From NCBI GenBank assembly GCA_965227515.1, contig CBDDFZ010000001.1, positions 1,673,600 to 1,737,599 of the forward strand: a DNA stretch of 64,000 bases, in the 5' to 3' direction. This stretch comes from Alphaproteobacteria bacterium (GTDB taxonomy: Bacteria > Pseudomonadota > Alphaproteobacteria > CALKHQ01). Shown here piece after piece: positions 1 through 64,000 of the stretch (its first letter is position 1; the number at the start of each line of letters is the position of its first letter). The notes under the pieces are model-generated. The model made no database searches. It was not told the origin of the DNA and worked only from the letters and a program-made list of their open reading frames with translations. The translations under genes were made by a program, and so were the position numbers.

Positions 1-1
1 G

Positions 2-946
2 ACCTACACCCAGGGCTGGGAAGGCTATGCCGCCGTCGCGTCCCACGACATGCAGACCTACCACCGGGTGCCGACGCGCTATGCCGACGGGGTGCTGGAG
101 ATCCAGCACACGCCGCTGAGCGACTGTGTGACCTACAGCTATTTCGCGCCATACAACCTGGTGCGCCATGCCGCCCTGGTCGCCGGTGCGGCGGCGGACG
201 AGGAGACGTCGCTCAGTGTGCTGGGCCAGACCGTCGACGGCCGCGACATCGACCTGCTGACCCTCGGCGCGCCGGCGGCGGGCAAGCGCGCGGTCTGGGC
301 CATCGCCCGCCAGCACCCCGGCGAGACCATGGCCGAATGGTGGATGGAGGGTTTTCTCGACCGGCTGATCAACCCCGCCGATCCGCTCGCCCGTGCGCTG
401 CGCCAGAAGGCGGTGTTCTATGTCGTGCCGAACATGAACCCGGACGGCAGCTTTCGCGGCCACCTGCGCACCAACGCCGCCGGGGTCAATCTGAACCGCG
501 CCTGGGCCGAGCCGAGCCCGGACACCAGCCCCGAGGTCTACTACGTGCGCGAGCACATGCGCCGCACCGGCGTCGACTTCTGCATCGATGTCCACGGCGA
601 CGAGGCGATCCCCTACAACTTCATCGCCGGCTCACATGGCATTCCGTCGTTGAAGGAGAAGCAGATCGACCTGCACGACCGGTTCTGCGCCGCGCTGGTG
701 CGCGCCAACCCGGACTTCCAGATCGAGCACGGCTATCCCAAGGCGCCGCCGGGCCGCGCCAACATGACCATGTCGACCAACCACATCGCCGAGGCGTTCG
801 ACTGCCTGGCGATGACCTTGGAGATGCCGTTCAAGGACGTGGCGGACGCGCCCAACCAGATGACGGGCTGGTCGCCGGAGCGCAGCGGCGTGCTCGGCCG
901 CGCCTGCCTGGACGCGCTGGCGGAGGTTATCGACGACCTGCGTTGA
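2..946 (+). CDS. M14 family zinc carboxypeptidase (5'-partial; reading frame open to window start)
   Basis: HxxE zinc motif 'HPGE' and downstream His in 'DVHGDE'; NPDG and NLNR motifs typical of the M14 carboxypeptidase fold. No stop upstream of first Met, so the N-terminus is outside the window. Confidence 0.7.
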   Translation, partial: TYTQGWEGYAAVASHDMQTYHRVPTRYADGVLEIQHTPLSDCVTYSYFAPYNLVRHAALVAGAAADEETSLSVLGQTVDGRDIDLLTLGAPAAGKRAVWAIARQHPGETMAEWWMEGFLDRLINPADPLARALRQKAVFYVVPNMNPDGSFRGHLRTNAAGVNLNRAWAEPSPDTSPEVYYVREHMRRTGVDFCIDVHGDEAIPYNFIAGSHGIPSLKEKQIDLHDRFCAALVRANPDFQIEHGYPKAPPGRANMTMSTNHIAEAFDCLAMTLEMPFKDVADAPNQMTGWSPERSGVLGRACLDALAEVIDDLR

Positions 947-974
947 TCGTGACCAGCTTGCGCTGACTTGGCAA

Positions 975-2756
975 TCAAACGCTAATACGCTTCGTCTCAC
1001 CGGACCCGATATCGGGCGTGCTGACCGGCGAGCCGTCGCCGACCGGGGCCAGCGTGCGCATCGCCTCGTACTGGGACAGGAACACCTGGCCGGTCATCTC
1101 GTCCAGGAAGTGGGTGCGCTTCAGCCGGTCCATCACCGGGCCCTTCACCTCCGACAGGTGGAGCTTGATCTCCATGTCCTTCAGCCGGTGGTTGATGGCC
1201 TCCAGCGATTCCAGCGCGCTCAAGTCGATCTCGTTGATCGCCGAGCACATCAGCACGATGTGGCGGGTCTCCGGCGCGGCCAGCACCCGGTCGTAGAGAT
1301 AGTCCTCCAGGAAGCGCGCGTTGGCGAAGTTCAGGCTCTCGTCGATGCGAAAGCTCAGCATGGCCGGGTCGGTCAGCACCCGGTGGCGCCGGATGTTGCG
1401 GAAGTGCTCGGTGTGCGGCACCAGCCCGACCTCGGCGATGTGCGGGCGAGAGGTGCGGTAGAGCGCGAGAAGGATCGAGATGATCACGCCGCCGGAGACG
1501 CCGACCTCGACCCCGAAGCCGAGGGTGAGCAGGATGGTGCCGGCGACCGCGGCGAAGTCGGGCTTGGAGTACCGCCAGGCCTGCTTCAGCACGCCGAAGT
1601 CGATCAGCGACAGCACGGCGACGATGATGGTGGCGGCCAGCGTCGCCTTCGGCAGGAAGAAGATCAGCGGCGTCAGCGCCACCGCGGCAATCGCGAGCCC
1701 AATTGCGGTGAAGGCGCCGGCGGCCGGAGTCTCGGCCCCGGCATCGAAATTGACCACCGAGCGCGCGAAGCCGCCGGTGACCGGATAGCCGCCGGTGAAG
1801 GCCGCGCCCAGATTGGCGGCACCCAGCCCGATCAGCTCCTGGTCCGGGTCAATGCGCTGGCGCTTGCGCGCGGCCAGCGTCTGCGCGACCGAGATCGATT
1901 CCACGAAGCCGATGATCGAGATCAGCAGGGCCGGCACGATCAGCGCCTCGATCAGGTCCAGCGAAACATCGGGCAGGGTGAAGGGCGGCAGGCTCTGCGG
2001 CACCGCGCCGACGATCTGCACGCCCTGGTCCGCGAGGTCGAAGGTGCCGACCGCAAGCGTGGTGACGACGACGGCGGCGACCGGGCCGGCCTTCGCCGCC
2101 ACGTCGGCCAGGCGCGGGCCGACGCCCAGGCGCCGCAGCAGCGGCTTCAGCCCCTTGCGCACCCAGAACAGGAACGCCGCCGAGACGATGCCGATGACCG
2201 CCGTGATCGGGTTGGTGTCGGCGATGTGCTCCACCAGCGACACCACCATCTCCCACAACGTGTGGCCGGACGCGTCGACGCCGAGCACGTGGCGGAGCTG
2301 GCTGGTCGCGATCAGCACGCCGGACGCGGTGATGAACCCGGCGATCACCGGGTGGGACAGGAAATTGGCCAGGAAACCCAGCCGCAGCACGCCCATCAGC
2401 ACCAGCATGGCGCCCGACAGCCCGGCGAGCGTCAGCGCGGCGACCGCATAGCCGGCGGTGCCGGCCGCCGCCACATTGCCGATGGCGGCCGCCGTCATCA
2501 GCGACACCACCGCCACCGGCCCCACCGCCAGCACGCGGCTGGTGCCGAACACCGCATAGAGCATGATCGGCAGGATCGAGGCGTAGATGCCCGCTTCCGG
2601 CGGCAGGCCGGCCAGCAGCGCATAGGCCAGCGACTGCGGGATCAGCATGATCGTCACGATCACGGCCGCGATCAGGTCGTTGCCCAGGGCCTGGCCGTTG
2701 TAGGTGCGGCCCCATTGCAGGATCGGCAGATATCGCGTCCAGCCGCGCGCGGTCAT
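975..2756 (-). CDS. SulP family sulfate/anion permease with C-terminal STAS domain
   Basis: Multi-TM core followed by STAS-like C-terminus. ORF-track start is TTG; first ATG (MTARGW...) is at 2756. Lies about 20-35 bp downstream of the sqr fusion on the same strand. Confidence 0.8.
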   Translation of the reverse strand: MTARGWTRYLPILQWGRTYNGQALGNDLIAAVIVTIMLIPQSLAYALLAGLPPEAGIYASILPIMLYAVFGTSRVLAVGPVAVVSLMTAAAIGNVAAAGTAGYAVAALTLAGLSGAMLVLMGVLRLGFLANFLSHPVIAGFITASGVLIATSQLRHVLGVDASGHTLWEMVVSLVEHIADTNPITAVIGIVSAAFLFWVRKGLKPLLRRLGVGPRLADVAAKAGPVAAVVVTTLAVGTFDLADQGVQIVGAVPQSLPPFTLPDVSLDLIEALIVPALLISIIGFVESISVAQTLAARKRQRIDPDQELIGLGAANLGAAFTGGYPVTGGFARSVVNFDAGAETPAAGAFTAIGLAIAAVALTPLIFFLPKATLAATIIVAVLSLIDFGVLKQAWRYSKPDFAAVAGTILLTLGFGVEVGVSGGVIISILLALYRTSRPHIAEVGLVPHTEHFRNIRRHRVLTDPAMLSFRIDESLNFANARFLEDYLYDRVLAAPETRHIVLMCSAINEIDLSALESLEAINHRLKDMEIKLHLSEVKGPVMDRLKRTHFLDEMTGQVFLSQYEAMRTLAPVGDGSPVSTPDIGSGETKRISV

Positions 2757-2790
2757 TGTGGCGTGGTCCAATGCTGTCGAGCCAAGGAGG

Positions 2791-4455
2791 TCAAATCCGC
2801 TCGGGCTTGGCCAGCCACTCGCGCCCGCGCAGCATCGCCTTCCAATAGATCGGCGGCAGCAGCTTCTCCTTCAGGAACCACGCCAGGCGGCTGGGCTTGG
2901 TGCCGTTGATCAGCCAACGCGGGAAGCTTGGCAGCAGCGTGCCGCCATAGCCGAACTCGGCCAGCACGATCTTGCCGCGCTCCACCGTCAGCGGGCAGGA
3001 GCCATAGCCGTCGTACTGCGCCACCGGCGAGCGGCCGTCGACATCGGCGATCAGGTTCTCCGCCACCGTCGGCGCCTGCTTGCGTGCGGCAGCCGCCGTC
3101 TTGGCATTGGGAGCATTCATCACGTCGCCCAGCGCCCAGATGTTCTCGAACGACTTGTGGCGCAGGGTCGCCTGGTCGACATCGACCCAGCCGGCAGCGT
3201 CCGCCAGCGGCGACACCCGGATGAAGTCCGGCGCGGTCTGCGGCGGGCAGACGTGCATCATGTCGAACTCGACCTCGACGCGCTCCACCGGCGTGTCCGG
3301 CTTGGCGACGTCGAACCATGCCTTGCCGGCCGGGCCGTCCACCGCCACCAGGTTGTTGAAGAATTCCAGCTTGGCGCCGTAGCGGTCGATATAGCTCTGT
3401 AGCGCCGGCACGTAGTCTTTCACGCCGAACAGCACGCCGCCGGCATTGTGGAAGTGGATGTCGATGTTGTTGAGCACGCCGTTGCGCCGCCAGTGGTCGG
3501 CCGAGAGGTAGAGCGCCTTCTGCGGCGCGCCGGCGCACTTGATCGGCATCGGCGGCTGGGTGAACAGCGCGCGCCCCTTCTTCAGCCCCTGCACCAGTTG
3601 CCAGGTATAGGGCGCCAGATCGTAGCGGTAGTTGGAGGTGACGCCGTTGCGGCCCAGGGTCTCGACCAGGCCTTCCACCTTGTGCCAGTCGAGCTTCAGG
3701 CCGGGGCAGACCACCAGGCGCTGGTATTTCACCACCCGGCAGCCATCCAGGATGACGGCGTTGTTCTGCGGCTCGAAAGCGGCCACCGCCGCCTTCAGCC
3801 AATGCACGCCGTTGGGGATCAGCAAGGCCATGGTGCGGGCGGTGTCGCCGGCGTCGAAGATGCCGCCGCCGACCATGGTCCAGCCCGGCTGGTAGTAGTG
3901 CACGTCGGCGGGGTCGATGATGGCGATATCGAGCGAGGGCCGGCGCGCGCGCAGGCTGGCGGCGACGGAGATGCCCGCGGCACCGCCGCCGACCACCACA
4001 ACGTCGAACGACGCATCCGGCCGGTCGGTCGGTGTCTTGCCGCCATTGGAGATGCGCCGCGCCACGCCGCTCATGTCGTAGCCGGCGCGCTTGGCGGCGG
4101 CCAGGATGTCGGCCAGCGCCATCCGGTCGGCCTGGGCCAGCGACCACAGGGTTGTCGAGCGGGTGCCGGACCGGCAATAGGCCAGCACCGGCTTCGGCAA
4201 TGACTGCAGCGCATCGCCGAACGCCTGGGCGTCGTCGTCGCCTACCTTGCCGGAGACTATGGGGATGTAGCGTGCCTCCATCCCCGCCTTTTTCGCTGCC
4301 TCTTCGATTTCCTCGAAATTGGGCTGGTCCGGCCCCTCGCCATCGGGCCGGTTGCAGATGACCGCCCGGAAGCCCTGTTCGGCGAGTGCTGCCACGTCGT
4401 CGACGGCGATCTGGCCGCTGACCGACAGCTCGTTCGAGATCTTCTTCACGTCCAT
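2791..4455 (-). CDS. sqr: Bifunctional DUF442/TIGR01244 sulfurtransferase domain fused to type II sulfide:quinone oxidoreductase (FAD-dependent)
   Basis: N-terminal ~150 aa carries a rhodanese-type loop 'CRSGTRS'. It is followed by a Rossmann 'VVVVGGGAAGISVAASL' FAD/NAD-binding disulfide oxidoreductase typical of SQR. Start refined to ATG 4455 (MDVKKISNE) with GGAGGA RBS 7 nt upstream; the ORF-track N-extension is rejected. Confidence 0.75.
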   Translation of the reverse strand: MDVKKISNELSVSGQIAVDDVAALAEQGFRAVICNRPDGEGPDQPNFEEIEEAAKKAGMEARYIPIVSGKVGDDDAQAFGDALQSLPKPVLAYCRSGTRSTTLWSLAQADRMALADILAAAKRAGYDMSGVARRISNGGKTPTDRPDASFDVVVVGGGAAGISVAASLRARRPSLDIAIIDPADVHYYQPGWTMVGGGIFDAGDTARTMALLIPNGVHWLKAAVAAFEPQNNAVILDGCRVVKYQRLVVCPGLKLDWHKVEGLVETLGRNGVTSNYRYDLAPYTWQLVQGLKKGRALFTQPPMPIKCAGAPQKALYLSADHWRRNGVLNNIDIHFHNAGGVLFGVKDYVPALQSYIDRYGAKLEFFNNLVAVDGPAGKAWFDVAKPDTPVERVEVEFDMMHVCPPQTAPDFIRVSPLADAAGWVDVDQATLRHKSFENIWALGDVMNAPNAKTAAAARKQAPTVAENLIADVDGRSPVAQYDGYGSCPLTVERGKIVLAEFGYGGTLLPSFPRWLINGTKPSRLAWFLKEKLLPPIYWKAMLRGREWLAKPERI

Positions 4456-4522
4456 GACGATTCCTCCCGTATCCAACTGCCCGTATCCAACTGCCCGTAT
4501 CCAACTGCCTGTGTCCGACGGC

Positions 4523-5407
4523 TCAGAGGCCGTTGATCGGCAGCTTGAGCATCTGCCGGCCGCTGGGATCGGTGGGGATATCGCCGGCACGCATGTTGAC
4601 CTGCAGCGACGGCAGGATCAGGCGCGGCATGTCCAGGGTGGCGTCACGCGCGGTACGGAACTTGACGAACTCCTCGCGTGTCTTGCCGCCACCGACATGG
4701 ATGTTCTTGGCCTTCTCGGCGCCGACCGTGGTCTCCCATTCGATGTCGCGGCCGTCGGCGCCGTAGTCGTGGCACATGAACAGGCGGGTCTCGTCCGGCA
4801 GCGCCAGCACCTTCTGGATCGAATCGTAGAGGGTGCCGGCATCGCCGCCCGGAAAGTCGGCGCGTGCGGAGCCCGCATCGGGCATGAACAGGGTGTCGCC
4901 GACGAACGCGGCATCGCCGATCACGTGGACCATGCATGCCGGGGTGTGGCCGGGGGTGTGCATGGCGAACCCGGTCATGCCGCCGATGGTGTAGGTGTCG
5001 CCGTCCTTGAACAGGGCGTCGAATTGGCTGCCGTCGCGCTTGAACTCGGTCCCTTCGTTGAAGAACTTGCCGAAGGTCTCCTGCACCACGACGATCTTGT
5101 CGCCGATGCCGATCTTGCCGCCCAGCTTGGCCTGGATGTACGGCGCGGCGGACAGGTGGTCGGCGTGGACGTGGGTCTCGATGATCCACTCCAGCTTCAG
5201 GCCACGGTCGGTGATGTCGGCGATGATCTCGTCGGCGTGCTCGAAGCTGATGCGGCCGGCGGCATAGTCCAGGTCCATCACCGAATCGACGACCGCGCAG
5301 GACGACGAGCCGGGGTCCTTGACCACATAGCTGATGGTGTTGGTGTCCGGCTCGAAGAACGCCTTGACGTCCGGCTTCACGGAAATGTCGACGGGATATT
5401 GTGTCAT
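4523..5407 (-). CDS. pdo: Persulfide dioxygenase (ETHE1-like MBL-fold)
   Basis: Metallo-beta-lactamase 'HVHADH' motif and a C-terminal region typical of sulfur dioxygenases. Start refined to ATG 5407 (MTQYPVD) with GGAGGA RBS. Confidence 0.75.
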   Translation of the reverse strand: MTQYPVDISVKPDVKAFFEPDTNTISYVVKDPGSSSCAVVDSVMDLDYAAGRISFEHADEIIADITDRGLKLEWIIETHVHADHLSAAPYIQAKLGGKIGIGDKIVVVQETFGKFFNEGTEFKRDGSQFDALFKDGDTYTIGGMTGFAMHTPGHTPACMVHVIGDAAFVGDTLFMPDAGSARADFPGGDAGTLYDSIQKVLALPDETRLFMCHDYGADGRDIEWETTVGAEKAKNIHVGGGKTREEFVKFRTARDATLDMPRLILPSLQVNMRAGDIPTDPSGRQMLKLPINGL

Positions 5408-5527
5408 TGCTTCCTCCGGTTGGCGGGATTTGCGCCAACCGTAGAGCAATGTCACGCACCGATCAGTGATCTAGTCACGGAAGGTGGAACGTCGGTGACT
5501 AGATCGGGATCAGCTTACGCTGAATCT

Positions 5528-5604
5528 GCGCCGGCCCTCTCCCCCACCCGGCCACCCAGCAGGATACTGTCGTTGGGCGGCCGGGTGGGGGAGAGGGCCG
5601 GTGC
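5528..5604. repeat. REP-like palindromic element, family A copy 1 (GCGCCGGCCCTCTCCCCCACCCGGCC ... GGCCGGGTGGGGGAGAGGGCCGGTGC)
   Basis: About 26-bp inverted arms around a short AT-containing loop; near-identical copy at 18608..18700. Confidence 0.85.
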
Positions 5605-5623
5605 CGACTTAAATGATCATGCT

Positions 5624-6286
5624 CTAGTGTCCCGCGTGGGCCAGTTCGCCGAGCGACGTCTCGTCGGTGATGGTGACCATACCGCGGGTCTGGTTCAGCC
5701 AGCCGCGGCGATGGAACTCCTGCAACTGGCGCGACACCACCTCGCGCGCGGTGCCGAGTTCGGAGGCGAGCTGCTGGTGGGTCGCCGCCACCTGGTGCGC
5801 CGGCGTCTGCAACTCCAACAGCTTCTGGGCCAGGCGGATGTCCATGCGCCGGAACGCCACTTCCTCGATCACCAGAAACAGGTCGGTGATGCGCTTGGAG
5901 TAGGCGGAGAAGACGAAGCGGCGGAACACCTCCGACGACGCGACCAACTGGTCGAACACCCGGCGCGGAATGGCGACCGCCTCGACATCGGTCTCGGTGA
6001 TGCCTTCGGCCAGATAGTCCTCATAGGCCAGCAGGCAGGCCGTGGTCAGCACGCAGCTTTCGCCCGCATGCACCCGGTAGAGCACGATCTCGCGCCCGCT
6101 CTCCGACACCTGCTGCACCCGCACCGTGCCGTCGAGCAGCAGCAGCATGTTTTCCGGCGCCTTGCCGGGCCCGAAGATGACGGTGCCTTTCGGCACCGAT
6201 ACCACGGCGCTCTCGCCCACCAGCAGGTCGCGGATCTCCGGCTTCAGGCTGGCCAGTCCGGGGAAGTTGGCGATCCACTCCGTCAT
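5624..6286 (-). CDS. Crp/Fnr family transcriptional regulator
   Basis: cNMP-binding-like N-domain and C-terminal HTH ('TRGMVTITD' wing) typical of Crp/Fnr; no N-terminal Cys cluster, so not an oxygen-sensing Fnr. Confidence 0.8.
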   Translation of the reverse strand: MTEWIANFPGLASLKPEIRDLLVGESAVVSVPKGTVIFGPGKAPENMLLLLDGTVRVQQVSESGREIVLYRVHAGESCVLTTACLLAYEDYLAEGITETDVEAVAIPRRVFDQLVASSEVFRRFVFSAYSKRITDLFLVIEEVAFRRMDIRLAQKLLELQTPAHQVAATHQQLASELGTAREVVSRQLQEFHRRGWLNQTRGMVTITDETSLGELAHAGH

Positions 6287-6295
6287 GGCGGCATC

Positions 6296-7753
6296 CTACG
6301 CCGAATTGCCGCCGCGCGTATCGCCTGTGATGTCCCTGTACAGCGCGTCGTAGGCGAGGGCGGATTGGTCCCAGCCCACCGGATGCGCCATCGCGCGGCG
6401 CTGCATGGTGCGCCACGCCTTGGCATCGGCGAAGACGTCGCAGGCGGTGGCCAGCGCCTGGGCCAGCGCATCGGCCGTCACCGGTGCGAACTGGAAGCCG
6501 GTGGCGACACCAGCCCGCATGGCGGCGTCGTTGGCGTCGATCACGGTGTCGGCCAGCCCGCCGGTGCGCGCCACGACCGGCAACGTGCCATAGCGCAGCC
6601 CATAGAGCTGGGTCAGGCCGCACGGCTCGAAACGGGACGGCACGACGATGGCGTCGGCGCCCGCCTGCATCAGGTGCGACAGCGCCTCGTCATAGCCGAT
6701 GCGCACGCCCAGCCGCTCCGGCATGCGGCGGCGTGCGCCCATGAAGGCATCCTCCAGGGCGGTGTCGCCGGCCCCCAGCAGCACCAGGCTGGCGCGCTCC
6801 AACAGCGCGGGCAGGGCCTCCAGCAGCAGGTCCAGGCCCTTCTGCGCGGTCATCCGGCTGACCACGCAGAACAGCGGGCGGTCGGGGCAGGGCGCGATCT
6901 CGAACGCGCTGGCCAGGGCGGCCTTGTTCTTCGCCTTGCCTGATATCGCCCGCGCGGAATAGCTGGCGGCGATGTGCGGGTCGGCGGCCGGGTTCCACAC
7001 GTCCAGGTCGATGCCGTTCAGGATGCCGCTGAGGTCGCCGGCCCGCCCGCGCAGCACCCCGTCCATCCCCATGCCGAACGCGGGCGTCATCAGCTCGCGC
7101 GCGTAGGTGGGGCTCACGGTCGTCAGCCGGTCGGCATAAACCAGACCCGCCTTCAGCATGCTGACCTGGCCGTAGTATTCCAGGCCCTCCGGCGTGAACA
7201 TGGCGGCCGGAATGTCCAGGGCGGACAGCGTCTCGGCCGGAAACAGCCCCTGGAAGGCGACGTTGTGGATGGAGATCACGGACGGGATCGCCGGACCCTT
7301 GGCGCCGCGCAGATAGGCCGGCACCAGGCCCGCCTGCCAGTCGTGGCAGTGGACAAGGTCGGGCCGCCAGCCGTCCGCCCCCTTTGTCGCGATGTCCGTC
7401 GCCACCCGGCAGAGCGCGCCATAGCGCAAATGGTTGTCCGGCCAGTCGCGCCCGTCCGGCCCCAGATAGGGGTTGCCCGGCCGGTCGAACAGGTGCGGCG
7501 CATCCAGCAGCAGCAGGTCCAGTCCGGCCGTCTTGCCCGCCAGCACGTTCGCCTTGCCGCCAAAAAGGGCCTTGTAGCTGGCCGCCGGCGTTGCGTCCGA
7601 CAGCTTGCCGGCGAGCCCCCGATAGGCCGGCAGCAGCACCCGCACCTCGTGGCCCAGGGTGGCGAGCGCCTGTGGCAGCGCGCCGACGACATCGGCCAGC
7701 CCGCCGGTCTTGACCAGCGGCGCGCACTCCGACGCCACGAACAGGATGCGCAT
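6296..7753 (-). CDS. glgA: Glycogen synthase
   Basis: N-terminus 'MRILFVASECAPLVKTGGLADVVGALP' is diagnostic for bacterial GlgA; length 485 aa. Confidence 0.92.
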   Translation of the reverse strand: MRILFVASECAPLVKTGGLADVVGALPQALATLGHEVRVLLPAYRGLAGKLSDATPAASYKALFGGKANVLAGKTAGLDLLLLDAPHLFDRPGNPYLGPDGRDWPDNHLRYGALCRVATDIATKGADGWRPDLVHCHDWQAGLVPAYLRGAKGPAIPSVISIHNVAFQGLFPAETLSALDIPAAMFTPEGLEYYGQVSMLKAGLVYADRLTTVSPTYARELMTPAFGMGMDGVLRGRAGDLSGILNGIDLDVWNPAADPHIAASYSARAISGKAKNKAALASAFEIAPCPDRPLFCVVSRMTAQKGLDLLLEALPALLERASLVLLGAGDTALEDAFMGARRRMPERLGVRIGYDEALSHLMQAGADAIVVPSRFEPCGLTQLYGLRYGTLPVVARTGGLADTVIDANDAAMRAGVATGFQFAPVTADALAQALATACDVFADAKAWRTMQRRAMAHPVGWDQSALAYDALYRDITGDTRGGNSA

Positions 7754-7756
7754 CGT

Positions 7757-9025
7757 CTACAGGCTGAGCTTGTCGATCATCGGCTGGGTGATCAGGCAGA
7801 TGCCGCCCTCGCTGATCCGGAACCGCTTGCCGTCGAGTTCAGGATCCTCGCCGACCACCAGCCCCTCCGGGATCTCCACGCCGCGGTCGAGGATGACGTT
7901 GGTCAGCCGCGCGTTGCGGTTCACCACGCAGTCCGGCAGCGCGACGACGCCGTTCAGCTCGCTGTAGGAATGGCAGCGCACATTGGTGAACAGCAGGCAC
8001 TCGCGCAGCGACGAGCCGGAGATGACGCACCCGCCGGAGACCATGGAACTGACCGCCATGCCGCGCCGATCCTCCTCGTCGTGGATGAACTTGGCCGGCG
8101 GCGTGATCTCGGCATAGGTCCAGATCGGCCAGTCCTTGTCGTAGAGGTCGAGCTCCGGCGTAAAGTCGGTCAGGTCCTTGTTCGCCTGCCAGAAATTGTC
8201 CAGCGTGCCGACATCGCGCCAGTACGGTTCCGACTCGTCATCGCTGGTGACGCAGGACTGGGAGAAGCGGTGGGCGACGGCGCCGCCGCTCTCGACCAGC
8301 TTCGGGATGATGTTGCGGCCGAAATCGTGGGCGGATGCGGCATCGTCCATGTCTTCCAGCAGAACCTGGATCAACAGCTTGGTCTCGAACACGTAGATGC
8401 CCATGCTGGCCAGCGCCATGTCGGGCTTGTCCGGCATGCCGGGCGGATCGGCCGGCTTCTCCACGAAGTCGACGATGCGATCGGTCGTGTCGATCTTCAT
8501 GACGCCGAAGCCGGTCGCCTCCATGCGCGGCACTTCCAGGCAGCCCACGGTGACGGCCGCGCCGGAGTCGACGTGCTGCTGCAGCATCACCTCGTAGTCC
8601 ATCTTGTAGACGTGGTCGCCGGCCAGCACGACGATGTACTTCGGCTCGTAGCTCTCGATGATGTCGATGTTCTGGGTCACCGCGTCGGCAGTGCCCAGAT
8701 ACCAGCGGTTCTCGTCGACGCGCTGCGAGGCGGGCAGGATGTCCAGCATCTCGTTGCGCTCGGCCCGGAAGAAGCTCCAGCCCCGCTGCAGATGGCGGAC
8801 CAGGCTGTGCGCCTTGTACTGGGTGGCGACACAGATGCGGCGGATGCCCGAATTGACCGCGTTCGACAGGGCGAAATCGATGATGCGGCTCTTGCCGCCG
8901 AAATAGACGGCCGGTTTCGCGCGCTTGTCGGTGAGTTCCAGCAGCCGGCTGCCGCGCCCGCCGGCCAGGACAAACGCCATGGTATCGCGCGCCAGAATGC
9001 GCGGGGTGGACAGTTGTCTGGGCAT
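7757..9025 (-). CDS. glgC: Glucose-1-phosphate adenylyltransferase
   Basis: '[44 protein letters not shown]' signature. Start refined to ATG 9025 ([23 protein letters not shown]) with GGAGGAG RBS; the 493-aa ORF-track version includes upstream junk. Confidence 0.9.
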
Positions 9026-9268
9026 GGTCCCGATCTCCTCCCGTTCGCCTCCGTGTCGCACCCATTGTAGGGCGTGTGCCGTGGCGCGCCAGCCGTGTCT
9101 CCGCCGCCTTGCGTTTTTCGTGGCTGCCATTCGATGGCGACGCATGGTCGCTTGCAATGGCCGGCTCCGCGGGCCTGCGTTATTGTTGCGCCGAACCGGG
9201 CCGCGCCACCACCATGGACTGGCACAAGGCCCCGGCACAAATCAGCTATTACAGGGATTTTTCGGGAC

Positions 9269-10375
9269 ATGAATGGACCATTTCGAGCCGACCACGTTGG
9301 CAGCTTCCTGCGGCCGCCCCGCCTGATCGAGGCGCGCAAGCGGTTTGCCGACGGCGAGTGCACGGCTGAAGACTTGCGCGAGGTGGAGGACGACTGCATC
9401 CGCGAGGTCGTGGGCAAGCAGCAGGATGTGGGCCTGCGCGGCATCACCGACGGCGAGTTCCGCCGCACCTTCTTCCACGTCGATTTCCTGGAGCACCTGG
9501 ACGGCGTGACCGTGACCGAGGGCAAGTTCGTGGCCAGGTTCCGCAAGTCCGACGGCACCGACCTCGGCTTCAACCCGCCGACCATGAAGGTGACCGGCAA
9601 GCTCGGCCACACCCATTCCATCCAGGGCGCCGACTTCGACTATCTGAAGTCGGTCGTGTCGGCGACGCCGAAAGTCACCATTCCGGCACCGTCCATGCTG
9701 CACTTCCGCGGCGGCCGCGAGGGCATCTCCAGCGAGGCCTACCCGGACCTGGACCAGTTCTATGACGACCTGACCGCGGCGTACCGCGACGAGCTTGCTG
9801 ACCTGGCCGACCGCGGCTGCCGCTATTTGCAGATGGACGACACCAACCTGGCCTATCTGTGCGACCCGGCGATCCGCGCCAAGACCAAGGAGCGCGGCGA
9901 CGACCCGGATGCACTGACCCGGCTCTATTGCCGGCTGGTCAATGATTCGATCCGGGACCGGCCCGACGACATGGTGATCGGCGTCCACCTGTGCCGCGGC
10001 AACTTCAAGAGCGCGTGGGTGGCGGAAGGCGGTTACGAGCCGGTGGCGGAGACGCTGTTCAACGAGATGGACATCGACGCCTTCTTCCTGGAGTACGACG
10101 ACGAGCGCTCGGGCGACTTCGCGCCGTTGCGCTTCATGCCCAAGGGCAAGACCGTCGTCCTCGGCCTGATGAGCTCCAAGCTGGCCGCGGTGGAAAGCGC
10201 CGACGACATCAAGAAGCGCATCGACGAGGCGGCGCAGTACGTGCCGCTGGACCAGTGCGCGCTGAGCCACCAGTGCGGCTTCTCATCCACCGCCCACGGC
10301 AACGAGCTGACCGACGAGGACCAGTGGCGCAAGCTGGAGCGGTGCGTGGAGGTGGCGCGCGACGTTTGGGGCTGA
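9269..10375 (+). CDS. Cobalamin-independent methionine synthase family protein (short MetE-like, UROD/MetE fold)
   Basis: 'FRADHVGSFLRPP...' N-terminus and overall ~368 aa, typical of the single-domain MetE C-terminal-like family; start refined to ATG 9269. Confidence 0.7.
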   Translation: MNGPFRADHVGSFLRPPRLIEARKRFADGECTAEDLREVEDDCIREVVGKQQDVGLRGITDGEFRRTFFHVDFLEHLDGVTVTEGKFVARFRKSDGTDLGFNPPTMKVTGKLGHTHSIQGADFDYLKSVVSATPKVTIPAPSMLHFRGGREGISSEAYPDLDQFYDDLTAAYRDELADLADRGCRYLQMDDTNLAYLCDPAIRAKTKERGDDPDALTRLYCRLVNDSIRDRPDDMVIGVHLCRGNFKSAWVAEGGYEPVAETLFNEMDIDAFFLEYDDERSGDFAPLRFMPKGKTVVLGLMSSKLAAVESADDIKKRIDEAAQYVPLDQCALSHQCGFSSTAHGNELTDEDQWRKLERCVEVARDVWG

Positions 10376-10515
10376 TGCCGGCGCCACCGAGCGACGGCGC
10401 CGGTTGCCGCTCAGGGGAACGTGCGTTGACGCTCGGGTCCTGAGACGCCACAGTAGATGCATTCTAAATAAGGTCCGGATCGCGAACCCGGTCCACGTTG
10501 GGGAGGATCAATCGC

Positions 10516-11559
10516 ATGTCACTGAACAAAGCCAAGCTGCTCGGCATTCTGGGGACGGCCACGGCCCTGGCCGCGCTGTCCAATGCCGCCAGCGCGCAGG
10601 AGTACACGCTGACCCTGCATCACCTGTTGGGGCCGCAATCGCCGGCGCACACCAACATGCTGCAGCCGTGGGCGGACCGGGTGAACGAGGCGACCGACGG
10701 CCGGGTGCTGATCGAAATCTACCCGGCCATGTCGCTCGGCGGGGCGCCGCCGGAGCTGATCAATCAGGTGCGCGACGGCGTCGTCGACCTGATCTGGACG
10801 GTCAACGGCTACACCGCCGGCCTGTTCCCGCGCTCAGAGGTGTTCGAACTGCCGTTCGTGCACACCAACGATACGGTCGCGACCAACCTGGCGATGGCCG
10901 AGTTGTTCGACGAGTTTCTGGCCGAGGAGTACCAGGGCACCAAGGTGATGTGGACCCACGTCCACGCCGGACAGGCGATCCACATGGTGGATCAGGAGGT
11001 CCGCTCGCCGGCCGACCTGGACGGCCTGGAAATGCGCATTCCGACCCGCACGGGCGCCTGGGTGCTGGAGGCGTTGGGCGCGATCCCGACCAGCATGCCG
11101 GTGCCCGACCTGCCGCAGGCGCTCTCGCAGAAGGTGGTGGACGGGGCGTTGATCCCGTTCGAGATCATCCCGCCGCTGGGCTTGCAGGACCTGACCCAGT
11201 ACCAGATCGAGGGCCACGACTCGATCCGCTTCGGGACCACGACGTTCCAGGTCTCCATGAACATCGACACCTGGGAGAGCCTGCCCGAGGACATTCAGCA
11301 GGCGATCGAGGAGGTCAACAGCGAGGCGTGGCTGCGCGAGGTTGGCGAGATGTGGACGGCGGCGGAGACCGGTGGCCTGAACATGGCGATCGAGGCCGGC
11401 AACACGCACATCCAGCTCAGCGAGGAAGAGATTCAGGCTTTCCGCGACGCGTTGGAGCCTGTGGTCGAGCGCTGGATCGAGGATGTCGAGTCGCAGGGCA
11501 TCGACGGCCGCGCGCTGGTGGAAGCGGCCCGCGAGGCGATTGCGCGCCACGCGCAATAG
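10516..11559 (+). CDS. dctP: TRAP transporter substrate-binding protein (DctP family)
   Basis: Signal peptide plus DctP-family periplasmic binding protein; GGGAGGA RBS 8 nt upstream of ATG 10516. Confidence 0.85.
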   Translation: MSLNKAKLLGILGTATALAALSNAASAQEYTLTLHHLLGPQSPAHTNMLQPWADRVNEATDGRVLIEIYPAMSLGGAPPELINQVRDGVVDLIWTVNGYTAGLFPRSEVFELPFVHTNDTVATNLAMAELFDEFLAEEYQGTKVMWTHVHAGQAIHMVDQEVRSPADLDGLEMRIPTRTGAWVLEALGAIPTSMPVPDLPQALSQKVVDGALIPFEIIPPLGLQDLTQYQIEGHDSIRFGTTTFQVSMNIDTWESLPEDIQQAIEEVNSEAWLREVGEMWTAAETGGLNMAIEAGNTHIQLSEEEIQAFRDALEPVVERWIEDVESQGIDGRALVEAAREAIARHAQ

Positions 11560-11568
11560 CGCCGTCTC

Positions 11569-12087
11569 GTGACAGATCAGACGTTGACGCGGGCGGGGCC
11601 TCTGGGTCTCGCCCGCTGGGTCATTATGGCCTGGGCGGTGGCCGGCGGGGTGGTGCTGCTCGCCCTGGTGCTGTTCACCGCCATCAGTCTGGTCTCCAAC
11701 AAGTTCCTCGGTGAGTCGCTGCCCGGCGAGTACGAGATGGCCGAAGTCGGCGTGGCCATCGCCGCGTTCGCGTTCCTGCCCTACTGCCAGCTTATCGGCG
11801 GCAATGTCAGCGCCGATATCTTCACCCAGCGGGCAGGCCGGCGGACGGTCGCCATCCTGACCATGATCGGTGCCGTGGTGGCGTTCCTGTTTGCAGCACT
11901 GCTGCTGTGGCGGATGAGCCTGGGCATGATCGACACCAAGGGCTATGGCCTGAAGACGGCGATCCTGGGCTTCCCGATCTGGATCGCCTTCATCCCCATA
12001 CTGGTGTCGCTGTTCCTGCTGGTCGTCGCGTCCTTCATTTCGATCCTGGAAGCCGGGCGCGACACCAAGCGTTCCGCGCAGACCTGA
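11569..12087 (+). CDS. dctQ: TRAP transporter small permease (DctQ family)
   Basis: Four-TM small protein immediately between dctP and dctM; GTG start per ORF track. Confidence 0.8.
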   Translation: MTDQTLTRAGPLGLARWVIMAWAVAGGVVLLALVLFTAISLVSNKFLGESLPGEYEMAEVGVAIAAFAFLPYCQLIGGNVSADIFTQRAGRRTVAILTMIGAVVAFLFAALLLWRMSLGMIDTKGYGLKTAILGFPIWIAFIPILVSLFLLVVASFISILEAGRDTKRSAQT

Positions 12088-12112
12088 GCGCATATCGGGG
12101 CGGACGCGGCGG

Positions 12113-13435
12113 GTGGAATACAACCTTCTCATAGGCCTTGCCGGCCTCGTCTGCCTGATCGGGCTGATCGCCCTGCGCATGCCGATCGCCTACAGCATGA
12201 TCCTGATCGGCGCGGTGGGGACGGTCATTCTCAGCGGGCCCAACGCACTGTTGGGCCAGCTCAAGAGCCTGGGCTACAGCGTCTTCTCCAACTACGGGCT
12301 GTCGGTGGTGCCGATGTTCGTGCTGATGGGCGCGATCGCCACCAAGTCCGGGCTGAGCCGCGACCTGTTTCGTGCCGCCAACGCCTGGCTGGGCTGGATG
12401 CGCGGCGGCGTGGCGATCTCCGCCATTGCCGCCTGCGCCGGCTTCGGCTCGGTCTGCGGCTCGTCGCTGGCCACCGCATCGACCATGGGCAAGGTCGCCC
12501 TGCCGGAGCTCAGGCGCTACAACTACGCGCCGTCACTGGCCACCGGCACGCTCGCTGCCGGCGGTGTGCTCGGCATCCTGATCCCGCCATCTGTGGTGCT
12601 GGTGGTCTACGCCATCATTGTCGAGGCCAACATCGTGGCCATGTTCATGGCCGCGTTCCTGCCCGGCCTGATCGCGGTCATCCTGTTCTGCATCACCATC
12701 GGCATCTATGTGCGCTTGCGGCCCAATGCCGGCCCGCCGGGCGAGCGGGTGTCGCGCGCCGAACTGGGGGCGGCGACCGTGCGCGTGTTGCCGGTGCTGG
12801 TGATCTTCGGCCTGGTCATCGGCGGCATCTATTTCGGGTTCTTCAACCCGACGCCGGCCGCCGCGATTGGCGTGTTCCTGGTCGCGGTCTACGGCATCGG
12901 CCGCGGCTTGGTGCGGCTGCCGGAAATGCGCGACGCGCTGCTGGAGACCGCCAAGACCACGGGCATGATCTATCTGATCCTGCTGGGGGCGGAACTGCTG
13001 AAGATCTTCATGGCGCGCGGGCGCGTGCCGCAGGCCGCCGCCGACATGATCGTCAATTCCGGCCTGTCGCCCTACATGGTGCTGGTTCTGATCCTGCTGG
13101 CGCTGATCCTGCTTGGCTGCCTGATGGACAGCCTGTCGATGATCCTGCTGGTGATCCCGTTCTTCTGGCCGGCGATCTCGGCGCTCGACTTCGGCATGCA
13201 TCCGGACGAGTTGAAGATCTGGTTCGGCATCCTGGCCCTGATCGTGGTCGAGCTGGGCCTGATCACACCACCGGTGGGCCTGAACGTGTTCGTCATATCG
13301 GAAATGGCCAAGGACGTGCCGATGCGCGACACATTCCTTGGCGTGATGCCGTTCTTTGCGGCGGAGATCGTGCGGGTCTCGATCATTATCGCATTCCCGA
13401 CGCTGGCGCTGATCGGACCGCAGCTCCTGCTTTGA
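12113..13435 (+). CDS. dctM: TRAP transporter large permease (DctM family)
   Basis: 440-aa polytopic membrane protein with DctM-family organisation; GTG start. Confidence 0.85.
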   Translation: MEYNLLIGLAGLVCLIGLIALRMPIAYSMILIGAVGTVILSGPNALLGQLKSLGYSVFSNYGLSVVPMFVLMGAIATKSGLSRDLFRAANAWLGWMRGGVAISAIAACAGFGSVCGSSLATASTMGKVALPELRRYNYAPSLATGTLAAGGVLGILIPPSVVLVVYAIIVEANIVAMFMAAFLPGLIAVILFCITIGIYVRLRPNAGPPGERVSRAELGAATVRVLPVLVIFGLVIGGIYFGFFNPTPAAAIGVFLVAVYGIGRGLVRLPEMRDALLETAKTTGMIYLILLGAELLKIFMARGRVPQAAADMIVNSGLSPYMVLVLILLALILLGCLMDSLSMILLVIPFFWPAISALDFGMHPDELKIWFGILALIVVELGLITPPVGLNVFVISEMAKDVPMRDTFLGVMPFFAAEIVRVSIIIAFPTLALIGPQLLL

Positions 13436-13496
13436 GCGGACTTTGATGCGAATGCGCTGAAGCGCAGATACTGCGTGAGCGACAAACACCTGGCAT

Positions 13497-13675
13497 CGTC
13501 GCCCTCGCCCTTGTGGCGAGGGCCCATGCAAGTGCGGGACTCCTACTGTCCGGGGTTTGTTCGAAGTCGATGCAGCAATGCCCGCGGGGCAATTGCCACG
13601 CCGTTCGGCGTCAGCCACCTAATACGTTGGCGTATTGGACGAGAATGGGTCCTCGCCACAAGGGCGAGGACGACG
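13497..13675. mobile_element. MITE-like element, family B copy 1 (179 bp, 31-bp terminal inverted repeats, each arm itself a hairpin CGCCCTCGCCCTTGTGGCGAGGGC)
   Basis: Left end CGTCGCCCTCGCCCTTGTGGCGAGGGCCCAT; right end is its reverse complement with two substitutions. No coding capacity. Related copies at 20159..20338 and 38958..39133. Confidence 0.7.
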
Positions 13676-13714
13676 AGAGGGAACGTCGGCGGCTCGGCCT
13701 ACGCGAAGAACGAG

Positions 13715-14440
13715 CTAATCGAACAACTGGTCGATGTCGTCCTGCGAGATGCCCTCGGCGCCGGTCGACGGGCCGCTGAGCGCGACATCGTCGTCCATCG
13801 AGCCGTCGTCCAGCGTCACCGGCATCGCCTCCAGCTCGCCGGTGCCCCAAACGTCGGCCATCCGGTTCAGCCGCTCTTCGATGTACTTGATGACCTCGAC
13901 GACCTTGCGGGTCCGCTGCCCGGTGATGTCCTGGAAGTTCGACGCTTCGTAGATCGAGGTGATCGCGTCGCTCATCTTGTCGGTGCAGTTCGCGATGAAC
14001 TGGTCGTCGGAGTTGGCGTCCCGCACCTGACCGATCAGGTCTTCCAGCGTCTCCGCCATCGCCAGGATGGAGGACGTCGCGTCCTCGGTCTGCTCGACGA
14101 TCAGGTCCATCTGCCGGCTGGCCCGCGCAAATTCGTCGTTGGGCGAGTTCGGGTGGCGCAGGGCGGCGATCTCTTCCTTCGTGGTCTTGATGCGATCCTG
14201 CATGTCGAAGACGTCGCGCACCAGCCGGTCTTCGATCTCTTCCAGCTTCGGCAGCGCATTGACCTTCACGTCCAGGGCCTTCAGCGACTCCTGGATTTCG
14301 GCGATCGCCTTCGCGGCGTCCTCGCTCAAGCCAGCGGGGCCATCCTGGTTGGCGGGCGGGCCCAATAGACCGCCCGGCCGCCCGTTCTGTGGCTTCCTGC
14401 GCTCGATGGTGAAAACCTTGCGGCCGGCGGCTGCGTTCAT
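13715..14440 (-). CDS. cheZ: Chemotaxis phosphatase CheZ
   Basis: Catalytic motif 'NFQDITGQ' (the CheZ FQDLTGQ active-site glutamine motif) and acidic C-terminal 'QDDIDQLFD' CheA-binding tail. Start refined to ATG 14440 with AAGGA RBS. Confidence 0.8.
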   Translation of the reverse strand: MNAAAGRKVFTIERRKPQNGRPGGLLGPPANQDGPAGLSEDAAKAIAEIQESLKALDVKVNALPKLEEIEDRLVRDVFDMQDRIKTTKEEIAALRHPNSPNDEFARASRQMDLIVEQTEDATSSILAMAETLEDLIGQVRDANSDDQFIANCTDKMSDAITSIYEASNFQDITGQRTRKVVEVIKYIEERLNRMADVWGTGELEAMPVTLDDGSMDDDVALSGPSTGAEGISQDDIDQLFD

Positions 14441-14564
14441 CGCGTATGTCCTTGCCAAATACGAACGTCGGTGCGCGCGCTACATGCGGGCGCACAAGTC
14501 AGCTCGTAGAATGCCAGAGCGCGGTGAAGCTTCCGTAAATTGAACGTTCCGGGCAGGACACAGC

Positions 14565-16382
14565 TTAACGCCCGGCGGCGTATCCCTGGGAAAACCTGGG
14601 GTTTGCGCCGGCGCGCAGCACGCCGTCGTCGCAGGCCACCGCGCTGATCCGGCCCAGCGACCAGTCCTCTTCCACGGTCACGCCGTGGCCGCGCCGTCTG
14701 AGATCGGCCACGGTCGCGGCATCGAACCGGCCCTCGACGGAGAGCTGATTGACCATCGGCTGGCGCGGATAGAACGACGACGAGAAGTGCTTCACGTCGA
14801 ACATCGGGGTGTCGATGGAGGCCTGGATGCCCATGCCATGGTGCAGCCAGCGCAGAAAGAAGGTCAGCGACCACTGGTCCTGCTGGTCGCCGCCGGGGGT
14901 GCCGAAGGCCAGGTGACCCTTGCCATCGCGCAGCGCCATGCTGGGCGTCAGCGTGGTGCGCGGGCGGCGGCCCGGCGCCAGCACGGTAGTGGCTCGCTCA
15001 TCGAGCCAGAACATCTGTGCGCGCGTGCCCAGGCAGAAGCCGAGCTCCGGAATGGTGGGCGAGCTTTGCAGCCAGCCGCCGCTGGGGGTGGCCGAGACCA
15101 TGTTGCCGTCGCGGTCGACGACATCCAGGTGGCAGGTGTCGCCCATCGCGCGGTCCCTGACCGCGTCGCGCGCCGCATCGTTGTTCGCGACGTTGGCGAA
15201 GGCGCGGGTCGGCTCGTTGGCGGCGGCCATCATGTCGCCGGTCAGCGCCGCCGGGTCCAGCATCGGCAGGTAGGGGGTCCGTCCGCCGGGCGCGCCGGGG
15301 CGATAGGCTTCCGACGCACTGTCCACCGCCACGTCGGCGCGCCGCGCCGCGGCGTAGCTGTCGCTCAACAGGTCATCCATGGGGACGTCGGCGAAATCCG
15401 GGTCGGCGTACCAGGCATCGCGGTCGGCGAAGGCGAGCTTGGCGCATTCCGCGACCGTGTGCACGAAGTCGGCGCCGACCGGGTCCATCGCCGCGAGGTC
15501 GTACTCCTTCAGCAGTGCCAGTTGCTGCAGGAACACCGGCCCCTGGCTCCAGGGACCGGGCTTGCAGATGGTGAGCCCGCCATAGTCGTAGGTCAGCGGC
15601 GCCTCGACAGGCGCCGACCATTTCGCCATGTCGTCGCCGGTCAGCACCCCGGCGTTGCGCTGGCCGGAACCGTCCATGTAGGCGTCGCGGCAGAAGCGGT
15701 CGATCGCATCGGCGACGAAGCCGCGATAGAACGCGTCGCGCGCGGCCGAAATATGCGCATGGCGGTCGCCGCCGGCCGCCTCGGCGGTCTCGACGATGCG
15801 GGTGTAGGTGGCCGCCAGCTGCGGATTGCGGAACAGCCGGACCAGCGAGGGCGGATTGCCGCCGGGCAGGTAGAGTTCCGCCGACCCCGGCCATTCGTCG
15901 CGGAACAGGTCGGCCACCGACGCGATGGCGCCCAGAATGCCCGGCACCAGCGGATAGCCGTCGGCGGCGTAACCGATGGCCGGCGCCATCACCTCGCGCG
16001 GCGTCATGGTGCCGTATTCGGCCAGCATGGTCATCCAGGCGTCGAACGCGCCCGGCACGCAGGCGGCCAGCAGGCCGTCGCCGGGGATGATGCCGATCCC
16101 CTGGGCGCGGTAGTGTTCCAGTGTGGCGCCGGCCGGGGTGACCCCCTGGCCGCAGATCACGTCGGTCTCGCCCGACACGGCGCGGTGCGCGATGATCGGC
16201 AGGTCGCCGCCGGGGCCGTTCAGGTGCGGCTCCACCACTTGCAGCACGAAGCCGGCTGCCACCGCCGCATCGAACGCGTTGCCGCCCTTCTCAAGCGTCG
16301 CCATGCCGACCGCGGTGGCGAGCCAGTGGGTGGACGCCACCATGCCGAAGGTGCCGGTCAGTTCCGGTCGAGTGGTGAACAT
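14565..16382 (-). CDS. ggt: Gamma-glutamyltransferase
   Basis: Ntn-hydrolase GGT family ('GMVASTHWLATAVGMATLEKGGNAFDAAVAAG'). Start refined to ATG 16382 (MFTTRPEL) with GGAGG RBS; 147 codons of upstream ORF-track extension are rejected. Confidence 0.85.
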   Translation of the reverse strand: MFTTRPELTGTFGMVASTHWLATAVGMATLEKGGNAFDAAVAAGFVLQVVEPHLNGPGGDLPIIAHRAVSGETDVICGQGVTPAGATLEHYRAQGIGIIPGDGLLAACVPGAFDAWMTMLAEYGTMTPREVMAPAIGYAADGYPLVPGILGAIASVADLFRDEWPGSAELYLPGGNPPSLVRLFRNPQLAATYTRIVETAEAAGGDRHAHISAARDAFYRGFVADAIDRFCRDAYMDGSGQRNAGVLTGDDMAKWSAPVEAPLTYDYGGLTICKPGPWSQGPVFLQQLALLKEYDLAAMDPVGADFVHTVAECAKLAFADRDAWYADPDFADVPMDDLLSDSYAAARRADVAVDSASEAYRPGAPGGRTPYLPMLDPAALTGDMMAAANEPTRAFANVANNDAARDAVRDRAMGDTCHLDVVDRDGNMVSATPSGGWLQSSPTIPELGFCLGTRAQMFWLDERATTVLAPGRRPRTTLTPSMALRDGKGHLAFGTPGGDQQDQWSLTFFLRWLHHGMGIQASIDTPMFDVKHFSSSFYPRQPMVNQLSVEGRFDAATVADLRRRGHGVTVEEDWSLGRISAVACDDGVLRAGANPRFSQGYAAGR

Positions 16383-16641
16383 GGGCGGGCCTCCGGTTGC
16401 GATGCCCCCATCGCGATATCGGTGGGAGGCGGGTTGGGGGTTGCAGCATACAGCAACCCGGGCCCCTTGCGGACCTTGCGGCAGGCAGATATCACAGGCG
16501 CCCGAAGGAACATATGCGTGAAGCACATGCGCACCGAAAAGCACGCCGACACCTGCCTGTGTTCCGCGCGATGACGCGGCTCCATTACGCGACAACGCGA
16601 CCAGCCACCCAGACAACGCCCACGCGACTGCGACGCTGACC

Positions 16642-17514
16642 ATGAAATCGTTCGACTTCGGCAAGGTCCTGACGGCCAGCCTGAAATTCACCTTCGTCGA
16701 GTGGCGCGCCCTGATCGCCTTTGCGCTGATCCCGTACATTCTGCAGATCGCGGCCCTGGTCGGCCTCAGCCTGGTCACCAGCAGCGCGACGCAGGAATTC
16801 ATGGTGCAGCCGGGCGCCACCTACGAGATGAGCGGCTTCGTCATCACCAACACCGATACCGGCGAGCAGTTCGACTTCGGGCCCCTGGTCACCGATATGC
16901 TGCTGTTCGGGCTGACCATGCTGCTGGTGCTGCCGGTGCTGGCGGTGCCGTTCAAGACCGCCTGGATACGTTATGTCGTGCTCGGCCCGACCGAACAGCC
17001 GGTGCGGCTGACGTTCCTGTTCGGCCCGCGCGAGTTCCGCATGCTCGGCTACACGATCCTGATGTGGCTGGCCACCATCGGCATCATGCTGGGCAGCAGC
17101 ATCGCCGGGGCCGTCGTCGGCATGGTGGCCGGGCCGTTCGGCGCCATGCTGGGCATGTTCGGCGTCGGCTTCCTGGGGATCTGGGTGCTGGCCAGGCTCT
17201 ATTTCGTGTTCCCCGCGATCGCGCTCGATCGACCGACCAACCTCAGCGTGGCCTGGGCGCAGTCGGCAAAACAGGGCATGAAGATCATCGGCATCACTGC
17301 GGTGGTCAGCCTGATCTTCATTCCGGTCGCCTTCCTGCTGGTCACCATTGTCCCGTCCGATTTCATCCTGGTGGGGCAAACGACACAGACGCTGGTGGTC
17401 ATGTTCATGGACGGCGCGCTGTGGGCCTGCCTGGGGCTCGCCTACCGCGACACCACGGCCGGCGGCCCGGCTATCGCTGCATCACCGCCGCCGACCGGCA
17501 ACCCGTTCCGCTAG
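16642..17514 (+). CDS. Polytopic membrane protein (GP-PDE-membrane-domain-like / DUF)
   Basis: Six or more predicted TM helices; stop overlaps the start of the downstream phosphotransferase gene. Confidence 0.6.
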   Translation: MKSFDFGKVLTASLKFTFVEWRALIAFALIPYILQIAALVGLSLVTSSATQEFMVQPGATYEMSGFVITNTDTGEQFDFGPLVTDMLLFGLTMLLVLPVLAVPFKTAWIRYVVLGPTEQPVRLTFLFGPREFRMLGYTILMWLATIGIMLGSSIAGAVVGMVAGPFGAMLGMFGVGFLGIWVLARLYFVFPAIALDRPTNLSVAWAQSAKQGMKIIGITAVVSLIFIPVAFLLVTIVPSDFILVGQTTQTLVVMFMDGALWACLGLAYRDTTAGGPAIAASPPPTGNPFR

Positions 17515-17520
17515 GCCGCC

Positions 17521-18591
17521 GTGACCGTTTTGCCGGCGGACGAGGCCGCGCGGCTGCTGGCGGCGATTGCGCCCCATCTGCCCGACACGGCATCCAGTTC
17601 CGGCGCGCTCGATGCCGAGGGATTGGTGGCGGTGCCGGACTACGGCGCCGGGCATCGCCATGTGGTGCTCGGCGAGACGGGGCTGCTGGCACGGATTCCG
17701 CGCCGGGTGCCGGAGGGGTCCGACCCGGCAGCACACCTGGCCTACGAGGCAGCTTGTTTCGCCCGCGCGCAGGCGAGCGGTGCGACCCCGCGCTGTCATG
17801 GCGTGGTGCCGCCGGGCCCGGACCTGCCCATGGGCGCGTTGCTGGTGCAGCGGATCGAGGGCGCGGTGCCGCGATTGCCGGGCGACCTGCCGGCGATTGC
17901 GCGCGCGCTGGCCGCGCTGCACGGGCTCGCCCTGCCGCGGCCGGACGACCGCCCGCCGCTGCCGGAGAAGACCGACCCGGTTGCCGGCACCGTCGCCCTG
18001 ATCGCCCGCCAGGCCGGTGCGCTGGAGGCGGCCGGCATCGACCCGGCGAGCGTGGCGCTGATCCGCGAGGAATGCGCCGCCGCCGCGCGGCTGCCGGAAG
18101 CCTTCGCGGGCCGGGCACCGCCCATCGTCCTCGCAGGGGTCGACACCCATCCGGGCAATTTCCTGATCGACGGTGCGGGCCATGCCTGGTTCGTCGACCT
18201 GGAGCGCGTCGCCTACGACGCCGGTGCCATAGACATCTGTCACGTGACCTTGCCGACCTCCACCGGCTGGGACATGCGGGTCGCCACCACGGTCGATGCC
18301 GACGCGGTCGGCGTGTTCGAGGCAGCGTACCTCGCGGCGCTGCCAGCCGACCTGGCGGCGGCGACCCGGCCGTGGCTGGGCCGGCTGCGCCGGCTGACCT
18401 GGCTGCGCTCGCTGACGTGGTTCGCCCAGTGGCGGTCACGATGGCGGTCACGCCAGCGTTCCAGCGGCAACGCAACGGCTGCCCAGGCTCCGGACGAAAA
18501 AATTGTTGCCCACATGGCTGCACACGTGGACGCGATGCTGAGCGCTTCCCATATAGAGCGCATGCGCGACGCCCTGCCGACGTTCGCTTGA
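17521..18591 (+). CDS. Phosphotransferase enzyme family protein (APH/choline-kinase-like)
   Basis: Brenner motif 'DTHPGNFLIDGAGHAWFVDLE' (catalytic HxDxxxxN and DLE); GTG start overlapping upstream stop. Confidence 0.75.
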   Translation: MTVLPADEAARLLAAIAPHLPDTASSSGALDAEGLVAVPDYGAGHRHVVLGETGLLARIPRRVPEGSDPAAHLAYEAACFARAQASGATPRCHGVVPPGPDLPMGALLVQRIEGAVPRLPGDLPAIARALAALHGLALPRPDDRPPLPEKTDPVAGTVALIARQAGALEAAGIDPASVALIREECAAAARLPEAFAGRAPPIVLAGVDTHPGNFLIDGAGHAWFVDLERVAYDAGAIDICHVTLPTSTGWDMRVATTVDADAVGVFEAAYLAALPADLAAATRPWLGRLRRLTWLRSLTWFAQWRSRWRSRQRSSGNATAAQAPDEKIVAHMAAHVDAMLSASHIERMRDALPTFA

Positions 18592-18607
18592 CGCTCAGGC
18601 TTTAATT

Positions 18608-18700
18608 CTGCGCCGGCCCTCTCCCCCACCCGGCCACCCGCTAAGCATACTGTCCCAGGGGACCATTGGGGGTGGCCGGGTGGGGGAGAGGGCTGGTGCC
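18608..18700. repeat. REP-like palindromic element, family A copy 2
   Basis: Arms identical to copy 1 (CTGCGCCGGCCCTCTCCCCCACCCGGCCACC ... GGTGGCCGGGTGGGGGAGAGGGCTGGTGCCGACTT); the loop shares 'ATACTGTC' with copy 1. Confidence 0.85.
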
Positions 18701-18969
18701 GACTTTGGCGACTGCGCCCAAAGATCAAGGGCGCAGTCTGCTCGATTGGGCCGCGAATCGGGGCGCACTTCTCCAACACAAACGAATCGGCCAATTCGCG
18801 GAACGTTCCGCGATTATGGCCAGATATTGTGAAATATGGCGCGATTTGGGCAGCGACTCGACACGCGAATCGGACACCCTCCGAGTCGCCTCGAGTCGCG
18901 AATCGGCGGCCGATACAACACTGTGTCTATATTCTTGAAACGTTCGCAGAACAAGGCTATATCTGGGCC

Positions 18970-20106
18970 ATGGTTCGGACACACGCAGCGGGGGCATTGA
19001 GGGCGGACAAGGGCCCGGCCATGCGCAAGGGCCGGGGCGCGCTGAGCAACCGCGACGGGAGGTTCGAGGCCTATCGCAGCGAGGCGTTCCACGATGGCTG
19101 GGACCGCGCGCCGCCGGGCGACGGCGAACCCGACCTGGACGATCCGGCGCTGCGCACCGAGGTGCTGTCCGATGCGTCGCGCAGCATCATCGCCACCAAC
19201 CAGTCGCCGGACGTGCCGTTCGATCGCTCGATCAATCCCTATCGCGGCTGCGAGCATGGCTGCGTCTATTGTTTCGCGCGGCCGACCCATGCCTATCTCG
19301 GCCTGTCGCCGGGGCTCGATTTCGAGACCCGCATTTTCGCCAAGCACGACGCGGCGGGGCTGTTGCGTGCCGCACTGGCCAAGCGCGGCTATCGCCCGGC
19401 ACCGATCGCCATCGGCGCCAACACCGATCCCTACCAGCCGGTGGAGCGGCAGCTCGAGATCACCCGCTCGGTGATCCAGGTGCTGGCTGAAACCCGGCAT
19501 CCGTTCGGCATCGTTACTAAGTCGAACCTGGTACTGCGCGACCTGGACCTTCTGGCGCCGGCGGCGGAGCAACGCCTGGTCTCGGTCGCGGTGTCGGTGA
19601 CCACGCTCGACCGCGATCTCGCCCGTCGCATGGAGCCGCGCGCACCGACGCCGGGCCGCCGGCTGGCCGCCATAGAGGGATTGGCCAAGGCCGGGGTGCC
19701 GGTCTCCGTGCTGGCGGCGCCGATGATCCCGACCCTCAACGACCAGGAACTGGAAGCCATCGTCACCGCGGCGCGCGATGCCGGGGCGACCGACGCGGGC
19801 TATGTGCTGTTGCGGGTGCCGCTGGAGATCAAGGACCTGGTCGCCGAGTGGCTGGACCACCACGCGCCCGGCCGCGCCAAGCGGGTGTTCAGCCACCTGC
19901 AACAGGCGCATGACGGCAAGTCCTATGACGCGCGCTACTTCCACCGCATGCGCGGCAGCGGCGCCTACGCTGAACTCCTGAAGTCGCGGATGGAACGCCT
20001 GCGCCGGTCGCTCGGCCTGGGCGAGCGCCGCTGGACCCTGGAGACGAAACACTTCGTCAAGCCGGCCGCACCGCCTGCCGACGACCGCCAGCTCTCGCTG
20101 TTCTAG
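18970..20106 (+). CDS. Radical SAM protein, PA0069/SplB-like family
   Basis: 'RGCEHGCVYCFARP' CxxxCxxC-type radical SAM cluster motif in a family resembling SplB/PA0069 DNA-repair-like radical SAM proteins. Start uncertain (18970 or 19021). Confidence 0.7.
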   Translation: MVRTHAAGALRADKGPAMRKGRGALSNRDGRFEAYRSEAFHDGWDRAPPGDGEPDLDDPALRTEVLSDASRSIIATNQSPDVPFDRSINPYRGCEHGCVYCFARPTHAYLGLSPGLDFETRIFAKHDAAGLLRAALAKRGYRPAPIAIGANTDPYQPVERQLEITRSVIQVLAETRHPFGIVTKSNLVLRDLDLLAPAAEQRLVSVAVSVTTLDRDLARRMEPRAPTPGRRLAAIEGLAKAGVPVSVLAAPMIPTLNDQELEAIVTAARDAGATDAGYVLLRVPLEIKDLVAEWLDHHAPGRAKRVFSHLQQAHDGKSYDARYFHRMRGSGAYAELLKSRMERLRRSLGLGERRWTLETKHFVKPAAPPADDRQLSLF

Positions 20107-20158
20107 CGGGTGTCGCGCACGCGCTGGGCGCGTGGACCCCACCGCAACTAGCAATTAT

Positions 20159-20338
20159 TCGTCGCTCTCGCCCTTGTGGCGAGGGTCCATGCGAATGCAA
20201 TGCTCTATACTTGGGATGTTTGCTGTTTGCTGGAGCGGCAAGGGCTGAGGGACCGCCGCCATGCCGTTCAGCGCAAACCACTTAACCTACTGGAACATAG
20301 GACAAAAATGGATCCTCGGGACAAGCCCGAGGATGACG
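20159..20338. mobile_element. MITE-like element, family B copy 2 (180 bp)
   Basis: Left TIR TCGTCGCTCTCGCCCTTGTGGCGAGGGTCCAT. Right TIR ATGGATCCTCGGGACAAGCCCGAGGATGACG carries compensatory changes that preserve the hairpin. Its interior shares 'CGCCGTTC(A/G)GCG...CCAC(C/T)TAA' with copy 1. Confidence 0.7.
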
Positions 20339-20505
20339 GTGGGGTGATGGTGATTATGCACAGCCGCGTGCCGCGATCATTCAAAGAGGGCGGTATCCAA
20401 CCGAAACCTGGGGGGGGAATCTACCCCATATGGGCAATCCGGCAGGCTGCTTACGTCATCGGGCAACGAACCGCCGCACGGTGCGGGGTTCGCTTGCCAA
20501 AGGAG

Positions 20506-20964
20506 ATGACGACGATGTTGACCGCCTCGATTTCGAAGATTGCCGGTGCCGCCGCCCTTGCCATGACCGTGGCCCTTGGGGGCTGCATCACCCCGGCGGC
20601 CGGTGCCGGCAACCCGCTGGCTTACGGCCCGGTGCAGCCGCAGCTTCCCACCTTCACCGTGACCACCCACACCGGCAGCGCGGAGCAGGTGCAGACCAGC
20701 TTCACCCCCGGACTCGCCCAGCCCGGTGCGGTGCGGGTGTGCCTGAACAACCAGCGCCCCGGCCAGAGGTCCATCGACCTCAACCTGTCGGGCGTGAACC
20801 CGTTGAACGCCAACGGCCGCAACCAGCAGTCGTGCGCCAGCGTCGGCGCGCATGAAGTGGTCAACCTGCTGGCCATGGCTGGCAACCAGCCGGCCCACAT
20901 CTCGCCGGGCACCGTCAACCTGGCGCAGTACGACGGCGGCCTGCTGACCTTTATCTGGAGATAA
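20506..20964 (+). CDS. Lipoprotein of unknown function
   Basis: Signal peptide ending in lipobox 'LGGC'; AGGAG RBS. Alternative ATG at 20515. Confidence 0.6.
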   Translation: MTTMLTASISKIAGAAALAMTVALGGCITPAAGAGNPLAYGPVQPQLPTFTVTTHTGSAEQVQTSFTPGLAQPGAVRVCLNNQRPGQRSIDLNLSGVNPLNANGRNQQSCASVGAHEVVNLLAMAGNQPAHISPGTVNLAQYDGGLLTFIWR

Positions 20965-21090
20965 CGGCATCTTGCGCAGCGGCCCGGCCCCGGATCTCCT
21001 GGGCGCCGGGGCGCCGCGGGAATTTGAACCGCGGCGCGGTTGGGTTATGGAGGGAGGGTCATGCGCCGCACCCCGATCGATCTGGACTTA

Positions 21091-21130
21091 GAGCGTGTTC
21101 AGTGTGATCGCGATTACATTGAACACGCTC
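21091..21130. terminator. Perfect 14-bp-stem hairpin (GAGCGTGTTCAGTG...CATTGAACACGCTC) directly abutting the response-regulator stop codon; no U-tract
   Basis: Inverted repeat read directly from sequence; positioned between convergent genes; lacks a poly-T so likely a factor-dependent or bidirectional stop. Confidence 0.4.
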
Positions 21131-21792
21131 TAAAGCTCCCGTGCCGGGTCGATCAGCCCTTCCTTCATCGCGCGGGCCAGCAGTTGCGGCACCGAGTTCA
21201 CCTGCAGCTTCTGCATCATGCTGGTCCGGTACTTGTCGACGGTCTTCGGGCTGATGCCGAGGACGAGCGCGATCTCCTTGGTCGACCGGCCGCCGATGAT
21301 CAGGTTCAGGGTCTGGCGCTCGCGATCGGTCAGCACCGGCCGGTCCGGCCGCGCTTGCAGCCGGTCGACGAACATCTGGGCGATGTGGCGCCCGCCGTTC
21401 ATGATCAACGGCAGCTTGGCATAGAGCTCGGCGTTGTCGGCGGACTTGGAGAACAGGCCGTCGACGCCGGCCTCGATCAGGTCGCCGATCAGCCCGATTG
21501 CGGTGATGCCGGTGAACACCACCACCTTGGTGTCGGGGCTGGAGCGTTTCACTTCCAGAAACACCTCCACCCCGCCGGCGTGCGGCATCGAAACATCGAG
21601 CAGCAGCAGGTCGGGTGCGTGCTTCTCCACCGCCGCGATTGCCGCCAGCCCGTCCGATACCTGCGCGACCACCTTGTACGGGGTACGGCTGACCAGCCCC
21701 GGCGTTTCCAGCGCGCCCTTCAGCCCGTCGCGCACGATGGCGTGGTCGTCGGCGATCACGACGCGGACCGTGAACGGATCGTCGCCTGTCAT
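21130..21792 (-). CDS. LuxR/FixJ-family response regulator (REC + HTH)
   Basis: Receiver domain with the phospho-acceptor Asp in 'LLLLDVSMP', C-terminal LuxR HTH ('GRSTKEIALVLGISPKTVDKYR'); start refined to ATG 21792. Confidence 0.85.
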   Translation of the reverse strand: MTGDDPFTVRVVIADDHAIVRDGLKGALETPGLVSRTPYKVVAQVSDGLAAIAAVEKHAPDLLLLDVSMPHAGGVEVFLEVKRSSPDTKVVVFTGITAIGLIGDLIEAGVDGLFSKSADNAELYAKLPLIMNGGRHIAQMFVDRLQARPDRPVLTDRERQTLNLIIGGRSTKEIALVLGISPKTVDKYRTSMMQKLQVNSVPQLLARAMKEGLIDPAREL

Positions 21793-21842
21793 CGGGTCCC
21801 CGCGAGTGTGCCTGCCGCCCGGGCGCCGGCGCGCCGCCGCCC

Positions 21843-23843
21843 ATGAGCCAGTCTTGCGCATTCGCCACGTCTTGGCGAGCCCGGGGAAGGCGAGCGTTGG
21901 CGGCCCTGTTGGTGCTGTTCGCCTTTGCCGGATCGCCGGCTTGGGCGGTCGACCTGCGGCCGGGCGAACCCGCGACCGTGCCGGGCGGGGAGATCGCCTA
22001 TCTTGCCGACCCCGATCACACGCTTGATCCGGCGGGGGCGCTTGCGGGGTTCGATGCAGGCGAAGGCCGGCTCGTCGGCAGCGATATCGCCGACTTCGGC
22101 GCGGTGTTCGCCACATACTGGCTGCTCGTCCCGCTCGAGAACGCGGGCGAGCGCGCCGGCACATGGACCGTTGCCACCCGCGCACCGTTCTTTCCGGCCG
22201 TTACCATCCATCTGCGCCGCGCCGATGGCACCTTGGACGAGGTGCTCGACAACACCGTCGACGATCCGTTCGATGCGCGGCCGCAGCGCTTCCGCACTGT
22301 CCTCAGCGCGCCGTTCTCGTTGCAGCCGGGCGAGCGCGCCGACCTTGTGGTCGGGTTCGAGGCTGCCGGGGTCGCGAACTTCGCCTTCACCCTGGAGTCG
22401 GAACAGAGCCTGAGTGCGCTGCGGGAAGAGGACGCCGCGATCTCCGGCATCTTCCATGCCTTCAGCATCGCCGCCATCCTGTTCTTCGCCGTGTTCAGCA
22501 TCGCGGTGCGGTTCGGCAACGGCCTGCTCTATGCGGCCCTGTTCGCCATCGCCTTGCTGCTGAACGCGCAGTTGGATGGGCTCGCCTTCCAGTTGCTGTG
22601 GCCGGACTGGCCCGGCTGGAACGGTATCGCTGCCCTGGTGCTGATGAACCTGCTGTGCGGGTTCGGGTTCTATGTCGCGGCCCGGCAGCGCGAACGCGAG
22701 CGACCGAGCCCGCGATTTCGCCGCGCCGCCTATGCTCTCGCGGTCGTCAGCCTGGCGGTCAATGGCTTGATCCCGCTGATCGGCCCCGGCGCGGTGGTCA
22801 TGATCGGCAATCTCTTGTTCGTGGCCATGCTCGCGGCCCAGGCCGCGGCGCTGCTGCCGTGGCTGCGCCGGCCTGATGGCGGCGTCGGCCGCCCCGCGCT
22901 GGTGGGCACCGTGCTGGTGGCCGGCGCGAGCCTGGGGCTGGCCATCCTCTATCTGTCGGGCGTCACCCTGCCGCCGCTGGTCGGCTACAATCTGCACCGC
23001 ATCTACTATCTGGTGATCACCCTGACGACGATGGCGACCCTGGTCGGCATTGTGGTTCAGTTGCGGCGCGACCACGAATCCGCGCTGTCGCGCGAAGTGG
23101 AGGCGGCCCGCCGCGACGCCGCCCTCAACCGCGAGCTGTTCGAGGCGGAGAAGAACTACGCCCAGGCCCGCGAGCTTGCCGCCCAGCGCCAGCGCCGCCT
23201 GGCCACGGCAAGCCATGACATCAAGCAGCCGCTCGCCGCGCTGCGCCTGTCGATGGACGCGCTGACCGCTGGCGACGATCCCGAGACCCGCCGAAGGCTG
23301 AAGGACGCCTTCGACTATCTGGAGGGGCTGACCGGCAGCTATCTGGTCGAGGCCCGGCCGGAGGAGGCGGGCGAAGGAGAAATTGATGCGGCGGTCAAGG
23401 ATGCCGGGGCGCCCGCCGAACCCTATCCGTTGTCGCTGATCACCGGTACCGTCGAGCAGGTGTTCCGCGAGGAGGCGGTGTCGAAGGGCTTGCGCTTCAC
23501 GTGCACCGGCGACGACCGCGAGATCGCGGTGCCGGTGCTGCCGCTGTTGCGGCTGGTCAGCAACCTGACCTCGAACGCAGTGAAGTACACGGTCGAAGGC
23601 GGAGTCTCGGTGAGCGCCGGCGCGGCTGGCGAGGGGGCGTTCATCGCGGTCGAGGACACCGGTCCCGGCATGTCCGCCGACGCGCTCGCCCTGTACCGGC
23701 GTTCGGGCGAGAAGGGCGAGACCTCGCAGGGGGAGGGCCTGGGCATGGCCATCGCCGACGAGATCGCGGCCTCTCTCGGCCTGACCCTGGAGGTCGAGAG
23801 CACGCTGGGCGAGGGCACCCGGTTCCGCGTGCTAATTCCGTAG
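21843..23843 (+). CDS. Sensor histidine kinase with 7TMR-DISM extracellular and 7-TM domains
   Basis: Signal peptide, periplasmic domain, 7 TM helices, HisKA 'ASHDIKQPL', and HATPase_c with G-boxes ('VEDTGPGM'). Divergent from the response regulator with a 50-bp intergenic region. Confidence 0.85.
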   Translation: MSQSCAFATSWRARGRRALAALLVLFAFAGSPAWAVDLRPGEPATVPGGEIAYLADPDHTLDPAGALAGFDAGEGRLVGSDIADFGAVFATYWLLVPLENAGERAGTWTVATRAPFFPAVTIHLRRADGTLDEVLDNTVDDPFDARPQRFRTVLSAPFSLQPGERADLVVGFEAAGVANFAFTLESEQSLSALREEDAAISGIFHAFSIAAILFFAVFSIAVRFGNGLLYAALFAIALLLNAQLDGLAFQLLWPDWPGWNGIAALVLMNLLCGFGFYVAARQRERERPSPRFRRAAYALAVVSLAVNGLIPLIGPGAVVMIGNLLFVAMLAAQAAALLPWLRRPDGGVGRPALVGTVLVAGASLGLAILYLSGVTLPPLVGYNLHRIYYLVITLTTMATLVGIVVQLRRDHESALSREVEAARRDAALNRELFEAEKNYAQARELAAQRQRRLATASHDIKQPLAALRLSMDALTAGDDPETRRRLKDAFDYLEGLTGSYLVEARPEEAGEGEIDAAVKDAGAPAEPYPLSLITGTVEQVFREEAVSKGLRFTCTGDDREIAVPVLPLLRLVSNLTSNAVKYTVEGGVSVSAGAAGEGAFIAVEDTGPGMSADALALYRRSGEKGETSQGEGLGMAIADEIAASLGLTLEVESTLGEGTRFRVLIP

Positions 23844-24095
23844 GGGCTACGGAGGTCGTGATTGCCATTCCAAGACTCATGGCGTCGTCAACACGTTCGG
23901 TTGAGCCCCGACCACCACCGTCATGCCCGCACTTGTTGCGGGCATCCACGTCTTGTTGGCCGCTTACGCGGCCATATCGTGATTTAGTAAACTGTCACCG
24001 AATTGAGATCTGAATTGCCCATTGGTGATCGGCGCGGTACCCGGCGCTCGTCGCAATGACAGTGAGAATGGGGAAATTGGCGTCACTCGAATTGG

Positions 24096-24962
24096 CTACG
24101 ACCCGAAGTATTTCAGGAACGGGCCGATCACCTGGCGGAAGCCGGCCTCGAAGTCGTCATTGCCGGGGTGGTAGACCTGTTCCAGCGAGACCACGCCGTC
24201 ATAGCCATCGGCCACCAATGCCTGGGCCATCGGCGTGAACTGGTCGGCGAGCTGGCCTTCGCCCATCGGGCGCACCTCCAGCGTTGCCTTCGGCGTGTCG
24301 GCGTAGACATCCTTCACGTGCAAGTGGCCGACATAGCCGCCCTTCACGGACTCCCAGCCGTCCGGCCAGGCCTTCTCGTGCGCCCAGCAGTTGTTCGCCG
24401 GGTCCCACAGCACCCGCAGCACGTCGCGGGCGTCCAGGTCGTCGATCAGCTTGCGCGCGGTCCAGCACGAATTGACCATGGTGCCGTTGCCGGTCTCCAC
24501 CACGAGCTGGATGTCCTCGCGGCGGGCGAGCTCGATGGCCGGCGCGACCAGTTCCAGCATGCTGTCCCACGCGCCCTTGGCGACGTTCCAGTGCTCCGCG
24601 CCATGGCGGCCCCACAGGATCATCTCCTTCTTGCCGGACATGATGCGGACCAGCGGCGCGTCGAGCTTGCGCGACACGTCGATGCAGCGCTTCAGCGTGT
24701 CCATGTGGCGGGTGTGAAGTTCGTCGCCGACCTTGGTCGACATCGGCATGCCGGCGAACACGTGGTGGCAGATGTTGGAGACCTTCTTGCCGTGACGGTC
24801 CAGCAGGTCGCGGGCGCGCGCCACCTCCTGCGCGTCGAGGTTGCCGATCTCCTTGTCCCAGACGAACTGCAGCTCGGCATAGTCCAGGCCGAACTCGTCC
24901 ATGACCGAGAGCGCATGCTCCAGGTCGCGGCTGATGCCGTCGGTGATGACGCCCAGTTTCAT
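24096..24962 (-). CDS. Sugar phosphate isomerase/epimerase (xylose-isomerase-like TIM barrel)
   Basis: AP-endonuclease-2/XylA-like TIM barrel family features; 288 aa. Confidence 0.7.
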   Translation of the reverse strand: MKLGVITDGISRDLEHALSVMDEFGLDYAELQFVWDKEIGNLDAQEVARARDLLDRHGKKVSNICHHVFAGMPMSTKVGDELHTRHMDTLKRCIDVSRKLDAPLVRIMSGKKEMILWGRHGAEHWNVAKGAWDSMLELVAPAIELARREDIQLVVETGNGTMVNSCWTARKLIDDLDARDVLRVLWDPANNCWAHEKAWPDGWESVKGGYVGHLHVKDVYADTPKATLEVRPMGEGQLADQFTPMAQALVADGYDGVVSLEQVYHPGNDDFEAGFRQVIGPFLKYFGS

Positions 24963-24977
24963 GTTCTTGCTGTCCTG

Positions 24978-25877
24978 CTAACGGTGGAGCTCGGCGCCGA
25001 CGATATCCTCGACGACGCGGGTCACCACCCAGTTGTCGCCATCGGGGTGCCTGGTCTTGCCGGCGTGGAAGAGCTGCATGGCGGTGGACGCGGTGAACAG
25101 CGGCACGCCCAGGTCGCGGGCCATGTCGAGCACGATGGTCAGGTCCTTGTGCATGGTGGCGATGTGGCTGCCGGTGCCCTCGAACCTGCGGTCGATGATG
25201 TTTTCCAGCGCCGTGTTGGCGACGCCGCAACCGGCGCCGGACGTGCTGATGACGTCGTAGAGCACCTGGCCGGATACGCCGGCCTTCGCGGCCAGCACCG
25301 ACGCCTCGAACGTCGCGGAGAAGACGGAGCCGATCAGCGACTGCAGGCAGGCCTTCACGGTCTGGCCCATGCCGGGCTCGGTGCCGACCCGATGAATGGT
25401 CTTCGACACCGCTTCCATCGCCGGGCGGGCGCGGTCGAGCGCGGCATCCTCGCCGGCCGCCATCATGGTCAGAGTGCCGCCCTGGGCACCCGGAAAGCCG
25501 CCACTGACGGGTGAGTCGATCAGGTCGATGCCGGTGCCGGCCAGCCCCTCGCCAATCGCGCGCGCCTCGGCCGGCCTGATGGTGGCGGTGAGGATGACCG
25601 CGGCACCGGGCTGGAGCGTCGATGTCAGGCCGTCCCGGCCCTCGGCGCCCAGGATCACCGCCTTGGCCTGGTCGCCGTTCATCACCATCACATAGACCGC
25701 ATCGGCGCCGTCGCCGACCGCCGCGGCACTGCCGGCGGCATGTCCGCCCATGGCCGTGAACGCCGCCATCCGATCTGTGCTGAGGTCGAAGCCAGCGGTC
25801 TCGAACCCCGCGGCAATCAGGTTCTTGGCCAGGCCCGAGCCCATGTCGCCCAGCCCGATGACGCCTACGCGTGCCAT
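24978..25877 (-). CDS. NAD(P)-dependent oxidoreductase, 3-hydroxyisobutyrate dehydrogenase (HIBADH) family
   Basis: N-terminal Rossmann 'VGVIGLGDMGSGLAKNL' and HIBADH-type C-domain. Adjacent to and co-oriented with the isomerase (possible hydroxy-acid/tetronate-type pathway). Confidence 0.8.
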   Translation of the reverse strand: MARVGVIGLGDMGSGLAKNLIAAGFETAGFDLSTDRMAAFTAMGGHAAGSAAAVGDGADAVYVMVMNGDQAKAVILGAEGRDGLTSTLQPGAAVILTATIRPAEARAIGEGLAGTGIDLIDSPVSGGFPGAQGGTLTMMAAGEDAALDRARPAMEAVSKTIHRVGTEPGMGQTVKACLQSLIGSVFSATFEASVLAAKAGVSGQVLYDVISTSGAGCGVANTALENIIDRRFEGTGSHIATMHKDLTIVLDMARDLGVPLFTASTAMQLFHAGKTRHPDGDNWVVTRVVEDIVGAELHR

Positions 25878-25988
25878 ACGTCCTCCCCTCCGGTTGCTGC
25901 GGCTTGTCGCGCCGCATTCGCCGGCATCATGGCTCGGATCGGGCGACGGGGCGAGGGGAGAGATACGATGCCGTCAGCGGCGGCGCGC

Positions 25989-26540
25989 CTATTGGTCCTC
26001 GTACGACAGGATGCGATCGCGCAGTGCGGTGAACCGTGCCTCGACCTCGGTGCCGAACAGCGGGTCCTGGCGCGCGAGCAGCGGGTGGTCGGACATCGTG
26101 CCGTCACCCGCCGAAAGCGCCTTCTCGGCCTGCGGGAAGAAGCCGTCCTCTTCCATCTGCATGTGATGGCGCTGCGCGGACACGAACTCGCGCGCAGCTC
26201 TGAGAAACTCGTCCCTGGGGACGGCGGCCTCGATGACCACCCGGTCGAGCAAGTCGGCGAAAGCGTGGGTCAGCCGGCCCAGATCCTCGTGCAAGGCGGC
26301 GAGCTTCTTGGCCGACGGACCGGTGCTGCCGATCGTCTGCTCCAGCTCTCTGGCAACCAGATCCTCCTTCGGGTGATGGCAGCTGTCGGGATAGTCGCCG
26401 AAGTACTCCATGATCGACTGCAGCACTTCATAGTCGGGGAGCTCGCCCTGCTCGAACAGGTCGAGCTGGCTGTCCAGCAAACTCAACAGGCGTTCCATGT
26501 CGCGGTGTTCCGCGCGCAGACTCGCAATGATGTCGGACAT
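25989..26540 (-). CDS. Hemerythrin domain-containing protein
   Basis: H...HxxxE and H...HxxxxD-type diiron ligand spacing in a 183-aa helical protein ('LRAEHRDMERLL', 'HHPKED', 'HHMQMEED'). Confidence 0.7.
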   Translation of the reverse strand: MSDIIASLRAEHRDMERLLSLLDSQLDLFEQGELPDYEVLQSIMEYFGDYPDSCHHPKEDLVARELEQTIGSTGPSAKKLAALHEDLGRLTHAFADLLDRVVIEAAVPRDEFLRAAREFVSAQRHHMQMEEDGFFPQAEKALSAGDGTMSDHPLLARQDPLFGTEVEARFTALRDRILSYEDQ

Positions 26541-26724
26541 GACTGGCCTCCGATGATCTTCGTGGCGCCATACGATCCTTTCTTAAAGGATGGTACGACC
26601 GGTGGCGGTCCCGCAAGCCCACGGGCGCAGATGTCGCAATCTGGCGTCGGCGCTTGCGCGGTAGGACGATCCGGCCGTCCGGCCCTATAATCGGCGGGGG
26701 CGTCCGCGATATCGGAGACGGCAT

Positions 26725-28482
26725 ATGGAAATGGAAGTGGCACTGGGGTTGGACCGCGACGCGCTGCGCGCCGACCTGTCGGTCGCCTATCCGCCGGACG
26801 TTGTCGACCGCCTGGTCACGCGCATCGAAGACGTGGTCGCGCACTACCGCGAACAAATAACGCAGCCGCGCCCCTCCTGGGTCGACGAGGGCGATGCGAT
26901 GCTCATCACCTATGGCGATTCCATCGGCGACGGCGCGCGCGCGCCATTGGCCGTGCTCGCGGCGTTCCTGGCCGCCCACGTGGGCGACGCGATCTCCAGC
27001 GTCCACATCCTGCCGTTCTATCCCTACACCTCCGACGACGGGTTCTCGGTGGTCGACTACCGCGCGGTCGACACCGGCCTCGGCGACTGGGACGACGTCG
27101 CGCGCCTGGCGGATCGCTATGCGCTGATGTTCGATGCCGTCATCAACCACGTCTCGCGCCACAGCGTGTGGTTCCAGAAGTTCCTGGCCGACGACCCGGC
27201 CTATGCCGACTACTTCATCGCCTGCGCGCCCGATGCCGACACCAGCCAGGTGACGCGGCCGCGCGCGCTGCCGCTGCTGACGCCGGTGGACTGCGCGTCC
27301 GGGACGAAGCATGTCTGGACGACGTTCAGCGACGACCAGATCGACCTCAACTACGCAAACCCCGACGTGCTGGTCGAGATCGTCGATCTGCTGTTGTTCT
27401 ACGCCGCGCAGGGCGCGCGTTACATCAGGCTCGATGCCATTGGCTTCATGTGGAAGGAGCTCGGCACCACGTGCATGCACCTGCCGCAGGCCCACGCGCT
27501 GATCCGCGCCATGCGTCAGGCGGTGGACGCCGCATCACCCGGCACGCTCGTGATCACCGAGACCAACGTGCCGCACGCCGACAATGTCAGCTACTTCGGC
27601 AATGGCGGTGACGAAGCCCACATGGTCTACCAGTTTCCGCTGCCGCCGCTGACCCTGCACGCGTTCCAAACGGGCGACGCCAGCCGGCTGTCGGACTGGG
27701 CAGCTTCGTTGCCGCCGACGACGCCCCAGACCACGTTCTTCAATTTCCTGGCGTCCCATGACGGCATCGGCGTGCGCCCTGTCGAGGGCATCCTGTCGCC
27801 CGCGGAAGTAAAGGCCATGGCGGCGGGCGTGGAGGCGCGCGGCGGGCTGATTTCGGTCCGCAACATGCCCGACGGCACGACCGCGCCCTATGAACTCAAT
27901 ATCGCCTATGTCGATGCCATTGCCGAGCCGGATGACGACGATGAGACCCGTGCCGCGCGGTTCCTGGCCGCTCAGACCGTCCTGCTGTCGATGGCCGGGG
28001 TGCCGGGCATCTACATCCACAGCCTGCTCGGCTCGCGCAACGACCTGGCCGGTGTCGCGCGTACCGGCCGCAACCGGTCGATCAATCGGGCGAAGCTTGG
28101 TCTGGGCGACCTGGAGGCCGAGCTTGCACGGCCCGACAGCCTGCGGGCGCGGATTTTGGCGGGGACGCTCAAGCTGCTCGGTCTGCGCCGACAACGGCCG
28201 GCGTTCCACCCCAATGCCGGCCAGCGCATCGTGCCGGTCGACCCGCGGGTGTTCAGCCTGGTGCGCGAGAACCCGCAGGACCGGGTCTGGGTGGCGGTCA
28301 ACGTGTCGGCAGACACCGTCTCGCTGCGGGTGCGATGCGCGACCATCGGGTTCGCGGCGGGCGCGGCGCTGGCAGATGTGATCGGCGGGGCTGAGGTTGG
28401 CGGGGCTGAGGTGGGCGGGGACGCCGAGCACATCGCCCTCACGCTGGCGCCGTTCCAGTCCGCATGGGTGGCGGCCGGCTGA
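26725..28482 (+). CDS. GH13 sugar phosphorylase (sucrose / glucosylglycerate phosphorylase family)
   Basis: GH13 catalytic signatures 'YIRLDAIGFMWKE' (nucleophile Asp), 'ITETN' (acid/base Glu) and 'FLASHDGIG' (transition-state His/Asp); 585 aa. Confidence 0.8.
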   Translation: MEMEVALGLDRDALRADLSVAYPPDVVDRLVTRIEDVVAHYREQITQPRPSWVDEGDAMLITYGDSIGDGARAPLAVLAAFLAAHVGDAISSVHILPFYPYTSDDGFSVVDYRAVDTGLGDWDDVARLADRYALMFDAVINHVSRHSVWFQKFLADDPAYADYFIACAPDADTSQVTRPRALPLLTPVDCASGTKHVWTTFSDDQIDLNYANPDVLVEIVDLLLFYAAQGARYIRLDAIGFMWKELGTTCMHLPQAHALIRAMRQAVDAASPGTLVITETNVPHADNVSYFGNGGDEAHMVYQFPLPPLTLHAFQTGDASRLSDWAASLPPTTPQTTFFNFLASHDGIGVRPVEGILSPAEVKAMAAGVEARGGLISVRNMPDGTTAPYELNIAYVDAIAEPDDDDETRAARFLAAQTVLLSMAGVPGIYIHSLLGSRNDLAGVARTGRNRSINRAKLGLGDLEAELARPDSLRARILAGTLKLLGLRRQRPAFHPNAGQRIVPVDPRVFSLVRENPQDRVWVAVNVSADTVSLRVRCATIGFAAGAALADVIGGAEVGGAEVGGDAEHIALTLAPFQSAWVAAG

Positions 28483-28488
28483 GCCGTT

Positions 28489-29274
28489 TCACCGCCCTGC
28501 CGCGGTCTCGAGAAACGCTTCGAGCTTGGCCAGGAATTCGCGCGGTTTCTCGGCGTGGACCCAGTGGCCTGCGCCGTCGACGGTCTCCAGCGTTGCATGC
28601 GGGAACAGGCGGTCGATCGTTGGCCGGTGTCTCGGGCGGATGTAGTCGGACTGTCCGCCGCCGAGAAATAGCGTCGGCCCGTCGTAGGTCAGGTCCAGCA
28701 GGTGCTCGGGAAAGCCGCTCAGGGTGGGCAGGCCGGCGTCGAGCGCCGCCAGGTTGATGCGCCACGCGGTATTGCCGTCGTTGAAGACCAGGTTCTGCAG
28801 CAGGAAGGCGCGGATGGCCGGTTCGGGAATGGCTGCGCTCAGTTCGGCGTCCGCTTCCGACCGGCGGGTCACGCCGCTCAGGTCGATCCCCAGCATGGCC
28901 CGGGTGTAGGCCTGTAGCTTCGGCGCATAGGCGGTCGGCGCGATGTCGACCACCACCAGCGCCGCGACCCGCTCCGGATGCGCCAGCGCCAGGGCCATCG
29001 CGGTCTTGCCGCCGATGCTGTGTCCCACGACCACGGCCCGGTCGATCTGTTGCCGGTCAAGGAAGGCGCGCACGTCTTTGGCCATGGCGATATAGGCCAC
29101 GTCGTCGTCCCAGGGCGAGTCGCCGTGATTGCGCAGGTCGAGGGCATGGACGTGCCAGGCTTCGCCCAGGCGCTTGGCGATGCTGGTCCAGTTCCGTCCC
29201 GAGCCGAACAGGCCGTGCAGAAGGATCAGCGGCGGACCGTCTCCGTAGGACTGATGTGCGAGCGCGATTTCCAT
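28489..29274 (-). CDS. Alpha/beta hydrolase (YbfF-like esterase)
   Basis: 'LLHGLFGS' oxyanion region and 'GHSIGG' nucleophile elbow. Confidence 0.8.
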   Translation of the reverse strand: MEIALAHQSYGDGPPLILLHGLFGSGRNWTSIAKRLGEAWHVHALDLRNHGDSPWDDDVAYIAMAKDVRAFLDRQQIDRAVVVGHSIGGKTAMALALAHPERVAALVVVDIAPTAYAPKLQAYTRAMLGIDLSGVTRRSEADAELSAAIPEPAIRAFLLQNLVFNDGNTAWRINLAALDAGLPTLSGFPEHLLDLTYDGPTLFLGGGQSDYIRPRHRPTIDRLFPHATLETVDGAGHWVHAEKPREFLAKLEAFLETAAGR

Positions 29275-29310
29275 GGCCTCAACTGTGCGATGCGGCGGCG
29301 ATGTGCCAGC

Positions 29311-30402
29311 TTACTGCCGTGCGGCAGTGTCGAGCTGGACGTAGTCCGACCCATCGGGTGGGCCGTCGGTGAGGTAGGCGGTGCCCGCGCTCAGGTCCAT
29401 GATCACCGAGAACACGGTCTGCAGGCGCTTGCCCTCCGGGTCCCGCGGGTCCTCCCGGCGGCTGATGGCATCCGGCCCATTCGACTTGTCGCGCAGCACC
29501 TCCATGCACGCCTCGACGTCGATGCGGCCGTGCCGCTCAGCCAATAGGCGCCTGACCCGCGCCAGCCGCGGATAGCTGTCGGGCAGCACCTGCTTGCCCA
29601 GGTCGCGGACTTGCCCCAGGCGCAGGCTGCATACGTGGTTGGTATGGCAGAGCAGATCCTGCTCGGGCAGCAGGACGTCGAAGTCGCCGGGGGTGGCTTC
29701 GATATCGACCGCCTCGGCACCGGCCTGGGCGACCAGATAGTTGGCGGCCGAGGCGACCGGCCCGCCCGCGACCTGCTCGATGGCGTCGCCCAGGTTCCGC
29801 GCCTCCAGGATGCGCCGCAGCACGACATGCAGCGGCACGCCGTCGGCGCGCATCTGGTCGGTGACCAGCGCATTCAGGCACACGCCCAGTCCGGCCGCAT
29901 TGAACCCGATCTTGCCGATGATGCCGCCCTCGGTGAGCATGGTGAGCGACGGGCCGTCCTCCCGCTCGATCGCCACCACCACGAAGGCGTCGCGCTGTGA
30001 GGCGCGCCAGTCCCAGTTCTGGCACAGCAGCACGTTGCCGTTGGCGGTCGCGGCGCCGAACGCGGCAAACGCCGTGCAGCCGTCGACCAGCCGCGCGGAC
30101 AGCGCGATCTCCGAGCGCGCGTTGAGCGCCAGGATATCCTCCAGCGCCACCCCGCTGCCCTCCGCCATCCCCTTGATCTCGGCCATCAGGTCCGGCGCAT
30201 AGCGCTCGATCGAGGCGGCATAGGCTGCCCCCATGCGTTGCGCTTCCGGCCAGTCGATGCCGACGAAGTCGCGAAACAGGCGCTCATAGGTCCGCAGGGA
30301 CGCCGCAACCTGTTCGGCGGCCGCGGTACCGATGGCGGCACCGCGCGCGGCCGGATCGGTTTCGCTGCAGCGCACGACGGGAAACGGGAAGTTGGTGGAC
30401 AT
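29311..30402 (-). CDS. C45 family peptidase (acyl-CoA:6-APA acyltransferase-like Ntn hydrolase)
   Basis: 'DGCTAFAAFG' self-processing Cys region typical of C45; start refined to ATG 30402. Confidence 0.7.
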   Translation of the reverse strand: MSTNFPFPVVRCSETDPAARGAAIGTAAAEQVAASLRTYERLFRDFVGIDWPEAQRMGAAYAASIERYAPDLMAEIKGMAEGSGVALEDILALNARSEIALSARLVDGCTAFAAFGAATANGNVLLCQNWDWRASQRDAFVVVAIEREDGPSLTMLTEGGIIGKIGFNAAGLGVCLNALVTDQMRADGVPLHVVLRRILEARNLGDAIEQVAGGPVASAANYLVAQAGAEAVDIEATPGDFDVLLPEQDLLCHTNHVCSLRLGQVRDLGKQVLPDSYPRLARVRRLLAERHGRIDVEACMEVLRDKSNGPDAISRREDPRDPEGKRLQTVFSVIMDLSAGTAYLTDGPPDGSDYVQLDTAARQ

Positions 30403-30719
30403 CGAACCCATCCTCGGCTGTCGTTGGCTGCAACCTATGCGGTGGACACGGTGGCCCATGTATTGGCACAGGCATTCTGCCCGGGCGCGAGGAGGTTAGC
30501 GCATTTTTGCTGGCTTTGGGTTGCCGTCACGCGCGACCGGCCTGGTGCCCCTGCAGCAAAACCTCTGACCCGGGTCTGGTCGTGCGTTGGCCATGCCGGG
30601 CGGCATGGCCATGGGTCCTGGGTTCTGGATCGGGATCAGCCTGCGCCAGCGTGCGCCCGTTTTCCCGCGTGCCTTTACGGCATCCGGCCGCCCAGCGACT
30701 TTGACGTTGCGGGGCGGCC

Positions 30720-30750
30720 GGGCAGGGGAGGGGCCGGTGCGGACTTAGCC
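30720..30750. repeat. Partial family A REP arm (GGCCGGGCAGGGGAGGGGCCGGTGCGGACTT)
   Basis: Single degenerate arm with a short upstream complement (CCGGCCGCCC...GGGCGGCCGG). Confidence 0.5.
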
Positions 30751-30760
30751 GGCCATGCGG

Positions 30761-31750
30761 TTAGCGGTTATCGAACAACTGCTCGACCAGGTATTCGTAG
30801 TTCTGCGCATTGTCGAGCGCGTCGTCCGGGTTGGTGCGGGCCAGCATCTCCATCTCGGAGATCGCATAGACCTCTTCGCCATGGTGGTTGGTGTAGCAAG
30901 CCTCAAGGCGCGGGGTCATGTGCGCCAGCTCGTGCACCACGGTGCCCATCTGGCTGTCCCACCCGCCGACCAGGGCGGCCTGGAAGAAGGCGGCGCCGAA
31001 CGTCAGCTCGCCGCGGCCCTGCATGCCGCACCAGGTGTAGGCGAACAGCGGGTTGTTGGGCTCGCACTTCGCGACGATCGGGTCGGCACCGGCCGACAGG
31101 CGATCCTCGATGTACTTCAGGTTCTGCGCCACCTCGAACCGGCTGGTCTCGTCGCCGAACCAGCGCTCGACCACATCGTCCTCGTAGGTGCCGATGGTCA
31201 GGCCCGACAGGCGGTCGCCGGTCTCGGCCAGCGCTTGCAGCGCCATCGCGACGGCCTGCTCGATGTCCTTGCGTTCCTCGGCGGAGCAGCCTTCGAACTC
31301 CAGCGCCACGTGCTCGTAGTCGAACGCGGCCGACACGGCCGCCGGGCCGGTCGCGACCGGAACGACGTCACCCTGGCCGAAGCCACCGCCATTGCCCTGG
31401 CCGTCCGAGCCACCGACTGCGACGAAGCCGTCGTCGCCGTTCTCGGCCACCACCGGCTGGTTGTTGCCCACCGGGGTGAAGCCAACGATCTCGGGCGCGC
31501 CGCCGCCATTGCCGACTGGCACGAACGCGTCGTTGCCGAAACCCGGCTGGCCGGCGTTCTCGACGGCCGGGCCAACGGTGTTGATCACGTTGCCATTGCC
31601 GTCGATCACGTTGACGATGTTCTGCGCCATCGCCGGCACGACGCCGGCCAGGATGGTGCCTGCGATCACGGCCGCACCGATGGAGGTGCGCTTGGCGCGG
31701 CCCATGGCCGGCGCGCGATGCTCGGTTGCATTCTTGGTCTGGTTGGTCAT
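30761..31750 (-). CDS. Secreted zinc metalloprotease, aspzincin (M35/Lys-specific endopeptidase)-like
   Basis: Signal peptide, Gly/Asn-rich low-complexity linker, 'HELAHM' HExxH motif and downstream 'DNAQNYEY' (Asp third ligand plus Tyr, as in aspzincins). Start ATG 31750 with AAGGTGG RBS. Confidence 0.55.
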   Translation of the reverse strand: MTNQTKNATEHRAPAMGRAKRTSIGAAVIAGTILAGVVPAMAQNIVNVIDGNGNVINTVGPAVENAGQPGFGNDAFVPVGNGGGAPEIVGFTPVGNNQPVVAENGDDGFVAVGGSDGQGNGGGFGQGDVVPVATGPAAVSAAFDYEHVALEFEGCSAEERKDIEQAVAMALQALAETGDRLSGLTIGTYEDDVVERWFGDETSRFEVAQNLKYIEDRLSAGADPIVAKCEPNNPLFAYTWCGMQGRGELTFGAAFFQAALVGGWDSQMGTVVHELAHMTPRLEACYTNHHGEEVYAISEMEMLARTNPDDALDNAQNYEYLVEQLFDNR

Positions 31751-31897
31751 GGTTGCCACCTTGCGCTTGAGTGTTGGTGCAGCGCCCTTTGGCGCCGCTG
31801 TTGAGACCGAGATGGCGACGGTCGCGGGCCGGACCTGTGAACTGGGTCACCGGTGCGGGTGGAAATGCGTTAGGGTGCCGCAAAACGGCGTGCGGGT

Positions 31898-33409
31898 TTG
31901 GCGATGAGTCGGATATTTGCGTGGGGTGCCCGGACGGCGCGGGCCAGAGTGGGCGTGCCAGTGGCGACGCTCGCGATGGCGATGCTCGCTTTGGCGGCGG
32001 TCTCGTGGTCGGGCCAGGCGAACGGCGACTGGATGCCGGAAGCTCGGCCGGAGCTGCGCGTGCCGCAGAGTGCGGCCGAGATGCAGCTCTCGTTCGCGCC
32101 GCTGGTGCAGTACGCCGCGCCGGCGGTGGTCAACATCCTGACCATCGTCAATGTGGCGGGCAGCGACCTGGGGCCGTCGCGGCTGTTCAACGACCCGTTC
32201 TTCCGGGAGTTCTTCCAGGGCTTCCCAGGCGGCCCGCCGGGCCCGTCCATGCCGCGTCAGGAGCTGTCGTCGCTGGGCTCCGGCGTCATTCTCACGCCCG
32301 ACGGTGTGATGGTGACCAACTATCACGTCATCGAGCGGGCGGACGCCATCCGGGTCGTGCTGGCGGACCGCCGCGAATTCGAGGCCGAGATTCTGGGCGT
32401 CGACCGGGCAACCGATCTGGCGGTGCTGAGGATCGGCATCGAGGCGGAGTCGCTGCAGTATCTGGAGCTGGGCGACAGCGATGAGATTCTGGTCGGCGAC
32501 CTGGTGCTTGCCATCGGCAACCCGTTCGGCGTCGGCCAGACCGTCACCAGCGGCATCGTCTCCGCGCTGGCCCGCACCGAGATCGGCGTCTCCGACTACA
32601 GCTTCTTCATCCAGACCGATGCCCCCATCAACCCCGGCAACTCCGGCGGCGCGCTGGTCGGCATGGATGGGCGGGTGATCGGCATCAACACCGCCATCTA
32701 TTCCGAAAGCGGCGGCTCCCACGGCATCGGGTTCGCGGTGCCGGCCAACATGGTGCGCACTGTCGTCGGCGCGGTGCTGGAGCATGGGCGCGTGGTGCGG
32801 CCGTGGCTGGGTGCGGAAATGGAGGAAGTCACGACGGAGCTCGCCGTCGTGCTCGGCCTCGCGCGGCCCTATGGCGCGCTGCTGGTGGACATCGCGCCCA
32901 ACGGTCCGGCGATCGACGCCGGCCTACGGCCGGGCGACGTGGTGCTGGCGATCGAGGGCCACGACCTGGAGAACACCAATGCGCTCAGGTTCCGCGTCGG
33001 CACCTATCCGGCCGGCACCGAGGTGGAACTGACCGTGCTGCGCGACCAGGAGGTGATCGCGGTCCCGGTCACGCTGCAGGACCCGCCCAGCGTGGCGGCG
33101 ATGGCCCAGGCACTGCGCCTGGCCGGCCCGCATCCGCTGAACGGTGCCTCGGTGACCGATATGACCGCCGACCTGGCGGCGGAGTTCGCGCTGGGCGACC
33201 TGCGCATCGGCGCCTTCGTCACGGCGGTGGCGGACGGCACCGCCAGCCGGCAGATCGGCCTGCGTCCGGGCGACATCGTGGTCGGCATCAATGGCGTCGA
33301 GGTGGCCAATGTCGAGGCGCTGGAAGCGATGCTGGCCCGCCCGCAGCCGCTGTGGCGGGTCTCGGTGCTGCGCAATGGCGTGATCCTCAGCGTCACCGTG
33401 CGCGGCTAG
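31898..33409 (+). CDS. degP: DegP/HtrA-family periplasmic serine endoprotease with two PDZ domains
   Basis: Catalytic triad context 'HVIE', 'DLAVL', 'GNSGGAL'; two PDZ domains. Confidence 0.85.
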   Translation: MAMSRIFAWGARTARARVGVPVATLAMAMLALAAVSWSGQANGDWMPEARPELRVPQSAAEMQLSFAPLVQYAAPAVVNILTIVNVAGSDLGPSRLFNDPFFREFFQGFPGGPPGPSMPRQELSSLGSGVILTPDGVMVTNYHVIERADAIRVVLADRREFEAEILGVDRATDLAVLRIGIEAESLQYLELGDSDEILVGDLVLAIGNPFGVGQTVTSGIVSALARTEIGVSDYSFFIQTDAPINPGNSGGALVGMDGRVIGINTAIYSESGGSHGIGFAVPANMVRTVVGAVLEHGRVVRPWLGAEMEEVTTELAVVLGLARPYGALLVDIAPNGPAIDAGLRPGDVVLAIEGHDLENTNALRFRVGTYPAGTEVELTVLRDQEVIAVPVTLQDPPSVAAMAQALRLAGPHPLNGASVTDMTADLAAEFALGDLRIGAFVTAVADGTASRQIGLRPGDIVVGINGVEVANVEALEAMLARPQPLWRVSVLRNGVILSVTVRG

Positions 33410-33427
33410 GGCGCTCGGACCCACGCA

Positions 33428-34804
33428 ATGGCGACGCTGTTCGAAGCCCAGGCGCCACGGCCGCTGGCCGACCGGCTGCGGCCGGAGACCCTGGCCGAGG
33501 TAGTCGGCCAGGAGCATGTGCTGGGGCCGGAGTCGCCGCTGGGCCGCATGGTGGCGGGCAAGCGCCTCAGCTCGCTGGTGCTGTGGGGGCCGCCGGGCTG
33601 TGGCAAGACCACGATCGCGCGCCTGCTGGCCGATGCCATCGGCATCGCGTTCGAGCCGTTGTCGGCCGTGTTCTCCGGCGTCGCCGACCTGCGCAAGGTG
33701 TTCGAGCGCGCCCGCGCCCGGCGCGACGGCGGCGAGGGCACGCTGCTGTTCGTCGACGAGATCCACCGCTTCAACCGCGCCCAGCAGGACGGGTTCCTGC
33801 CCTATGTGGAGGACGGCACCGTCACCCTGGTTGGCGCCACCACGGAAAACCCGTCGTTCGAGCTGAACGCGGCGCTGTTGTCGCGGCTGCAGGTGTTCGT
33901 GCTGCGCCGGCTGGACGATGCGGCGCTGGAAACCCTGCTCGCCCGCGCCGAGGAGATCGAGGGCCGACCGCTGCCGGTGGCCGACGAGGCGCGCCCGGCG
34001 CTGCGCGCGATGGCCGACGGCGACGGCCGCACCCTCCTCAACATGGCGGAGGAGCTGTTTGCGCTGCCGCCCGGCCAGAAGCCATTGACCGCCGCCGACC
34101 TGCCGAGCGTGGTGCAGCGCCGCGCGCCGGTCTACGACAAGGCGCAGGAGAGCCACTACAACCTGATCTCCGCCCTGCACAAGAGCCTGCGCGGCTCCGA
34201 CGTCGATGCCGCGCTCTACTGGTGCGCGCGGATGCTGGATGGCGGCGAGGACCCGCGCTACATCGCCCGCCGGCTGCTGCGCTTCGCCTATGAGGACATC
34301 GGCATGGCCGACCCGCAGGCCGCGGTGCAGGCGCTGAACGCCTGGGAGACCTATGAGCGCCTGGGCACGCCAGAGGGCGAGCTCGCCATCGCGCAGTCGG
34401 TGATCTATCTGGCGACGGCGCCGAAATCGAACGCGGCCTACAAGGCGGAGAAGGCGGCGCGGGCCAGCGCGCGCGAAACCGGCTCGCTGATGCCGCCGAT
34501 GCACATTCTGAACGCGCCGACCCGGCTGATGAAGGACATCGGCTACGGCAAGGGCTATGCCTACGACCACGACCAGGAGGATGCATTCTCCGGCCAGAAC
34601 TACTTCCCCGACGGCATGGCGCGGCGGGAGCTCTACCGGCCGGTATCGCGCGGGTTCGAGCGCGAGATCGAGAAACGGCTGGCCTATTGGGCGCGCAAGC
34701 GGGCGGAACGCGCCGCCGCCGAGGGCGATGGCCCCTCCGGTGCCTCTGCCGATGCCCCTGGCGCCGCACCTGCTGGCAGCCCCGACCAGGACGCCGCAGA
34801 GTGA
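33428..34804 (+). CDS. rarA: Replication-associated recombination protein A (AAA+ ATPase)
   Basis: Walker A 'GPPGCGKTT', Walker B 'LFVDEIHRFN', MgsA C-terminal domain. Confidence 0.9.
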   Translation: MATLFEAQAPRPLADRLRPETLAEVVGQEHVLGPESPLGRMVAGKRLSSLVLWGPPGCGKTTIARLLADAIGIAFEPLSAVFSGVADLRKVFERARARRDGGEGTLLFVDEIHRFNRAQQDGFLPYVEDGTVTLVGATTENPSFELNAALLSRLQVFVLRRLDDAALETLLARAEEIEGRPLPVADEARPALRAMADGDGRTLLNMAEELFALPPGQKPLTAADLPSVVQRRAPVYDKAQESHYNLISALHKSLRGSDVDAALYWCARMLDGGEDPRYIARRLLRFAYEDIGMADPQAAVQALNAWETYERLGTPEGELAIAQSVIYLATAPKSNAAYKAEKAARASARETGSLMPPMHILNAPTRLMKDIGYGKGYAYDHDQEDAFSGQNYFPDGMARRELYRPVSRGFEREIEKRLAYWARKRAERAAAEGDGPSGASADAPGAAPAGSPDQDAAE

Positions 34805-34826
34805 GAGCGGCGGGCTCAGCCGCCTT

Positions 34827-35049
34827 GCCCCTCTCCCATTTCGGGAGAGGGAGGGGCCCGCGAGCCGAAGGCTCGTGGGAGGGTGAGGGCCGGCACGATC
34901 GATCGCGATCACTCAGCATTTCGGCGCGCGCCAAAGATATCGACTGGCGTCAAGGCGACTGCGCCGGCTCCGCGGCTTCGCCACGGCCCTCACCCTCCCG
35001 GCGCTGGACGCGCCGGGTCCCTCCCTCTCCCGAAATGGGAGAGGGGATC
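34827..35049. repeat. Large nested palindromic element (~220 bp) related to family A REPs
   Basis: Terminal hairpins CCCTCTCCCATTTCGGGAGAGGG and CCCTCTCCCGAAATGGGAGAGGG. Inner inverted pair TGGGAGGGTGAGGGCCG / CGGCCCTCACCCTCCC flanks a lower-GC core. Intergenic between rarA and crcB. Confidence 0.8.
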
Positions 35050-35087
35050 AAAGCGCGCCGCATTGATGCGCGGGCGAGTGAACTCGT

Positions 35088-35474
35088 ATGTCCGGACTGA
35101 CCATCCTGGCGGTGGCGGCGGGGGGGGCGGTCGGCGCGGTGGCGCGCTATCTGGTGGCGACCGGGGCGACCCACCTGTTCGGCCTTGGCTTCCCGTACGG
35201 CACCCTGATCGTCAATGTCGTCGGCTCGTTCGTCCTCGGCTGCCTTGCCGAGGCGATGGCGCTGGTCTGGACGCCGTCGCGCGAGCTGCGCGCTTTCCTG
35301 GTGGTCGGCATGCTGGGCGCGTTCACCACCTTCTCGACCTTCTCGCTGGACAGCGTCGCCCTGTTCGAGCGCCGCGAATACGTGTCGGCGGGCCTCTACG
35401 TGGTGATCTCGGTGGTGGTGTCCATCGCTGCCCTGGTCGCCGGCATGCGGCTGATGCGCGTGGTGCTGCCATGA
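35088..35474 (+). CDS. crcB: Fluoride exporter CrcB/FluC
   Basis: 128-aa four-TM protein with CrcB family features. Confidence 0.85.
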   Translation: MSGLTILAVAAGGAVGAVARYLVATGATHLFGLGFPYGTLIVNVVGSFVLGCLAEAMALVWTPSRELRAFLVVGMLGAFTTFSTFSLDSVALFERREYVSAGLYVVISVVVSIAALVAGMRLMRVVLP

Positions 35475-36436
35475 GCGGCGTGGAACTCTTGGACGTTGCG
35501 GCCGACGACGACGACGTGCGGCTGGACCGGTGGTGCAAGCGCCACCTTCCCGGTGTGCCCCATGGCCGGCTGGAGAAGCTGTTGCGCACCGGCCAGATCA
35601 GGGTCGACGGCAAGCGCGCCAAGGGCAACCTGCGCCTACGCGCCGGCCAGCAGGTGCGCCTGCCGCCCGTACCCACGGCCAAGACGGACGGGGCGCCTGC
35701 GCCGCAACGCCAGGAGGTGACGCCCGATATGGTCCGCGAGGTGCGCGCGATGGTGCGCCATCGCGACGACGCCATCATCGTGATCGACAAGCCGGCCGGG
35801 TTGGCGGTGCAGGGCGGCAGCGGCACCCACCGGCACCTGGACGGCATGTTGGACGCGCTGAAGTTCGACGCGCCCGAGCGGCCGCGGCTGGTCCACCGGC
35901 TGGACAAGGACACCAGCGGCGTTCTGGTGCTGGCGCGCTCGGCCAGCGTCGCCCGCGCGCTCGCGCGCACCTTCCAGACCCGCGATGTCGACAAGACCTA
36001 TTGGGCGCTGGTCGCCGGCATGCCCCCGTCGGATGAAGGCACCATCAACATGGCGTTGGGAAAGCAGCCGGGCAGCGGCGGCGAGAAGATGGGGCCGGAC
36101 GCGCCGGACGCCAAGCCGGCGGTCACGGAGTTCCGGGTGATCGACCGGGCCGGCGCGCGGGTTGCCTGGCTGGAGCTGAAGCCGGTGACCGGCCGCACCC
36201 ACCAGCTGCGCGCGCACTGCGCCTTCACCGGCATGCCAATCCTGGGCGACGGCAAGTATGGTGGCGCGGACGCATTTGTCGGTCCGGAACAGGTGGCGCG
36301 CCGGCTGCACCTGCACGCGCGCGCCATTGCGCTGCCGCACCCCGCCGGCCACCGGTTGCGTGTGACCGCGCCGCTGCCCGCGCACATGAAGGCCAGCTTC
36401 GACTTTTTCGAATTCGACCCGAAGGACGCCGAATGA
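35471..36436 (+). CDS. rluC: RluA-family 23S rRNA pseudouridine synthase (RluC/D-like)
   Basis: S4 domain N-terminus and catalytic 'HRLDKDTSGVL' motif. ATG overlaps the crcB stop (ATGA); the 517-aa ORF-track version is an upstream extension through the repeat and is rejected. Confidence 0.85.
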   Translation: MSGVELLDVAADDDDVRLDRWCKRHLPGVPHGRLEKLLRTGQIRVDGKRAKGNLRLRAGQQVRLPPVPTAKTDGAPAPQRQEVTPDMVREVRAMVRHRDDAIIVIDKPAGLAVQGGSGTHRHLDGMLDALKFDAPERPRLVHRLDKDTSGVLVLARSASVARALARTFQTRDVDKTYWALVAGMPPSDEGTINMALGKQPGSGGEKMGPDAPDAKPAVTEFRVIDRAGARVAWLELKPVTGRTHQLRAHCAFTGMPILGDGKYGGADAFVGPEQVARRLHLHARAIALPHPAGHRLRVTAPLPAHMKASFDFFEFDPKDAE

Positions 36437-36445
36437 CCGAGAACA

Positions 36446-37123
36446 ATGAGCGATAGACTGCGCCTGGCGCTGTTCGACTGCGACGGCACGCTGATCGACA
36501 GCCAGCGGACCATCCTGACGTCGATGGCGGCAGCTTTCGACAGTGTCGGCCATCCACCGCCGGACCTCGCCGCGATCAGGACCGTCATCGGGCTGTCGCT
36601 GGCCGAGGCCATCGTGCAACTGCTGGGCGATGCCGCCGCGCCGGGCACGGTTTCGGCGGCCGAAGACGCCTATTACGCGGCGTTCGACCGTTGTCACGCC
36701 GACCCCAACATGATCGAGCCGATGTACGACGGCATGGCCGACGTGCTGGACTGGCTGGATGATGGCGGGTGGTTGCTGGGGGTCGCGACAGGCAAGACCC
36801 ACGCCGGTTTGCTGGCGACCCTGCGGCGGCATGGGCTGGTCGAGCGGTTCCAAACCTTGCAGACCGCCGACCGGGCGGCGGGCAAGCCGAGCCCCGATAT
36901 GGTCTATCGCGCGACCCGCGATTGCGGCGTCGATCCCGCCGACACCGTGGTCATCGGCGACACCACATTCGACATGATGATGGCGCGTAATGCCGGCGCC
37001 CGGCGCATCGGCGTAAGTTGGGGCTATCACGACGTCGACGACCTGCACGCGGCCGGCGCCGATACCGTCGTGACCTCTTGTGCCGAACTGCCGGAGGCCT
37101 TGGCCGCAGTGCTGGATCGGTAG
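36446..37123 (+). CDS. HAD-family hydrolase (phosphoglycolate-phosphatase-like)
   Basis: Motif I 'LFDCDGTLIDS' and motif IV 'IGDTTFDMMMARNAG'. Confidence 0.8.
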   Translation: MSDRLRLALFDCDGTLIDSQRTILTSMAAAFDSVGHPPPDLAAIRTVIGLSLAEAIVQLLGDAAAPGTVSAAEDAYYAAFDRCHADPNMIEPMYDGMADVLDWLDDGGWLLGVATGKTHAGLLATLRRHGLVERFQTLQTADRAAGKPSPDMVYRATRDCGVDPADTVVIGDTTFDMMMARNAGARRIGVSWGYHDVDDLHAAGADTVVTSCAELPEALAAVLDR

Positions 37124-37127
37124 GGCA

Positions 37128-37829
37128 ATGAAGCGGTTCTACAAGCAGGCCGCCTACGAGACGCGCGACGACGGCCTGGTCATCGCGCTCGACGGCCGCC
37201 CGATCCGCACGCCGGCAGCACGTCCCTTGACGGTGCCGACGCCCGAGATGGCCGATGCCATCGTGGCCGAATGGAACGGCCAGGGCGATGAGGTCGACCT
37301 GAATGCGATGCCGATCACCCGGCTCGCCGGCACCGGCATCGATCTCGTCGCGTCGCGCCGCGACGAAATTCGAGCCGAACTGGTGCGCTACGCAACCACC
37401 GATCTGCTGTGCTATCGCGCCGACACGCCGGAGGCACTGGCCATGCGCCAGGCCGCGCTGTGGCAGCCGGTGCTGGACTGGCTGGACGAACGCCACGGCA
37501 TCGTGCTGTCGATCACCTTCGGGGTGGCGCCCATCGAGCAGGCCCCGGCGGCGCTGGAGGCGCTGGACCGGCTGCTGGTGCCGTGCGGGCCGATGCAGCT
37601 CACCGGGATGCGCACGCTGACCGGCGGTCTTGGCTCGCTGGTGCTGGCGCTGGCGGTCTGGCAGCGTCATGTGGATATCGAGGCGGCCTGGACCGCGTGC
37701 CAGATCGACGAGACGTTCCAGGCCGAGCAATGGGGCGAGGATGCGGAGGCGACGGCGCGCCGCGAAGCTTTGCGCGAGGACGTGCTGACATCGGCGCGGT
37801 TCCTGGAGCTTGCCGGCGATGACGGCTGA
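37128..37829 (+). CDS. ATP12 family F1-ATPase assembly chaperone
   Basis: ATP12/Atp12p family; start ATG 37128 (MKRFYKQ). Confidence 0.7.
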   Translation: MKRFYKQAAYETRDDGLVIALDGRPIRTPAARPLTVPTPEMADAIVAEWNGQGDEVDLNAMPITRLAGTGIDLVASRRDEIRAELVRYATTDLLCYRADTPEALAMRQAALWQPVLDWLDERHGIVLSITFGVAPIEQAPAALEALDRLLVPCGPMQLTGMRTLTGGLGSLVLALAVWQRHVDIEAAWTACQIDETFQAEQWGEDAEATARREALREDVLTSARFLELAGDDG

Positions 37830-38139
37830 GACCGATGCCAGCGGCGGGACAATCGCCCGCCATGTGGTGATCTCCGGGCGGGTGCAGGGTGTCTGGTATC
37901 GCGGCTGGACCGTGGGCGAGGCCACCCGCGCCGGGCTGAAGGGCTGGGTGCGCAACCGACGCGACGGCGCGGTGGAAGCCGTGTTCGTCGGCCCGGCGAC
38001 AGCCGTCGACGCGATGATAGCCGCGTGCCGGAACGGCCCTCCTTCGGCGCGGGTCGACGATGTGGCGGTCAGCGATGCGACGCCGGACATGACCGCCGGC
38101 CTGGCGCCGGATTTCGAGCAGCGGCCCACGGTTAGGTAG
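37819..38139 (+). CDS. acyP: Acylphosphatase
   Basis: 'GRVQGVWYRGWT' and 'GWVRNRRDGAVEAV' acylphosphatase signatures; ATG overlaps the atp12 stop. Confidence 0.8.
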   Translation: MTAETDASGGTIARHVVISGRVQGVWYRGWTVGEATRAGLKGWVRNRRDGAVEAVFVGPATAVDAMIAACRNGPPSARVDDVAVSDATPDMTAGLAPDFEQRPTVR

Positions 38140-38159
38140 TTTCGGCTTGGAGGCATGAG

Positions 38160-38906
38160 ATGAAGAGCATGATGGTTGCGATGCTGCTTGTCGTCGCGGG
38201 CTCCTCGGCGGCGCTCGCCCAGCAGGACCCGCCACCGCCGCCACCGCCGCCGCCGCCGCCAGGCAGCAACGGGCCGGGCGGCGCGCCGCAGGTCCAGACG
38301 GTCGAGACCGCCGGCAGCGTGCAGATCATGGCCGAGGTCTGGGCCGACAACTGGTTCGCCCTCTACGTCAATGGCGCTCACATCGCCACCGACAGCGTGC
38401 CGATCACCACCGAGCGCTCGTTCAATGCCGAGCGCATCGTGTTCCGCGCCGACTATCCGCTGACGCTGGCGTTCCAGGTCATGGACTACCGCGAGAACGA
38501 CACCGGGCTGGAATACATCGGCACCAACCGCCAGCAGATGGGCGACGGCGGCTTCATCGCCCAGTTCACCGACATGGCGACCGGCCGGGCGATCGCGGTG
38601 ACCGACAGCAACTGGCGCTGCCTGGTGACCCATGAGGCGCCGTTGGACACCTCATGCGTCCGCCAGCTCAATCCGGCGCCCGGTGTCGGTGCGTGCACCT
38701 TCTCGGTCACGCCGGAGCCGCCGGGCTGGCAGCAGGCGGGGTTCTACGACAGCGCGTGGCCCCATGCGCGCGAGTACAGCGCCGGCCAGGTCCGCCCGAA
38801 GGACGGCTATGATCACATCGACTGGGCGCCGCAGGCGGCCCTGATCTGGGGCCCGAACCTGGAGACCGACAACACGCTGCTATGCCGGTTGCAGATCGGC
38901 GGTTGA
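38160..38906 (+). CDS. Secreted protein of unknown function with a 12-residue polyproline tract after the signal peptide
   Basis: Signal peptide 'MKSMMVAMLLVVAGSSAALA', then PPPPPPPPPPPP (CCG/CCA-rich repeat 38227..38262), then a W/Y-rich globular domain with three Cys. Confidence 0.6.
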   Translation: MKSMMVAMLLVVAGSSAALAQQDPPPPPPPPPPPGSNGPGGAPQVQTVETAGSVQIMAEVWADNWFALYVNGAHIATDSVPITTERSFNAERIVFRADYPLTLAFQVMDYRENDTGLEYIGTNRQQMGDGGFIAQFTDMATGRAIAVTDSNWRCLVTHEAPLDTSCVRQLNPAPGVGACTFSVTPEPPGWQQAGFYDSAWPHAREYSAGQVRPKDGYDHIDWAPQAALIWGPNLETDNTLLCRLQIGG

Positions 38907-38957
38907 TGCCGCCGTCTGTCGGTATGCGGGTGTCTGACCTATCATTCCACCATCCCT

Positions 38958-39133
38958 CGTCATCCTCGGGCTTGTCCCGAGGATCCATTTATGTCCGTTG
39001 TTCAATGGGTTGAAGGCGATACGCGGTGCAGTAGGCGGTCGATCGTTGCGCTTTGCCCCGCGAGAACCGACCATTTCAGGCCCGTCTCGCGCCCCGCGAT
39101 ACCATGGGTCCTCGCCACAAGGGCGAGGACGAC
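38958..39133. mobile_element. MITE-like element, family B copy 3 (176 bp)
   Basis: Left TIR CGTCATCCTCGGGCTTGTCCCGAGGATCCAT is the exact reverse complement of the right TIR of copy 2; right TIR ATGGGTCCTCGCCACAAGGGCGAGGACGAC matches copy 1. Confidence 0.7.
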
Positions 39134-39340
39134 AAGACTTTTCTTGGAGAATTCGGGCAACCCGCGCCAAGACTTGTGAATGCCACCGGCTTCGAACCGT
39201 GTGCTTTCAAGGAACCGTGCCGCGCCCAGCACGTTGTTGATTCCGGGGCGCTGTGTTGCACGATACCGGTGCGGGCCGTTATCGGCTAACATGCCGGCCA
39301 GGAGGACGTGCTGAGTCACGAACCAGGAGAGTTTCCCAAC

Positions 39341-39847
39341 ATGCTTAGATTTGCATTCGCCCCCAAGCTCGCGCTCGCCGCGGTCGGTCTGTTCCTTGGC
39401 CTGCTGGCGACAACGTCCAGCGCCCAGGCGGCCTGCGACCGCTGGGACACCGTCAACAACGTTGCCGGTTTCGGCACCGGCGCGGTTATCTGCGCCCAAA
39501 CGTCGCCGGACACGCAGTTCCAACTGCTGTGCGGGCAGCTTGGCAACTACACCGTGCGCGTTTCGGAGACCGTGTTCTCGTCCGCCGGCGCACCGAGCAA
39601 CACCACTGGCCGGCCGCAGCAGTTCACCATGACCACCGACGGCGGTGGGCGCTATGACATCACGCTGTTTCTCGACGACTCGACGCGGATGTTCGTGGGC
39701 TCGATCCCCGCGTCGGACCCGTTCGTCACCTCGATCAAGCGGCACTACTGGCTGACCGTCACCCATACGTCCGGAGTGCAGAACGGGCGCTTCTCGCTGA
39801 TCGGCTCGTCGCGCGCGATCGACTTCATGCGTCGTACCTGCTCGTAG
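39341..39847 (+). CDS. Secreted hypothetical protein
   Basis: Signal peptide ending 'SSAQA', four Cys, no recognisable family. Confidence 0.5.
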   Translation: MLRFAFAPKLALAAVGLFLGLLATTSSAQAACDRWDTVNNVAGFGTGAVICAQTSPDTQFQLLCGQLGNYTVRVSETVFSSAGAPSNTTGRPQQFTMTTDGGGRYDITLFLDDSTRMFVGSIPASDPFVTSIKRHYWLTVTHTSGVQNGRFSLIGSSRAIDFMRRTCS

Positions 39848-39977
39848 CCGCGCCAGGCAGCACAAGCCTCGGCATGTTCGGCCCGGGTGGAGCGGTTGCG
39901 CTGCCCGGGCTTCAATTTCGGCCTATCGCCCGGCGTGTCCGCAGTTCGGACCCACCTTCATACCCAAGGGGATATCC

Positions 39978-40394
39978 ATGAAAGCCATGTTGAAGCTCGC
40001 TTGCGCGGTCGCGTTGCCGATGTCGGTGCTTGGTGCCTGCAATTCCAGCGGCGGCGGCGACGGTGCGCAGCCCGCCTTCAATCCGCCCGCCGCCACGCCT
40101 GCCGCCACCGGCGGCGCGTCTGCCGGGGTCAGCGGGTTCGACCTGCTGGATGGCCATGGCGATGTCACGGCGACATGGACCGCGATCGGCAACGGGCAGT
40201 GGCAGATCCAGAATTTCGGTAACGGCGAGTCCGGCACCGTTCAGGAGATCGGGCGCTCGGATTGCTGCATCACGTTCCAGGTCACGCCGGAAGCCGTGTG
40301 GAGCGTGGATTTCAACGGCATGGAACTGAACATGGCCCCTGGCGAAAGCGATTCGCGCTTCACCATGGACGTCAGCGGCGTTACCCGGGGCTGA
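39978..40394 (+). CDS. Lipoprotein of unknown function
   Basis: 'LGAC' lipobox then a Gly/Ala/Pro-rich linker and a small beta-rich domain with a CC pair. Confidence 0.55.
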
Positions 40395-41118
40395 TCGCCG
40401 TCTGCGTTCGGCGGTCGAAAACCTCTTCGAAGGCCTGGAGCAGCGCGATATCGGCGTCTTCCATCGTGACCGGTAGGCCTAGGTCGACCAGTGAGGTGAC
40501 GCCGTAGCGCTGCTCCGCGGTCTCCGCGATGCCGCACGGCACGATGCCGGCGAAGTGCTCCAGGTCCGGCTCCACGTTGAAGGCGATGCCGTGGAAGGTC
40601 ACCCATCGGCGCACGCGCACGCCGATGGCCGCGATCTTGTCCTCGCGCCCGCCGCCCCGGTCGACCCAGATGCCGACCCGGCCCTCGCGCCGCTCGCCGC
40701 GCACGTTGAACGCGCGCAGGGTGACGATCATCCATTCCTCCAGCAGGTGGACGAAGCGGCGCAGGTCCCTGTCGTGGTGGGTCAGGTCCAGCATCACATA
40801 GCCGACCCGCTGGCCGGGGCCGTGATAGGTGTACTGCCCGCCGCGCCCGGTGCGGTAGACCGGGAACCGGTCCGGCTCCAGCAGGTCCTGGGGCTTGGCG
40901 CTGGTGCCGGCGGTGTAGAGCGGCGGGTGCTGCAGCAGCCAGACCTGCTCGGCCGCCGTGCCCTCATGAATGGCGGCGGCCCGCGCCTCCATCGCGGCGA
41001 CGGCACCGGGATAGTCGACGACCGGTCGGTCGCTGATCTGCCACTCGACCGGCGGCGGCATTTCGGCTGCGACCGAACCGACTTTTTGCTGGGTGATCGT
41101 GCTGGGATCGGCGTGCAT
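40381..41118 (-). CDS. lipB: Lipoyl(octanoyl) transferase
   Basis: LipB family with '[12 protein letters not shown]' motif; start refined to ATG 41118. The ORF-track N-extension is actually the antisense translation of the tRNA gene. Confidence 0.85.
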
Positions 41119-41183
41119 AGCTTGAAGATATGTAGGCGATTTGCTATTTCCCCACCACTGAATTGAGCGCGAAAGCGCCGTTT

Positions 41184-41270
41184 GCGGTCGTGGCGGAATT
41201 GGTAGACGCGCAGCGTTGAGGTCGCTGTGGGGTAAAACCCGTGGAAGTTCGAGTCTTCTCGACCGCACCA
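41184..41270 (+). tRNA. tRNA-Leu (anticodon GAG)
   Basis: Read directly: acceptor stem GCGGTCG/CGACCGC, discriminator A, 3' CCA encoded. D-arm TGGCGGAATTGGTAGACGC, anticodon stem CAGCG/CGCTG with loop TTGAGGT (anticodon GAG). Long variable arm; T-arm GTTCGAGTC. Confidence 0.85.
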
Positions 41271-41322
41271 TTCCTCAAAATAGCCGCCCACCCTTAGCGG
41301 CCAACGGACCGGGACCTCGCCG

Positions 41323-42717
41323 ATGGCTGATTCCGCCACCGCCCGTGACGATGAGGCCGTGGACGAGGCCGCCAGCCACTTCGGACTGGGCGACGCCGAC
41401 ATCCGTGAAGTCGTCGAGGCGATCGACCAGAAGCGCTTCGACCAGGTGGCCGAAAAGGCGGCCTCACTGCATGGCGCCGACCTTGCCGACCTGATCGAAC
41501 AGGTCGGTGGCGAGCGCCGCGCGCTGCTGGTCAAAACGCTTCGCTCCCCGATCGATCCCGACCTGCTGTCGCACCTGGACGGCGACATCCGCGAGACCGT
41601 GATGGGCCTGCTGCGGCCGGCGGACCTTGCCGCGGCCCTCAGCGAGATGGAGAGCGACGACGCTCTCGAACTGATCGAGGACCTGGACGACGAGCAGCAG
41701 GCCGCCATCCTGGAAAAGCTGCCGGCGCCGGACCGCGCCATCGTCGAGCAGGGGCTGGCCTACCCCGAGGACAGCGCCGGGCGCCTGATGCAGCGCGAGT
41801 TCGTGATGGTGCCGATGTACTGGACCGTCGGCGAGACCATCGACCATCTGCGCGCCACCAAGGACCTGCCCGACGACTTCTTCGACATTTTCGTCGTCGA
41901 CCCGCGCCTGAAGCTGGTGGGCATCGCGCCGCTCAGCCGCCTGATGCGCAACCGCCGCCCGACCAAGGTCGCCGACCTGATGACCGAGGAGGTGCGCCGC
42001 ATCCCGGCCGAGATGGATCGCGAGGACGTGGCCTACATCTTCCGCCAATACGGGTTGGTCGACGCCCCGGTGGTGGACGACGACGGCCGGCTGCTGGGCG
42101 TGGTGACGGTGGACGACGTGGTCCACGTGCTGGGCGAGGAAACCGAAGAGGACATGCTGAAGCTGGCCGGCGTGCAGGAGTCCGACCTGTTCAACGCCGC
42201 GCTGAAGACGGCGCGCACCCGCTTCACCTGGCTGTTCATCAATCTGATCACCGCGATCCTGGCGTCCGCGGTCATTGCGCTGTTCGAGGCGACCATCCAG
42301 CAAATCGTGGCGCTGGCGGTGCTGATGCCAATCGTGGCGTCGATGGGCGGCAACGCCGGCACCCAGACGCTGACGGTCGCGGTGCGCGCGTTGGCGACCA
42401 AGGACCTGTCGTCCGCCAATGCGGCGCGTGTCATCGGCAAGGAACTACTGGTCGGCCTGCTGAACGGCATCGTGTTCGCCGTGCTGACGGGCGTTGCCGC
42501 CTATCTGTGGCTGTCGTCATGGGAAATCGGCACCATCATCGCCTGTGCCATGGTCTTCAACCTGGTGGTGGCGGCATTCTTCGGCGCGTTCATTCCGATT
42601 ATCCTGGAGCGCGTCGGCGTGGATCCGGCGGTGGCGTCCAGCGTGCTGCTGACCACGGTGACCGACATCGTGGGCTTCCTGGCCTTCCTGGGTCTGGCCG
42701 CGGTCTTCCTGCTCTAG
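41323..42717 (+). CDS. mgtE: Magnesium transporter MgtE
   Basis: N-domain, tandem CBS domains and 5-TM MgtE pore domain. Confidence 0.9.
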   Translation: MADSATARDDEAVDEAASHFGLGDADIREVVEAIDQKRFDQVAEKAASLHGADLADLIEQVGGERRALLVKTLRSPIDPDLLSHLDGDIRETVMGLLRPADLAAALSEMESDDALELIEDLDDEQQAAILEKLPAPDRAIVEQGLAYPEDSAGRLMQREFVMVPMYWTVGETIDHLRATKDLPDDFFDIFVVDPRLKLVGIAPLSRLMRNRRPTKVADLMTEEVRRIPAEMDREDVAYIFRQYGLVDAPVVDDDGRLLGVVTVDDVVHVLGEETEEDMLKLAGVQESDLFNAALKTARTRFTWLFINLITAILASAVIALFEATIQQIVALAVLMPIVASMGGNAGTQTLTVAVRALATKDLSSANAARVIGKELLVGLLNGIVFAVLTGVAAYLWLSSWEIGTIIACAMVFNLVVAAFFGAFIPIILERVGVDPAVASSVLLTTVTDIVGFLAFLGLAAVFLL

Positions 42718-43224
42718 CCACCCACCCGTCGCCGCTTCCGGTCGGGCATTTGCATTTTGCAAAAGCCGTTTTCATGACAGATCGTTAATTTTCGCATTTT
42801 GCAATCGAACCGGCGGTTCGTCGTGCAAAGTGCGATGATACGCCGGCTGCCGAAGCCGCGCCGACGATGTGCCGATCTCGGCTATCCTACGGAAATTTCA
42901 CATTTTTTTCGGCGGACGTCGGGACGTTCGCCGGGGTCGCCGCCGTTCCAGTGTCAATGGCACGCGCCTTGCGCATGTCCCTGCAATCGTTGTCATCGCC
43001 GCATTAGGCTCGATGCAACGATCAACGGAGGCAGCATTGGCAAATCGTACGAACGTTTCGTCGCATGCCCTGTCGGCTGTTCGCCCTCGGCGATCCACGA
43101 GGGCGCTTCGGCCGTATGACAACACACGGCAGCGACCAACGATCCGCGATGACGCGTACTCATCCGTTGGCGGCATGACCGCATCCCCCCGAACGCAGGT
43201 GCAGCCGGAAGGAATTTTCCAACC

Positions 43225-43755
43225 ATGCGACAGGTAGCTTCGAGCAATGATGCTCCCCACACACCGCAAGTCATACGTTTTCCCGAGAAGCCGGGCGCCC
43301 ATGTTTCCGAAAGGGTTATGTTGGTCGTTTATGCATTCGACTGTTACGGGCGCGTGATCTGTACCCAGCGGATCGGCACCGGCGACCAGGGGCCGCGCTT
43401 CGCGCTGCCGCACACCGTGGTCGGCGGTCATGAGACGCTGACCCTTGCCGCGCGGCGGCTGTTGCTGGACAGCACCGGTTTCGCGGCACCCGACTGGACC
43501 AGCCTTGGCGCGGTCGCGCTGTCGGGGCGCGAACAGCCGGACCGGGCCCACATCATGGTGGCATCGAACGCCGGCACGCTGCGGGAGCGTAGCGACGACG
43601 ATGACAATGGCGACGTGGCCCTGATGACGCCGAACGAACTGCGCGCGGAATCGCTCAGCGGACGGGTGACCGCGGAGGCCGATATCGTCGCGGTGGAACT
43701 GGTGGAGGCGATGCTGTCGCTGTCGCGCTCGCTGGACAGCGACCTGGACGACTAG
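43225..43755 (+). CDS. Hypothetical protein (degenerate NUDIX-like fold?); N-terminal 35 codons have atypical low-GC codon usage
   Basis: GC3-rich from codon ~40 onward; acidic C-terminus. No confident family. Confidence 0.45.
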   Translation: MRQVASSNDAPHTPQVIRFPEKPGAHVSERVMLVVYAFDCYGRVICTQRIGTGDQGPRFALPHTVVGGHETLTLAARRLLLDSTGFAAPDWTSLGAVALSGREQPDRAHIMVASNAGTLRERSDDDDNGDVALMTPNELRAESLSGRVTAEADIVAVELVEAMLSLSRSLDSDLDD

Positions 43756-43980
43756 TGGTAGGGCAACACCGCCTGTCCCCAACCCAGCGCTTGGCTCGAA
43801 CTGCTAATCCCTTGCCGTCATTGCGAGGAGCGCCGTCCATCGCTTGGATGGGAGGCGCGACGCGGCAATCCAGATGGACATGCGGCAACCTCACGCCCAG
43901 CGCCTGGATCGCCACGCCGGCGTGCGCCGGCTCGCGATGACGCCAGAATATTGTGGTAGTTGGGCGCGTGTGCCCCCAGC

Positions 43981-45624
43981 TCAATCCAACGTGCGGGCGC
44001 GCTCGCGCAGGACGAACTTCTGGATCTTGCCGGTCGAGGTCTTCGGCAACGGGCCGAACACCACGTGCCTGGGCACCTTGAATCCAGCCAACCCGGCACG
44101 GCAGTGCGCGATGACGTCGTCGGCGCCCAGCGCGCCCTCCGCCGTCAGGGTCACGAACGCGCACGGCACTTCGCCCCATTTCTCGTCGGGCCGCGCGACC
44201 ACGGCTGCCTCCATGATGGCGGGGTGGCGGTAGAGCACGTCCTCCACCTCCAGGGTCGAGATGTTCTCGCCGCCCGAGATGATGATGTCCTTCAGCCGAT
44301 CCTTCACCTCGACATAGCCGTCGGTGTGCCACACCGCGAGATCGCCGGAGCGGTACCAGCCGCTGCCCATGGCGGCCGCGGTGGCCGTGGGGTTGTCCAG
44401 ATAGCCCTTCATCACGGTGTTGCCCCGGTACATGACCTCGCCGATGGTCTCGCCGTCGCGGGGCACGGCCAGGCCGGTGGCGGGGTCGGCGACGGTCAGG
44501 TCCTCCAGCATCGGATAGGGCACGCCCTGCTGCGCCATGCGCGCGTGACGCGCCTCCGCCGGGCCATCTTTCCATGCCTTCTGTGGCACGCACACCGTGG
44601 TCGGGCCATAGGCTTCGGTGGTGCCATAGAGATGCAGCACCTCGAAGCCGAGCCTCTCCATGGCCGCGATGATCGCCGAGGGCGGGGCCGCACCGCCGGT
44701 GGCGCACAACACGCGGCCGGGCAGAGCGAGCCGCGCCTCTTCCGGCGCGTGAACCAGCAGGTTGAGCACGATGGGCGCCCCGCACATATGGGTGACGCCA
44801 TGGGCGGCGATCTGCCGGAACACGGCCGCCGGCTCCACCTTGCGCAGGCAGACGTGGGTGCCGCCGACCACGGTGACCGCCCAGGTGAAGGTCCAGCCGC
44901 TGCAATGGAACATCGGCAGCGTCCACAGATAGACGCTGTCCTGGTTCAGCCCGAGGGTCAGCGCGTTGCCCATCGCCGCGAGATAGGCGCCGCGATGGCT
45001 GTAGACCACGCCCTTCGGGTCGCCGGTGGTGCCCGAGGTGTAGAGCAGGCAGAGCGAGTCCCACTCGTCCGCCGGGCCGGGCGGCGCGAAGGCCGGGTCG
45101 CCCCCGTCCAGCAGCTCCTCGTAGTCGAGCGCGCCGGCACTTGGCGGCAGCTCGACGTCAGGGTCCGCGATGCCGACGATGGGAATCGGCGTGGTCATGT
45201 CGGCGGTTGCCGCGCGCACGGTATCGGCGAATTCGTCGTCGGCCAGCAACAGCTTGGCCCGCCCGTGGCCCAGGATGAAGCCGACGGTGGCGGCGTCCAG
45301 CCGGGTGTTGATCGGGTTCAGCACCGCGCCCAGCATCGGCACCGCGTAGTGCGCCTCCAGCATCGCCGGCACGTTGGCGGCCATGATCGCGACCGTGTCG
45401 CCACGGCCGATGCCGCGCTTGGCGAGCGCCGAGGCCAGCCGCACGCAGCGCTGGTGGAAGGTGCGGTAGTCGAAGCGCCGGCTGCCGTGGATCACCGCCG
45501 TGCGGTCGCCGAAGAAGCGGGCCGCGCGCACCAGATACGACACCGGCGTCATCGGCACGAAGTTGGCGGCCGAGCGCACCAGCCCGTCGGGTGGCACCTC
45601 GAATGTGGGGTCGGGGGTGGTCAT
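43981..45624 (-). CDS. Acyl-CoA synthetase (AMP-binding, medium-chain; LvaE-like)
   Basis: 'YTSGTTGDPKGV' AMP-binding motif, 'GYGTTE', C-terminal 'SGKIQK'. Start refined to ATG 45624, overlapping the upstream small-protein stop (ATGA). Confidence 0.85.
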   Translation of the reverse strand: MTTPDPTFEVPPDGLVRSAANFVPMTPVSYLVRAARFFGDRTAVIHGSRRFDYRTFHQRCVRLASALAKRGIGRGDTVAIMAANVPAMLEAHYAVPMLGAVLNPINTRLDAATVGFILGHGRAKLLLADDEFADTVRAATADMTTPIPIVGIADPDVELPPSAGALDYEELLDGGDPAFAPPGPADEWDSLCLLYTSGTTGDPKGVVYSHRGAYLAAMGNALTLGLNQDSVYLWTLPMFHCSGWTFTWAVTVVGGTHVCLRKVEPAAVFRQIAAHGVTHMCGAPIVLNLLVHAPEEARLALPGRVLCATGGAAPPSAIIAAMERLGFEVLHLYGTTEAYGPTTVCVPQKAWKDGPAEARHARMAQQGVPYPMLEDLTVADPATGLAVPRDGETIGEVMYRGNTVMKGYLDNPTATAAAMGSGWYRSGDLAVWHTDGYVEVKDRLKDIIISGGENISTLEVEDVLYRHPAIMEAAVVARPDEKWGEVPCAFVTLTAEGALGADDVIAHCRAGLAGFKVPRHVVFGPLPKTSTGKIQKFVLRERARTLD

Positions 45625-45998
45625 GGCTTTGTCGGGCCGCGCCGCGCCAGATAGCGCGGGTTGGTCACCGACAGGGTTGCCTCCAGGTGCGCGCGCAGCG
45701 CCTTGCCGAGGCCGGGCGTCGTGGTTTCGGTGAGCGTGCCGTCGCGCAGCGCTGCCGCCAGCCCGTCGATGTCGGGCGGCGCATCGCTTCCGCAAGCGGC
45801 CAGGAGCGTGCGGTCGGCGGCCGCGGCGTCATGCTGCATCGCCCGCGCGGCGATGCCGAGCGCGTTGCCGATCATCGCGCCGGTGTAGCGCTGGTCCTTG
45901 GCCAGCGCCGGCTGGACGGAGTCCGCGAACGCGGCCCGCGCGCCCTCCAGCAGGTCGATCAGGTCGGTGTTACTGGCCATGACCCCAGGATGCCACAT
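45621..45998 (-). CDS. Small conserved hypothetical protein (DUF6285/LvaB-like partner of APH-ACAD pairs)
   Basis: ~120-aa helical protein between the phosphotransferase and ligase genes with overlapping stop/start on both sides; alternative start 45980. Confidence 0.55.
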   Translation of the reverse strand: MWHPGVMASNTDLIDLLEGARAAFADSVQPALAKDQRYTGAMIGNALGIAARAMQHDAAAADRTLLAACGSDAPPDIDGLAAALRDGTLTETTTPGLGKALRAHLEATLSVTNPRYLARRGPTKP

Positions 45999-47049
45999 AG
46001 TCCTCGATGCCCACGAGCGCTTCGTGGGTCAGTTCCGGCGCCATCATGCCGGTCAGCGCCAGCTCCAGCCGGTTGGCCGGATCGCCGGCGGCACGCGCTC
46101 CCTGTTGCAGCGCAATCACCGCCCAGCGCACCGCGGCCATGATCTCCCAATAGGCGATGGCGCGGTCGTCGATAGGGCGCGGGTCGACCGACTGGTAGCC
46201 GTCGTAGAACGCCTGGCGGGGGGCGATGCCGCCGGCCTCGCGCTCGACCGCGCCGAAGCGCCAGCACGCGGCGCAGAACCAGGCGATGTCCTCGTGGCGG
46301 TCGCTCCAGCCGGCGAATTCCCAATCCAGCACGGCGGTCAGGCGGCCGTCCCCTTCTACGTCCACCATGTAGTTGCCGGTGCGGTAGTCGCAGTGGCAAA
46401 GCACCAGCGCCTGGTCGGCGGGAGCGTGCGCCGCCAGCCACGTCAGCGCGTATTCCAGTGCGGGCTCGGTGGCGCCGATCTCGTCGAGATAGCGGCGGTA
46501 CTGCGCCACGCGATGGTCGCTCGGCCGCTGGTCGGGCACCGGCAGGAAGTCCAGGTCGCGCGTGTCGCCCGGCAAAATCCTGTGCAGCAGGGCCAGTTCG
46601 CGGCCGAGCTGATGGGCCACCGCCGGGCCGAAGGACTCGACCGCCGGATCGCGCACCACGCGGCGCGCCTGGGCGACGCCGGCCACATGCTGCATGACGA
46701 AGAACGGCGCGCCGATGGGGCCGTTGTCCTCGCACAGCGCGATCGGCTCGGCGACGGTCATGCCGACACGCTGCCCGGTGCGCAGCAGGGCGAACTCCTG
46801 CGCGCGCCCGTGGCTGGTGGCCACACCACTGGCGGAGTCGGTGCGCAGCACCCAGCGGTGGGTGCCGGCGCGCGGCCCGCCCGCGACCTCGGCCTCGACC
46901 GACCAGTTCTCCTGGATCGCGCCGCCGCTCAGCAATTGCGGGTTCGACAGCGTGACACTGTCGGCGCCGATCAGCGGCGCCAGTGCCGCGCCGGCCCGCG
47001 CCAGCCGCTCGCCCCGCAGCCGGCCCCCGTCGGCGGTCTCAGGCGCCAT
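45970..47049 (-). CDS. Phosphotransferase family protein (APH-like; LvaA-like 4-hydroxyacyl-CoA kinase candidate)
   Basis: 'LCHCDYRTGNYMV' (HxDxxxxN) and 'DWEF' Brenner/APH motifs. Confidence 0.8.
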   Translation of the reverse strand: MAPETADGGRLRGERLARAGAALAPLIGADSVTLSNPQLLSGGAIQENWSVEAEVAGGPRAGTHRWVLRTDSASGVATSHGRAQEFALLRTGQRVGMTVAEPIALCEDNGPIGAPFFVMQHVAGVAQARRVVRDPAVESFGPAVAHQLGRELALLHRILPGDTRDLDFLPVPDQRPSDHRVAQYRRYLDEIGATEPALEYALTWLAAHAPADQALVLCHCDYRTGNYMVDVEGDGRLTAVLDWEFAGWSDRHEDIAWFCAACWRFGAVEREAGGIAPRQAFYDGYQSVDPRPIDDRAIAYWEIMAAVRWAVIALQQGARAAGDPANRLELALTGMMAPELTHEALVGIEDYVASWGHGQ

Positions 47050-48247
47050 CGGCGCCCCAGCGCCAGAACCCGTCGCCGGCCTCGGCGTAGCGCTTTGCCA
47101 ACACCATGCGGTGGACCTCGTCGGCGCCGTCGACCAGCCGCGCCTGGCGGGCGTAGCGGTAGATCCATTCCAGCACCGTGTCCTTGGAATAGCCGCGCGC
47201 GCCGTTGAGCTGGATCGCGGTATCCGCCGCCCGGTGCAGGGTGTTGGCGACGTGCACCTTGGCCATGGAGACTTCGGCGCGCGCCCGGTCGCCCTGGTCC
47301 AGCAGCCAGGCCGCGTGCATCACCGACAACCGCCCGATCTGGATGTCGTGGGCGACCGCGCCCATCAGCAGTTGCACCGACTCCCGGTCGGCGAGCTTGA
47401 CCCCGAACCCCTCGCGCTCGGACGTGTACGCGGCGGCGATCTCCATGCAGCGCTTGGCGAGCCCCAGCCAGCGCATACAGTGGGTGAGGCGGGCGGTGCC
47501 GAGCCGGATCTGGGTCAGCTTCAGACCGTCGCCGACCTCCATCAGCCGGTTCTCGTCGGGGATGACCAGGCCGTCGAAGCGCAGCTCGCAGTGGCCGCCA
47601 TGCTCCTCCGGCCCCATGATCGGGATGCGGCGCTCGATGCGCCAGCCCGGCTGGTCCTTGTCGAACAGGAACGCGGTCAGCCCGCGGCGCGGGTCGTCGC
47701 TGGTGCGCGCGATCAGGATGAAATGGCTGGCCACGCCGGCCCCGGTGATGAACCACTTGTGGCCGTTGACCACCCAATTGTCGCCGTCGCGGGTCGCGGT
47801 GGTGCGGATCATCGTCGGGTCCGAACCGCCGCCGGGGTGCGGCTCGGTCATCGCGAAGGCGGAGCGGACGGTGCCGTCGACGATGGGCTGCAGCCAGCGC
47901 GTCTTCTGGGCGTCGGTCGCCACCTTCTCCAGCACCGTCATGTTGCCGTCGTCGGGGGCGGCGCAATTGAAGCAGACCGGGCCGAAGATCGAGCGGTTGG
48001 CCTCCTCGTACATCACCGCGCGGCCGACCACGCCAAGCCCCATGCCACCGCGCGCGGGCGGCATCTGCGGCGACCACAGGCCGGCTTCCTTCACCTGGGC
48101 CTGCACGACGGCCAGCAGGTCGGGGCGGATGTTCTGGTGGTCGTCGTAGTTGGCCGCGTCGGCCTCTAGCGGCAGGATGTGCCGGTCGACGAAGGCACGG
48201 GTGCGCAGGCGCACGTCCTCTACTGCGGGGTCCAGCGCAAAGTCCAA
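47039..48247 (-). CDS. Acyl-CoA dehydrogenase family protein (LvaC-like)
   Basis: ACAD fold ('AFAMTEPHPGGGSD', C-terminal catalytic region). TTG start at 48247 sits 9 nt downstream of a GGAGGA RBS (no in-frame ATG fits); the ORF-track 517-aa version has a junk N-extension. Confidence 0.75.
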   Translation of the reverse strand: MDFALDPAVEDVRLRTRAFVDRHILPLEADAANYDDHQNIRPDLLAVVQAQVKEAGLWSPQMPPARGGMGLGVVGRAVMYEEANRSIFGPVCFNCAAPDDGNMTVLEKVATDAQKTRWLQPIVDGTVRSAFAMTEPHPGGGSDPTMIRTTATRDGDNWVVNGHKWFITGAGVASHFILIARTSDDPRRGLTAFLFDKDQPGWRIERRIPIMGPEEHGGHCELRFDGLVIPDENRLMEVGDGLKLTQIRLGTARLTHCMRWLGLAKRCMEIAAAYTSEREGFGVKLADRESVQLLMGAVAHDIQIGRLSVMHAAWLLDQGDRARAEVSMAKVHVANTLHRAADTAIQLNGARGYSKDTVLEWIYRYARQARLVDGADEVHRMVLAKRYAEAGDGFWRWGADGA

Positions 48248-48249
48248 GG

Positions 48250-49221
48250 CTAGTGATCCTCCACGAGGTTTTCGGTCGGCGCGGCGCCGGAGGCGATCAA
48301 CAGCCCACCGGTCAGGGCATCGGCGCGCGGCGTGATCATGCGCGGCTGGATGGTCTCGGGCAACCAGGGCTGCACCGCCGCCGCCATGCCGCCGTGCAGT
48401 GCCGCCGGCCACGCGCCGGCCGGGTCCAGGATCGCGATCAGCCGGCCGATCTCGCGCCCGGCCGCCGCCAGCAGCACCCGCGCGGCGGGATCGCTGTCCC
48501 CGGTCTCCGCGACCATGCGCGCGATGGCGGCGAAATCGGCGGGCTGGGCGCGGGTCAGCCACTCGATGATGGCGACGTGATCGTCGCCGCAATGGGCGCG
48601 CACCCGGCGCAGCAGGTCTGTATCGGGCGCATGGGCCATGCCGGCGGGCATGGCGTCGGCGTCCGCCGGTATCATCGGCGAGCCAGCGATGTCGTGGGCC
48701 AACCGGCCCTCATCCACGGCGCGGATTGCCAACGACAGCGCGCGATACCCTGTCCAGGCCCCACCGCCTTCGTCGCCGATGGGAAAGCCCCAGCCGCCGG
48801 CCTGGTGGCAGCCGCCGGCCTCGTCCAGCGCCATGGCATTGCTGCCGGTGCCGACGACCACCAGCACGCCGGGCTTGCCCTCGTGGGCGCCGATCAGCGC
48901 GATGTAGGCGTCTGAGACGATGTCGAGGCTGTGGGTGGGCGGCAGGGCGGCGATGAACTGCGCCCGCCGCTCCATGTTGCGATGGCCGGCCAGCGCGCAG
49001 ACGACGGCGGTGTCGGCCAGGGCGGTCTGGCCAAGCCCGGCGGTCGCGACAGCCTGCTCGGCCATCGATGTGACGGCGGCAATGGCGCCCTCGGCACTGA
49101 CGGTCAGGCTGGCCGGGCCGGCGGTCGCCTCGGCCAGCACGGTGCCGTCGCGATCGGCCAGCCGCGCGGTGGCGTGGCTCGCCCCGCCGTCCACCGCCAG
49201 CAGGAAGCGCGGTGCGCTCAT
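48250..49221 (-). CDS. BadF/BadG/BcrA/BcrD-type ATPase (N-acetylglucosamine-kinase-like ASKHA fold)
   Basis: 'LLAVDGGASHATARL' phosphate-1 and 'VVVGTGSNAM' motifs. Start ATG 49221 overlaps the stop of the upstream DmsC-like gene (ATGA). The N-terminal half of the 661-aa ORF-track ORF is a shadow frame and is rejected. Confidence 0.7.
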   Translation of the reverse strand: MSAPRFLLAVDGGASHATARLADRDGTVLAEATAGPASLTVSAEGAIAAVTSMAEQAVATAGLGQTALADTAVVCALAGHRNMERRAQFIAALPPTHSLDIVSDAYIALIGAHEGKPGVLVVVGTGSNAMALDEAGGCHQAGGWGFPIGDEGGGAWTGYRALSLAIRAVDEGRLAHDIAGSPMIPADADAMPAGMAHAPDTDLLRRVRAHCGDDHVAIIEWLTRAQPADFAAIARMVAETGDSDPAARVLLAAAGREIGRLIAILDPAGAWPAALHGGMAAAVQPWLPETIQPRMITPRADALTGGLLIASGAAPTENLVEDH

Positions 49222-50147
49222 GCCCGGGCCTCGCCGTAGTAGAGCGTGACCGTGTGCTTGGCCTCGGCGAAGAACAGCCAGCGGCCGACCAGGGTGCCGG
49301 CCAGGGCGCTGGCGAATGCGAGCAGGCTGAGCACGGCACCGAGCCAGCGGTCGCCTGTCGCCAGCACGATCACGGCCAAGAGGGCGGGCACCGCCGCAGC
49401 GGCCAGTAAAGCGATGACGCGCAGGCGCGTGGCGTGCCGGCGCGCGATCCGGAAGCCCATCTCCTTCATCAGGTAGTTGGGCTCGGTGTGCGGCGGCTCC
49501 AGCATGCGGACCTTTCCGATGTAGCCAAGGCCGGTGGCGGTACCGCTGTCGCTGATCGACGCGGTGCGGTCCATCCGCCACCAATAGGCGATCTGGAGGC
49601 CGCTTGTCAGCGCGGCGGCCGCGAGTGCCTGCCATGCCATCCAGGGCAGGTACTGGCCGAACAGCAGGGCCAGCAGCAGATAGGCCTGCGCGCCGGTCAG
49701 CCAGGCATACGCGAGATACAGCGCCGGGGTGTAGGCGTTGTGCCAGTGCCGCACCGTCTTCAACGAGGCATAGATCATCGCCGTGCACAGCACGGTGACG
49801 ACCGCCAGAACGGCTGTGACCGTGCCCAGGGCGCCGCTGAACTCCTCGCGGAACACCCACAGCGCGCCCAGCACTACGGCCGGCAGGAACGTGACCAGGG
49901 CGGCCACGCCCTCGCGCGACAGCCACGACGACCGCCATTGGCTGAGCGCCCGCCAGGCCCGCTCCGGATGGCCGAGGTGAAAGGTGGAGGACACCAGCCC
50001 GGCTGCGGCCAGCCCCAACGCCAGCGTGAAGCCAACGAGCCCGCTGCCCCATTCCGGTGCCAGCAGCCCCAGCGACAGCAGGAACAACAGCCCGTAGCCG
50101 GCACCCGACAGCGTCGTGAACACGATGATGGAAAGGGCGGGGTGCAT
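49218..50147 (-). CDS. DmsC/NrfD-type integral membrane anchor subunit (candidate SoeC)
   Basis: ~310-aa, 8-TM protein of the DMSO-reductase anchor family; start ATG 50147 (MHPALSII). Confidence 0.65.
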   Translation of the reverse strand: MHPALSIIVFTTLSGAGYGLLFLLSLGLLAPEWGSGLVGFTLALGLAAAGLVSSTFHLGHPERAWRALSQWRSSWLSREGVAALVTFLPAVVLGALWVFREEFSGALGTVTAVLAVVTVLCTAMIYASLKTVRHWHNAYTPALYLAYAWLTGAQAYLLLALLFGQYLPWMAWQALAAAALTSGLQIAYWWRMDRTASISDSGTATGLGYIGKVRMLEPPHTEPNYLMKEMGFRIARRHATRLRVIALLAAAAVPALLAVIVLATGDRWLGAVLSLLAFASALAGTLVGRWLFFAEAKHTVTLYYGEARA

Positions 50148-50281
50148 TCGGGCGGAACAGCCGGTCGGTGGATTGGATACCCTTCCTAGCAAATTGGCGG
50201 GCGTTGGCGCGACTGCCGTGTCGGGCCTGAGGCAATGCGCCTGTTTACGCCCATCAAGGTCTTCCCCGCAGGCGCGCCATC

Positions 50282-50302
50282 GTACATGTTCATGATATGT
50301 AC
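50282..50302. promoter_or_regulatory. Palindromic candidate operator GTACAT-N9-ATGTAC overlapping the start codon of the 50297 gene
   Basis: Read from sequence: gtacatgttcatgatatgtac. AT-rich in a high-GC context, in the divergent region between the soeC-like operon and the 50297 ORF. Confidence 0.3.
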
Positions 50303-50749
50303 ACTCTGAAGCCCGGCATCAAGCGCGATCCCATGCGGCGCTGGGCGTTGCCCGACCGTGTCTTCTTCGGCCATGGCGCCTGCCATATTCTGGCCGGTGC
50401 CTATCTGGCGAGGCCGCCATTGCCCGGCTTTCGTGCCGAGCGGATCGTTCCGCGCGACGACTTGGCGGGGAACCATATCTACCTCACCGACGGCGACATC
50501 GCCTTCGACTATCACGGCTATTCCGTGCGCCGGCGTCTGCTCGACCATCATCGCAAGGGCTGGTCGGGCCGATATCCCGGCTGGGATTGCGCGATCGAGG
50601 AGGTCGATTTCGACCTGCTGTGCACCGCGGCGCTGAACGGCCGCAAGATGCTGGGACCGGATCAGTACCTGTTCGATCCGGTGCCGCGCGCCCACCGCTT
50701 CATCGCCAGGATCGATCACACTCGCGCATCGAGTTGTGCGCAACGGTGA
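50297..50749 (+). CDS. Hypothetical protein (150 aa, His/Trp/Tyr-rich)
   Basis: GC3-rich codon usage consistent with a native gene; no family recognised. Confidence 0.5.
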   Translation: MYTLKPGIKRDPMRRWALPDRVFFGHGACHILAGAYLARPPLPGFRAERIVPRDDLAGNHIYLTDGDIAFDYHGYSVRRRLLDHHRKGWSGRYPGWDCAIEEVDFDLLCTAALNGRKMLGPDQYLFDPVPRAHRFIARIDHTRASSCAQR

Positions 50750-50760
50750 GCGCTCTCCAA

Positions 50761-51384
50761 CTAATCCTCTTGGGGCAGGAAGAACGCCTCGTCCGCCATT
50801 TCCGGCCGGGCGACGATGCTGTCCACCCGCCAGCGTCCGGCGGGCGATTCCCGGAGCAGGAAGGCAACCGGGCCCTCGTTGGTGTCGACCGCATGGACAA
50901 CAACCTGCCTGGCGCCGTCGCCCTGGGTGATCTCGTCGACCGACTGCACCTCAACCGGACCTGCAAAATCGATGGCGTGAATGCCGAGCTGATCGGCCGA
51001 CCACAGGATGACCTGAAAACTGTGGAACACGTCGATGCCAAGGAACGGCCTTTCATAGTCCATCGGGTGCTCATAGGGGCCGAACTGAGCGTCGAAGGCT
51101 TGCCTCTTCAGGTCCTGGTCGGCATCCGGGTCGAGGTAGTCGTCGAACTGGAACCGCTGAACGTGCATCATGAACCGCATCCTGGCCGTCGGGTCGAGCG
51201 CGAAGTAGGCAGCGATGAAATCGTCCTCGGCGAAGACTTCCGAGTAGGTCTGGACCGCCGCTTCGGGGGTCGAGAGGTCCAATACCTGCTCGACCCGCGA
51301 CATGGGAGGGCTCGCCATGGCGGCTGCCGCATATCCCGTGGCGGTCGCAGCGGCGATGGCAAGACTGAACGTTCGCAGGATCAT
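50761..51384 (-). CDS. Periplasmic hypothetical protein (signal peptide; 207 aa)
   Basis: N-terminal 'MILRTFSLAIAAATATGYAAAAMA' signal peptide, GGAG RBS; immediately downstream of the FeS subunit gene on the same strand. Confidence 0.6.
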   Translation of the reverse strand: MILRTFSLAIAAATATGYAAAAMASPPMSRVEQVLDLSTPEAAVQTYSEVFAEDDFIAAYFALDPTARMRFMMHVQRFQFDDYLDPDADQDLKRQAFDAQFGPYEHPMDYERPFLGIDVFHSFQVILWSADQLGIHAIDFAGPVEVQSVDEITQGDGARQVVVHAVDTNEGPVAFLLRESPAGRWRVDSIVARPEMADEAFFLPQED

Positions 51385-51406
51385 AGCGATCTCCGTTGAT
51401 CGGGGT

Positions 51407-52150
51407 TCAGGGCAGCGCCGACAGCGCGCGGTCGAGCCAGGCGAGGAAGCCCGTGGGCTTGGCGCCGCCATCCTCGGGCACTGGCGCGGGATCGCTGGCA
51501 TCGCGCGACACCTTCGGGCGCGGCGGCAGGTATTTGTTTGTTGGCCGGCAGCCCATTTCCGGCATCAGGTCATAGCCTTGGCGCTCGCGCACCAGTGACG
51601 AAACCGCCGAGTCCGGGTCGGCAAGGTCGCCGAAGTGCCGCGCGCCGGTCGGGCAGGCATTGACGCAGGCGGGCTGGCGCTGCGCCTCCGGGATCGTCTC
51701 GTTCTCGATGCGGTCGACGCAGAGCGTACATTTCTTCATCACCCCGCCCAGCGTGTCCATCTCGCGCGCGCCATAGGGGCAGGCCCAGGCACACAGCCCG
51801 CAACCGATGCACAAATCCTCCTCCACCAGCACGATGCCGTCGTCGGCGCGCCTGTAAGAGGCGCCGGTCGGGCACACGGTCACGCACGGCGCGTTGTCGC
51901 AATGCAGGCAGGAGCGCGGGAAATAGACCGTGCGGGCATGCGGGCCCTCGCCAACCTCGAACCCGTGCACCCGGTTCAGCCAGGCGCCGGCGACATCCTT
52001 GCCGTAGGCGTTCTCGTCGGACAGCGGCGCGACATGGCCGCCGGTGTTCCACTCCTTGCAACTGGTCACACAGGCCTGGCAGCCGACGCAGGTGTCGAGG
52101 TCGATGACCAGGCCCAGCTTGCGCGGTGGGGAGGGCGGCAGCGAGGTCAC
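51407..52150 (-). CDS. 4Fe-4S ferredoxin-type subunit of a DMSO-reductase-family enzyme (DmsB-like; candidate SoeB)
   Basis: Four Cys clusters ('CVGCQACVTSC', 'CLHCDNAPCVTVCP', 'CIGCGLCAWACP', 'CTLCVDR...CVNACP'); start overlaps the catalytic-subunit stop. Confidence 0.8.
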   Translation of the reverse strand: MTSLPPSPPRKLGLVIDLDTCVGCQACVTSCKEWNTGGHVAPLSDENAYGKDVAGAWLNRVHGFEVGEGPHARTVYFPRSCLHCDNAPCVTVCPTGASYRRADDGIVLVEEDLCIGCGLCAWACPYGAREMDTLGGVMKKCTLCVDRIENETIPEAQRQPACVNACPTGARHFGDLADPDSAVSSLVRERQGYDLMPEMGCRPTNKYLPPRPKVSRDASDPAPVPEDGGAKPTGFLAWLDRALSALP

Positions 52151-55050
52151 TTGCCGCCTCCCAGGACTGGGACATCCAGGTAACGCGCGGTCTGGGCGTG
52201 GCGGCTGAAGTCGGCGCCATAGCGCACGTCCTCAGGCGACGGCGGCAGGCCGGGCGGCAGCGGCAGGGCGTCGAAGCGCGGCTCGGTCGCCTCGGCACCC
52301 TCCGCCTTCTCGATCGAGACCCGCAGGTCGAACCATGCCGCCTGGCCGGTGATCGGGTCGGCGACCGGGCGCCGGTGGCCGTAGCCGTCGGCCGGGAGCC
52401 GCTCGTCGATCAGGTGGTTGAGCAGGAAGCCCTTCGTTGCCTCCGGCGCGTCCGGCTTCAGGTTCCAGGCCCCGGCTCGCTTGCCGATGGCGTTCCAGGT
52501 CCACACCGTCTGCTCGTTGACGCCGGCCATCCGCCTGACCTCAACCTTTATGCGGCCGTTGCGGCTGGAAAGCCACGCCCAGTCGCCGTCCTGCAGGTCG
52601 TGCCGGTCGGCCAGTGCGTGGGAGATGTAGAGCACGTTGCGCGCCATGATCTGGCGCAGCCACGCGTTCTGCGATCCCCAGGAGTGGTACATCGCCATCG
52701 GCCGCTGGGTGATGGCGTGGAGCGGATAGGCGGCCTCGTCGGTGGCCTGGTCCTCGTGCGGCGGGTGCCAGAACGGCAGCGGATCGAAATGGCGGGCGAT
52801 CCAGTCGCGCTGGTCATCCGGTGGCTGCACCGGGCCGTGGCCCTCGGCGGCGCGGCGGAAGCGCTGCAGCGGCTCGGCATAGAGCTGCAGGATCACCGGA
52901 TCGGGCGTGGCGACGAAGCCCATGCGCTCTGCATATTTCAGGTAGGCGGCGTTGCCGTGCTTGTAGAAGCGCTGGTCGTCGGCCAGCCGGTCGTGCCAGA
53001 AGCAGCCGTTCTCGATGTAGCGGTCGAGCTGGTCCGGATTGGGCGCGCCCTCGCCGTGCTGGGTGCCGCCTTCGCCGCGCCATCCGGCCAGGCTGCCGAT
53101 GCCGGGCCGGCGCTCGTGATTGACCAGATAGTCCGGGTAGCCGCCCGGATAGCGCGGGCCGCCGTCCGGCTCGGTCATGCCGGGCAGGCCTAGCCGCGCG
53201 CCCAGGTCCAGCAGCACGGACTGGAACGGCCGCACGTCGCGGTCGGGCTCGACGACCGGCTGCCGGATCGCGTCGGCGGGGCCGTCGGCCTCCGAAATCG
53301 GCCGGTCGAGCAGCGAGACGCAGTCCCATCGCTCCAGATAGGTGGTGTCCGGCAGCACGATGTCGGCGTAGGCCACCGTCTCCGAATAGTAGGCGTCGGA
53401 ATAGACGATGTGCGGGATCTTGTAGTCGCCGGTGGCCTCGTCCTTCGCCGCCAGCCGCTGCATGGTCTCGGCCGTGTTCATGGCCGAGTTCCAGGCCATG
53501 TTGGCCATGTACATGAACAGGGTGTCGATGGGGTAGGGGTCGCCGTCCACCGCGTTGCGGATCACCAGGTGCATCATGCCGTGGGCGGCAATCGGCGCCT
53601 CCCACGAATAGGCGCCGTCGATGCGCATCGGCCGGCCGTCGGCGTCGAGCAGCAGGTCCTCCGGCGCTTGGGGGAAGCCCAGCGGCGGACCCGGCAATGG
53701 CTGGCCGGCGCGGACCTGGTCGGGCTTGCCGGCGGGCAGCGGGCCGGGCGGGGCCGGGCGCGGGAACGGCGCCTTGTAGCGGAAGCCGCCGGGCGCATCG
53801 ATGCTGCCGAGCAGGACCTGCAACAAATGCAGCGCGCGGCAGGTGTGGAAACCGTTTGAGTGGGCGGAGATGCCGCGCATGGCGTGCATGGAGACCGGGC
53901 GGCCGACCATGCGCGAGTGGTGCTCGCCGGTCCAGTCGGTCCACGGCTGGTCGATGGCGATCTCATGGTCGAAGGCGGCCGCGATCAGCTCGTCGCCGAT
54001 GCGCCGGATGGTGGCTGCCGGCACGCCGCACTGGTCCGCCACCGCCTCCGGCGCATAGGCCGGGTCGAGATAGCGCTCGGCCAGCAGCTCCAGCACGGGC
54101 CGGGCCTGGCGGCCGTCCTCCAGCGTCACCGCGCCATGCAGGGCGGCCGCCATCGGCGCCTCGCGATGGGGCAGGGCGCGCTGGCGCAGGCGATGCCAGA
54201 CCTGCGGCTGGCCCTCGCCGTCGCGCGCGAACAGGCCATGGTCGGCGGCCTCGGGGTCCTCCACTACCAGCCAGCCGGCATTGGTGAACCTGAGCAGGTA
54301 GTCCAGGTCGATGCGGTGCTTCGACAGCACGTGATGGATCAGCGCCATCACGAACAGGCCGTCGCGGCCGGGCCGGATGCCGATCCATTCGTCGGCGATG
54401 GCGGAATAGCCGGTGCGCACCGGGTTGACCGAGACCACCTTGGCACCGCGCGCCTTCAGCTTGCCGAGCCCCATTTTGATCGGGTTGGAGTCGTGGTCCT
54501 CGGCAACCCCGAACATCAGCAGGTACTGGGTGCGCTCCCAGTCCGGCTCGCCGAACTCCCAGAACGAGCCGCCGATGGTGTAGATGCCAGCGGCCGCCAT
54601 GTTGACCGAGCAGAACCCGCCATGGGCGGCGTAGTTCGGGGTGCCGAACTGGCTCGCCCACCAGCCGGTCAGCGCCTGGCTCTGGTCACGCCCGGTGAAG
54701 AACGCGAGCTTCTTCGGGTCGTCATCGCGTATCGCGCCCAGCCAGCCGGCGACGGTGTCCAGCGCCTCGTCCCACTCGATTTCCTGGAACTCGCCCTTGC
54801 CGCGCTCGCCGACCCGCTTCAGCGGCTTGGTCAGCCGCGCCGGCGAGTTGTGCTGCATGATGCCGGCCGAGCCCTTGGCGCACAGTACGCCCCGGTTCAC
54901 CGGGTGGTCGGGGTTGCCCTCAATGTAGCGGACGCGCCCGTCCTTCAGGTGCACTTTGATGCCGCAGCGGCAGGCGCACATATAGCAGGTGCTGGTCTTG
55001 ACCTCGTCACCGATCGGCTGGTTGACCGGGATGGGGCGCCTACTCGTCAT
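52147..55050 (-). CDS. Molybdopterin (bis-MGD) oxidoreductase catalytic subunit lacking a Tat signal (candidate sulfite dehydrogenase SoeA)
   Basis: 967 aa; N-terminal FeS motif 'CYMCACRCG' with no twin-arginine leader, so cytoplasmic orientation; co-located with B (FeS) and C (NrfD-like) subunits as in SoeABC. Confidence 0.7.
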   Translation of the reverse strand: MTSRRPIPVNQPIGDEVKTSTCYMCACRCGIKVHLKDGRVRYIEGNPDHPVNRGVLCAKGSAGIMQHNSPARLTKPLKRVGERGKGEFQEIEWDEALDTVAGWLGAIRDDDPKKLAFFTGRDQSQALTGWWASQFGTPNYAAHGGFCSVNMAAAGIYTIGGSFWEFGEPDWERTQYLLMFGVAEDHDSNPIKMGLGKLKARGAKVVSVNPVRTGYSAIADEWIGIRPGRDGLFVMALIHHVLSKHRIDLDYLLRFTNAGWLVVEDPEAADHGLFARDGEGQPQVWHRLRQRALPHREAPMAAALHGAVTLEDGRQARPVLELLAERYLDPAYAPEAVADQCGVPAATIRRIGDELIAAAFDHEIAIDQPWTDWTGEHHSRMVGRPVSMHAMRGISAHSNGFHTCRALHLLQVLLGSIDAPGGFRYKAPFPRPAPPGPLPAGKPDQVRAGQPLPGPPLGFPQAPEDLLLDADGRPMRIDGAYSWEAPIAAHGMMHLVIRNAVDGDPYPIDTLFMYMANMAWNSAMNTAETMQRLAAKDEATGDYKIPHIVYSDAYYSETVAYADIVLPDTTYLERWDCVSLLDRPISEADGPADAIRQPVVEPDRDVRPFQSVLLDLGARLGLPGMTEPDGGPRYPGGYPDYLVNHERRPGIGSLAGWRGEGGTQHGEGAPNPDQLDRYIENGCFWHDRLADDQRFYKHGNAAYLKYAERMGFVATPDPVILQLYAEPLQRFRRAAEGHGPVQPPDDQRDWIARHFDPLPFWHPPHEDQATDEAAYPLHAITQRPMAMYHSWGSQNAWLRQIMARNVLYISHALADRHDLQDGDWAWLSSRNGRIKVEVRRMAGVNEQTVWTWNAIGKRAGAWNLKPDAPEATKGFLLNHLIDERLPADGYGHRRPVADPITGQAAWFDLRVSIEKAEGAEATEPRFDALPLPPGLPPSPEDVRYGADFSRHAQTARYLDVPVLGGGK

Positions 55051-55059
55051 CGGGAGAGG

Positions 55060-55386
55060 TCACGCGCGACCGGTCTTCTCGCCGTTGGCGAACAGGCGGT
55101 TGCCCTGTTCGTCGATGATCTGCTTGCCCTTCGAGATGGCGAAGCTCTCCGCCTCGTCCTTGGACGAGAAGGTGTCTGCGCGCTGGTACTCGCGTTCCAG
55201 GTTTCCGTCATCGCCGCCGGTCTTGACGATGACCCCGGCAAGCCGCCACTGGCTGCCTGCCTTGATCGGGGCGGGGTAGATCGTCAGCCCGGCGTGCTCC
55301 ACCGGATCGCCGCGCCCGGCCGGGCCGCCGTCACCGGATTTCTCGCCACCGCCGCCGCCGAACAGTTTGGATAGGATGCCTGCCAT
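55060..55386 (-). CDS. Small HlyU-family protein (alphaproteobacterial 'transcriptional activator HlyU' family)
   Basis: 108 aa with 'LSKLFGGGGGE', 'QWRL', 'RADTFSSKDEAESFAISKGKQIIDEQGNRLF' pattern recalled for this family; 9 nt upstream of the catalytic-subunit ATG on the same strand. Confidence 0.5.
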   Translation of the reverse strand: MAGILSKLFGGGGGEKSGDGGPAGRGDPVEHAGLTIYPAPIKAGSQWRLAGVIVKTGGDDGNLEREYQRADTFSSKDEAESFAISKGKQIIDEQGNRLFANGEKTGRA

Positions 55387-55556
55387 GCACGCAGTCTAGC
55401 CCGTGCGGCCGGCGCGCGCCAAGACCTGCTTGGAACCCTGGATCGCACCAACCATGATTTGGCCATTTCCGTGCGGCAAAGTGGTTGCTGGCGTGGGCAG
55501 TGTGGCCCATCGTTCTGCCCCATCGTCCGGCCCAAAATGACATAGGCGAGTTTCGC

Positions 55557-56063
55557 ATGGGTACTTTCATCAAGTTCGGTGTCTTCGCAGCCATCGCGTT
55601 CGGCGTGCCGATCGGGCTGGTCGTGTGGGCCATCTATGGCGACGGGCAGTTCGCGCTGTATGCCGGGCTCGGCGGCGGCATCGCGTTCGGCGTCATCATG
55701 GTGGTTGTCATGGCGGCGGTCAGCGCGCGCACCGCGAAGAACCGCCCCGCGCTCGACGACGGCGAGGTGCTGATCAAGGAGGACGCCGCCAACCATTTCG
55801 TCGGCATGGTTGCGGTCGGCGGCTGGCTGTTCCTGACCAACCGCCGGCTGCACTTCAAGTCGCACGCGGCCAACACCCGCAACCACGAGACATCCTATCC
55901 ACTGGCGGAGATTACGGGCCTGGCGGCGACGCGGACCATGGGCCTTGTCCCCAACAGCTTCGTGGCGACCATGGCCTCCGGCGCGGACGAGAAATTCGTG
56001 GTGCGGGGCCGCGCCAAGTGGGTCGCCGCCGTGGAAAACGCGCGGTCAGCCGCTGCCGGCTAG
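55557..56063 (+). CDS. Membrane-anchored bacterial PH (GRAM/YokE-like) domain protein
   Basis: Two N-terminal TM helices then a bPH-like domain ('FLTNRRLHFKSH'). Confidence 0.55.
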   Translation: MGTFIKFGVFAAIAFGVPIGLVVWAIYGDGQFALYAGLGGGIAFGVIMVVVMAAVSARTAKNRPALDDGEVLIKEDAANHFVGMVAVGGWLFLTNRRLHFKSHAANTRNHETSYPLAEITGLAATRTMGLVPNSFVATMASGADEKFVVRGRAKWVAAVENARSAAAG

Positions 56064-56435
56064 GACGCGCTCGGGCTGCGGCATGGGGTTGCGGCGGTCC
56101 TCCGTCGCCTGGGCGGCGAAATCGCGCAATTCCTCGATGGAGAAGTGCGGTTGGAACACGCGCTGGCCGTCGAACCGGAAATGCTCGCGCAGCCGATGCT
56201 CGTGGCTGGTCTTCAGGGCCAGGAACATGGTCTGCACCACCTCGCTGTTGGTGGCGTGGCGGCTGATGTACCACTTGCGGCCGGCCTGCTCGGCCGGGGC
56301 GCCGGTGTGGATGTCGGGCTCGTCGTAGCGGGCCTGGATGAAGTGGCCGTCGCCCATCGGCTCGACCCGCCAACGGTATTCGGGGTAGTCGACGCGCCGG
56401 GTCAGATCGACCAGGTGCTCAAGTCTGTGGTCCAT
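56046..56435 (-). CDS. Hypothetical protein
   Basis: 130-aa ORF from ATG 56435 with native-like codon usage; no family recognised. Confidence 0.4.
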   Translation of the reverse strand: MDHRLEHLVDLTRRVDYPEYRWRVEPMGDGHFIQARYDEPDIHTGAPAEQAGRKWYISRHATNSEVVQTMFLALKTSHEHRLREHFRFDGQRVFQPHFSIEELRDFAAQATEDRRNPMPQPERVLAGSG

Positions 56436-56525
56436 ATGCGTGTGCCTTCTGCGTTGCCGCTCTTCACACATAGGCACACACGGTCGTGGCAACAATTGGG
56501 TCGGGTTTCGGTGAGACGTCCAACC

Positions 56526-57464
56526 TCACACCGGGATCAGCGTGATGCCGTCGTTGGTCGCATGGTACTCCGGCAGGATGAACACCATCACGTCGCTGCT
56601 GTTGTAGACGTATGTGTAGGACTCGGTGCCGTTGCCGCCGGTGATGAAATAGCTGCCCTGGATGGAGTCGCCATCCAGGAACGCGTAGTTTTCGATGATA
56701 TCGGGCACGCCGTCGGTGCCGGCGATGAAATAGTCAGCGCCTGCGCCGCCCACCAGCATGTCGGTGCCGTTGCCGCCGTCATAGGTGTCGTCGCCGTCGC
56801 CGCCGTGCAGGTAGTCGGTGCCGTCGCCGCCGAACATCATGTCATTGCCGCCGCCGCCCCACAGGCGATCGTCGCCGGCGTCGCCGTACAGAATGTCGTT
56901 ACCCACCGCGTCGTAGCCGTCGCCGAACAGGCGGTCGTTGGCCTCGCCGCCGTGGATCGTGTCGTGGCCGTACATGCCGTAGATCCAGTCCTCGCCGCCG
57001 CCGCCGTCGATGGTGTCGTTCCAATAGCCGCGGGTGTAGGCCAGTTCATGGTGGTCGCCGTTGATCCAGTCGTGGTCGTCGCCGCCGAATATCCGGTCGG
57101 CGCCGGCGCCGCCATAGAGCTTGTCCTCGCCATCGCCGCCGTCGATCAGGTCGTTCCCGGCGCCACCGAACACCGTGTCGTCGCCGTTTCCGCCATAGAG
57201 CGAGTCGTTGCCGGCCATGCCGTCGATGGTGTCGTGCCCGTCCTCGCCATGGAGCGTGTCGTCGTCCTGCAGGAACGGGTTGGGCGTGCCGTTGCCGATG
57301 ATGATGTCGTTGAACGGCCCGCCATGGATTTCATCGTCCCCGGCGCCGCCGATGAACGTGCCGCCGATCTGGTCGTATTGCGGCTCGGGCGGCGCCTCGC
57401 GCGTATCGGGCGTCCACCGGAGATCGGTCTGGAGGGAACTGGGCGGGGTGCTGCTGCGGGCCAT
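56526..57464 (-). CDS. RTX calcium-binding repeat protein (hemolysin-type GGxGxD nonapeptide repeats)
   Basis: More than 15 tandem 'GGAGNDxLxGG'-type repeats; no signal peptide, consistent with a T1SS substrate. No T1SS genes in the window. Confidence 0.8.
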   Translation of the reverse strand: MARSSTPPSSLQTDLRWTPDTREAPPEPQYDQIGGTFIGGAGDDEIHGGPFNDIIIGNGTPNPFLQDDDTLHGEDGHDTIDGMAGNDSLYGGNGDDTVFGGAGNDLIDGGDGEDKLYGGAGADRIFGGDDHDWINGDHHELAYTRGYWNDTIDGGGGEDWIYGMYGHDTIHGGEANDRLFGDGYDAVGNDILYGDAGDDRLWGGGGNDMMFGGDGTDYLHGGDGDDTYDGGNGTDMLVGGAGADYFIAGTDGVPDIIENYAFLDGDSIQGSYFITGGNGTESYTYVYNSSDVMVFILPEYHATNDGITLIPV

Positions 57465-57763
57465 GATATCGCTCCGGAGTCGTGCGTTGCCGGTAGGTCG
57501 CAGCCGGCGTGGGCCCGGTTCATTGCCTCTTGCGGGCGCGCACGCGTGCCTTCGATGTTGGACACATCGCGCTCTGGGACCATATTGTCGGATGCGATTA
57601 GCGGCGATTCCGCCGTTCGCGGGCGCTTGACCGTGAAAATCGGGCCCTCGGCCGTTAAGATTCAGGCTCGACCCGACGCTGGTCTGTTTGTATCAAATGG
57701 GGATGTGTCCGGCAGGTAGGCCGGATGGCATCATCAAGCCCGGTGGGGAAGAAAAGGGGAGTC

Positions 57764-57925
57764 ATGCCGGCTCTGAAAAACCAGCCACCTCGTGGATTGA
57801 CCGGTGCGCCTCTTGTCAGCTTCGCTGCGCCGGCATGTGCGGCTCTTGGGTCCGCGCATGTGCCTGCATGCCATCGCCCATACCATCGCCACGTGGGTTT
57901 GCGAGGCGCCTGGATAGACGCATGA
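57764..57925 (+). CDS. 53-codon upstream ORF translationally coupled (ATGA) to the E1-KASIII fusion gene
   Basis: Strong RBS AAGGGGAG immediately upstream of ATG 57764; stop TGA 57923..57925 overlaps the downstream ATG 57922..57924; Cys/His-containing peptide. Confidence 0.35.
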   Translation: MPALKNQPPRGLTGAPLVSFAAPACAALGSAHVPACHRPYHRHVGLRGAWIDA

Positions 57926-60900
57926 ACAAGCAGGTCACCACCAAGCGCGGCCGCCTGAACATCGCCGAAGGCAGCGCCCCCACACAGCCCGACGCGCAGG
58001 AGCTTTCGCACCTGTACCGCGCGATGCTGACGGCGCGCGAGATCGACCGGGTCGAGGATGTGGCGACCCGGCGCGGCGAGGCGTTCTTCCACGTCTCCGG
58101 CAAGGGGCACGAGGGCTCGGCGGCGCTGGCGCTGCACCTGACCAACGACGACTGGCTGCACTGCCACTATCGTGACAAGGCGCTGATGGTGGCACGCGGC
58201 ATCACCGCGCGCGCGTTCTTCGACGGCTTCTATTGCAAGGACGCCTCGCATTCGCGCGGGCGCCAGATGTCGGCCCATATGTGCGATGCCTCGCTGCGCG
58301 TTGCCAGCGTGTCCGGCCCGGTCGGCAATGGCGCGTTGCATGCTGTGGGCATGGCGCTGGCCGGCAAGGACATGGAGACCCGGCCCATCGTGCTGTTCTC
58401 CTGCGGCGACGGCACCACGCAGGAGGGCGAGTTCCTGGAGTCGTGCGCCGAGGCGGCGCGCGCGGAAGCCCCGGTGCTGTTCTTTGTCGAGGACAATGGC
58501 TGGGCGATCTCCACGCCGACCGCCGGCAAGACGTTCTATGCCCTGCATGCGCAGCGGCCGGACGCCTTCCACGGTATCCCGATCCACCGCATCGACGGGC
58601 GCGACGCGATCCAGGCGTGGCGCGAGCTCGGGCCCATCGTTGCGCGCATGCGGCGCACCCGCCAGCCCGCGATCGTCGTGTTCCAGGTCGCGCGCATCGC
58701 CAACCACACCAACGCCGACGACCAGTCGATCTACCGCGACGCGGCCGACATCAAGCTGGCCGAGGAAACCTGCGACCCGATCCCGATCCTGGAAGACCAG
58801 CTCCTGGACATGGGGTGGAGTGCCGCCGATCTGGCGGCGGCCAAGGACGAGATCGCGCGCCAGGTGGCGGAGGCCGATGAGGCGGCGGCCTTCGGGCCCG
58901 ACCCCGAGCCGATGCTGACGGCCGACGTGGCGCCGTCGGCTGCGGTCGCGGAGGCGTTGCAGCCCGGTCGTGCGCGCAAGCCCGCCGCGGCGCCGGCGCC
59001 CGCCGCGGTGCCGAACACGCCGCAGACCATGGGCGAGGCGATCCGTGCCGTGCTGCGCGGCCGGCTGGCCGACGACCCGCGCGTCTATCTGTGGGGCGAG
59101 GACATCGAGGACCCGAAGGGCGACGTATTCGGCGTAACCAAGGGCCTCAGCACCCAGTTCCCGAAGCGCGTGGTCAACGCGCCGCTGACCGAGTCCACCA
59201 TCGTCGGCGTCGCCATCGGCCGGGCGATGGCCGGCGAGCGCCCGGTGGCGTTCCTGCAGTTCGCCGATTTCCTGCCACTTGCCTACAACCAGATCGTCAG
59301 CGAGCTGGGCAGCATGGCGTGGCGCACCGACGGCGCCTTGACCGCGCCTGTTATCATCATGGTGCCGTGCGGCGGCTATCGCCCCGGTCTGGGGCCGTTC
59401 CACGCCAGTTCGTTCGAATCGCTGATGACCCACACGCCGGGCATCGACGTGGTGATGCCGTCGACAGCGGAGGATGCGGCCGGCCTGCTGAACGCCGCCT
59501 TCGAGTCAACCCGGCCGACGGTGTTCTTCTATCCCAAGAGCTGCCTCAACGACCCGCGCGGCGCGATGACCGGCGATGCCGGCCAGGTCAGGCTGACGCC
59601 CGGATCGGCGCGCAAGGTGCTGTCGGGCCGCGACCTGACAATGGTCGGCTGGGGCAACACCGTGCGGCTGTGCGAGCAGGCTGCCGAGGCGCTGGAGAAA
59701 GCCGGTGTCGAGGCCGAGGTGTTGGACCTGCGCAGCCTGGGGCCCTGGGACAAGCGGGCGGTGCTGTCGTCGGCGGAGACCAGCGGCCGGCTGCTGGTGG
59801 TGCACGAGGACAACCACACCAACGGCTTCGGCGCCGAGATTCTGGCGACGGTCGGCGAGCAGTGCCGCACCCATGTGGCCATGCGCCGGGTGACCCGGCC
59901 CGACACCTATGTGCCGTGCAATTTCGCCAACCAGATCGAGGTGTTGCCGTCGTTCAAGCGGGTGCTGGAAACGGCGGCCGACATGCTGGACATCGACGTC
60001 GAATGGACGCCGCCGCCGGCCGCCGAGGAAGGCATCGTGCTGGTCGAGGCCATCGGGTCCGGCCCGACCGACGAGACCGTCGACGTGGTCGAGCTGATGG
60101 TCGAGGTCGGCCAGACTGTCGAGCGCGGCGAGGAGATCGCGGCCCTTGAGGCGATCAAGAGCGTGTTCGAGCTGACCTCGCCCGCCTCCGGCGTGATTGA
60201 GGAGATCGTCGTCGGGATCGGCGAGACGGTGCCGGTCGGTGCGCCGCTGATGAAGATCCGCACCGACGACACCACCCAGCGCGCCAAGCCCTTGACCCAC
60301 GAGGCGCCCGGCACGCCCACCCTGACCCGGCGCGCCAAGCCGGCGGCACCGGCTGTTGCCGGCAGGGGCGAGGGCGCCGCGGCCCAGCCGGCCGGCACGC
60401 TCAGGGTCGGGCTGTCGCAGGTCGCCACCGTCACCGGCAGCCGGGTGGTGCCGAACGAGGAACTGGTACAGGGCCGCACCGACGACACCTACCGCGATGC
60501 GGAGAAGCTGACCGGCATCCGCGCCCGCCATTGGGCGGCGGAGGGCGAGACGGTGCTGTCGCTCGGCGTGCGCGCGGTGCGTGCGGCGCTGGAGGCGAAC
60601 GGGCTCACCGCCGACGACCTCGACCTCGTGATCTGCAGCACGACCACGCCAGATCAGGTGACGCCCTCCGTGGCCTATCGCATCCTGCGCGATGTTGCCG
60701 GCGAGCGCGGCAACCCGGCGGTGGCCGCCTATGACATCAATGCGGCATGCTCGGGCTATCTCTACGCGCTGCAGGCCGCGCACGACTTCCTGCAGAACCA
60801 GCCGCAAGGCCGTGTGCTGGTGGTGACGGCCGAGGTGCTGTCGCGGCTGCTGGACCGCGACGACCCGTCGACCGTGCTGGTGTTCGGCGACGCGGCGTCG

Positions 60901-61353
60901 GCCACCGTGGTCTATGGCGACGCGCATTTCGATGGCGCTGCCGCGCGCCTGTTCCGCCCTGATATCTCCGGAAAGAGCGACGACCGCAACGCGCTGACCG
61001 TGCCGGTGCCAGGCCAGGGCTATGTGCGGATGGACGGCCAGCGGGTGTTCCGCGAGGCGGTGCGCGCCATGGTCGGCAGCCTGAACCGGGTCTGCGCCGG
61101 CCAGGGGCTGGGGCTCGGCGACCTGGACATGGTGGTGCCGCACCAGGCCAACCAGCGCATCATCGACGCCATCGCGCAGCGCACCGGCGCCAACGCCTAT
61201 TCCAACATCAAGCATTTCGGCAACACGTCGTCGACCAGCATTCCGTTGTGCCTGGCCGAGGTGCTGCCCGACGCGCCGGCCGGCCAGCGGCTGGGCCTGT
61301 GCGCCTTCGGCGGCGGCTATACCTACGCGGCCGCGGTGCTGGAAACCGTCTAG
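57922..61353 (+). CDS. Single-polypeptide fusion: TPP-dependent 2-oxoacid dehydrogenase E1 alpha + E1 beta + lipoyl-type domain + 3-oxoacyl-ACP synthase III (FabH-like)
   Basis: One uninterrupted frame. E1-alpha TPP motif 'GDGTTQEG...VEDNGWAIS'; E1-beta transketolase-like Pyr and C-terminal domains; lipoyl/biotinyl-like barrel with Lys in 'LEAIKSVFELTSPASGVIEEI'. KASIII follows, with Cys 'AACSGY', His 'VPHQANQRI', Asn 'GNTSS'. Ala/Pro-rich linkers lie between modules. Confidence 0.8.
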   Translation: MNKQVTTKRGRLNIAEGSAPTQPDAQELSHLYRAMLTAREIDRVEDVATRRGEAFFHVSGKGHEGSAALALHLTNDDWLHCHYRDKALMVARGITARAFFDGFYCKDASHSRGRQMSAHMCDASLRVASVSGPVGNGALHAVGMALAGKDMETRPIVLFSCGDGTTQEGEFLESCAEAARAEAPVLFFVEDNGWAISTPTAGKTFYALHAQRPDAFHGIPIHRIDGRDAIQAWRELGPIVARMRRTRQPAIVVFQVARIANHTNADDQSIYRDAADIKLAEETCDPIPILEDQLLDMGWSAADLAAAKDEIARQVAEADEAAAFGPDPEPMLTADVAPSAAVAEALQPGRARKPAAAPAPAAVPNTPQTMGEAIRAVLRGRLADDPRVYLWGEDIEDPKGDVFGVTKGLSTQFPKRVVNAPLTESTIVGVAIGRAMAGERPVAFLQFADFLPLAYNQIVSELGSMAWRTDGALTAPVIIMVPCGGYRPGLGPFHASSFESLMTHTPGIDVVMPSTAEDAAGLLNAAFESTRPTVFFYPKSCLNDPRGAMTGDAGQVRLTPGSARKVLSGRDLTMVGWGNTVRLCEQAAEALEKAGVEAEVLDLRSLGPWDKRAVLSSAETSGRLLVVHEDNHTNGFGAEILATVGEQCRTHVAMRRVTRPDTYVPCNFANQIEVLPSFKRVLETAADMLDIDVEWTPPPAAEEGIVLVEAIGSGPTDETVDVVELMVEVGQTVERGEEIAALEAIKSVFELTSPASGVIEEIVVGIGETVPVGAPLMKIRTDDTTQRAKPLTHEAPGTPTLTRRAKPAAPAVAGRGEGAAAQPAGTLRVGLSQVATVTGSRVVPNEELVQGRTDDTYRDAEKLTGIRARHWAAEGETVLSLGVRAVRAALEANGLTADDLDLVICSTTTPDQVTPSVAYRILRDVAGERGNPAVAAYDINAACSGYLYALQAAHDFLQNQPQGRVLVVTAEVLSRLLDRDDPSTVLVFGDAASATVVYGDAHFDGAAARLFRPDISGKSDDRNALTVPVPGQGYVRMDGQRVFREAVRAMVGSLNRVCAGQGLGLGDLDMVVPHQANQRIIDAIAQRTGANAYSNIKHFGNTSSTSIPLCLAEVLPDAPAGQRLGLCAFGGGYTYAAAVLETV

Positions 61354-61372
61354 CCGGCATGGTGGCGGCAGG

Positions 61373-61828
61373 ATGACGGTCCGACGCCGGTCTCTTGCAC
61401 TCACCGCTCTGATCGTCGGCGTGCTCGGCGGTCCGTCGTTGAGCGCGGCCGGCGACATTCAAGGGTCCTACTGCGGGCACATTTTCTCGGCCGGCGCCAA
61501 CGAGGCCGGCTACACCCGTTTCGTCACCGACAAGGGCGTGATCACGGGGGCCTATTCGTTTGTCGACAGCGTCCAGGGTGGCGTCATCGAGCGCGGCAGC
61601 CTTACCGATTGCGCGCTCGATCCCGACGATCCATCCATGATTGCGTGCACGTGGGCCGATGCCTTCGGCGAGGGGCGGTTCGAGGCGCAGTTTTCCCCTG
61701 ATGGCGCACGTTTTCGCGGCCATTGGTCCCCGGAAGCCGAACCGGCGCTGATCTTTCCCTGGACGGGCGAGCGCCTTGGTGCGGACGTGTCCGAGGAAAG
61801 CTGCATCGGCTCGGACGCCTATTCCTGA
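61373..61828 (+). CDS. Secreted hypothetical protein (6 Cys)
   Basis: Signal peptide 'LALTALIVGVLGGPSLSAAG'; 20 nt downstream of the fusion gene stop. Confidence 0.5.
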   Translation: MTVRRRSLALTALIVGVLGGPSLSAAGDIQGSYCGHIFSAGANEAGYTRFVTDKGVITGAYSFVDSVQGGVIERGSLTDCALDPDDPSMIACTWADAFGEGRFEAQFSPDGARFRGHWSPEAEPALIFPWTGERLGADVSEESCIGSDAYS

Positions 61829-61835
61829 CGGCGCG

Positions 61836-62639
61836 CTATTCCGATCCGCGGGCTGAGATGCCGCCGTCCACCGGCAGGCAGGCGCCGGTGATGTAGCTGG
61901 CCTCGTCGGACGCCAGGAACAGGATCGCGGCAGCAATCTCGCGCGGCCTTGCCTGCCGCTTCATCAGGCCCGGCCCGCCCTCGTACGGGCGTTCGGTGAC
62001 GGCAGGGTCGATGGGCGCGCCGCGTGCCGCCGCCCGCTTCAGGTGGAACTCTGTCAGGGTGGCGCCCGGCAGCACGGCGTTGACCCGGATGCCGGCTTCG
62101 GCATGGTCGCAGGCCAGCGAGCGGGTCATGCCGAGCATGCCGGCCTTCATGGTGTCGTATTGCAGCATGCCCGGGCGGCCCGACTGCGCGTGCACCGACG
62201 AGACGTTGACGATGGTGCCGCCGGCCGGCATCAGCGGAATGACGTGCTTCGCGGCCAGCGCGGCGCCGCGCAAGTTGACGGCGTAGATCGCATCCCAGCT
62301 TGCCTGGTCCGCCTCGGTCACCGGGCCATAGGCGCGGATGCCGGCGTTGTTGACCAGCACGTCGACCCGGCCGTGGCGCTCCGCGCATTGGTCGGCGAGC
62401 GCTTCGATCGCGGCCTCGTCCGCGACATCGACCTCCGCCGGCCAGACGCGCGCGCCAACGTCTTCGCCCACGGCCGCGCCGCACTCGTGGGCAATCGTCT
62501 CAGCCGTTTCTTGTGCGTCGCTGAAGTAACGATCGACCAGAACGACCGTCGCCCCCTCGGCCGCGAACATCATCGCTGTCGCCCGGCCAATCCCCGCGCC
62601 GGCGCCTGTTACAACCGCAATCCTGCCGTCCAGCTTCAT
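61836..62639 (-). CDS. SDR family oxidoreductase
   Basis: 'VTGAGAGIGRA' cofactor motif, 'NNAG', catalytic 'YDTMKAG'; start refined to ATG 62639. Confidence 0.85.
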   Translation of the reverse strand: MKLDGRIAVVTGAGAGIGRATAMMFAAEGATVVLVDRYFSDAQETAETIAHECGAAVGEDVGARVWPAEVDVADEAAIEALADQCAERHGRVDVLVNNAGIRAYGPVTEADQASWDAIYAVNLRGAALAAKHVIPLMPAGGTIVNVSSVHAQSGRPGMLQYDTMKAGMLGMTRSLACDHAEAGIRVNAVLPGATLTEFHLKRAAARGAPIDPAVTERPYEGGPGLMKRQARPREIAAAILFLASDEASYITGACLPVDGGISARGSE

Positions 62640-62754
62640 CAATTGCCTCGCTCTTTCTGTCCTTCGATGGCGTTCGGATAACTTCCGATCATTTGACATT
62701 CTTTCTTGGCCGTGCCTACGCTCGATCATCGGGTTTGCAGAAGGCGTTCCCCCA

Positions 62755-63327
62755 ATGGCCGACTTCCCGATTCCGATTGGCGTGGACCGCATGCTACGCG
62801 ACATCGCGGAGGGCATAGGCGGCGCCGCGCGCATACTCCCCACGGTATCCCGGTCCGAGGTCGGAGCGGTTGCCATGCGCCGCGCCACGGTCGCCATCGA
62901 CTTCGAGCTTAGCAGCGCCGCAAAGCGGACAGATGACAGCATCGGTCTGGGCGCAAAGACCTTCCTGTTCGGTTTCGGTGCGTCGACGGAAACGACCGAG
63001 ACGAAGGTGCTGAACCACGGCCGGATCGAGATGGAGATCGTCGCCATCGTCGAACCGGAGGAGGGTGAGCGACCGAAGACCGCCACGCCGGCTCAACCCG
63101 GCCCGCCCGTGAAGGCGCCAACTCCCCTGAGCGCAGATCAGATTCGCCAGGCCCTGGCGATAATCCAGGGGGAACTCCACAACCTTCCCCTGGACGAGGA
63201 GGCACGCGGGAAAATCGAGGCCAAGATCGCGGAAATACACGCTGCGATATCGGCTGGCGACCTGCACCTCGCCAATGAATTGCTGCAATATATCAAGGAC
63301 ATTGTGCAGGAAGTCCTGAACCCCTGA
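62755..63327 (+). CDS. Hypothetical protein with N-terminal Trypco2-like (trypsin-co-occurring domain 2) beta-rich domain, Pro-rich linker and C-terminal helical domain
   Basis: The 'ATVAIDFELSSAAKR...GLGAKTFLFGFGAS...TKVLNHGRIEMEIVAI' pattern resembles Trypco2 from memory; not verified. Confidence 0.45.
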   Translation: MADFPIPIGVDRMLRDIAEGIGGAARILPTVSRSEVGAVAMRRATVAIDFELSSAAKRTDDSIGLGAKTFLFGFGASTETTETKVLNHGRIEMEIVAIVEPEEGERPKTATPAQPGPPVKAPTPLSADQIRQALAIIQGELHNLPLDEEARGKIEAKIAEIHAAISAGDLHLANELLQYIKDIVQEVLNP

Positions 63328-63356
63328 GCCGCGCCCCCGCCATATGAGAGGCTGTC

Positions 63357-63785
63357 ATGCCTGACGTTGAAATGAGCCTGGAGGATTTGTTGGACGAATA
63401 TGTGGGCCCGATCATTGGGGACGGCGTCCTGGTGACGGTGAAGAACATGATCAACGAAAATCTGCTGGACACAAAGGTCAAGATCCCCATTCCCAGCGAT
63501 ATCATCGACAGCCTGACGGGTGGCGGAGGCGATGACAGTGGGGGCGACGACGGTGGATGGCAGTCGAACAACCTGCCGCCAATTCCGCCCCTGGTGCCGA
63601 TCGAGCCCAAGGCTGCGATGAACGCGATCGCGGCCGCCGTGCGCGATGCCGAGAAGATACTGAACATGGAGAACCTGGCCATCGGCGGGGCGGGCATCGA
63701 CGTGTCGCTGGTCGTTGATGTGGCCGGGGTCGCCGGCGCCAACGCCAACTTCAAGATCACCATCGGGCCGACCCCCAGGCCCTGA
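63357..63785 (+). CDS. Hypothetical protein with atypical (A/T-rich third-position) codon usage
   Basis: 142 aa with Gly/Asp-rich and Pro-rich linkers and a C-terminal 'GIDVSLVVDVAGVAGANANFKITIGP' beta segment. Confidence 0.45.
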   Translation: MPDVEMSLEDLLDEYVGPIIGDGVLVTVKNMINENLLDTKVKIPIPSDIIDSLTGGGGDDSGGDDGGWQSNNLPPIPPLVPIEPKAAMNAIAAAVRDAEKILNMENLAIGGAGIDVSLVVDVAGVAGANANFKITIGPTPRP

Positions 63786-63812
63786 ACCGGTTTTCAGTCA
63801 GGAGATAGCGAC

Positions 63813-64000
63813 ATGGCTTTCAGCACTGCGATTTCAGTTGGCGCGTTCTCGGTCGTCCTGGCGGAGACGTTCGCCGCGGTGGCCGCTTCGACCCTGGTGC
63901 CGGCCACCTTCCTGGCCGTCGTGCGCGCCGCCAAGAAGGCCAATGCCCCCGACGACGAGGTCAATGCCGCCGACATGCTGATCGACCGGATGTCCGGCGT
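63813..64000 (+). CDS. Hypothetical protein, 3'-partial (runs off window)
   Basis: AGGAG RBS 8 nt upstream of ATG 63813; hydrophobic N-terminus 'MAFSTAISVGAFSVVLAETFAAVAAS'. Confidence 0.4.
   Translation, partial: MAFSTAISVGAFSVVLAETFAAVAASTLVPATFLAVVRAAKKANAPDDEVNAADMLIDRMSG

Follow-up and report, generated by a model that had tools for sequence, protein, structure and literature searches.

CGTC-tagged REPs were described in 2013 as a superfamily of short palindromic repeats distributed mainly in Alphaproteobacteria (Di Nocera, De Gregorio, Rocco, BMC Genomics 14:522; PMC3733652). The superfamily is defined by an unpaired terminal CGTC tag, or its variants TGTC and CCTC, at one end of a palindrome with a stem of 8-9 bp and a loop of 4-5 nt (9 bp and 5 nt in CGTC-3/4); complementary A-T is found "almost invariably" at stem positions 1 and 2, and a short unpaired tail with the consensus CCA lies opposite the tag (PMC3733652). 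According to the same study, HH dimers (tags outside) predominate, TT dimers are rare and HT dimers negligible, spacers usually measure 20-100 bp, and mixed-subtype dimers as well as conserved HH spacers occur (PMC3733652). The units are intergenic, lie downstream of ORFs between convergent or same-direction genes, and differ many-fold in copy number between strains, and no tyrosine transposase gene flanked by CGTC REPs was found in that survey (PMC3733652). RPE-4 and RPE-6 of Rickettsia and dRS3 of Neisseria were also placed within the superfamily (PMC3733652), but in other families (1 and 4) than the one that the repeats reported here appear to resemble most.

REPINs and GTAG REPs (RAYT, Y1 HUH) of Pseudomonas and E. 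coli form a related system, in which an inverted pair of hairpins is copied together with its spacer, a conserved unpaired tetranucleotide stands at the foot of the hairpin, and the copies are intergenic and lack target-site duplications. These features are shared by the present repeats, whereas the tag here is CGTC/TGTC instead of GTAG, we know of no RAYT gene flanked by CGTC units, and none was seen in the window, by which we mean the whole 64,000-nt stretch of alphaproteobacterial DNA analyzed. At GTAG REPs and at the ends of IS200/IS605, Y1/HUH transposases recognize the hairpin together with its unpaired tag. RIMEs and Sm-repeats of Sinorhizobium/Rhizobium are likewise intergenic palindromic mosaic repeats of Alphaproteobacteria; RIME1/RIME2, reportedly described by Osteras et al. 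in 1995, are said to have a consensus of ~108 bp.

The window contains three intergenic elements of ~180 bp (13497-13675, 20160-20338, and 38958-39134), which had been recognized in an earlier note, with coordinates that agree with ours to within 1 nt. Their parts are as follows.

13497..13526 (+): REP unit 1L, tag CGTC, stem GCCCTCGCC, loop CTTGT, stem GGCGAGGGC, tail CCA, matching the anatomy of CGTC REPs (PMC3733652); tag-to-tail CGTCGCCCTCGCCCTTGTGGCGAGGGCCCA
13527..13645 (+): non-coding dimer 1 spacer of 119 nt, a homologue of spacer 2 (62% identity, z=7.7 against shuffles)
13646..13675 (-): REP unit 1R, inverted, the + strand reading TGG, GTCCTCGCC, ACAAG, GGCGAGGAC, GACG; tag-to-tail CGTCGTCCTCGCCCTTGTGGCGAGGACCCA
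13676..13687 (+): outer flank of 1R, purine-rich and C-poor, AGAGGGAACGTC
20160..20189 (+): REP unit 2L, CGTC GCTCTCGCC CTTGT GGCGAGGGT CCA, stem with two G.T pairs; tag-to-tail CGTCGCTCTCGCCCTTGTGGCGAGGGTCCA
20190..20308 (+): spacer of dimer 2, 119 nt
20309..20338 (-): REP unit 2R, canonical form, CGTC AT CCTCGGG CTTGT CCCGAGG AT CCA on the - strand, then CCATTTTTGT, terminator-like in appearance; tag-to-tail CGTCATCCTCGGGCTTGTCCCGAGGATCCA
20339-20358: equivalent purine-rich tract, GTGGGGTGATGG...
38938-38957 (-): equivalent purine-rich tract, AGGGATGGTGG...
38958..38987 (+): REP unit 3L, of the same sequence as 2R, then CCATTTATGT, terminator-like in appearance on the + strand
38988..39104 (-): dimer 3 spacer of 117 nt, whose reverse complement is homologous to spacer 2 (60%, z=5.2 against shuffles)
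39105..39134 (-): REP unit 3R, tagged with the TGTC variant (the + strand reading GACA); tag-to-tail TGTCGTCCTCGCCCTTGTGGCGAGGACCCA

The ends of each element are inverted 30-nt units composed of CGTC, a 9-bp stem enclosing a 5-nt loop, and CCA, and all three elements are HH, with their tags facing outward. The 9-bp stem, the loop CTTGT, and the tail CCA are present in 6/6 units, while the tag is CGTC in 5/6 and TGTC in unit 3R. The stem had been given as 10 bp; it is really 9 bp, a tenth position opposing C to C. The window has four matches to the 19-nt hairpin core at ≤3 mismatches against 0.09 expected (0/100 shuffles reached four), and a relaxed scan of the window found no further units. 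Two units of the same REP subtype are identical at 25-30 of 30 positions and units of different subtypes at 22-24.

Compared with the described families, the window units appear most like CGTC-3, with which they share the CGTC/TGTC tag, the 9-bp stem, the 5-nt loop, the CCA tail, mixed-subtype HH dimers, a position downstream of ORFs, the lack of a flanking transposase, and an alphaproteobacterial host. The preference for CGTC-3 over CGTC-4 is based on the text of the 2013 paper and its supplementary peptides: CGTC-3 units encode VIAGLDPAIH, VIPGLDPGIH, and DGRVKPGHD (PMC3733652, Additional file 3), and the window units encode VILGLVPRIH and DPRDKPEDD, the same pattern, including the V-I-x-G-L-x-P-x-I-H of the Additional file 3 entries. 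An ORF at 20176-20964 (encoding ...DPRDKPEDD...) is spurious and created by REP sequence. Unlike typical CGTC-3 units, four of the six window units have G-C or G-T/A-C pairs instead of A-T at stem positions 1-2, the loop reads CTTGT where CTTGA is commoner, and the spacers of 117-119 nt exceed the usual 20-100 nt and are lineage-specific. Each element is thus an ordinary instance of an already known repeat class, and very probably an HH dimer of CGTC-tagged REPs, best read as a REPIN-like non-autonomous hairpin repeat lying downstream of genes.

When copy 3 is inverted, the three spacers are colinear in alignment, so that the interior conservation noticed earlier between copies 1 and 2 is confirmed and extends to all three, although spacer 1 and the reverse complement of spacer 3 (53% identity, z=1.7 against shuffles) are not significantly similar on their own. 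In the source genome, copying involved the dimer as a whole, with its spacer, and reached at least three unlinked sites; the spacers then diverged to 53-62% identity. Units 2R and 3L do not differ at any of their 30 nt, and their likeness runs on into the spacer (46 nt, 93%). This identity had been taken as a sign of recent recombination or transposition between copies; the identity stands, but the adjoining spacers are only 60% identical, so that the copies are old and no recent exchange took place between copies 2 and 3. The identical ends simply reflect the same REP subtype. None of the ~335 fetched loci bearing the same hairpin contained a spacer homologue; conservation between genomes concerns the 30-nt unit and not a 180-bp element.

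Family-wide features were drawn from these ~335 sampled loci beyond the window. The free-position pattern matched 91 viral stretches, at least 117 genome stretches, and at least 120 metagenome stretches, and the named genome matches listed were nearly all from Alphaproteobacteria (Rhizobiales, Caulobacterales, Rhodospirillales, and Rhodobacterales); the motif was also present in 226 plasmid records, mainly from Rhizobium and Sinorhizobium. The 30-nt unit is conserved across alphaproteobacterial orders. Fetched dimers were oriented HH in 53 cases, TT in 8, and HT in 7, with up to 168 nt between hairpin cores, and the first loop position was T in 65% and A in 27% of sampled units. C is depleted family-wide at +25..+36, a purine-rich tract of ~12 nt just outside the tag of single units and dimers alike.

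In the window, the genes on either side of copy 1 converge and those flanking copies 2 and 3 run in the same direction; the three copies start 61, 53, and 51 nt, respectively, after the upstream stop codon (for unit 3L, that of a PEBP-like gene). The adjacency to secreted-protein or transporter genes stated in the earlier note is correct, since the neighbours include a DctM TRAP permease, a lipoprotein with an LGGC lipobox, and the PEBP-like protein with its signal peptide; the others encode a CheZ-like protein and a PA0069-type radical SAM protein. No sign of a functional tie between the elements and these genes was seen. L211, the sole close relative compared (84% amino-acid identity), loses colinearity downstream of the radical SAM gene, so that none of the window copies has a clean empty site there.

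These positions bear on the possibility, which we consider rather unlikely, that the repeats are a host RNA element whose 3' UTR hairpins stabilize mRNA or terminate or attenuate transcription, the copying being incidental. The 51-61 nt distances past stop codons agree with it, as do the G.T pairs in the stems and the great rarity of units between divergent genes (6 of ~133; 50 convergent and ~77 same-direction in 288 GC-rich loci). Single units between same-direction genes are also biased 32:13 (p=0.007) towards having the GACG strand, read in the tag-distal-to-tag direction, as sense, but this bias could equally be explained by strand-specific insertion during replication. Units 2R and 3L, each with a T-rich run behind it, scored terminator-like; however, the terminator-like side faces a gene at 3L only, and no T-run past the tail is seen family-wide. 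Moreover, a simple stabilizing hairpin needs neither a conserved unpaired tag nor a conserved loop sequence, and many-fold copy-number variation between strains argues against a general host function (PMC3733652).

The proposal that stem changes are compensatory was borne out strongly, as covariation is seen both in the window and in 246 unique units from other genomes. Within the window, stem pairs 1, 2, 8, and 9 differ on both strands (G-C/A-T, C-G/T-A, and CC..GG/GG..CC): positions 1-2 read AT..AT in 2R and 3L, 1L, 1R, and 3R remain paired through G-C at position 1 followed at position 2 by C-G or T-A, and in 2L a G.T wobble occupies position 1 and C-G position 2. Elsewhere, covariation was scored only at the four stem pairs left free by the search pattern, which are Watson-Crick in 68% (outermost), 93%, 96%, and 93% of the units, against 61%, 65%, 78%, and 54% expected from independent columns. 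Several base-pair types occur at each free position, such as A-T (154) and G.T (49) at pair 1 and T-A (185) and C-G (42) at pair 2. These results support that the hairpin is under selection to stay paired. The asymmetry of G.T versus A.C varies by stem position among the 246 units, and thus RNA and DNA, or the two strands, are indistinguishable from it. The covariation also weighs on the suggestion that the unit is not a mobile element but a DNA-level site for a host protein, such as gyrase, a nucleoid protein, a recombinase, or a phage-integration target. Conservation of the exact stem and loop sequence across alphaproteobacterial orders is in its favour, and E. coli REPs bind gyrase and REPs serve as insertion targets of IS elements (PMC3733652). 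However, compensatory change indicates an intramolecular hairpin (single-stranded nucleic acid or cruciform) instead of duplex recognition, and related strains differ widely in copy number (PMC3733652), which makes such a site improbable.

The earlier description of the elements as MITE-like is apt for repeats with inverted, hairpin-forming ends, but not in the classical sense, as there are neither target-site duplications nor a transposase in the window. A deleted derivative of a DDE-type IS, moved via terminal inverted repeats of 31 bp and generating target-site duplications, would also be small, non-coding, and multicopy, and its mobility, like that of a REPIN-like dimer, would fit the presence/absence polymorphism in Rhizobium, where the pcaQ-pcaD spacer on plasmids ranges from 95 bp (no unit) to 631 bp, in alleles with 0, 1, or 2 dimers. 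This pcaQ-pcaD region is a mosaic of CGTC dimers and other palindromes. Target-site duplications, proposed earlier as a check, were absent: the flanks of the window copies share no direct repeat, and around 51 dimers direct repeats of 2-5 nt at the aligned junction did not exceed permutation (one shifted register gave 10, against a permutation mean of 5.4 and a maximum of 12). Half-elements are abundant, single 30-nt units outnumbering dimer units (157 vs. 102), which a transposon acting from one terminal repeat to the other does not predict, and here each terminus is itself a hairpin. No parent IS with these ends was found in the window or the ~335 loci, no transposase or integrase domain among the 50 window ORFs, no transposase between the REP pairs of loci L103 and L170, and none was associated in the 2013 survey (PMC3733652), so a classical MITE is very improbable. 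An sRNA gene family, with the ~120-nt interior as its product and the hairpins as processing or terminator signals, is scarcely credible either: the three interiors are homologous and the fold of copy 1 is very stable (-109 kcal/mol, z=-7.5), but this stability is due to the pairing of one arm with the other, the folds of copies 2 and 3 are far less unusual (z=-3.2 and -2.0), the spacers are 53-62% identical between copies and not conserved beyond the source genome, the only Rfam match in the window at gathering score is a tRNA at 41184-41267 (relaxed scans of copies 1 and 2 gave chance-level matches only), and the elements have no promoter-like site on the sense strand, the single 9/12 match lying on the minus strand across unit 2L.

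As a dimer of CGTC REPs, each element would behave like a REPIN, non-autonomous and spreading as single-stranded DNA, and an enzyme encoded elsewhere would recognize the hairpin and its unpaired tag; such recognition would keep structure, tag, and loop conserved while leaving the spacer free to vary. We know of no mobilizing enzyme for CGTC REPs, and none was found here, which leaves their transposition an inference. The survival of copies downstream of genes may be explained by their being least harmful in such positions. As part of transcribed 3' UTRs, hairpins would probably act as 3'-exonuclease barriers or weak attenuators, by analogy with E. coli REPs, for which such roles have been shown.

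The C-poor 12-nt flank and the orientation bias of single units both seem to be new to the literature. Together with a stem, loop, and tag that are near-invariant across alphaproteobacterial orders, they would fit a more speculative idea, which we regard as unlikely, that CGTC REP units are larger and more polar than described and serve one conserved trans-acting protein. The candidate could be a domesticated single-strand-specific nuclease or transposase, or an RNA 3'-end factor, that reads the hairpin, CGTC, and the purine tract on one strand, the window dimers being its substrates.

For annotation, the window elements can be recorded as CGTC-type REP dimers and masked before gene or sRNA prediction. 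CGTC REPs are abundant across Alphaproteobacteria and under strong structural selection, and the covariation, the missing target-site duplications, the C-poor flank, and the orientation bias narrow the candidates for their enzyme or function.

The three intergenic repeat elements of about 180 bp claimed in the earlier note are present at the coordinates read, and their ends are inverted 30-nt hairpin units (1L to 3R, left and right). According to the sequence reading, the elements and their neighbouring genes are as follows:

13497-13675: copy 1, a 30-nt unit at each end; 61 nt after the stop of a DctM TRAP permease gene (+), with the stop of a CheZ-like gene (-) 39 nt past the element; convergent arrangement.
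20160-20338: copy 2, a 30-nt unit at each end; 53 nt after the stop of a PA0069-type radical SAM gene (+), with a small lipoprotein gene (+, start 20506) 167 nt on; same direction.
38958-39134: copy 3, a 30-nt unit at each end; 51 nt after the stop of a PEBP-like secreted protein gene (+), with gene 39308-39847 (+) 173 nt on; same direction.

All six ends share one order from outside to inside, namely a 4-base tag (CGTC, and TGTC once), a 9-bp stem earlier described as a 10-bp palindrome, the loop CTTGT, the second stem strand, and CCA. With three or fewer mismatches allowed, the 19-nt hairpin core is present four times in the window, against a chance expectation of 0.09; a relaxed scan detected no extra units elsewhere in the window, and a repeat finder recovered the arms as families D10, D15, I1, I2, I7, and I9. 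Two unit subtypes are present, with stems ..CCTCGCC/GGCGAGG.. and ..CCTCGGG/CCCGAGG.., distinguished by substitutions that are matched on the two strands; the outermost two stem pairs likewise vary in pairs. Both ends of copy 1 belong to the first subtype, and this element folds as a single long hairpin (-109 kcal/mol, z = -7.5); in copies 2 and 3 the two ends are of different subtypes, and each of these elements forms two separate hairpins.

Judged by their sequence, these elements are dimers of CGTC-tagged REPs, a kind known since 2013 (Di Nocera, De Gregorio, and Rocco, PMC3733652), of which the copies described here are new. According to that study, CGTC REPs are palindromes that end on one side in an unpaired tag, CGTC (or TGTC/CCTC), and have stems of 8-9 bp, loops of 4-5 nt, and the tail CCA; they are found chiefly in Alphaproteobacteria, mostly as "HH" dimers (tags outside) with conserved spacers, and mixed-subtype dimers prevail in CGTC-2 and CGTC-3 (PMC3733652). 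They are located downstream of coding regions, between convergent or same-direction ORFs, and have no association with a transposase gene (PMC3733652). The window comes from a 68%-GC alphaproteobacterium (nearest named homologues in Tistlia, Inquilinus, and Kiloniellales), and every defining feature tested was found in it, except that stem positions 1-2 agree only in part: these are almost always A-T in the published REPs (PMC3733652), whereas four of the six window units differ, mostly still paired. The supplementary tables of PMC3733652 name A. tumefaciens, S. meliloti, R. palustris, S. novella, and O. carboxidovorans as CGTC-3 hosts and include VIAGLDPAIH and DGRVKPGHD among CGTC-3-encoded peptides; the window units give VILGLVPRIH and DPRDKPEDD, the same pattern. 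A putative assignment to CGTC-3 rather than CGTC-4 rests on the text of that paper and these peptides. On pSymB, 31 CGTC-3 units were counted (PMC3733652); BLAST found one place there, which is no check on that number, the 34-nt query being too short for sensitivity.

When copy 1 was compared with plasmids by BLAST, only the arms matched, in Rhizobium; one of the matched elements (L001) measures 90 bp and has one end of each subtype. Public collections were scanned with CCTCGNNNCAAGNNCGAGGNNGAC, a pattern in which two stem pairs and a single loop base may vary and which sets no condition on the two outermost stem pairs; the matches were as follows:

Viral contigs: 91 stretches.
Species-representative genomes: at least 117 stretches.
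Metagenomes: at least 120 stretches, with a related pattern.

The named genomes among the matches listed are almost all Alphaproteobacteria, such as Rhizobium, Agrobacterium, Shinella, Devosia, Brevundimonas, Caulobacter, Phenylobacterium, Roseibium, Martelella, Dongia, Inquilinus, Acetobacteraceae, and Roseovarius, and the commonest form of the unit, CGTCATCCTCGGGCTTGACCCGAGGATCCA, is found in 226 plasmid records. A non-alphaproteobacterial Terriglobia MAG (L140, 3341-4425) has five same-strand matches in 1.1 kb; possible explanations are a tandem cluster, a coding repeat, or contamination in binning. A literature search with sequence strings gave no match.

Watson-Crick pairing in 246 unique units, observed and expected with independent columns
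Stem pair 1 (outermost): 68%, expected 61%
Stem pair 2: 93%, expected 65%
Stem pair 8: 96%, expected 78%
Stem pair 9 (loop-closing): 93%, expected 54%

At each of these four positions, several base-pair types are seen. As unbiased evidence, this covariation argues strongly that selection acts on the hairpin itself, and the earlier proposal of compensatory substitution is borne out both by the paired stem changes in the window and by the Watson-Crick excess in the 246 units. The asymmetry of G.T versus A.C varies inconsistently across stem positions in the same units, so strand assignment from it was dropped and no strand is claimed. Neighbouring units are oriented with tags outward in 53 cases, tags inward in eight, and in tandem in seven; the hairpin cores of pairs lie 21-168 nt apart, a distance conserved within lineages only.

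With copy 3 reverse-complemented, the three elements can be aligned over their full length, and their spacers compare as follows:

Spacer 1 and spacer 2: 62% identity, z = 7.7 versus shuffles
Spacer 2 and reverse-complemented spacer 3: 60% identity, z = 5.2 versus shuffles
Spacer 1 and reverse-complemented spacer 3: 53% identity, z = 1.7 versus shuffles, not significant

Within a subtype, arms are identical at 25-30 of 30 positions, and the spacers are homologous, so that the whole dimer was duplicated as a unit and the copies are old; to judge from these identities, the arms were held constant while the spacers drifted. Copy 2's right end matches copy 3's left end exactly, which had been read as recent exchange, yet this match follows from shared subtype and common descent, and the two spacers are only 60% identical. 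No homologue of the window spacer was found in about 335 loci carrying the hairpin, and the spacer is lineage-specific. A spacer-plus-arm pattern scan of metagenomes gave 0 matches, and a looser scan gave at least 120 loci, with a homologous spacer in none of the matches listed.

The best analogy for the window dimers is the REPIN, in which paired inverted REPs are mobilised by RAYT: in both, a pair of inverted REPs is copied together, and by this analogy copying would probably proceed via a single-stranded intermediate. However, the window tag is not GTAG and no RAYT is linked, so the dimers are not members of the REPIN/RAYT system. No REPtron-like arrangement was found in loci L103 and L170, where the genes between REP pairs are ordinary (EamA, RidA-like, HlyD-like). 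According to Pfam scans of 50 window ORFs, the genes are of ordinary chromosomal kinds, and none encodes a transposase, an integrase, or an HUH protein. The MITE-like reading stood as regards a non-autonomous repeat with a selected hairpin, but not as regards its class, because the element is a REP dimer: no shared direct repeat, and hence no target-site duplication, flanks the window copies, the junctions of 51 dimers show no excess of direct repeats over permutation, single units outnumber dimer units in the sampled loci (157 versus 102), and no parent IS was seen in the window or in about 335 loci.

In Rhizobium plasmids (L212-L217), the divergent pcaQ-pcaD spacer extends from 95 bp in R. 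ruizarguesonis (L214), without a unit, to 631 bp in R. etli IE4803 (L213), and in the 263-631-bp alleles the number of CGTC dimers, which are interspersed with other palindromic repeats, is zero, one, or two. The length difference derives from gained or lost CGTC dimers and other palindromic repeats beside the pcaD ribosome-binding site AGGAGGAG, which supports the view that CGTC dimers may be mobile, or at least gained and lost; the region is a mosaic and thus offers no clean insertion junction. This is also a rare case of CGTC repeats in a divergent promoter region. The window does not make the mobiliser of CGTC REPs more testable. In the closest relative found (L211; radical SAM protein 84% identical in amino acids), positions 11188-11466, compared with window 20107-20505, are without a REP after the radical SAM gene; the region is rearranged, with an apparent minus-strand tRNA gene (judged by eye from the sequence) and then an SDR gene where the window has the REP dimer and the small lipoprotein gene; this relative supplies no empty site with which a window copy could be compared. 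The PEBP-like neighbour of copy 3 gave no close orthologue (best match 71% identical).

In 288 GC-rich fetched loci, with heuristic gene calls from third-position GC only, 50 units lie between convergent genes, about 77 between same-direction genes, and six between divergent genes. This placement matches PMC3733652 and the window copies, and it is compatible with promoter-sparing insertion tolerance or with action of the units in 3' UTRs. The only Rfam match in the window is a tRNA, and the three elements gave no credible match. No promoter-like site was found there on the sense strand; the sole 9-of-12 match spans unit 2L and is on the minus strand. A general role as intrinsic terminator was rejected, since T-rich runs follow only units 2R and 3L in the window and are absent family-wide.

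Two further features, both provisional and drawn from sampled loci and rough gene calls, seem new for CGTC REPs, as neither appears in the text of PMC3733652. The 12 nt directly outside the tag (+25 to +36 after the core of the hairpin; loci L003-L210 and from L218 on) are G/A-rich, with 5-15% C versus 32% in the background and frequent GAGGG, GGAGG, and GGTGG; this tract accompanies single units and dimers alike, including the window copies, and the tail side shows no base bias in the same loci. Single units between same-direction genes carry the GACG strand as sense at 32:13 (binomial p = 0.007; 288 GC-rich loci, rough gene calls).

Other repeats were also identified in the window. Two copies of an intergenic palindromic repeat (5525-5607 and 18604-18705), with arms of about 34 nt (CTGCGCCGGCCCTCTCCCCCACCCGGCCACCC / GGGTGGCCGGGTGGGGGAGAGGGCCGGTGCCGA) that are 89-91% complementary and 15 or 30 nt apart, probably represent a different REP-like family. 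A third type of hairpin-ended repeat, about 219 bp long, lies at 34828-35046 with an MgsA-like gene on one side and crcB on the other; it ends in 33-nt inverted repeats that are 97% complementary and that each hold a hairpin (CCCTCTCCC-ATTTC-GGGAGAGGG), and a second inverted repeat is nested inside (GGGAGGGTGAGGGCCG / CGGCCCTCACCCTCCC). The 27-nt periodic direct repeats at 56745-57265 (family D1) are coding, within a minus-strand gene (56526-57464) for RTX calcium-binding nonapeptide repeats (HemolysinCabind).

Real genes were told from spurious ORFs by third-position GC content, which is 0.43-0.78 in element-spanning ORFs versus 0.83-0.92 in the real genes adjoining the elements. By this measure, the following ORFs through the REP dimers are spurious:

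20176-20964 (+): through copy 2
39002-39865 (-): through copy 3
13611-14495 (-): through copy 1

Long ORFs overlapping REP dimers are artefacts; in one of them the hairpin is translated as ...DPRDKPEDD.... CGTC units are likely to give rise to false "hypothetical proteins" when genomes are annotated.

Follow-up and report, generated by a model that had tools for sequence, protein, structure and literature searches.

The locus described here carries, on the minus strand of the window (the whole 64,000-nucleotide stretch of DNA that was analysed), three genes predicted to code for a membrane-bound sulfite:quinone oxidoreductase of the SoeABC type. The first, soeA (52147-55050), produces a 967-aa Mo-bisPGD catalytic subunit, recognized from its Pfam domains and from homologues named SoeA; soeB (51407-52150) produces a 247-aa four-cluster ferredoxin subunit, with Fer4_11 and related domains; and soeC (49218-50147) codes for a 309-aa quinone-interacting membrane anchor of the NrfD/DmsC type. 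The longest open reading frame of soeC is 49218-50192 on the minus strand, the start at 50147, which gives 309 aa, being that of the public gene call. A small gene of family PF10115, which carries the name "HlyU" and codes for 108 aa, precedes soeA (55060-55386, minus strand), and two further genes lie between soeB and soeC: inserted gene 1 (50761-51384, minus strand), for a 207-aa secreted protein with the signal peptide MILRTFSLAIAAATATGYAAAAMA, and inserted gene 2 (50297-50749, plus strand), for a conserved alphaproteobacterial hypothetical protein of 150 aa.

As read in the sequence, soeA and soeB overlap through a GTGA start/stop, and the soeC stop overlaps through ATGA with the start of a BadF/BadG-type ATPase gene (48250-49221). 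The latter belongs to the cluster found 3′ of soeC, which at the domain level is lva-like (BadF-like/ACAD/APH/DUF6285/acyl-CoA-synthetase). The genes named in a preliminary description of this DNA are all present and intact, according to ORF, Pfam and NCBIfam evidence, and the six gene calls of the locus are identical to those of the public collection. The same description joined soeC to the lva-like genes, and this also holds: the ATGA overlap points to a translational link, and the downstream genes are borne out at the domain level.

Gene order between soeB and soeC

The gap between soeB and soeC is 1259 nt long and holds two unrelated genes, one of them oppositely oriented, whereas in the 68 of 80 related loci where it could be measured its median is 4 nt and the longest is 796 nt; the displacement of soeC is thus as unusual as had been supposed. 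The contiguous order soeA-soeB-soeC is typical of the family, though not strictly defining, and is not found here. Other rare interruptions are an SDR-like ORF between soeB and soeC in one related locus (L015) and 619 nt between soeA and soeB in another (L076), and no soeB-soeC fusion occurs among the related loci. Both inserted genes, as well as the PF10115 gene, are missing from all 80 related soe loci.

The most likely start of inserted gene 1 is 51384, a position 22 nt past the soeB stop that has GGAG 7 nt before it, and the gene is co-oriented with soeB; its GC3 is 0.81, compared with 0.88-0.92 in the soe genes. An unrelated secreted-protein gene following soeB had been reported, and the 207-aa ORF with its signal peptide agrees with this. 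The product matches no Pfam or NCBIfam family; its own family is sparse (113 representatives at E<=1e-3), and one relative is 87% identical. Close relatives were also sought in two metagenome scans, which returned only sequences of 23-31% identity, none of them near soe genes. Weak, sub-threshold hints of DUF4864 were seen among the relatives of this protein.

The region preceding soeC had been taken for a 600-bp divergent stretch; it really holds the conserved plus-strand inserted gene 2, which is convergent with inserted gene 1 (11-bp spacer) and divergent from soeC (149-bp spacer, 50148-50296). The product of inserted gene 2 has 544 homologues, the best 120 listed being 64-79% identical and none of these having a Pfam family; its AF2 model (pLDDT 90.8) gave no significant fold match in the PDB. 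The genomic contexts of the homologues are variable. A distance of 3 kb separates one of them, in Oricola (L087), from a soeA homologue, and another (L093) adjoins a TauE gene. A soe linkage of inserted gene 2 was considered and rejected, since no such link appears in three further contexts or in any of the 80 SoeA loci; the two cases are therefore treated as coincidence.

The inserted segment has a GC content of 0.59-0.66 and a GC3 of about 0.80, lower than its flanks. Signs of a mobile element were sought around the 1.26-kb insert: the repeats found there were short and no more frequent than expected by chance, and no direct or inverted repeats flank it. The arrangement is best explained as a local reshuffling of genes specific to this lineage, with no dedicated function.

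As regards expression, a promoter consensus scan of 48.9-55.7 kb detected no promoter, and no sigma-70 consensus in the 149-bp spacer; a terminator scan of the same region found a single terminator-like site, inside soeC, which is fewer than the shuffled expectation, and none between soeAB and soeC; between 48 and 57 kb, an Rfam scan yielded no credible Moco riboswitch or other leader. As soeC is co-oriented with soeAB, and the scan placed no terminator between them, read-through from soeAB is possible. A dedicated promoter for soeC could lie only in the 149-bp spacer, and soeC is probably expressed in one of these two ways.

It might be argued that the interruption has uncoupled soeC from soeAB, with a complex that is poorly assembled or decaying, or with soeC regulated together with the lva-like operon. 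The long gap with its oppositely oriented gene, the ATGA overlap of soeC with the BadF-like gene and the outcome of the promoter scan are all in keeping with this view; however, none of the three ORFs is truncated, all keep the residues invariant in the family and a normal codon bias (GC3 0.88-0.92), and read-through into the co-oriented soeC offers a route to joint expression. Moreover, the accession numbers suggest that in Beggiatoa soeA does not adjoin soeBC (PMC11507549), so that a split soe may have precedent. Uncoupling is thus considered rather unlikely, and a rearranged locus that still encodes a functional SoeABC is preferred. What is unusual here is the local gene order, the enzyme family itself being already known; the locus indicates that soe operons tolerate interruption, and pathway-calling rules that demand a contiguous soeABC would miss this case.

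Identity of the enzyme and orientation of the complex

SoeA contains the Molybdop_Fe4S4 (PF04879), Molybdopterin (PF00384) and Molydop_binding (PF01568) domains. Its FeS (FS0) motif is C22-x2-C25-x3-C29-x27-C57, and Cys147, which aligns with Cys173 of PsrA (2VPW), is the putative Mo ligand. The protein is 67-72% identical to its best 120 database homologues, many of which carry the JGI name "sulfite dehydrogenase (quinone) subunit SoeA", and 62-70% identical to the proteins encoded in the 80 related genomic loci, where SoeB and SoeC homologues follow directly; the family is very large and tightly conserved, with a mean column identity of 76%. In two of these loci, L030 (Rhodobacterales) and L041, pta lies directly 5′ of soeA; Ruegeria pomeroyi SPO3560-3557 has been described as a pta-soeABC arrangement (PMC4334477), and this synteny indicates that the SoeA family includes the Roseobacter-type pta-soeABC clusters. 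The orthology of SoeA rests on family-level identity, on automated pipeline naming and on synteny.

Other families of molybdoenzymes fit less well. The NCBIfam models of PhsA (236 bits, cut-off 694, residues 18-257 only), DmsA (135 bits, cut-off 778), TtrA (108 bits, cut-off 1750) and ArrA (89 bits, cut-off 1600) all score SoeA below their cut-offs, as is also the case for NarG, and these identities were rejected. In a comparison with the PDB, the best solved relative of SoeA is PsrA (2VPW, E 3e-41), with partial similarity. Acetylene hydratase and pyrogallol transhydroxylase, which had been named beforehand as examples of clades that would speak against a SoeABC, fit less well too: among solved structures, the match to the former is much weaker than that to PsrA, and the latter is absent at E<=1e-10. 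The assignment to SoeABC originally proposed is therefore supported by the domains and cysteine motifs expected of three CISM-type subunits, by the 62-72% identity to the SoeA-named family and by the failure of rival families to reach their cut-offs.

SoeB contains four groups of cysteines of the [4Fe-4S] type (residues 21-31, 81-93, 114-124 and 141-166) and is 57-74% identical to the products of the soeB genes adjoining soeA in related loci. SoeC matches PF04976 (DmsC, E 2e-17) and PF03916 (NrfD) and has eight predicted hydrophobic transmembrane helices in an N-in/C-in arrangement, in agreement with the anchor type initially recognized; its identity to SoeC of related loci is 38-55% (mostly 44-55%), nearly always over about 300 residues or more.

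Export signals and topology were judged by inspection and by the positive-inside count. SoeA has a hydrophilic stretch of 21 residues ahead of C22, and its frame meets a TGA three codons 5′ of the ATG, so no Tat leader is possible; the N-terminus contains "SRR", with no hydrophobic stretch after it on inspection. A Tat leader upstream of the called soeA start, raised earlier as the observation that would contradict a cytoplasmic enzyme, is thus precluded by a closed frame. SoeB has 20 residues ahead of its first cysteine and, on inspection, no export signal, and the view that both the A and B subunits lack a signal finds support in these short hydrophilic N-termini. The SoeA homologues have similarly short, non-hydrophobic N-termini wherever the FeS motif was read within the first 40 residues (70 of the 80 loci). 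In SoeC, 18 Lys and Arg residues are counted on the N-terminal side and one on the other, a bias which indicates that the large loops are cytoplasmic; in the SoeC family the means are 16.7 and 1.0, with the same direction in 69 of 69 sequences. The bias agrees with the orientation predicted in the literature, where SoeC is inverted relative to PsrC (PMC8076601). Placement of the Soe catalytic dimer on the cytoplasmic (N) side is thus a well-supported prediction.

The characterized SoeABC enzymes are those of Allochromatium vinosum (Alvin_2491-2489), R. pomeroyi (SPO3559-3557) and Aquifex aeolicus (PMC8076601, PMC6335251, PMC4334477). As predicted from sequence, the locus resembles them in its three kinds of subunit (A with Mo-bisPGD and a single FeS cluster, B a ferredoxin with four clusters, C an anchor resembling NrfD), in the lack of export signals on A and B, in the cytoplasmic large loops of the anchor and in the order A, B, C on one strand; it differs from them in the 1259 nt and two unrelated genes, one antisense, that part soeB from soeC, and in the overlap of soeC with a downstream catabolic cluster. 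With PsrABC of Thermus thermophilus (2VPW) it shares the A/B/C architecture and the alignment of the FS0 motif and of the Mo-ligand cysteine, but the similarity is partial and SoeA is about 200 residues longer. In addition, the Tat system exports PsrA, which faces the periplasm, and the PsrC termini are on the P-side (PMC8076601), whereas SoeA here has no Tat leader and SoeC has the inverted topology. A periplasmic thiosulfate or polysulfide reductase of the PhsABC/PsrABC type was accordingly rejected, on the PhsA score (236 against 694 bits) and on the absence of a Tat leader.

These results make it well supported that the three genes represent an intact SoeABC-type sulfite:quinone oxidoreductase, and we estimate at about 85% the probability that the locus encodes a functional membrane-bound enzyme of this kind, with its catalytic side predicted to be cytoplasmic. 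The substrate, the reaction direction and the route of the electrons are taken from the enzymes of A. vinosum, R. pomeroyi and A. aeolicus. By this analogy, SoeA would oxidize cytoplasmic sulfite to sulfate at its Mo-bisPGD site, where Cys147 would be the Mo ligand, and the electrons would travel by way of its [4Fe-4S] cluster and then the four clusters of SoeB to reach quinone at a site on the cytoplasmic side of SoeC.

The analogy could also mislead: SoeA might be a member of the family with another substrate or direction, for example a cytoplasmic sulfur-oxyanion reductase, the SoeABC label being an annotation transfer. NCBIfam has no equivalog for SoeA and its nearest models are reductases (PhsA, DmsA), its nearest relative of solved structure is a polysulfide reductase, and the names of the homologues come from automated pipelines. 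Against this stand the 62-72% full-length identity to a tightly conserved family that includes the Roseobacter-type pta-soeABC (PMC4334477) and the cytoplasmic orientation, which sets Soe apart from periplasmic reductases (PMC8076601). A different substrate or direction is hence judged improbable, and sulfite oxidation remains the preferred function.

One source of sulfite in the window could be a persulfide dioxygenase (PDO; 4523-5455), which matches the dioxygenase half of Blh (E 1e-110) and would work with a type III SQR-like protein fused to a TIGR01244 sulfurtransferase domain (2791-4590); a SulP permease (975-2771) is also present. The SQR and persulfide dioxygenase pair noticed at first sight is borne out at the domain level, and the metabolic link then proposed between PDO and SoeABC is supported by the PDO domain match. 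In Beggiatoa, SoeABC was not detected aerobically despite PDO activity (PMC11507549), so that a coupling of PDO to Soe cannot be assumed. SoeABC stands beside a module for sulfide oxidation (SQR-like protein, PDO, SulP), and the annotation of this genome should name a probable cytoplasmic sulfite-oxidizing SoeABC instead of a generic "molybdopterin oxidoreductase"; the understanding of sulfite oxidation is unchanged by the locus.

The PF10115 gene upstream of soeA

The protein encoded upstream of soeA matches Pfam PF10115 with 82.5 bits (cut-off 27), over model positions 2-91 of 91, and the NCBIfam CV_2116 domain with 41 bits, below the cut-off of 58. It belongs to a strongly conserved family of 198 homologues, the best 120 listed being 50-69% identical. 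True HlyU, from Vibrio, belongs to the winged-helix regulators of the ArsR/SmtB type (Pfam HTH_5); unlike it, the protein has no HTH_5 match. In the AF2 model (pLDDT 81.6), disordered Gly-rich residues 1-22 are followed by beta-sheet and a long C-terminal helix, and the only credible fold match is CV_2116 (2KON), which is likewise made of beta-sheets and a C-terminal helix; no HTH protein was among the matches. A phmmer search against PDB sequences gave no match, CV_2116 being found by the fold search only. CV_2116 of Chromobacterium violaceum is a functionally uncharacterized protein encoded by a prophage (PMC3397530). A transcriptional regulator of the HlyU type was consequently rejected, since only PF10115 was matched, no HTH_5/ArsR domain is present and the fold is a beta-sheet with one long helix. 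The "HlyU-family" designation given at first proves to be a Pfam label only, and neither the modelled structure nor the gene context supports calling this protein an "HlyU family transcriptional regulator".

In known systems soeA is preceded by pta, as in Ruegeria, or by a regulator, whereas here the PF10115 gene takes this position. Its reported distance of 9 nt is confirmed by the sequence (TGA CCTCTCCCG ATG); the TGA is in frame with soeA and lies in a leaky UGA-C context, and the 9-nt spacer has no Shine-Dalgarno motif ahead of the soeA ATG. Co-translation of the two genes, as suggested from this 9-nt spacing alone, appears overstated. These same features, together with the strong conservation of the family, would be expected if the protein were a dedicated regulator, a chaperone or a fourth Soe subunit translationally coupled to SoeA, but no PF10115 gene was found within 8 kb of soeA in any of the 80 loci (tblastn and an HMM from 26 homologues, even at E<=10), the four contigs examined for three homologues show unrelated contexts with no soe genes near, and the protein has no DNA-binding domain and CV_2116 (PMC3397530) as its only fold match; such a dedicated role is therefore very unlikely. 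Still more doubtful is a recruitment in this lineage, through which the PF10115 protein would have become a SoeA-linked partner, either made in a fixed ratio through termination-reinitiation or occasionally fused to SoeA by UGA-C read-through; if true, this partnership would provide the first functional context for an uncharacterized, conserved alphaproteobacterial protein family.

Gene content and family assignment of the soe locus

Between 49.2 and 55.4 kb of the window, whose GC content is about 68%, codon-position GC and ORF analysis delimited five genes on the (-) strand and one on the (+) strand. The soeA gene (52147-55050, -; 967 aa) codes a molybdopterin subunit with Molybdop_Fe4S4, Molybdopterin and Molydop_binding domains, soeB (51407-52150, -; 247 aa) a Fer4_11-type ferredoxin and soeC (49218-50147, -; 309 aa) a membrane anchor with DmsC and NrfD matches; the ORF calls and the Pfam/NCBIfam domains thus place the soe genes where the preliminary description had located them. 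The other three are a PF10115 gene (55060-55386, -; 108 aa), named “HlyU” in Pfam, and two genes inserted between soeB and soeC, coding a secreted protein of 207 aa (50761-51384, -) and a protein of 150 aa (50297-50749, +), neither with a Pfam/NCBIfam match. All six products are identical to existing public predictions by exact look-up, and each is a singleton at 90% identity, indicating that no close relative has been sequenced.

The locus is read as a bona fide member of the known SoeABC family, a reading to which we assign a probability of about 85% for family and mechanism; the predicted complex is probably functional, while confidence in its physiological coupling is lower. The assignment, already proposed in the preliminary description, is supported at the sequence level by 62-72% identity to the SoeA-type family, by synteny with SoeB and SoeC, and by the failure of SoeA to reach the cut-off of any rival model. 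More than 8000 database homologues of SoeA were found; the best 120 share 67-72% identity with it across 94-100% of its length (in most cases 97-99%), and many of these 120 bear the JGI name “sulfite dehydrogenase (quinone) subunit SoeA”. At least 596 relatives were found in a scan of one genome per species; the best 80 loci (62-70% identity) are labelled Alphaproteobacteria almost throughout, with a few MAGs labelled otherwise, and in nearly all of those sufficiently long soeA is directly followed by a SoeB homologue (57-74%) and then a SoeC homologue (38-55%). In two of the 80 (L030, 7021-7989; L041, 6816-7964), pta lies immediately 5′ of soeA, the same arrangement described for the Ruegeria pomeroyi genes SPO3560-SPO3557 (PMC4334477).

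Among the curated molybdoenzyme models, SoeA scored 236 bits with PhsA (cut-off 694), 135 with DmsA (778), 108 with TtrA (1750) and 89 with ArrA (1600). Of the solved structures, Thermus PsrA comes closest (E 3e-41), with a partial match in which the FS0 cysteines align and SoeA Cys147 falls on the PsrA Mo ligand, Cys173. Acetylene hydratase is a far weaker match (E 2e-19) and pyrogallol transhydroxylase is absent at E<=1e-10 among the solved-structure matches; SoeA therefore does not appear to side with either of these two enzymes, which the preliminary description had named as examples of clades that would speak against SoeABC.

Sequence inspection agreed with the earlier view that SoeA lacks a Tat leader: an in-frame TGA lies three codons 5′ of the soeA ATG and closes the frame (TGA CCT CTC CCG ATG), the stretch before the first FeS cysteine is just 21 residues long and hydrophilic (MTSRRPIPVNQPIGDEVKTST), and no hydrophobic region follows the N-terminal “RR”, which is itself not conserved. 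The N-termini of SoeA homologues are similarly short and hydrophilic, with the conserved motif (V/I)(D/E)TSPxVxDEVKxTTCYMC, and SoeB, which contains four Cys groups, has 20 residues ahead of its first cluster motif. SoeC has eight hydrophobic helices, with 18 Lys+Arg in the N-terminal-side loops against 1 in the opposite-side loops; the corresponding averages for 69 sequences of the family are 16.7 and 1.0, with the same direction in 69/69. From these simple counts, made under the positive-inside rule rather than with trained predictors, a cytoplasmic location is predicted for the SoeC termini and for its two large loops (residues 56-79 and 188-243), an orientation inverted relative to PsrC, as proposed for SoeC (PMC8076601).

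The displaced soeC and the PF10115 gene

The displacement of soeC is indeed unusual: 1259 nt separate it from soeB, whereas among the 68 related loci in which the limits of soeB and soeC could be set, the median gap is 4 nt and the largest 796 nt. The gap does not contain the 600-bp divergent region described earlier, but two genes, one of them on the (+) strand. The 207-aa gene, preceded by GGAG at 7 nt from its ATG, starts 22 nt past the soeB stop; its family is sparse (113 representatives). The 150-aa protein belongs to a highly conserved family without a Pfam/NCBIfam model, with 544 homologues, of which the best 120 are 64-79% identical to it; its confident AF2 model (pLDDT 90.8) gave only weak, non-significant PDB matches (E ~1), to papain-like cysteine-protease effectors, among them AvrPphB, SseI and PaTox. 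This family is alphaproteobacterial, with invariant Cys29, His60 and Asp71.

In all 80 related loci, both genes are absent up to 8 kb from soeA. A homologue of the 150-aa gene was seen in Oricola cellulosilytica (L087, 53-6474), 3 kb away from a soeA homologue of 61% identity, and another adjoins a TauE-family gene in a second genome (L093, 7077-8522); both are probably coincidences, as the other contexts of these homologues are unrelated. The inserted segment is poorer than the soe genes in GC (0.59-0.66) and in GC3 (about 0.80, versus 0.88-0.92), and shows no flanking repeats as a mobile-element signature. The soeC gene is full length and has kept its orientation; an ATGA overlap joins its stop to the start of a BadF/BadG-type ATPase gene, followed by genes for an acyl-CoA dehydrogenase, an APH-family kinase, DUF6285 and an acyl-CoA synthetase, a set that resembles lvaC, lvaA, lvaB and lvaE of Pseudomonas putida. 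A consensus scan of the soe region found no promoter or terminator; soeC may be expressed either by read-through from soeAB or from a promoter of its own within the 149-bp spacer.

Although soe clusters are rarely interrupted, the window is not the only case: the 796-nt extreme comes from a Hyphomicrobiaceae MAG with an SDR-like ORF inserted between soeB and soeC (L015, 11608-12381), a soeA-soeB gap of 619 nt occurs in a Rhizobiaceae MAG (L076, 10817-11440), and accession numbers suggest that Beggiatoa soeA does not adjoin soeBC (PMC11507549). The unusual features are real and best explained by local rearrangement, the arrangement being idiosyncratic and lineage-specific.

The co-oriented genes immediately 5′ of soeA also differ between relatives (L030 and L041; L003, L018 and L023, about 7440-7980): besides phosphate acetyltransferase, they code, as judged by eye, a ~160-aa universal-stress-like protein, a SulP-like permease-like membrane protein and an EamA-like membrane protein. 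In L041 a ~620-aa gene, by eye a thiamine-diphosphate enzyme, precedes pta, an arrangement that would agree with the xsc-pta-soeABC order of Ruegeria. Regulator genes in divergent orientation, by eye MocR/GntR-like or LysR-like, recur in seven loci each.

The small gene reported 9 nt 5′ of soeA was recovered as a solid PF10115 member with 198 homologues, of which the best 120 share 50-69% identity with it; its HlyU label did not point to a regulator. The protein lacks an HTH domain, and its AF2 model (pLDDT 81.6) comprises a beta-sheet and a single long helix after a Gly-rich, disordered N-terminus, with CV_2116 (2KON) as the sole credible structural match; the authors of that structure called the fold novel and could assign no function (PMC3397530). 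On a metagenomic contig (L083, 4611-5315), an ArsR/SmtB (HTH_5) regulator gene lies directly 5′ of the PF10115 gene; as genuine HlyU belongs to this family, such a neighbour may be the origin of the name, and the “HlyU” element is a naming artefact rather than evidence of a regulator. On the four contigs inspected (three homologues), L083 included, the PF10115 gene has unrelated neighbours, and the family HMM matched 0/80 SoeA loci, even at E<=10; the juxtaposition with soeA is thus specific to this genome.

The 9-nt spacer has no Shine-Dalgarno sequence, and termination-reinitiation coupling from PF10115 to soeA is plausible. The PF10115 TGA (stop plus spacer, 55051-55062, -) shares the soeA reading frame, three codons 5′ of the ATG, and the next base is C (UGA-C context). 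Low-level read-through is conceivable; it would yield a fusion of 108 + 4 + 967 residues, a fusion seen in none of the 80 relatives. The residual novelty of the locus is small and lies in a possible PF10115-SoeA link, which has only a slim chance of being real. Upstream (55387-55420, -), TTGGCG and TAGACT, separated by an 18-nt spacer, end 6 nt before the PF10115 ATG (8/12 match, below the scan threshold); the gene has no Shine-Dalgarno sequence and its transcript is possibly leaderless.

Sulfur-metabolism context and neighbouring genes

The sulfite source earlier noticed in the same window was found at domain level. The 4523-5455 (-) product gave a match to the dioxygenase portion of the Blh sulfurtransferase/dioxygenase (E 1e-110), and 2791-4590 (-) codes a type III SQR-like flavoprotein with a TIGR01244 (DUF442) sulfurtransferase domain joined to its N-terminus; together they would therefore provide a cytoplasmic sulfite source about 45 kb from soe. 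The persulfide dioxygenase (PDO) may be metabolically coupled to Soe; in aerobic Beggiatoa, PDO activity occurs without detectable SoeABC (PMC11507549). The TIGR01244/DUF442 domain, normally joined to the dioxygenase in Blh, is here carried by the SQR-like protein, the dioxygenase being a separate gene, and the pair is flanked by a SulP permease (975-2771) and a Crp/Fnr regulator.

Just upstream of the soe region, 56526-57464 (-) codes a 312-aa protein consisting mostly of RTX calcium-binding nonapeptide repeats; it is separated from the PF10115 gene by a pair of small ORFs that match no family (55485-56063, +; 56046-56495, -). Further on, a 1221-aa ORF (57688-61353, +) joins a 2-oxoacid dehydrogenase E1 (E1_dh, Transket_pyr, Transketolase_C), a lipoyl/biotinyl domain and a KAS III (ACP_syn_III and its C-terminal domain) in an unusual multi-domain fusion, and an SDR/enoyl-ACP-reductase-like gene lies nearby (61836-63086).

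What the first reader, a model, noticed from the sequence alone, without database searches (positions are those of the whole stretch)
57764..61353. E1alpha-E1beta-lipoyl-KASIII megafusion: a possible CoA-independent 2-oxoacid-to-ketoacyl-ACP priming enzyme with a coupled leader ORF
One uninterrupted 1143-codon frame encodes, in order, a TPP-dependent 2-oxoacid dehydrogenase E1 alpha (GDG...N TPP motif intact) and an E1 beta. A lipoyl-type swinging-arm domain follows, then a complete FabH-type KAS III with its Cys-His-Asn triad. There is no E2 acyltransferase core anywhere nearby.

In canonical complexes the acyl-dihydrolipoyl arm delivers the acyl group to the E2 catalytic domain to make acyl-CoA, and FabH then re-captures that acyl-CoA. 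Here the arm is tethered directly to the condensing enzyme. This suggests the acyl group goes from the 2-oxoacid to the KAS III cysteine and then to malonyl-ACP without a CoA intermediate. A free E3/Lpd would be needed to re-oxidise the arm.

The lipoyl-lysine context (EAIK rather than DKA) is non-canonical. The gene itself has a weak RBS, but a 53-codon uORF with a very strong AAGGGGAG RBS terminates in ATGA over its start codon. That implies obligate translational coupling or leader-peptide control. Flanking genes (RTX protein, secreted protein, convergent SDR) give no operon context.
Basis: partly seen in the sequence, partly recalled or inferred. Interest (0 to 1): 0.88.

Follow-up and report, generated by a model that had tools for sequence, protein, structure and literature searches.

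The report
Ketoacid dehydrogenase fused to fatty-acid starter enzyme
One real 1143-residue gene joins the first enzyme of a 2-oxoacid dehydrogenase complex and its lipoyl swinging arm to the enzyme that starts fatty-acid chains; it belongs to a large, uncharacterised family that probably starts chains directly from 2-oxoacids without coenzyme A.

Summary
ORF 57922-61353 (+) encodes, in one frame, E1alpha, E1beta, a lipoyl domain and a complete FabH-type KAS III. Catalytic residues are intact throughout.

It is not an assembly artefact. More than 120 full-length homologues exist, and at least 62 species genomes from eight or more phyla carry the same architecture. None of 63 examined has an E2 acyltransferase core or an E3-binding domain.

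- All 63 fused proteins kept the Cys-His-Asn triad, the pantetheine tunnel and the ACP-docking arginine. All lost both residues that clamp the adenine of CoA in E. coli FabH (Trp32, Arg151).
- A large sister family in Spirochaetes and Opitutales is lipoyl–E3-binding domain–KAS III. This is an E2 whose catalytic core has been replaced by a ketosynthase.
- One relative continues into KR and ACP domains.

E1alpha is closest to branched-chain E1, so branched 2-oxoacids are the likelier substrate; this is unproven.

The "coupled leader ORF" is not supported: its GC3 is 0.54 against about 0.9 for real genes, its Shine-Dalgarno spacing is 2 nt, and it is not conserved.

Nine literature searches found no description. 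No biochemistry exists, so the mechanism is inferred.

The parts
57922..61353 (+). Complete gene: E1alpha-E1beta-lipoyl-KAS III fusion, 1143 aa plus stop
   Evidence: ORF list and sequence. Identical to database protein P0001. GC3 is 0.82-0.98 in every 50-codon block. The AlphaFold2 model has mean pLDDT 88.6 and pTM 0.81.
58015..58908 (+). E1alpha module (residues 32-329). It holds the TPP motif G162-D163-G164...N192 (58405-58497) and the active-site His262 (58705-58707) within ...NHTNADDQSIYR.
   Evidence: Pfam E1_dh, 134 bits. In the cross-phylum alignment N192 and H262 are invariant; G162 and G164 are nearly invariant. H262 aligns with the second His of human BCKD E1alpha ...GHHSTSDD.... 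Bit scores are 131 and 125 to T. thermophilus and human BCKD E1alpha, against 65-69 to PDH E1alpha.
59023..59934 (+). E1beta module: pyrimidine-binding domain (residues 368-542) and C-terminal domain (561-671). It holds Glu424 (59191-59193) and His494 (59401-59403).
   Evidence: Pfam Transket_pyr 90 bits and Transketolase_C 96 bits. E424 and H494 are invariant in 63 sequences. They align with Glu60 and His129 of G. stearothermophilus E1beta chain 3duf_B. The best solved relative is T. thermophilus BCKD E1beta 1um9_B, 198 bits.
60073..60258 (+). Lipoyl (swinging-arm) domain, residues 718-779, with the acceptor Lys746 (60157-60159) in LEAIKSVFE
   Evidence: Pfam Biotin_lipoyl 50 bits, found in 63 of 63 members. 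K746 is invariant. The family-wide consensus is EADKA. The domain is 38-42% identical to the lipoyl domains of lipoyl-PSBD-KAS III proteins.
60280..60393 (+). Linker between lipoyl and KAS III. A conserved motif R.KP.T.E.PGTP.L.RR (residues 787-805) is followed by a disordered Ala/Pro/Gly stretch (808-824). No PSBD is present.
   Evidence: Motif conserved in alignments A1 and A2. The model shows a strand at 798-803 (the 791-800 block averages pLDDT about 85) and pLDDT below 50 at 808-824. No E3_binding hit in 63 of 63 members.
60406..61344 (+). FabH-type KAS III module (residues 829-1141). Catalytic residues are Cys943 (60748-60750), His1074 (61141-61143) and Asn1101 (61222-61224). The ACP-docking Arg is Arg1079 (61156-61158). 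Asp859 and Pro982 occupy the positions of E. coli Trp32 and Arg151. Thr914 occupies the position of Phe87.
   Evidence: NCBIfam NF006829, 248.3 bits against a cut-off of 249. Pfam ACP_syn_III and ACP_syn_III_C. Residue-by-residue alignment to E. coli FabH 1hn9. Site table over 63 fused members. Residues checked in the window sequence.
57764..57925 (+). It is present but judged a chance ORF in GC-rich intergenic DNA, and is not a functional part of the system.
   Evidence: GC3 is 0.54 against 0.85-0.92 for real genes. An ATG-ORF of at least 53 codons ending in ATGA arises in 6% of shuffles. The SD-to-ATG spacing is 2 nt. The nearest relatives have no homologue. No Rfam hit.

Best explanation
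The gene encodes a self-contained variant of a 2-oxoacid dehydrogenase complex. In it, the E2 acyltransferase core has been replaced by a FabH-type ketosynthase.

Proposed cycle (all steps inferred):
1. The fused E1alpha-E1beta module, which must dimerise to form the usual alpha2beta2 active sites, decarboxylates a 2-oxoacid on TPP.
2. It reductively acylates lipoyl-Lys746.
3. The acyl-dihydrolipoyl arm enters the pantetheine tunnel of the KAS III module and passes the acyl group to Cys943 by thioester exchange. It takes the place normally occupied by acyl-CoA.
4. Malonyl-ACP docks at Arg1079 and is decarboxylated by His1074 and Asn1101. It condenses with the acyl-cysteine to give 3-ketoacyl-ACP.
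5. The dihydrolipoyl arm is re-oxidised in trans by a housekeeping dihydrolipoamide dehydrogenase (E3).

Net reaction: 2-oxoacid + malonyl-ACP + NAD+ gives 3-ketoacyl-ACP + 2 CO2 + NADH, with no acyl-CoA intermediate.

The likelier substrates are branched-chain or other aliphatic 2-oxoacids, which would make iso/anteiso primers. Pyruvate is not excluded.

Shown here: architecture, residue conservation, distribution, loss of the CoA-adenine clamp, and the E2-like and PKS-like relatives. Inferred: every chemical step, the substrate, the E3 partner, and whether the product feeds bulk fatty acids or a specialised lipid.
For: - Six domains lie in one chain, all above Pfam cut-offs.
- The architecture recurs in more than 120 full-length database proteins.
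- It also recurs in 62 species genomes: Planctomycetota, Spirochaetota, Verrucomicrobiota, Kiritimatiellota, Lentisphaerota, Sumerlaeota, Actinomycetota, and Alpha-, Beta- and Gammaproteobacteria.
- About 30 full-length representatives of 50%-identity clusters appear among the top 150 hits to a junction-spanning query.
- These residues are invariant across phyla: N192, H262, E424, H494, K746, C943, H1074, N1101.
- His494 aligns with the E1beta histidine 129 of chain 3duf_B. From memory of the literature, this histidine is implicated in reductive acylation of lipoamide.
- None of 63 members has an E2 core or PSBD.
- Against E. coli FabH, all 63 fused proteins keep C112, H244, N274, G209, A246 and N247, with M207 in 57, F213 in 49 (Tyr in 13) and I250 in 62; R249 is Arg in 60 of 63.
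- None keeps Trp32 (Asp in 47) or Arg151 (Phe, Pro, Gln or Ala). Six stand-alone FabH genes taken from the fetched loci, several of them beside plsX and/or fabD, keep both.
- The sister family is lipoyl-PSBD-KAS III, exactly the E2 domain order. Textbook PSBD sequences are visible and Pfam E3_binding hits are recorded for most listed members. It occurs in Spirochaeta lutea, Salinispira pacifica, Ereboglobus, Rariglobus and Pelagicoccus.
- In spirochaetes that gene sits directly after a fused E1alpha-beta gene.
- P0250 extends the same core with KR and ACP domains. This implies a carrier-bound beta-keto product.
- The high-confidence AlphaFold2 model places flexible tethers on both sides of the lipoyl domain.
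Against: - There is no biochemical or genetic datum for any member.
- The control set for the CoA-clamp argument is small: six genomic FabH proteins, E. coli FabH and three PDB sequences.
- The spirochaete split group keeps Arg151 and has Tyr for Trp32, so loss of the clamp is not universal among lipoyl-tethered KAS III proteins.
- The fused family has no PSBD, so how E3 reaches the arm is unexplained.
- The KAS III score lies just under NCBIfam's FabH-subfamily cut-off, 248.3 against 249.
- Model coordinates could not be inspected, so reach of the arm to Cys943 is not verified.
- No ACP, E3, lipoate ligase or fab gene lies nearby in the window or recurs next to the gene in other genomes.
Confidence: 0.6

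Rival explanations
1. The KAS III module acts only as a substitute E2. It takes the acyl group from the lipoyl arm onto Cys943 and passes it to CoA or holo-ACP as a transacylase, without condensing it with malonyl-ACP. The protein would then be a minimal acyl-CoA- or acyl-ACP-forming dehydrogenase.
For: - The KAS III module sits exactly where the E2 catalytic domain sits in lipoyl-PSBD-X proteins.
- FabH enzymes have a known acyl-CoA:ACP transacylase side activity, and some KAS III-like proteins are acyltransferases (own knowledge, not tested here).
Against: - His1074 and Asn1101 serve malonyl decarboxylation rather than acyl transfer, yet both are invariant in 63 of 63 fused and 115 of 115 split proteins.
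- The residues that bind the CoA nucleotide are lost, which argues against CoA as acceptor.
- A relative carries KR and ACP directly after the KAS III, which makes sense only if a beta-keto product is formed.
Confidence: 0.12
2. The fusion only co-localises two ordinary steps. The E1-lipoyl part works with a separate E2 and E3 encoded elsewhere to make acyl-CoA, and the KAS III module then uses that acyl-CoA in the normal way.
For: - The host is a Rhodospirillales-like alphaproteobacterium and presumably has ordinary E2 and E3 genes elsewhere (general knowledge).
- No direct evidence for lipoyl-to-Cys transfer exists.
Against: - In ordinary complexes the lipoyl domain belongs to the E2 chain. 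Here and in the split family it is always attached to KAS III, never to an E2 core.
- Trp32 and Arg151 are absent in 63 of 63 members.
- No E2 gene recurs next to the gene in 80 loci.
Confidence: 0.15
3. The chemistry is as in the best explanation, but the role is not bulk fatty-acid initiation. The enzyme would prime a specialised lipid or polyketide-like product, and in this alphaproteobacterium it is an accessory, horizontally acquired gene.
For: - The window protein is closer to planctomycete versions (57%) than to Rhizobium or Devosia versions (46-49%), although the host is Rhodospirillales-like.
- The closest relatives (67%) have a FAAL-ACP didomain gene just downstream.
- P0250 is a KS-KR-ACP megasynthase.
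- The gene is never in a fab operon.
Against: - The FAAL-ACP neighbour is absent from the window and from the other 80 loci.
- The gene mostly stands alone amid housekeeping genes.
- NCBI's pipeline names many members simply beta-ketoacyl-ACP synthase 3.
- Arg1079 fits docking of a free ACP, though this does not show it is the housekeeping ACP.
Confidence: 0.3
4. The long ORF is an artefact: a frameshift or assembly error merging separate E1alpha, E1beta and FabH genes, or a decaying pseudogene.
For: None found.
Against: - The coding signal is uniform across both junctions.
- The same single-chain architecture appears in hundreds of independent assemblies.
- All catalytic residues are invariant.
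- The structure model is confident.
Confidence: 0.01

Closest known systems
Branched-chain 2-oxoacid dehydrogenase complex plus FabH as used for iso/anteiso fatty-acid priming in Bacillus, Staphylococcus and Listeria (established knowledge)
   Same: The overall task is the same: 2-oxoacid to acyl primer to 3-ketoacyl-ACP. The E1 is of the same heterotetrameric type; E1alpha scores 131 and 125 bits to T. thermophilus and human BCKD E1alpha. A lipoyl arm and a FabH-type condensing enzyme are also shared.
   Different: There the arm delivers the acyl group to an E2 core that makes free acyl-CoA, which a separate FabH recaptures. Here there is no E2 core or PSBD. All parts are one chain, and the FabH module has lost the CoA-adenine clamp.
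Canonical E2 (dihydrolipoamide acyltransferase): lipoyl domain, PSBD, catalytic core
   Same: The split relatives have exactly this order, lipoyl then PSBD then catalytic domain, with textbook PSBD sequence. The window protein keeps the lipoyl domain and a linker in the same position.
   Different: The catalytic domain is a thiolase-fold ketosynthase instead of the CAT-like acyltransferase core. That core is also the oligomeric scaffold of the complex. The window type has additionally lost the PSBD and gained E1 in cis.
FabH / KAS III (E. coli 1hn9, Aquifex 2ebd, Neisseria 4ryb)
   Same: Identity is 34-40% over the whole domain. The Cys-His-Asn triad, the pantetheine-tunnel residues and the ACP-docking Arg249 equivalent are conserved.
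   Different: It is fused behind a lipoyl domain. Trp32 becomes Asp and Arg151 becomes Pro in the window (Phe is commonest across the family), and Phe87 becomes Thr. From memory, Phe87 is also Thr in M. tuberculosis FabH, where the primer pocket is larger.
QncN/QncL/QncM-type systems of tetrahydroisoquinoline antibiotic pathways: E1-like and E2-like proteins that move a C2 unit via lipoyl onto an ACP (recalled from the literature, not checked here)
   Same: This is a precedent for a 2-oxoacid-dehydrogenase-like E1 plus lipoyl arm feeding a carrier-protein pathway rather than the CoA pool.
   Different: Those systems keep an E2-type acyltransferase and transfer to ACP without C-C bond formation. 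Here a ketosynthase receives the acyl group.
Glycine cleavage H-protein with L-protein (established knowledge)
   Same: A lipoyl carrier with no PSBD is re-oxidised by free dihydrolipoamide dehydrogenase. This is a model for how the PSBD-less window protein could use E3 in trans. Pfam GCV_H gives weak hits on the lipoyl domain in 43 of 63 members.
   Different: The chemistry on the arm is different (aminomethyl rather than acyl), and the carrier is a free-standing protein.

Membership tests
Heterotetramer-type TPP-dependent 2-oxoacid dehydrogenase E1 (alpha plus beta) | TPP/Mg-binding motif GDG-(X25-30)-N in the alpha part | tested here: met
   G162-D163-G164...N192 is present. N192 is invariant and G162 and G164 are at least 90% conserved across 63 cross-phylum sequences.
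Heterotetramer-type TPP-dependent 2-oxoacid dehydrogenase E1 (alpha plus beta) | Catalytic residues: alpha His (human BCKD ...GHHS...), beta Glu that activates TPP, and beta His used in reductive acylation | tested here: met
   H262 aligns with the second His of human BCKD E1alpha GHHSTSDD. E424 and H494 align with Glu60 and His129 of chain 3duf_B. All three are invariant.
Heterotetramer-type TPP-dependent 2-oxoacid dehydrogenase E1 (alpha plus beta) | Separate alpha and beta polypeptides | tested here: not met
   Alpha and beta are one chain, joined by a linker of about 38 residues that is disordered at 354-358. The split relatives also have a 659-aa fused alpha-beta protein.
Classical 2-oxoacid dehydrogenase complex (E1-E2-E3) | Lipoyl domain with acceptor lysine | tested here: met
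   Biotin_lipoyl is found in 63 of 63 members. K746 is invariant; the family consensus is EADKA and the window reads EAIKS. Actual lipoylation is not testable here.
Classical 2-oxoacid dehydrogenase complex (E1-E2-E3) | E2 catalytic acyltransferase core (Pfam 2-oxoacid_dh) | tested here: not met
   It is absent from the protein, from the C-terminal 500 residues of 63 of 63 members, and from the neighbours at 52-63 kb.
Classical 2-oxoacid dehydrogenase complex (E1-E2-E3) | Peripheral subunit-binding domain that recruits E3 or E1 | tested here: not met
   No E3_binding hit in 63 of 63 fused members. It is present in the split lipoyl-PSBD-KAS III relatives.
Classical 2-oxoacid dehydrogenase complex (E1-E2-E3) | Dihydrolipoamide dehydrogenase (E3) partner | not testable with these tools
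   No E3 was found among the 20 window ORFs scanned or recurrently near homologues. The rest of the genome could not be searched.
FabH / KAS III (beta-ketoacyl-ACP synthase III) | Cys-His-Asn catalytic triad | tested here: met
   C943, H1074 and N1101 align with E. coli C112, H244 and N274. They are kept in 63 of 63 members.
FabH / KAS III (beta-ketoacyl-ACP synthase III) | ACP-docking arginine (E. coli Arg249) | tested here: met
   R1079 is present. The position is Arg in 60 of 63 members, Lys in 2 and His in 1.
FabH / KAS III (beta-ketoacyl-ACP synthase III) | Acyl-CoA primer site: adenine clamped between Trp32 and Arg151 (E. coli numbering) | tested here: not met
   The window has Asp859 and Pro982. 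None of 63 members has Trp and none has Arg at these positions. Six canonical FabH proteins from fetched loci keep both.
FabH / KAS III (beta-ketoacyl-ACP synthase III) | Score above the curated family cut-off | tested here: inconclusive
   NF006829 scores 248.3 bits against a cut-off of 249. TIGR00747 scores 214 against 292. Both Pfam domains are above their cut-offs.
Translationally coupled leader peptide / regulatory uORF | Conservation of the uORF, or of its position, in relatives | tested here: not met
   The nearest relatives L081 and L082 have no homologous upstream peptide. L082 has no overlapping upstream ORF called at all.
Translationally coupled leader peptide / regulatory uORF | Signs of translation: coding-like codon-position bias and a well-spaced Shine-Dalgarno sequence | tested here: not met
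   GC3 is 0.54 against 0.85-0.92 for genes in this window. AAGGGGAG ends 2 nt before the ATG. Stop/start overlap (ATGA) is present, but ORFs like this occur in 6% of shuffles.

The most novel reading that the evidence does not exclude
Lipoyl-tethered ketosynthases, both the fused E1alpha-beta-lipoyl-KAS III type and the split lipoyl-PSBD-KAS III type, would be the housekeeping chain-initiating enzymes of whole phyla: Planctomycetota, Verrucomicrobiota/Kiritimatiellota and many Spirochaetota. In these bacteria membrane fatty-acid synthesis would be primed directly from 2-oxoacids by a 2-oxoacid dehydrogenase complex built around a ketosynthase instead of an E2 core. No acyl-CoA primer pool would be involved. 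This would be a third, previously unrecognised mode of fatty-acid initiation, and a new class of lipoate-dependent enzyme that forms a C-C bond.
Probability: 0.3. Interest if true: 0.92.

Novelty: new variant of a known kind. Interest (0 to 1): 0.8.

Why it matters
If the proposed handover is real, lipoate-dependent complexes are not confined to making acyl-CoA. A ketosynthase can replace the E2 core, so a 2-oxoacid is turned directly into the first 3-ketoacyl-ACP of a fatty acid.

That would matter in several ways:
- It would explain how branched or unusual primers are selected in large, poorly studied phyla (PVC bacteria, spirochaetes).
- It would remove the assumed need for an acyl-CoA primer pool in those organisms.
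- It would give synthetic biology a compact one-protein module for feeding amino-acid-derived 2-oxoacids into fatty-acid or polyketide synthesis.
- It would correct many database names, which currently read "transketolase", "2-oxoisovalerate dehydrogenase E1" or "beta-ketoacyl-ACP synthase 3".

The hypothesis is directly testable with one recombinant protein.

Tried and rejected
- **Frameshift or assembly artefact:** rejected.
- **Leader peptide or translational coupling:** rejected. Composition, SD spacing and shuffles; no conservation; no Rfam family at 57300-58100; leader fold z = -1.45. The only promoter-like site is about 335 nt upstream, and no terminator-like site was found.
- **Operon or gene-cluster context:** ORFs from 80 homologous loci plus the window were clustered. 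No gene family recurs beside the fusion across phyla, only within-lineage synteny. Window neighbours are unrelated. Neighbours of split variant L067 and of P0250 are also uninformative.
- **Biotin rather than lipoate on Lys746:** considered and rejected. The domain follows an E1, the family consensus is EADKA, and relatives have PSBDs.
- **Single origin of lipoyl-tethered KAS III:** unresolved. The window's KAS III is equally distant (32-40% identity) from canonical FabH and from both split groups.
- **Substrate assignment from homology:** only a lean towards BCKD-type E1alpha. E1beta is equidistant from BCKD and PDH.
- **Exact look-up of the window protein's own contig:** failed.
- **Literature:** nine full-text searches and one review read found no description of the architecture. 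Subscription-only papers are not covered.

Full report
**1. Observation**

The window contains an ATG-started ORF at 57922-61353 (+), 1143 codons plus stop. Pfam finds six domains in order, all above gathering cut-offs:
- E1_dh, residues 32-329
- Transket_pyr, 368-542
- Transketolase_C, 561-671
- Biotin_lipoyl, 718-779
- ACP_syn_III, 937-1000
- ACP_syn_III_C, 1061-1141

NCBIfam's FabH-subfamily model covers residues 829-1141 at 248.3 bits, against a cut-off of 249. The translation is identical to a database protein from a 4.07 Mb contig.

**2. A real and widespread family, not an artefact**

- A word-indexed search of 5.8 billion proteins returned more than 120 full-length homologues (1094-1214 aa, 54-68% identity) with the same six domains.
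- The names given to them are all automatic: transketolase, 2-oxoisovalerate dehydrogenase E1 component, thiamine pyrophosphate-dependent enzyme, beta-ketoacyl-ACP synthase 3.
- Sixty-two of the fetched loci, 61 of them from that species-genome scan, carry full-length fusions. They come from Planctomycetota, Spirochaetota, Verrucomicrobiota, Kiritimatiellales/Pontiella, Lentisphaeria, Sumerlaeota, Actinomycetota, Rhizobium, Devosia, Neisseriaceae, Francisellaceae/Cysteiniphilum and Methylococcaceae.
- A filter-free HMMER search of 1.84 billion 50%-identity representatives used a query spanning lipoyl, linker and the KAS III N-terminus. It found about 30 full-length (1100-1210 aa) representatives among the top 150.

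**3. Catalytic equipment**

In a 63-sequence cross-phylum alignment (39-58% identity to the window protein) these residues are invariant:
- N192 of the TPP motif
- H262, which aligns with the second His of human BCKD E1alpha GHHSTSDD
- E424 and H494, which align with Glu60 and His129 of G. stearothermophilus E1beta chain 3duf_B
- the lipoyl lysine K746
- KAS III C943, H1074 and N1101, which align with E. coli FabH C112, H244 and N274

The lipoyl-lysine context EAIKS is particular to this clade. The majority consensus of the cross-phylum alignment is EADKA.

An AlphaFold2 model built from 120 homologues is confident, with pLDDT 88.6 and pTM 0.81. Disorder is confined to residues 1-15, the alpha/beta linker (354-358) and residues 808-824 between lipoyl and KAS III. 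The lipoyl domain therefore sits between flexible tethers.

**4. What is missing, and what relatives show**

None of the 63 fused proteins has an E2 acyltransferase core or an E3-binding domain (PSBD). Two kinds of relative are informative.

*Split family.*
- In spirochaete locus L067 the system is two genes. The first is a 659-aa fused E1alpha-beta. Thirteen nucleotides later comes a 511-aa protein with a lipoyl domain, a Pfam-detected E3_binding domain and a complete KAS III.
- This split type is itself a large family. It occurs in cultured Spirochaeta lutea, Salinispira pacifica, Ereboglobus luteus, Rariglobus hedericola and Pelagicoccus species.
- These proteins have near-canonical lipoyl motifs (IETEKS, LESDKS) and textbook PSBD sequence, for example WTPRAIKLVQEAGL...PTGPGGRV.
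- The order lipoyl-PSBD-catalytic domain is exactly that of an E2, with a ketosynthase in place of the acyltransferase core.
- In S. lutea the same two-gene operon follows a pyruvate phosphate dikinase gene.

*Extended relative.*
- P0250 (1942 aa) continues the E1alpha-beta-lipoyl-KAS III core with a KR domain and an ACP bearing a GIDSM motif.
- This makes sense only if the KAS III produces a carrier-bound beta-keto thioester.

**5. Has the KAS III given up acyl-CoA?**

I aligned 63 fused KAS III modules with E. coli FabH and with six canonical FabH genes from fetched loci, several of them beside plsX and/or fabD.
- The fused proteins keep the triad in 63 of 63.
- They largely keep the pantetheine-tunnel residues: G209, A246 and N247 in 63 of 63, M207 in 57, F213 in 49 (Tyr in 13) and I250 in 62.
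- They keep the ACP-docking Arg249 as Arg in 60 of 63.
- None keeps Trp32 (Asp in 47 of 63). None keeps Arg151 (Phe, Pro, Gln or Ala).
- All six canonical controls keep both residues.

From established FabH-CoA structures (own knowledge), these two residues sandwich the CoA adenine. In the window they are Asp859 and Pro982.

The split groups also lack Trp32: 0 of 115 have it, with Tyr or Glu instead. The spirochaete group keeps Arg151, while the Opitutales group has His.

Phe87, the primer-size gate in E. coli FabH, is Thr or Ser in 60 of 63 fused proteins.

The pattern is what one expects if the acyl donor is no longer a nucleotide-bearing CoA thioester while the tunnel and the ACP site are still used. 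The control set is small, and this remains an inference.

**6. Proposed mechanism**

All chemical steps are inferred.
1. The fused E1 dimerises to give the usual alpha2beta2-type sites, and KAS III is likewise an obligate dimer. The E1 decarboxylates a 2-oxoacid on TPP.
2. It reductively acylates lipoyl-K746.
3. The arm swings into the KAS III tunnel and acylates Cys943.
4. Malonyl-ACP docks at R1079 and condenses, giving 3-ketoacyl-ACP.
5. Free E3 re-oxidises the arm, much as L-protein serves the PSBD-less H-protein of the glycine cleavage system.

How E3 finds the arm in the PSBD-less fused type is unexplained. A conserved motif after the lipoyl domain, R.KP.T.E.PGTP.L.RR at residues 787-805, forms an ordered strand in the model. 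It is a candidate docking element.

**7. Substrate**

- E1alpha is much closer to BCKD-type E1alpha than to PDH E1alpha. It scores 131 bits to T. thermophilus and 125 to human BCKD, against 65-69 bits to PDH.
- E1beta does not discriminate: 198 bits to T. thermophilus BCKD, 182 to P. putida BCKD, 178 to G. stearothermophilus PDH.
- Together with Thr at the Phe87 position, I lean to branched-chain or other aliphatic 2-oxoacids, roughly 55:35 over pyruvate.
- This is weak. The PPDK neighbour in S. lutea hints the other way.

**8. Context and host**

- Clustering all ORFs from 80 homologous loci plus the window found no gene family that accompanies the fusion across phyla. It is a stand-alone gene, for example in Lignipirellula cremea.
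- In the window it lies between a divergent RTX gene and a 151-aa signal-peptide-like ORF followed by a convergent SDR. HlyU, a GRAM-like protein and a molybdopterin oxidoreductase lie upstream.
- Further ORFs encode an acyl-CoA synthetase, an acyl-CoA dehydrogenase, MgtE, DegP, RarA and others.
- RarA is about 80% identical to Azospirillum, Oceanibaculum and Stella proteins, so the host is a Rhodospirillales-like alphaproteobacterium.
- The fusion is nevertheless closer to planctomycete versions (57%) than to Rhizobium or Devosia versions (46-49%). That indicates horizontal spread.
- Its GC3 of 0.915 is host-like, so the transfer is not recent.
- The nearest relatives (67%) have a FAAL-ACP didomain gene just downstream. 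The window has none.

**9. The leader ORF**

The ORF 57764-57925 exists and overlaps the start codon as ATGA, but nothing supports function.
- GC3 is 0.54, against 0.85-0.92 for genes in this window.
- The AAGGGGAG ends 2 nt from its ATG.
- Six per cent of shuffled intergenic sequences give an equal or longer ATG-ORF ending the same way.
- The nearest relatives have no homologous peptide.
- No Rfam family matches.
- The putative leader is not unusually structured, z = -1.45.

I treat it as a chance ORF. The gene's own Shine-Dalgarno sequence is indeed weak: GGA, 7 nt upstream.

**10. Novelty**

- No solved structure belongs to this family. The best PDB matches are separate E1 subunits and FabH proteins at no more than 198 bits.
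- Nine full-text literature searches and one review found no description of an E1-lipoyl-KAS III or lipoyl-PSBD-KAS III protein.
- Subscription-only papers are not covered, so prior description cannot be excluded.

I classify it as a new variant of a known kind: a 2-oxoacid dehydrogenase complex whose E2 core is a ketosynthase. The window's gene is one member of a large uncharacterised family.

**11. Verdict**

- The central interpretation is favoured but unproven (confidence 0.6).
- The leader-ORF interpretation is rejected.
- The finding is of high interest, because a single recombinant-protein experiment would test a new mode of fatty-acid chain initiation.

Noticed in passing
P0250 (1942 aa; locus L085:10001-15829): A relative extends the E1alpha-E1beta-lipoyl-KAS III core with a KR domain (1337-1518), an ACP (PP-binding 1625-1683, GIDSM motif) and an unassigned C-terminal region of about 230 aa. 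This makes a PKS-like megasynthase. Its neighbours are not a biosynthetic cluster.
   Followed up: partly
L067:9971-13498; L084:5986-9605; P0123-P0242: There is a large sister family of about 490-545-aa proteins with the order lipoyl domain, PSBD (E3_binding), KAS III. It occurs in Spirochaetes and Opitutales, including cultured species. In spirochaetes the gene lies directly downstream of a 659-aa fused E1alpha-beta gene. All members are named simply beta-ketoacyl-ACP synthase 3.
   Followed up: partly
L081:6076-8244 and L082:9077-11209: The closest relatives of the window protein (67% identity) have a gene for a fatty-acyl-AMP-ligase-like AMP-binding domain fused to an ACP. It lies 140-520 nt downstream on the same strand. 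The window has no counterpart, only an ordinary acyl-CoA synthetase at 43981-45795 (-).
   Followed up: partly
L084:2930-5596: In Spirochaeta lutea a pyruvate phosphate dikinase gene lies directly upstream, on the same strand, of the E1alpha-beta and lipoyl-PSBD-KAS III genes. This is a weak hint that pyruvate could be the substrate there. The adjacency is not conserved in L067.
   Followed up: no
L083:16350-17533: In Ereboglobus luteus a lipoyl-synthase-like radical SAM gene and plsY lie 7-8 kb downstream of the stand-alone lipoyl-PSBD-KAS III gene. This may be coincidence.
   Followed up: no
window 61373-61828 (+): A 151-aa ORF with a signal-peptide-like N-terminus starts 20 nt after the fusion's stop codon. 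It has no Pfam match and a GC3 of 0.77, lower than its neighbours (0.85-0.92). It does not recur next to the fusion in other genomes.
   Followed up: partly
window 57922-61353 versus L025, L027, L030, L022, L066: The host is Rhodospirillales-like (RarA about 80% identical to Azospirillum and Oceanibaculum). Yet its fusion protein is closer to planctomycete versions (57%) than to other alphaproteobacterial versions (46-49%). This indicates horizontal spread of the gene among phyla.
   Followed up: partly
window 60280-60336 (residues 787-805): A conserved short motif R.KP.T.E.PGTP.L.RR lies between the lipoyl domain and KAS III, and is partly ordered in the AlphaFold2 model (strand at 798-803). 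Its function is unknown. It could be a docking element that replaces the missing PSBD.
   Followed up: no
window 52147-57464: The upstream neighbourhood holds a 967-aa molybdopterin oxidoreductase, a HlyU-family regulator, a GRAM-like membrane protein, an unassigned 149-aa ORF and a 312-aa RTX calcium-binding repeat protein. None is related to the fusion.
   Followed up: partly
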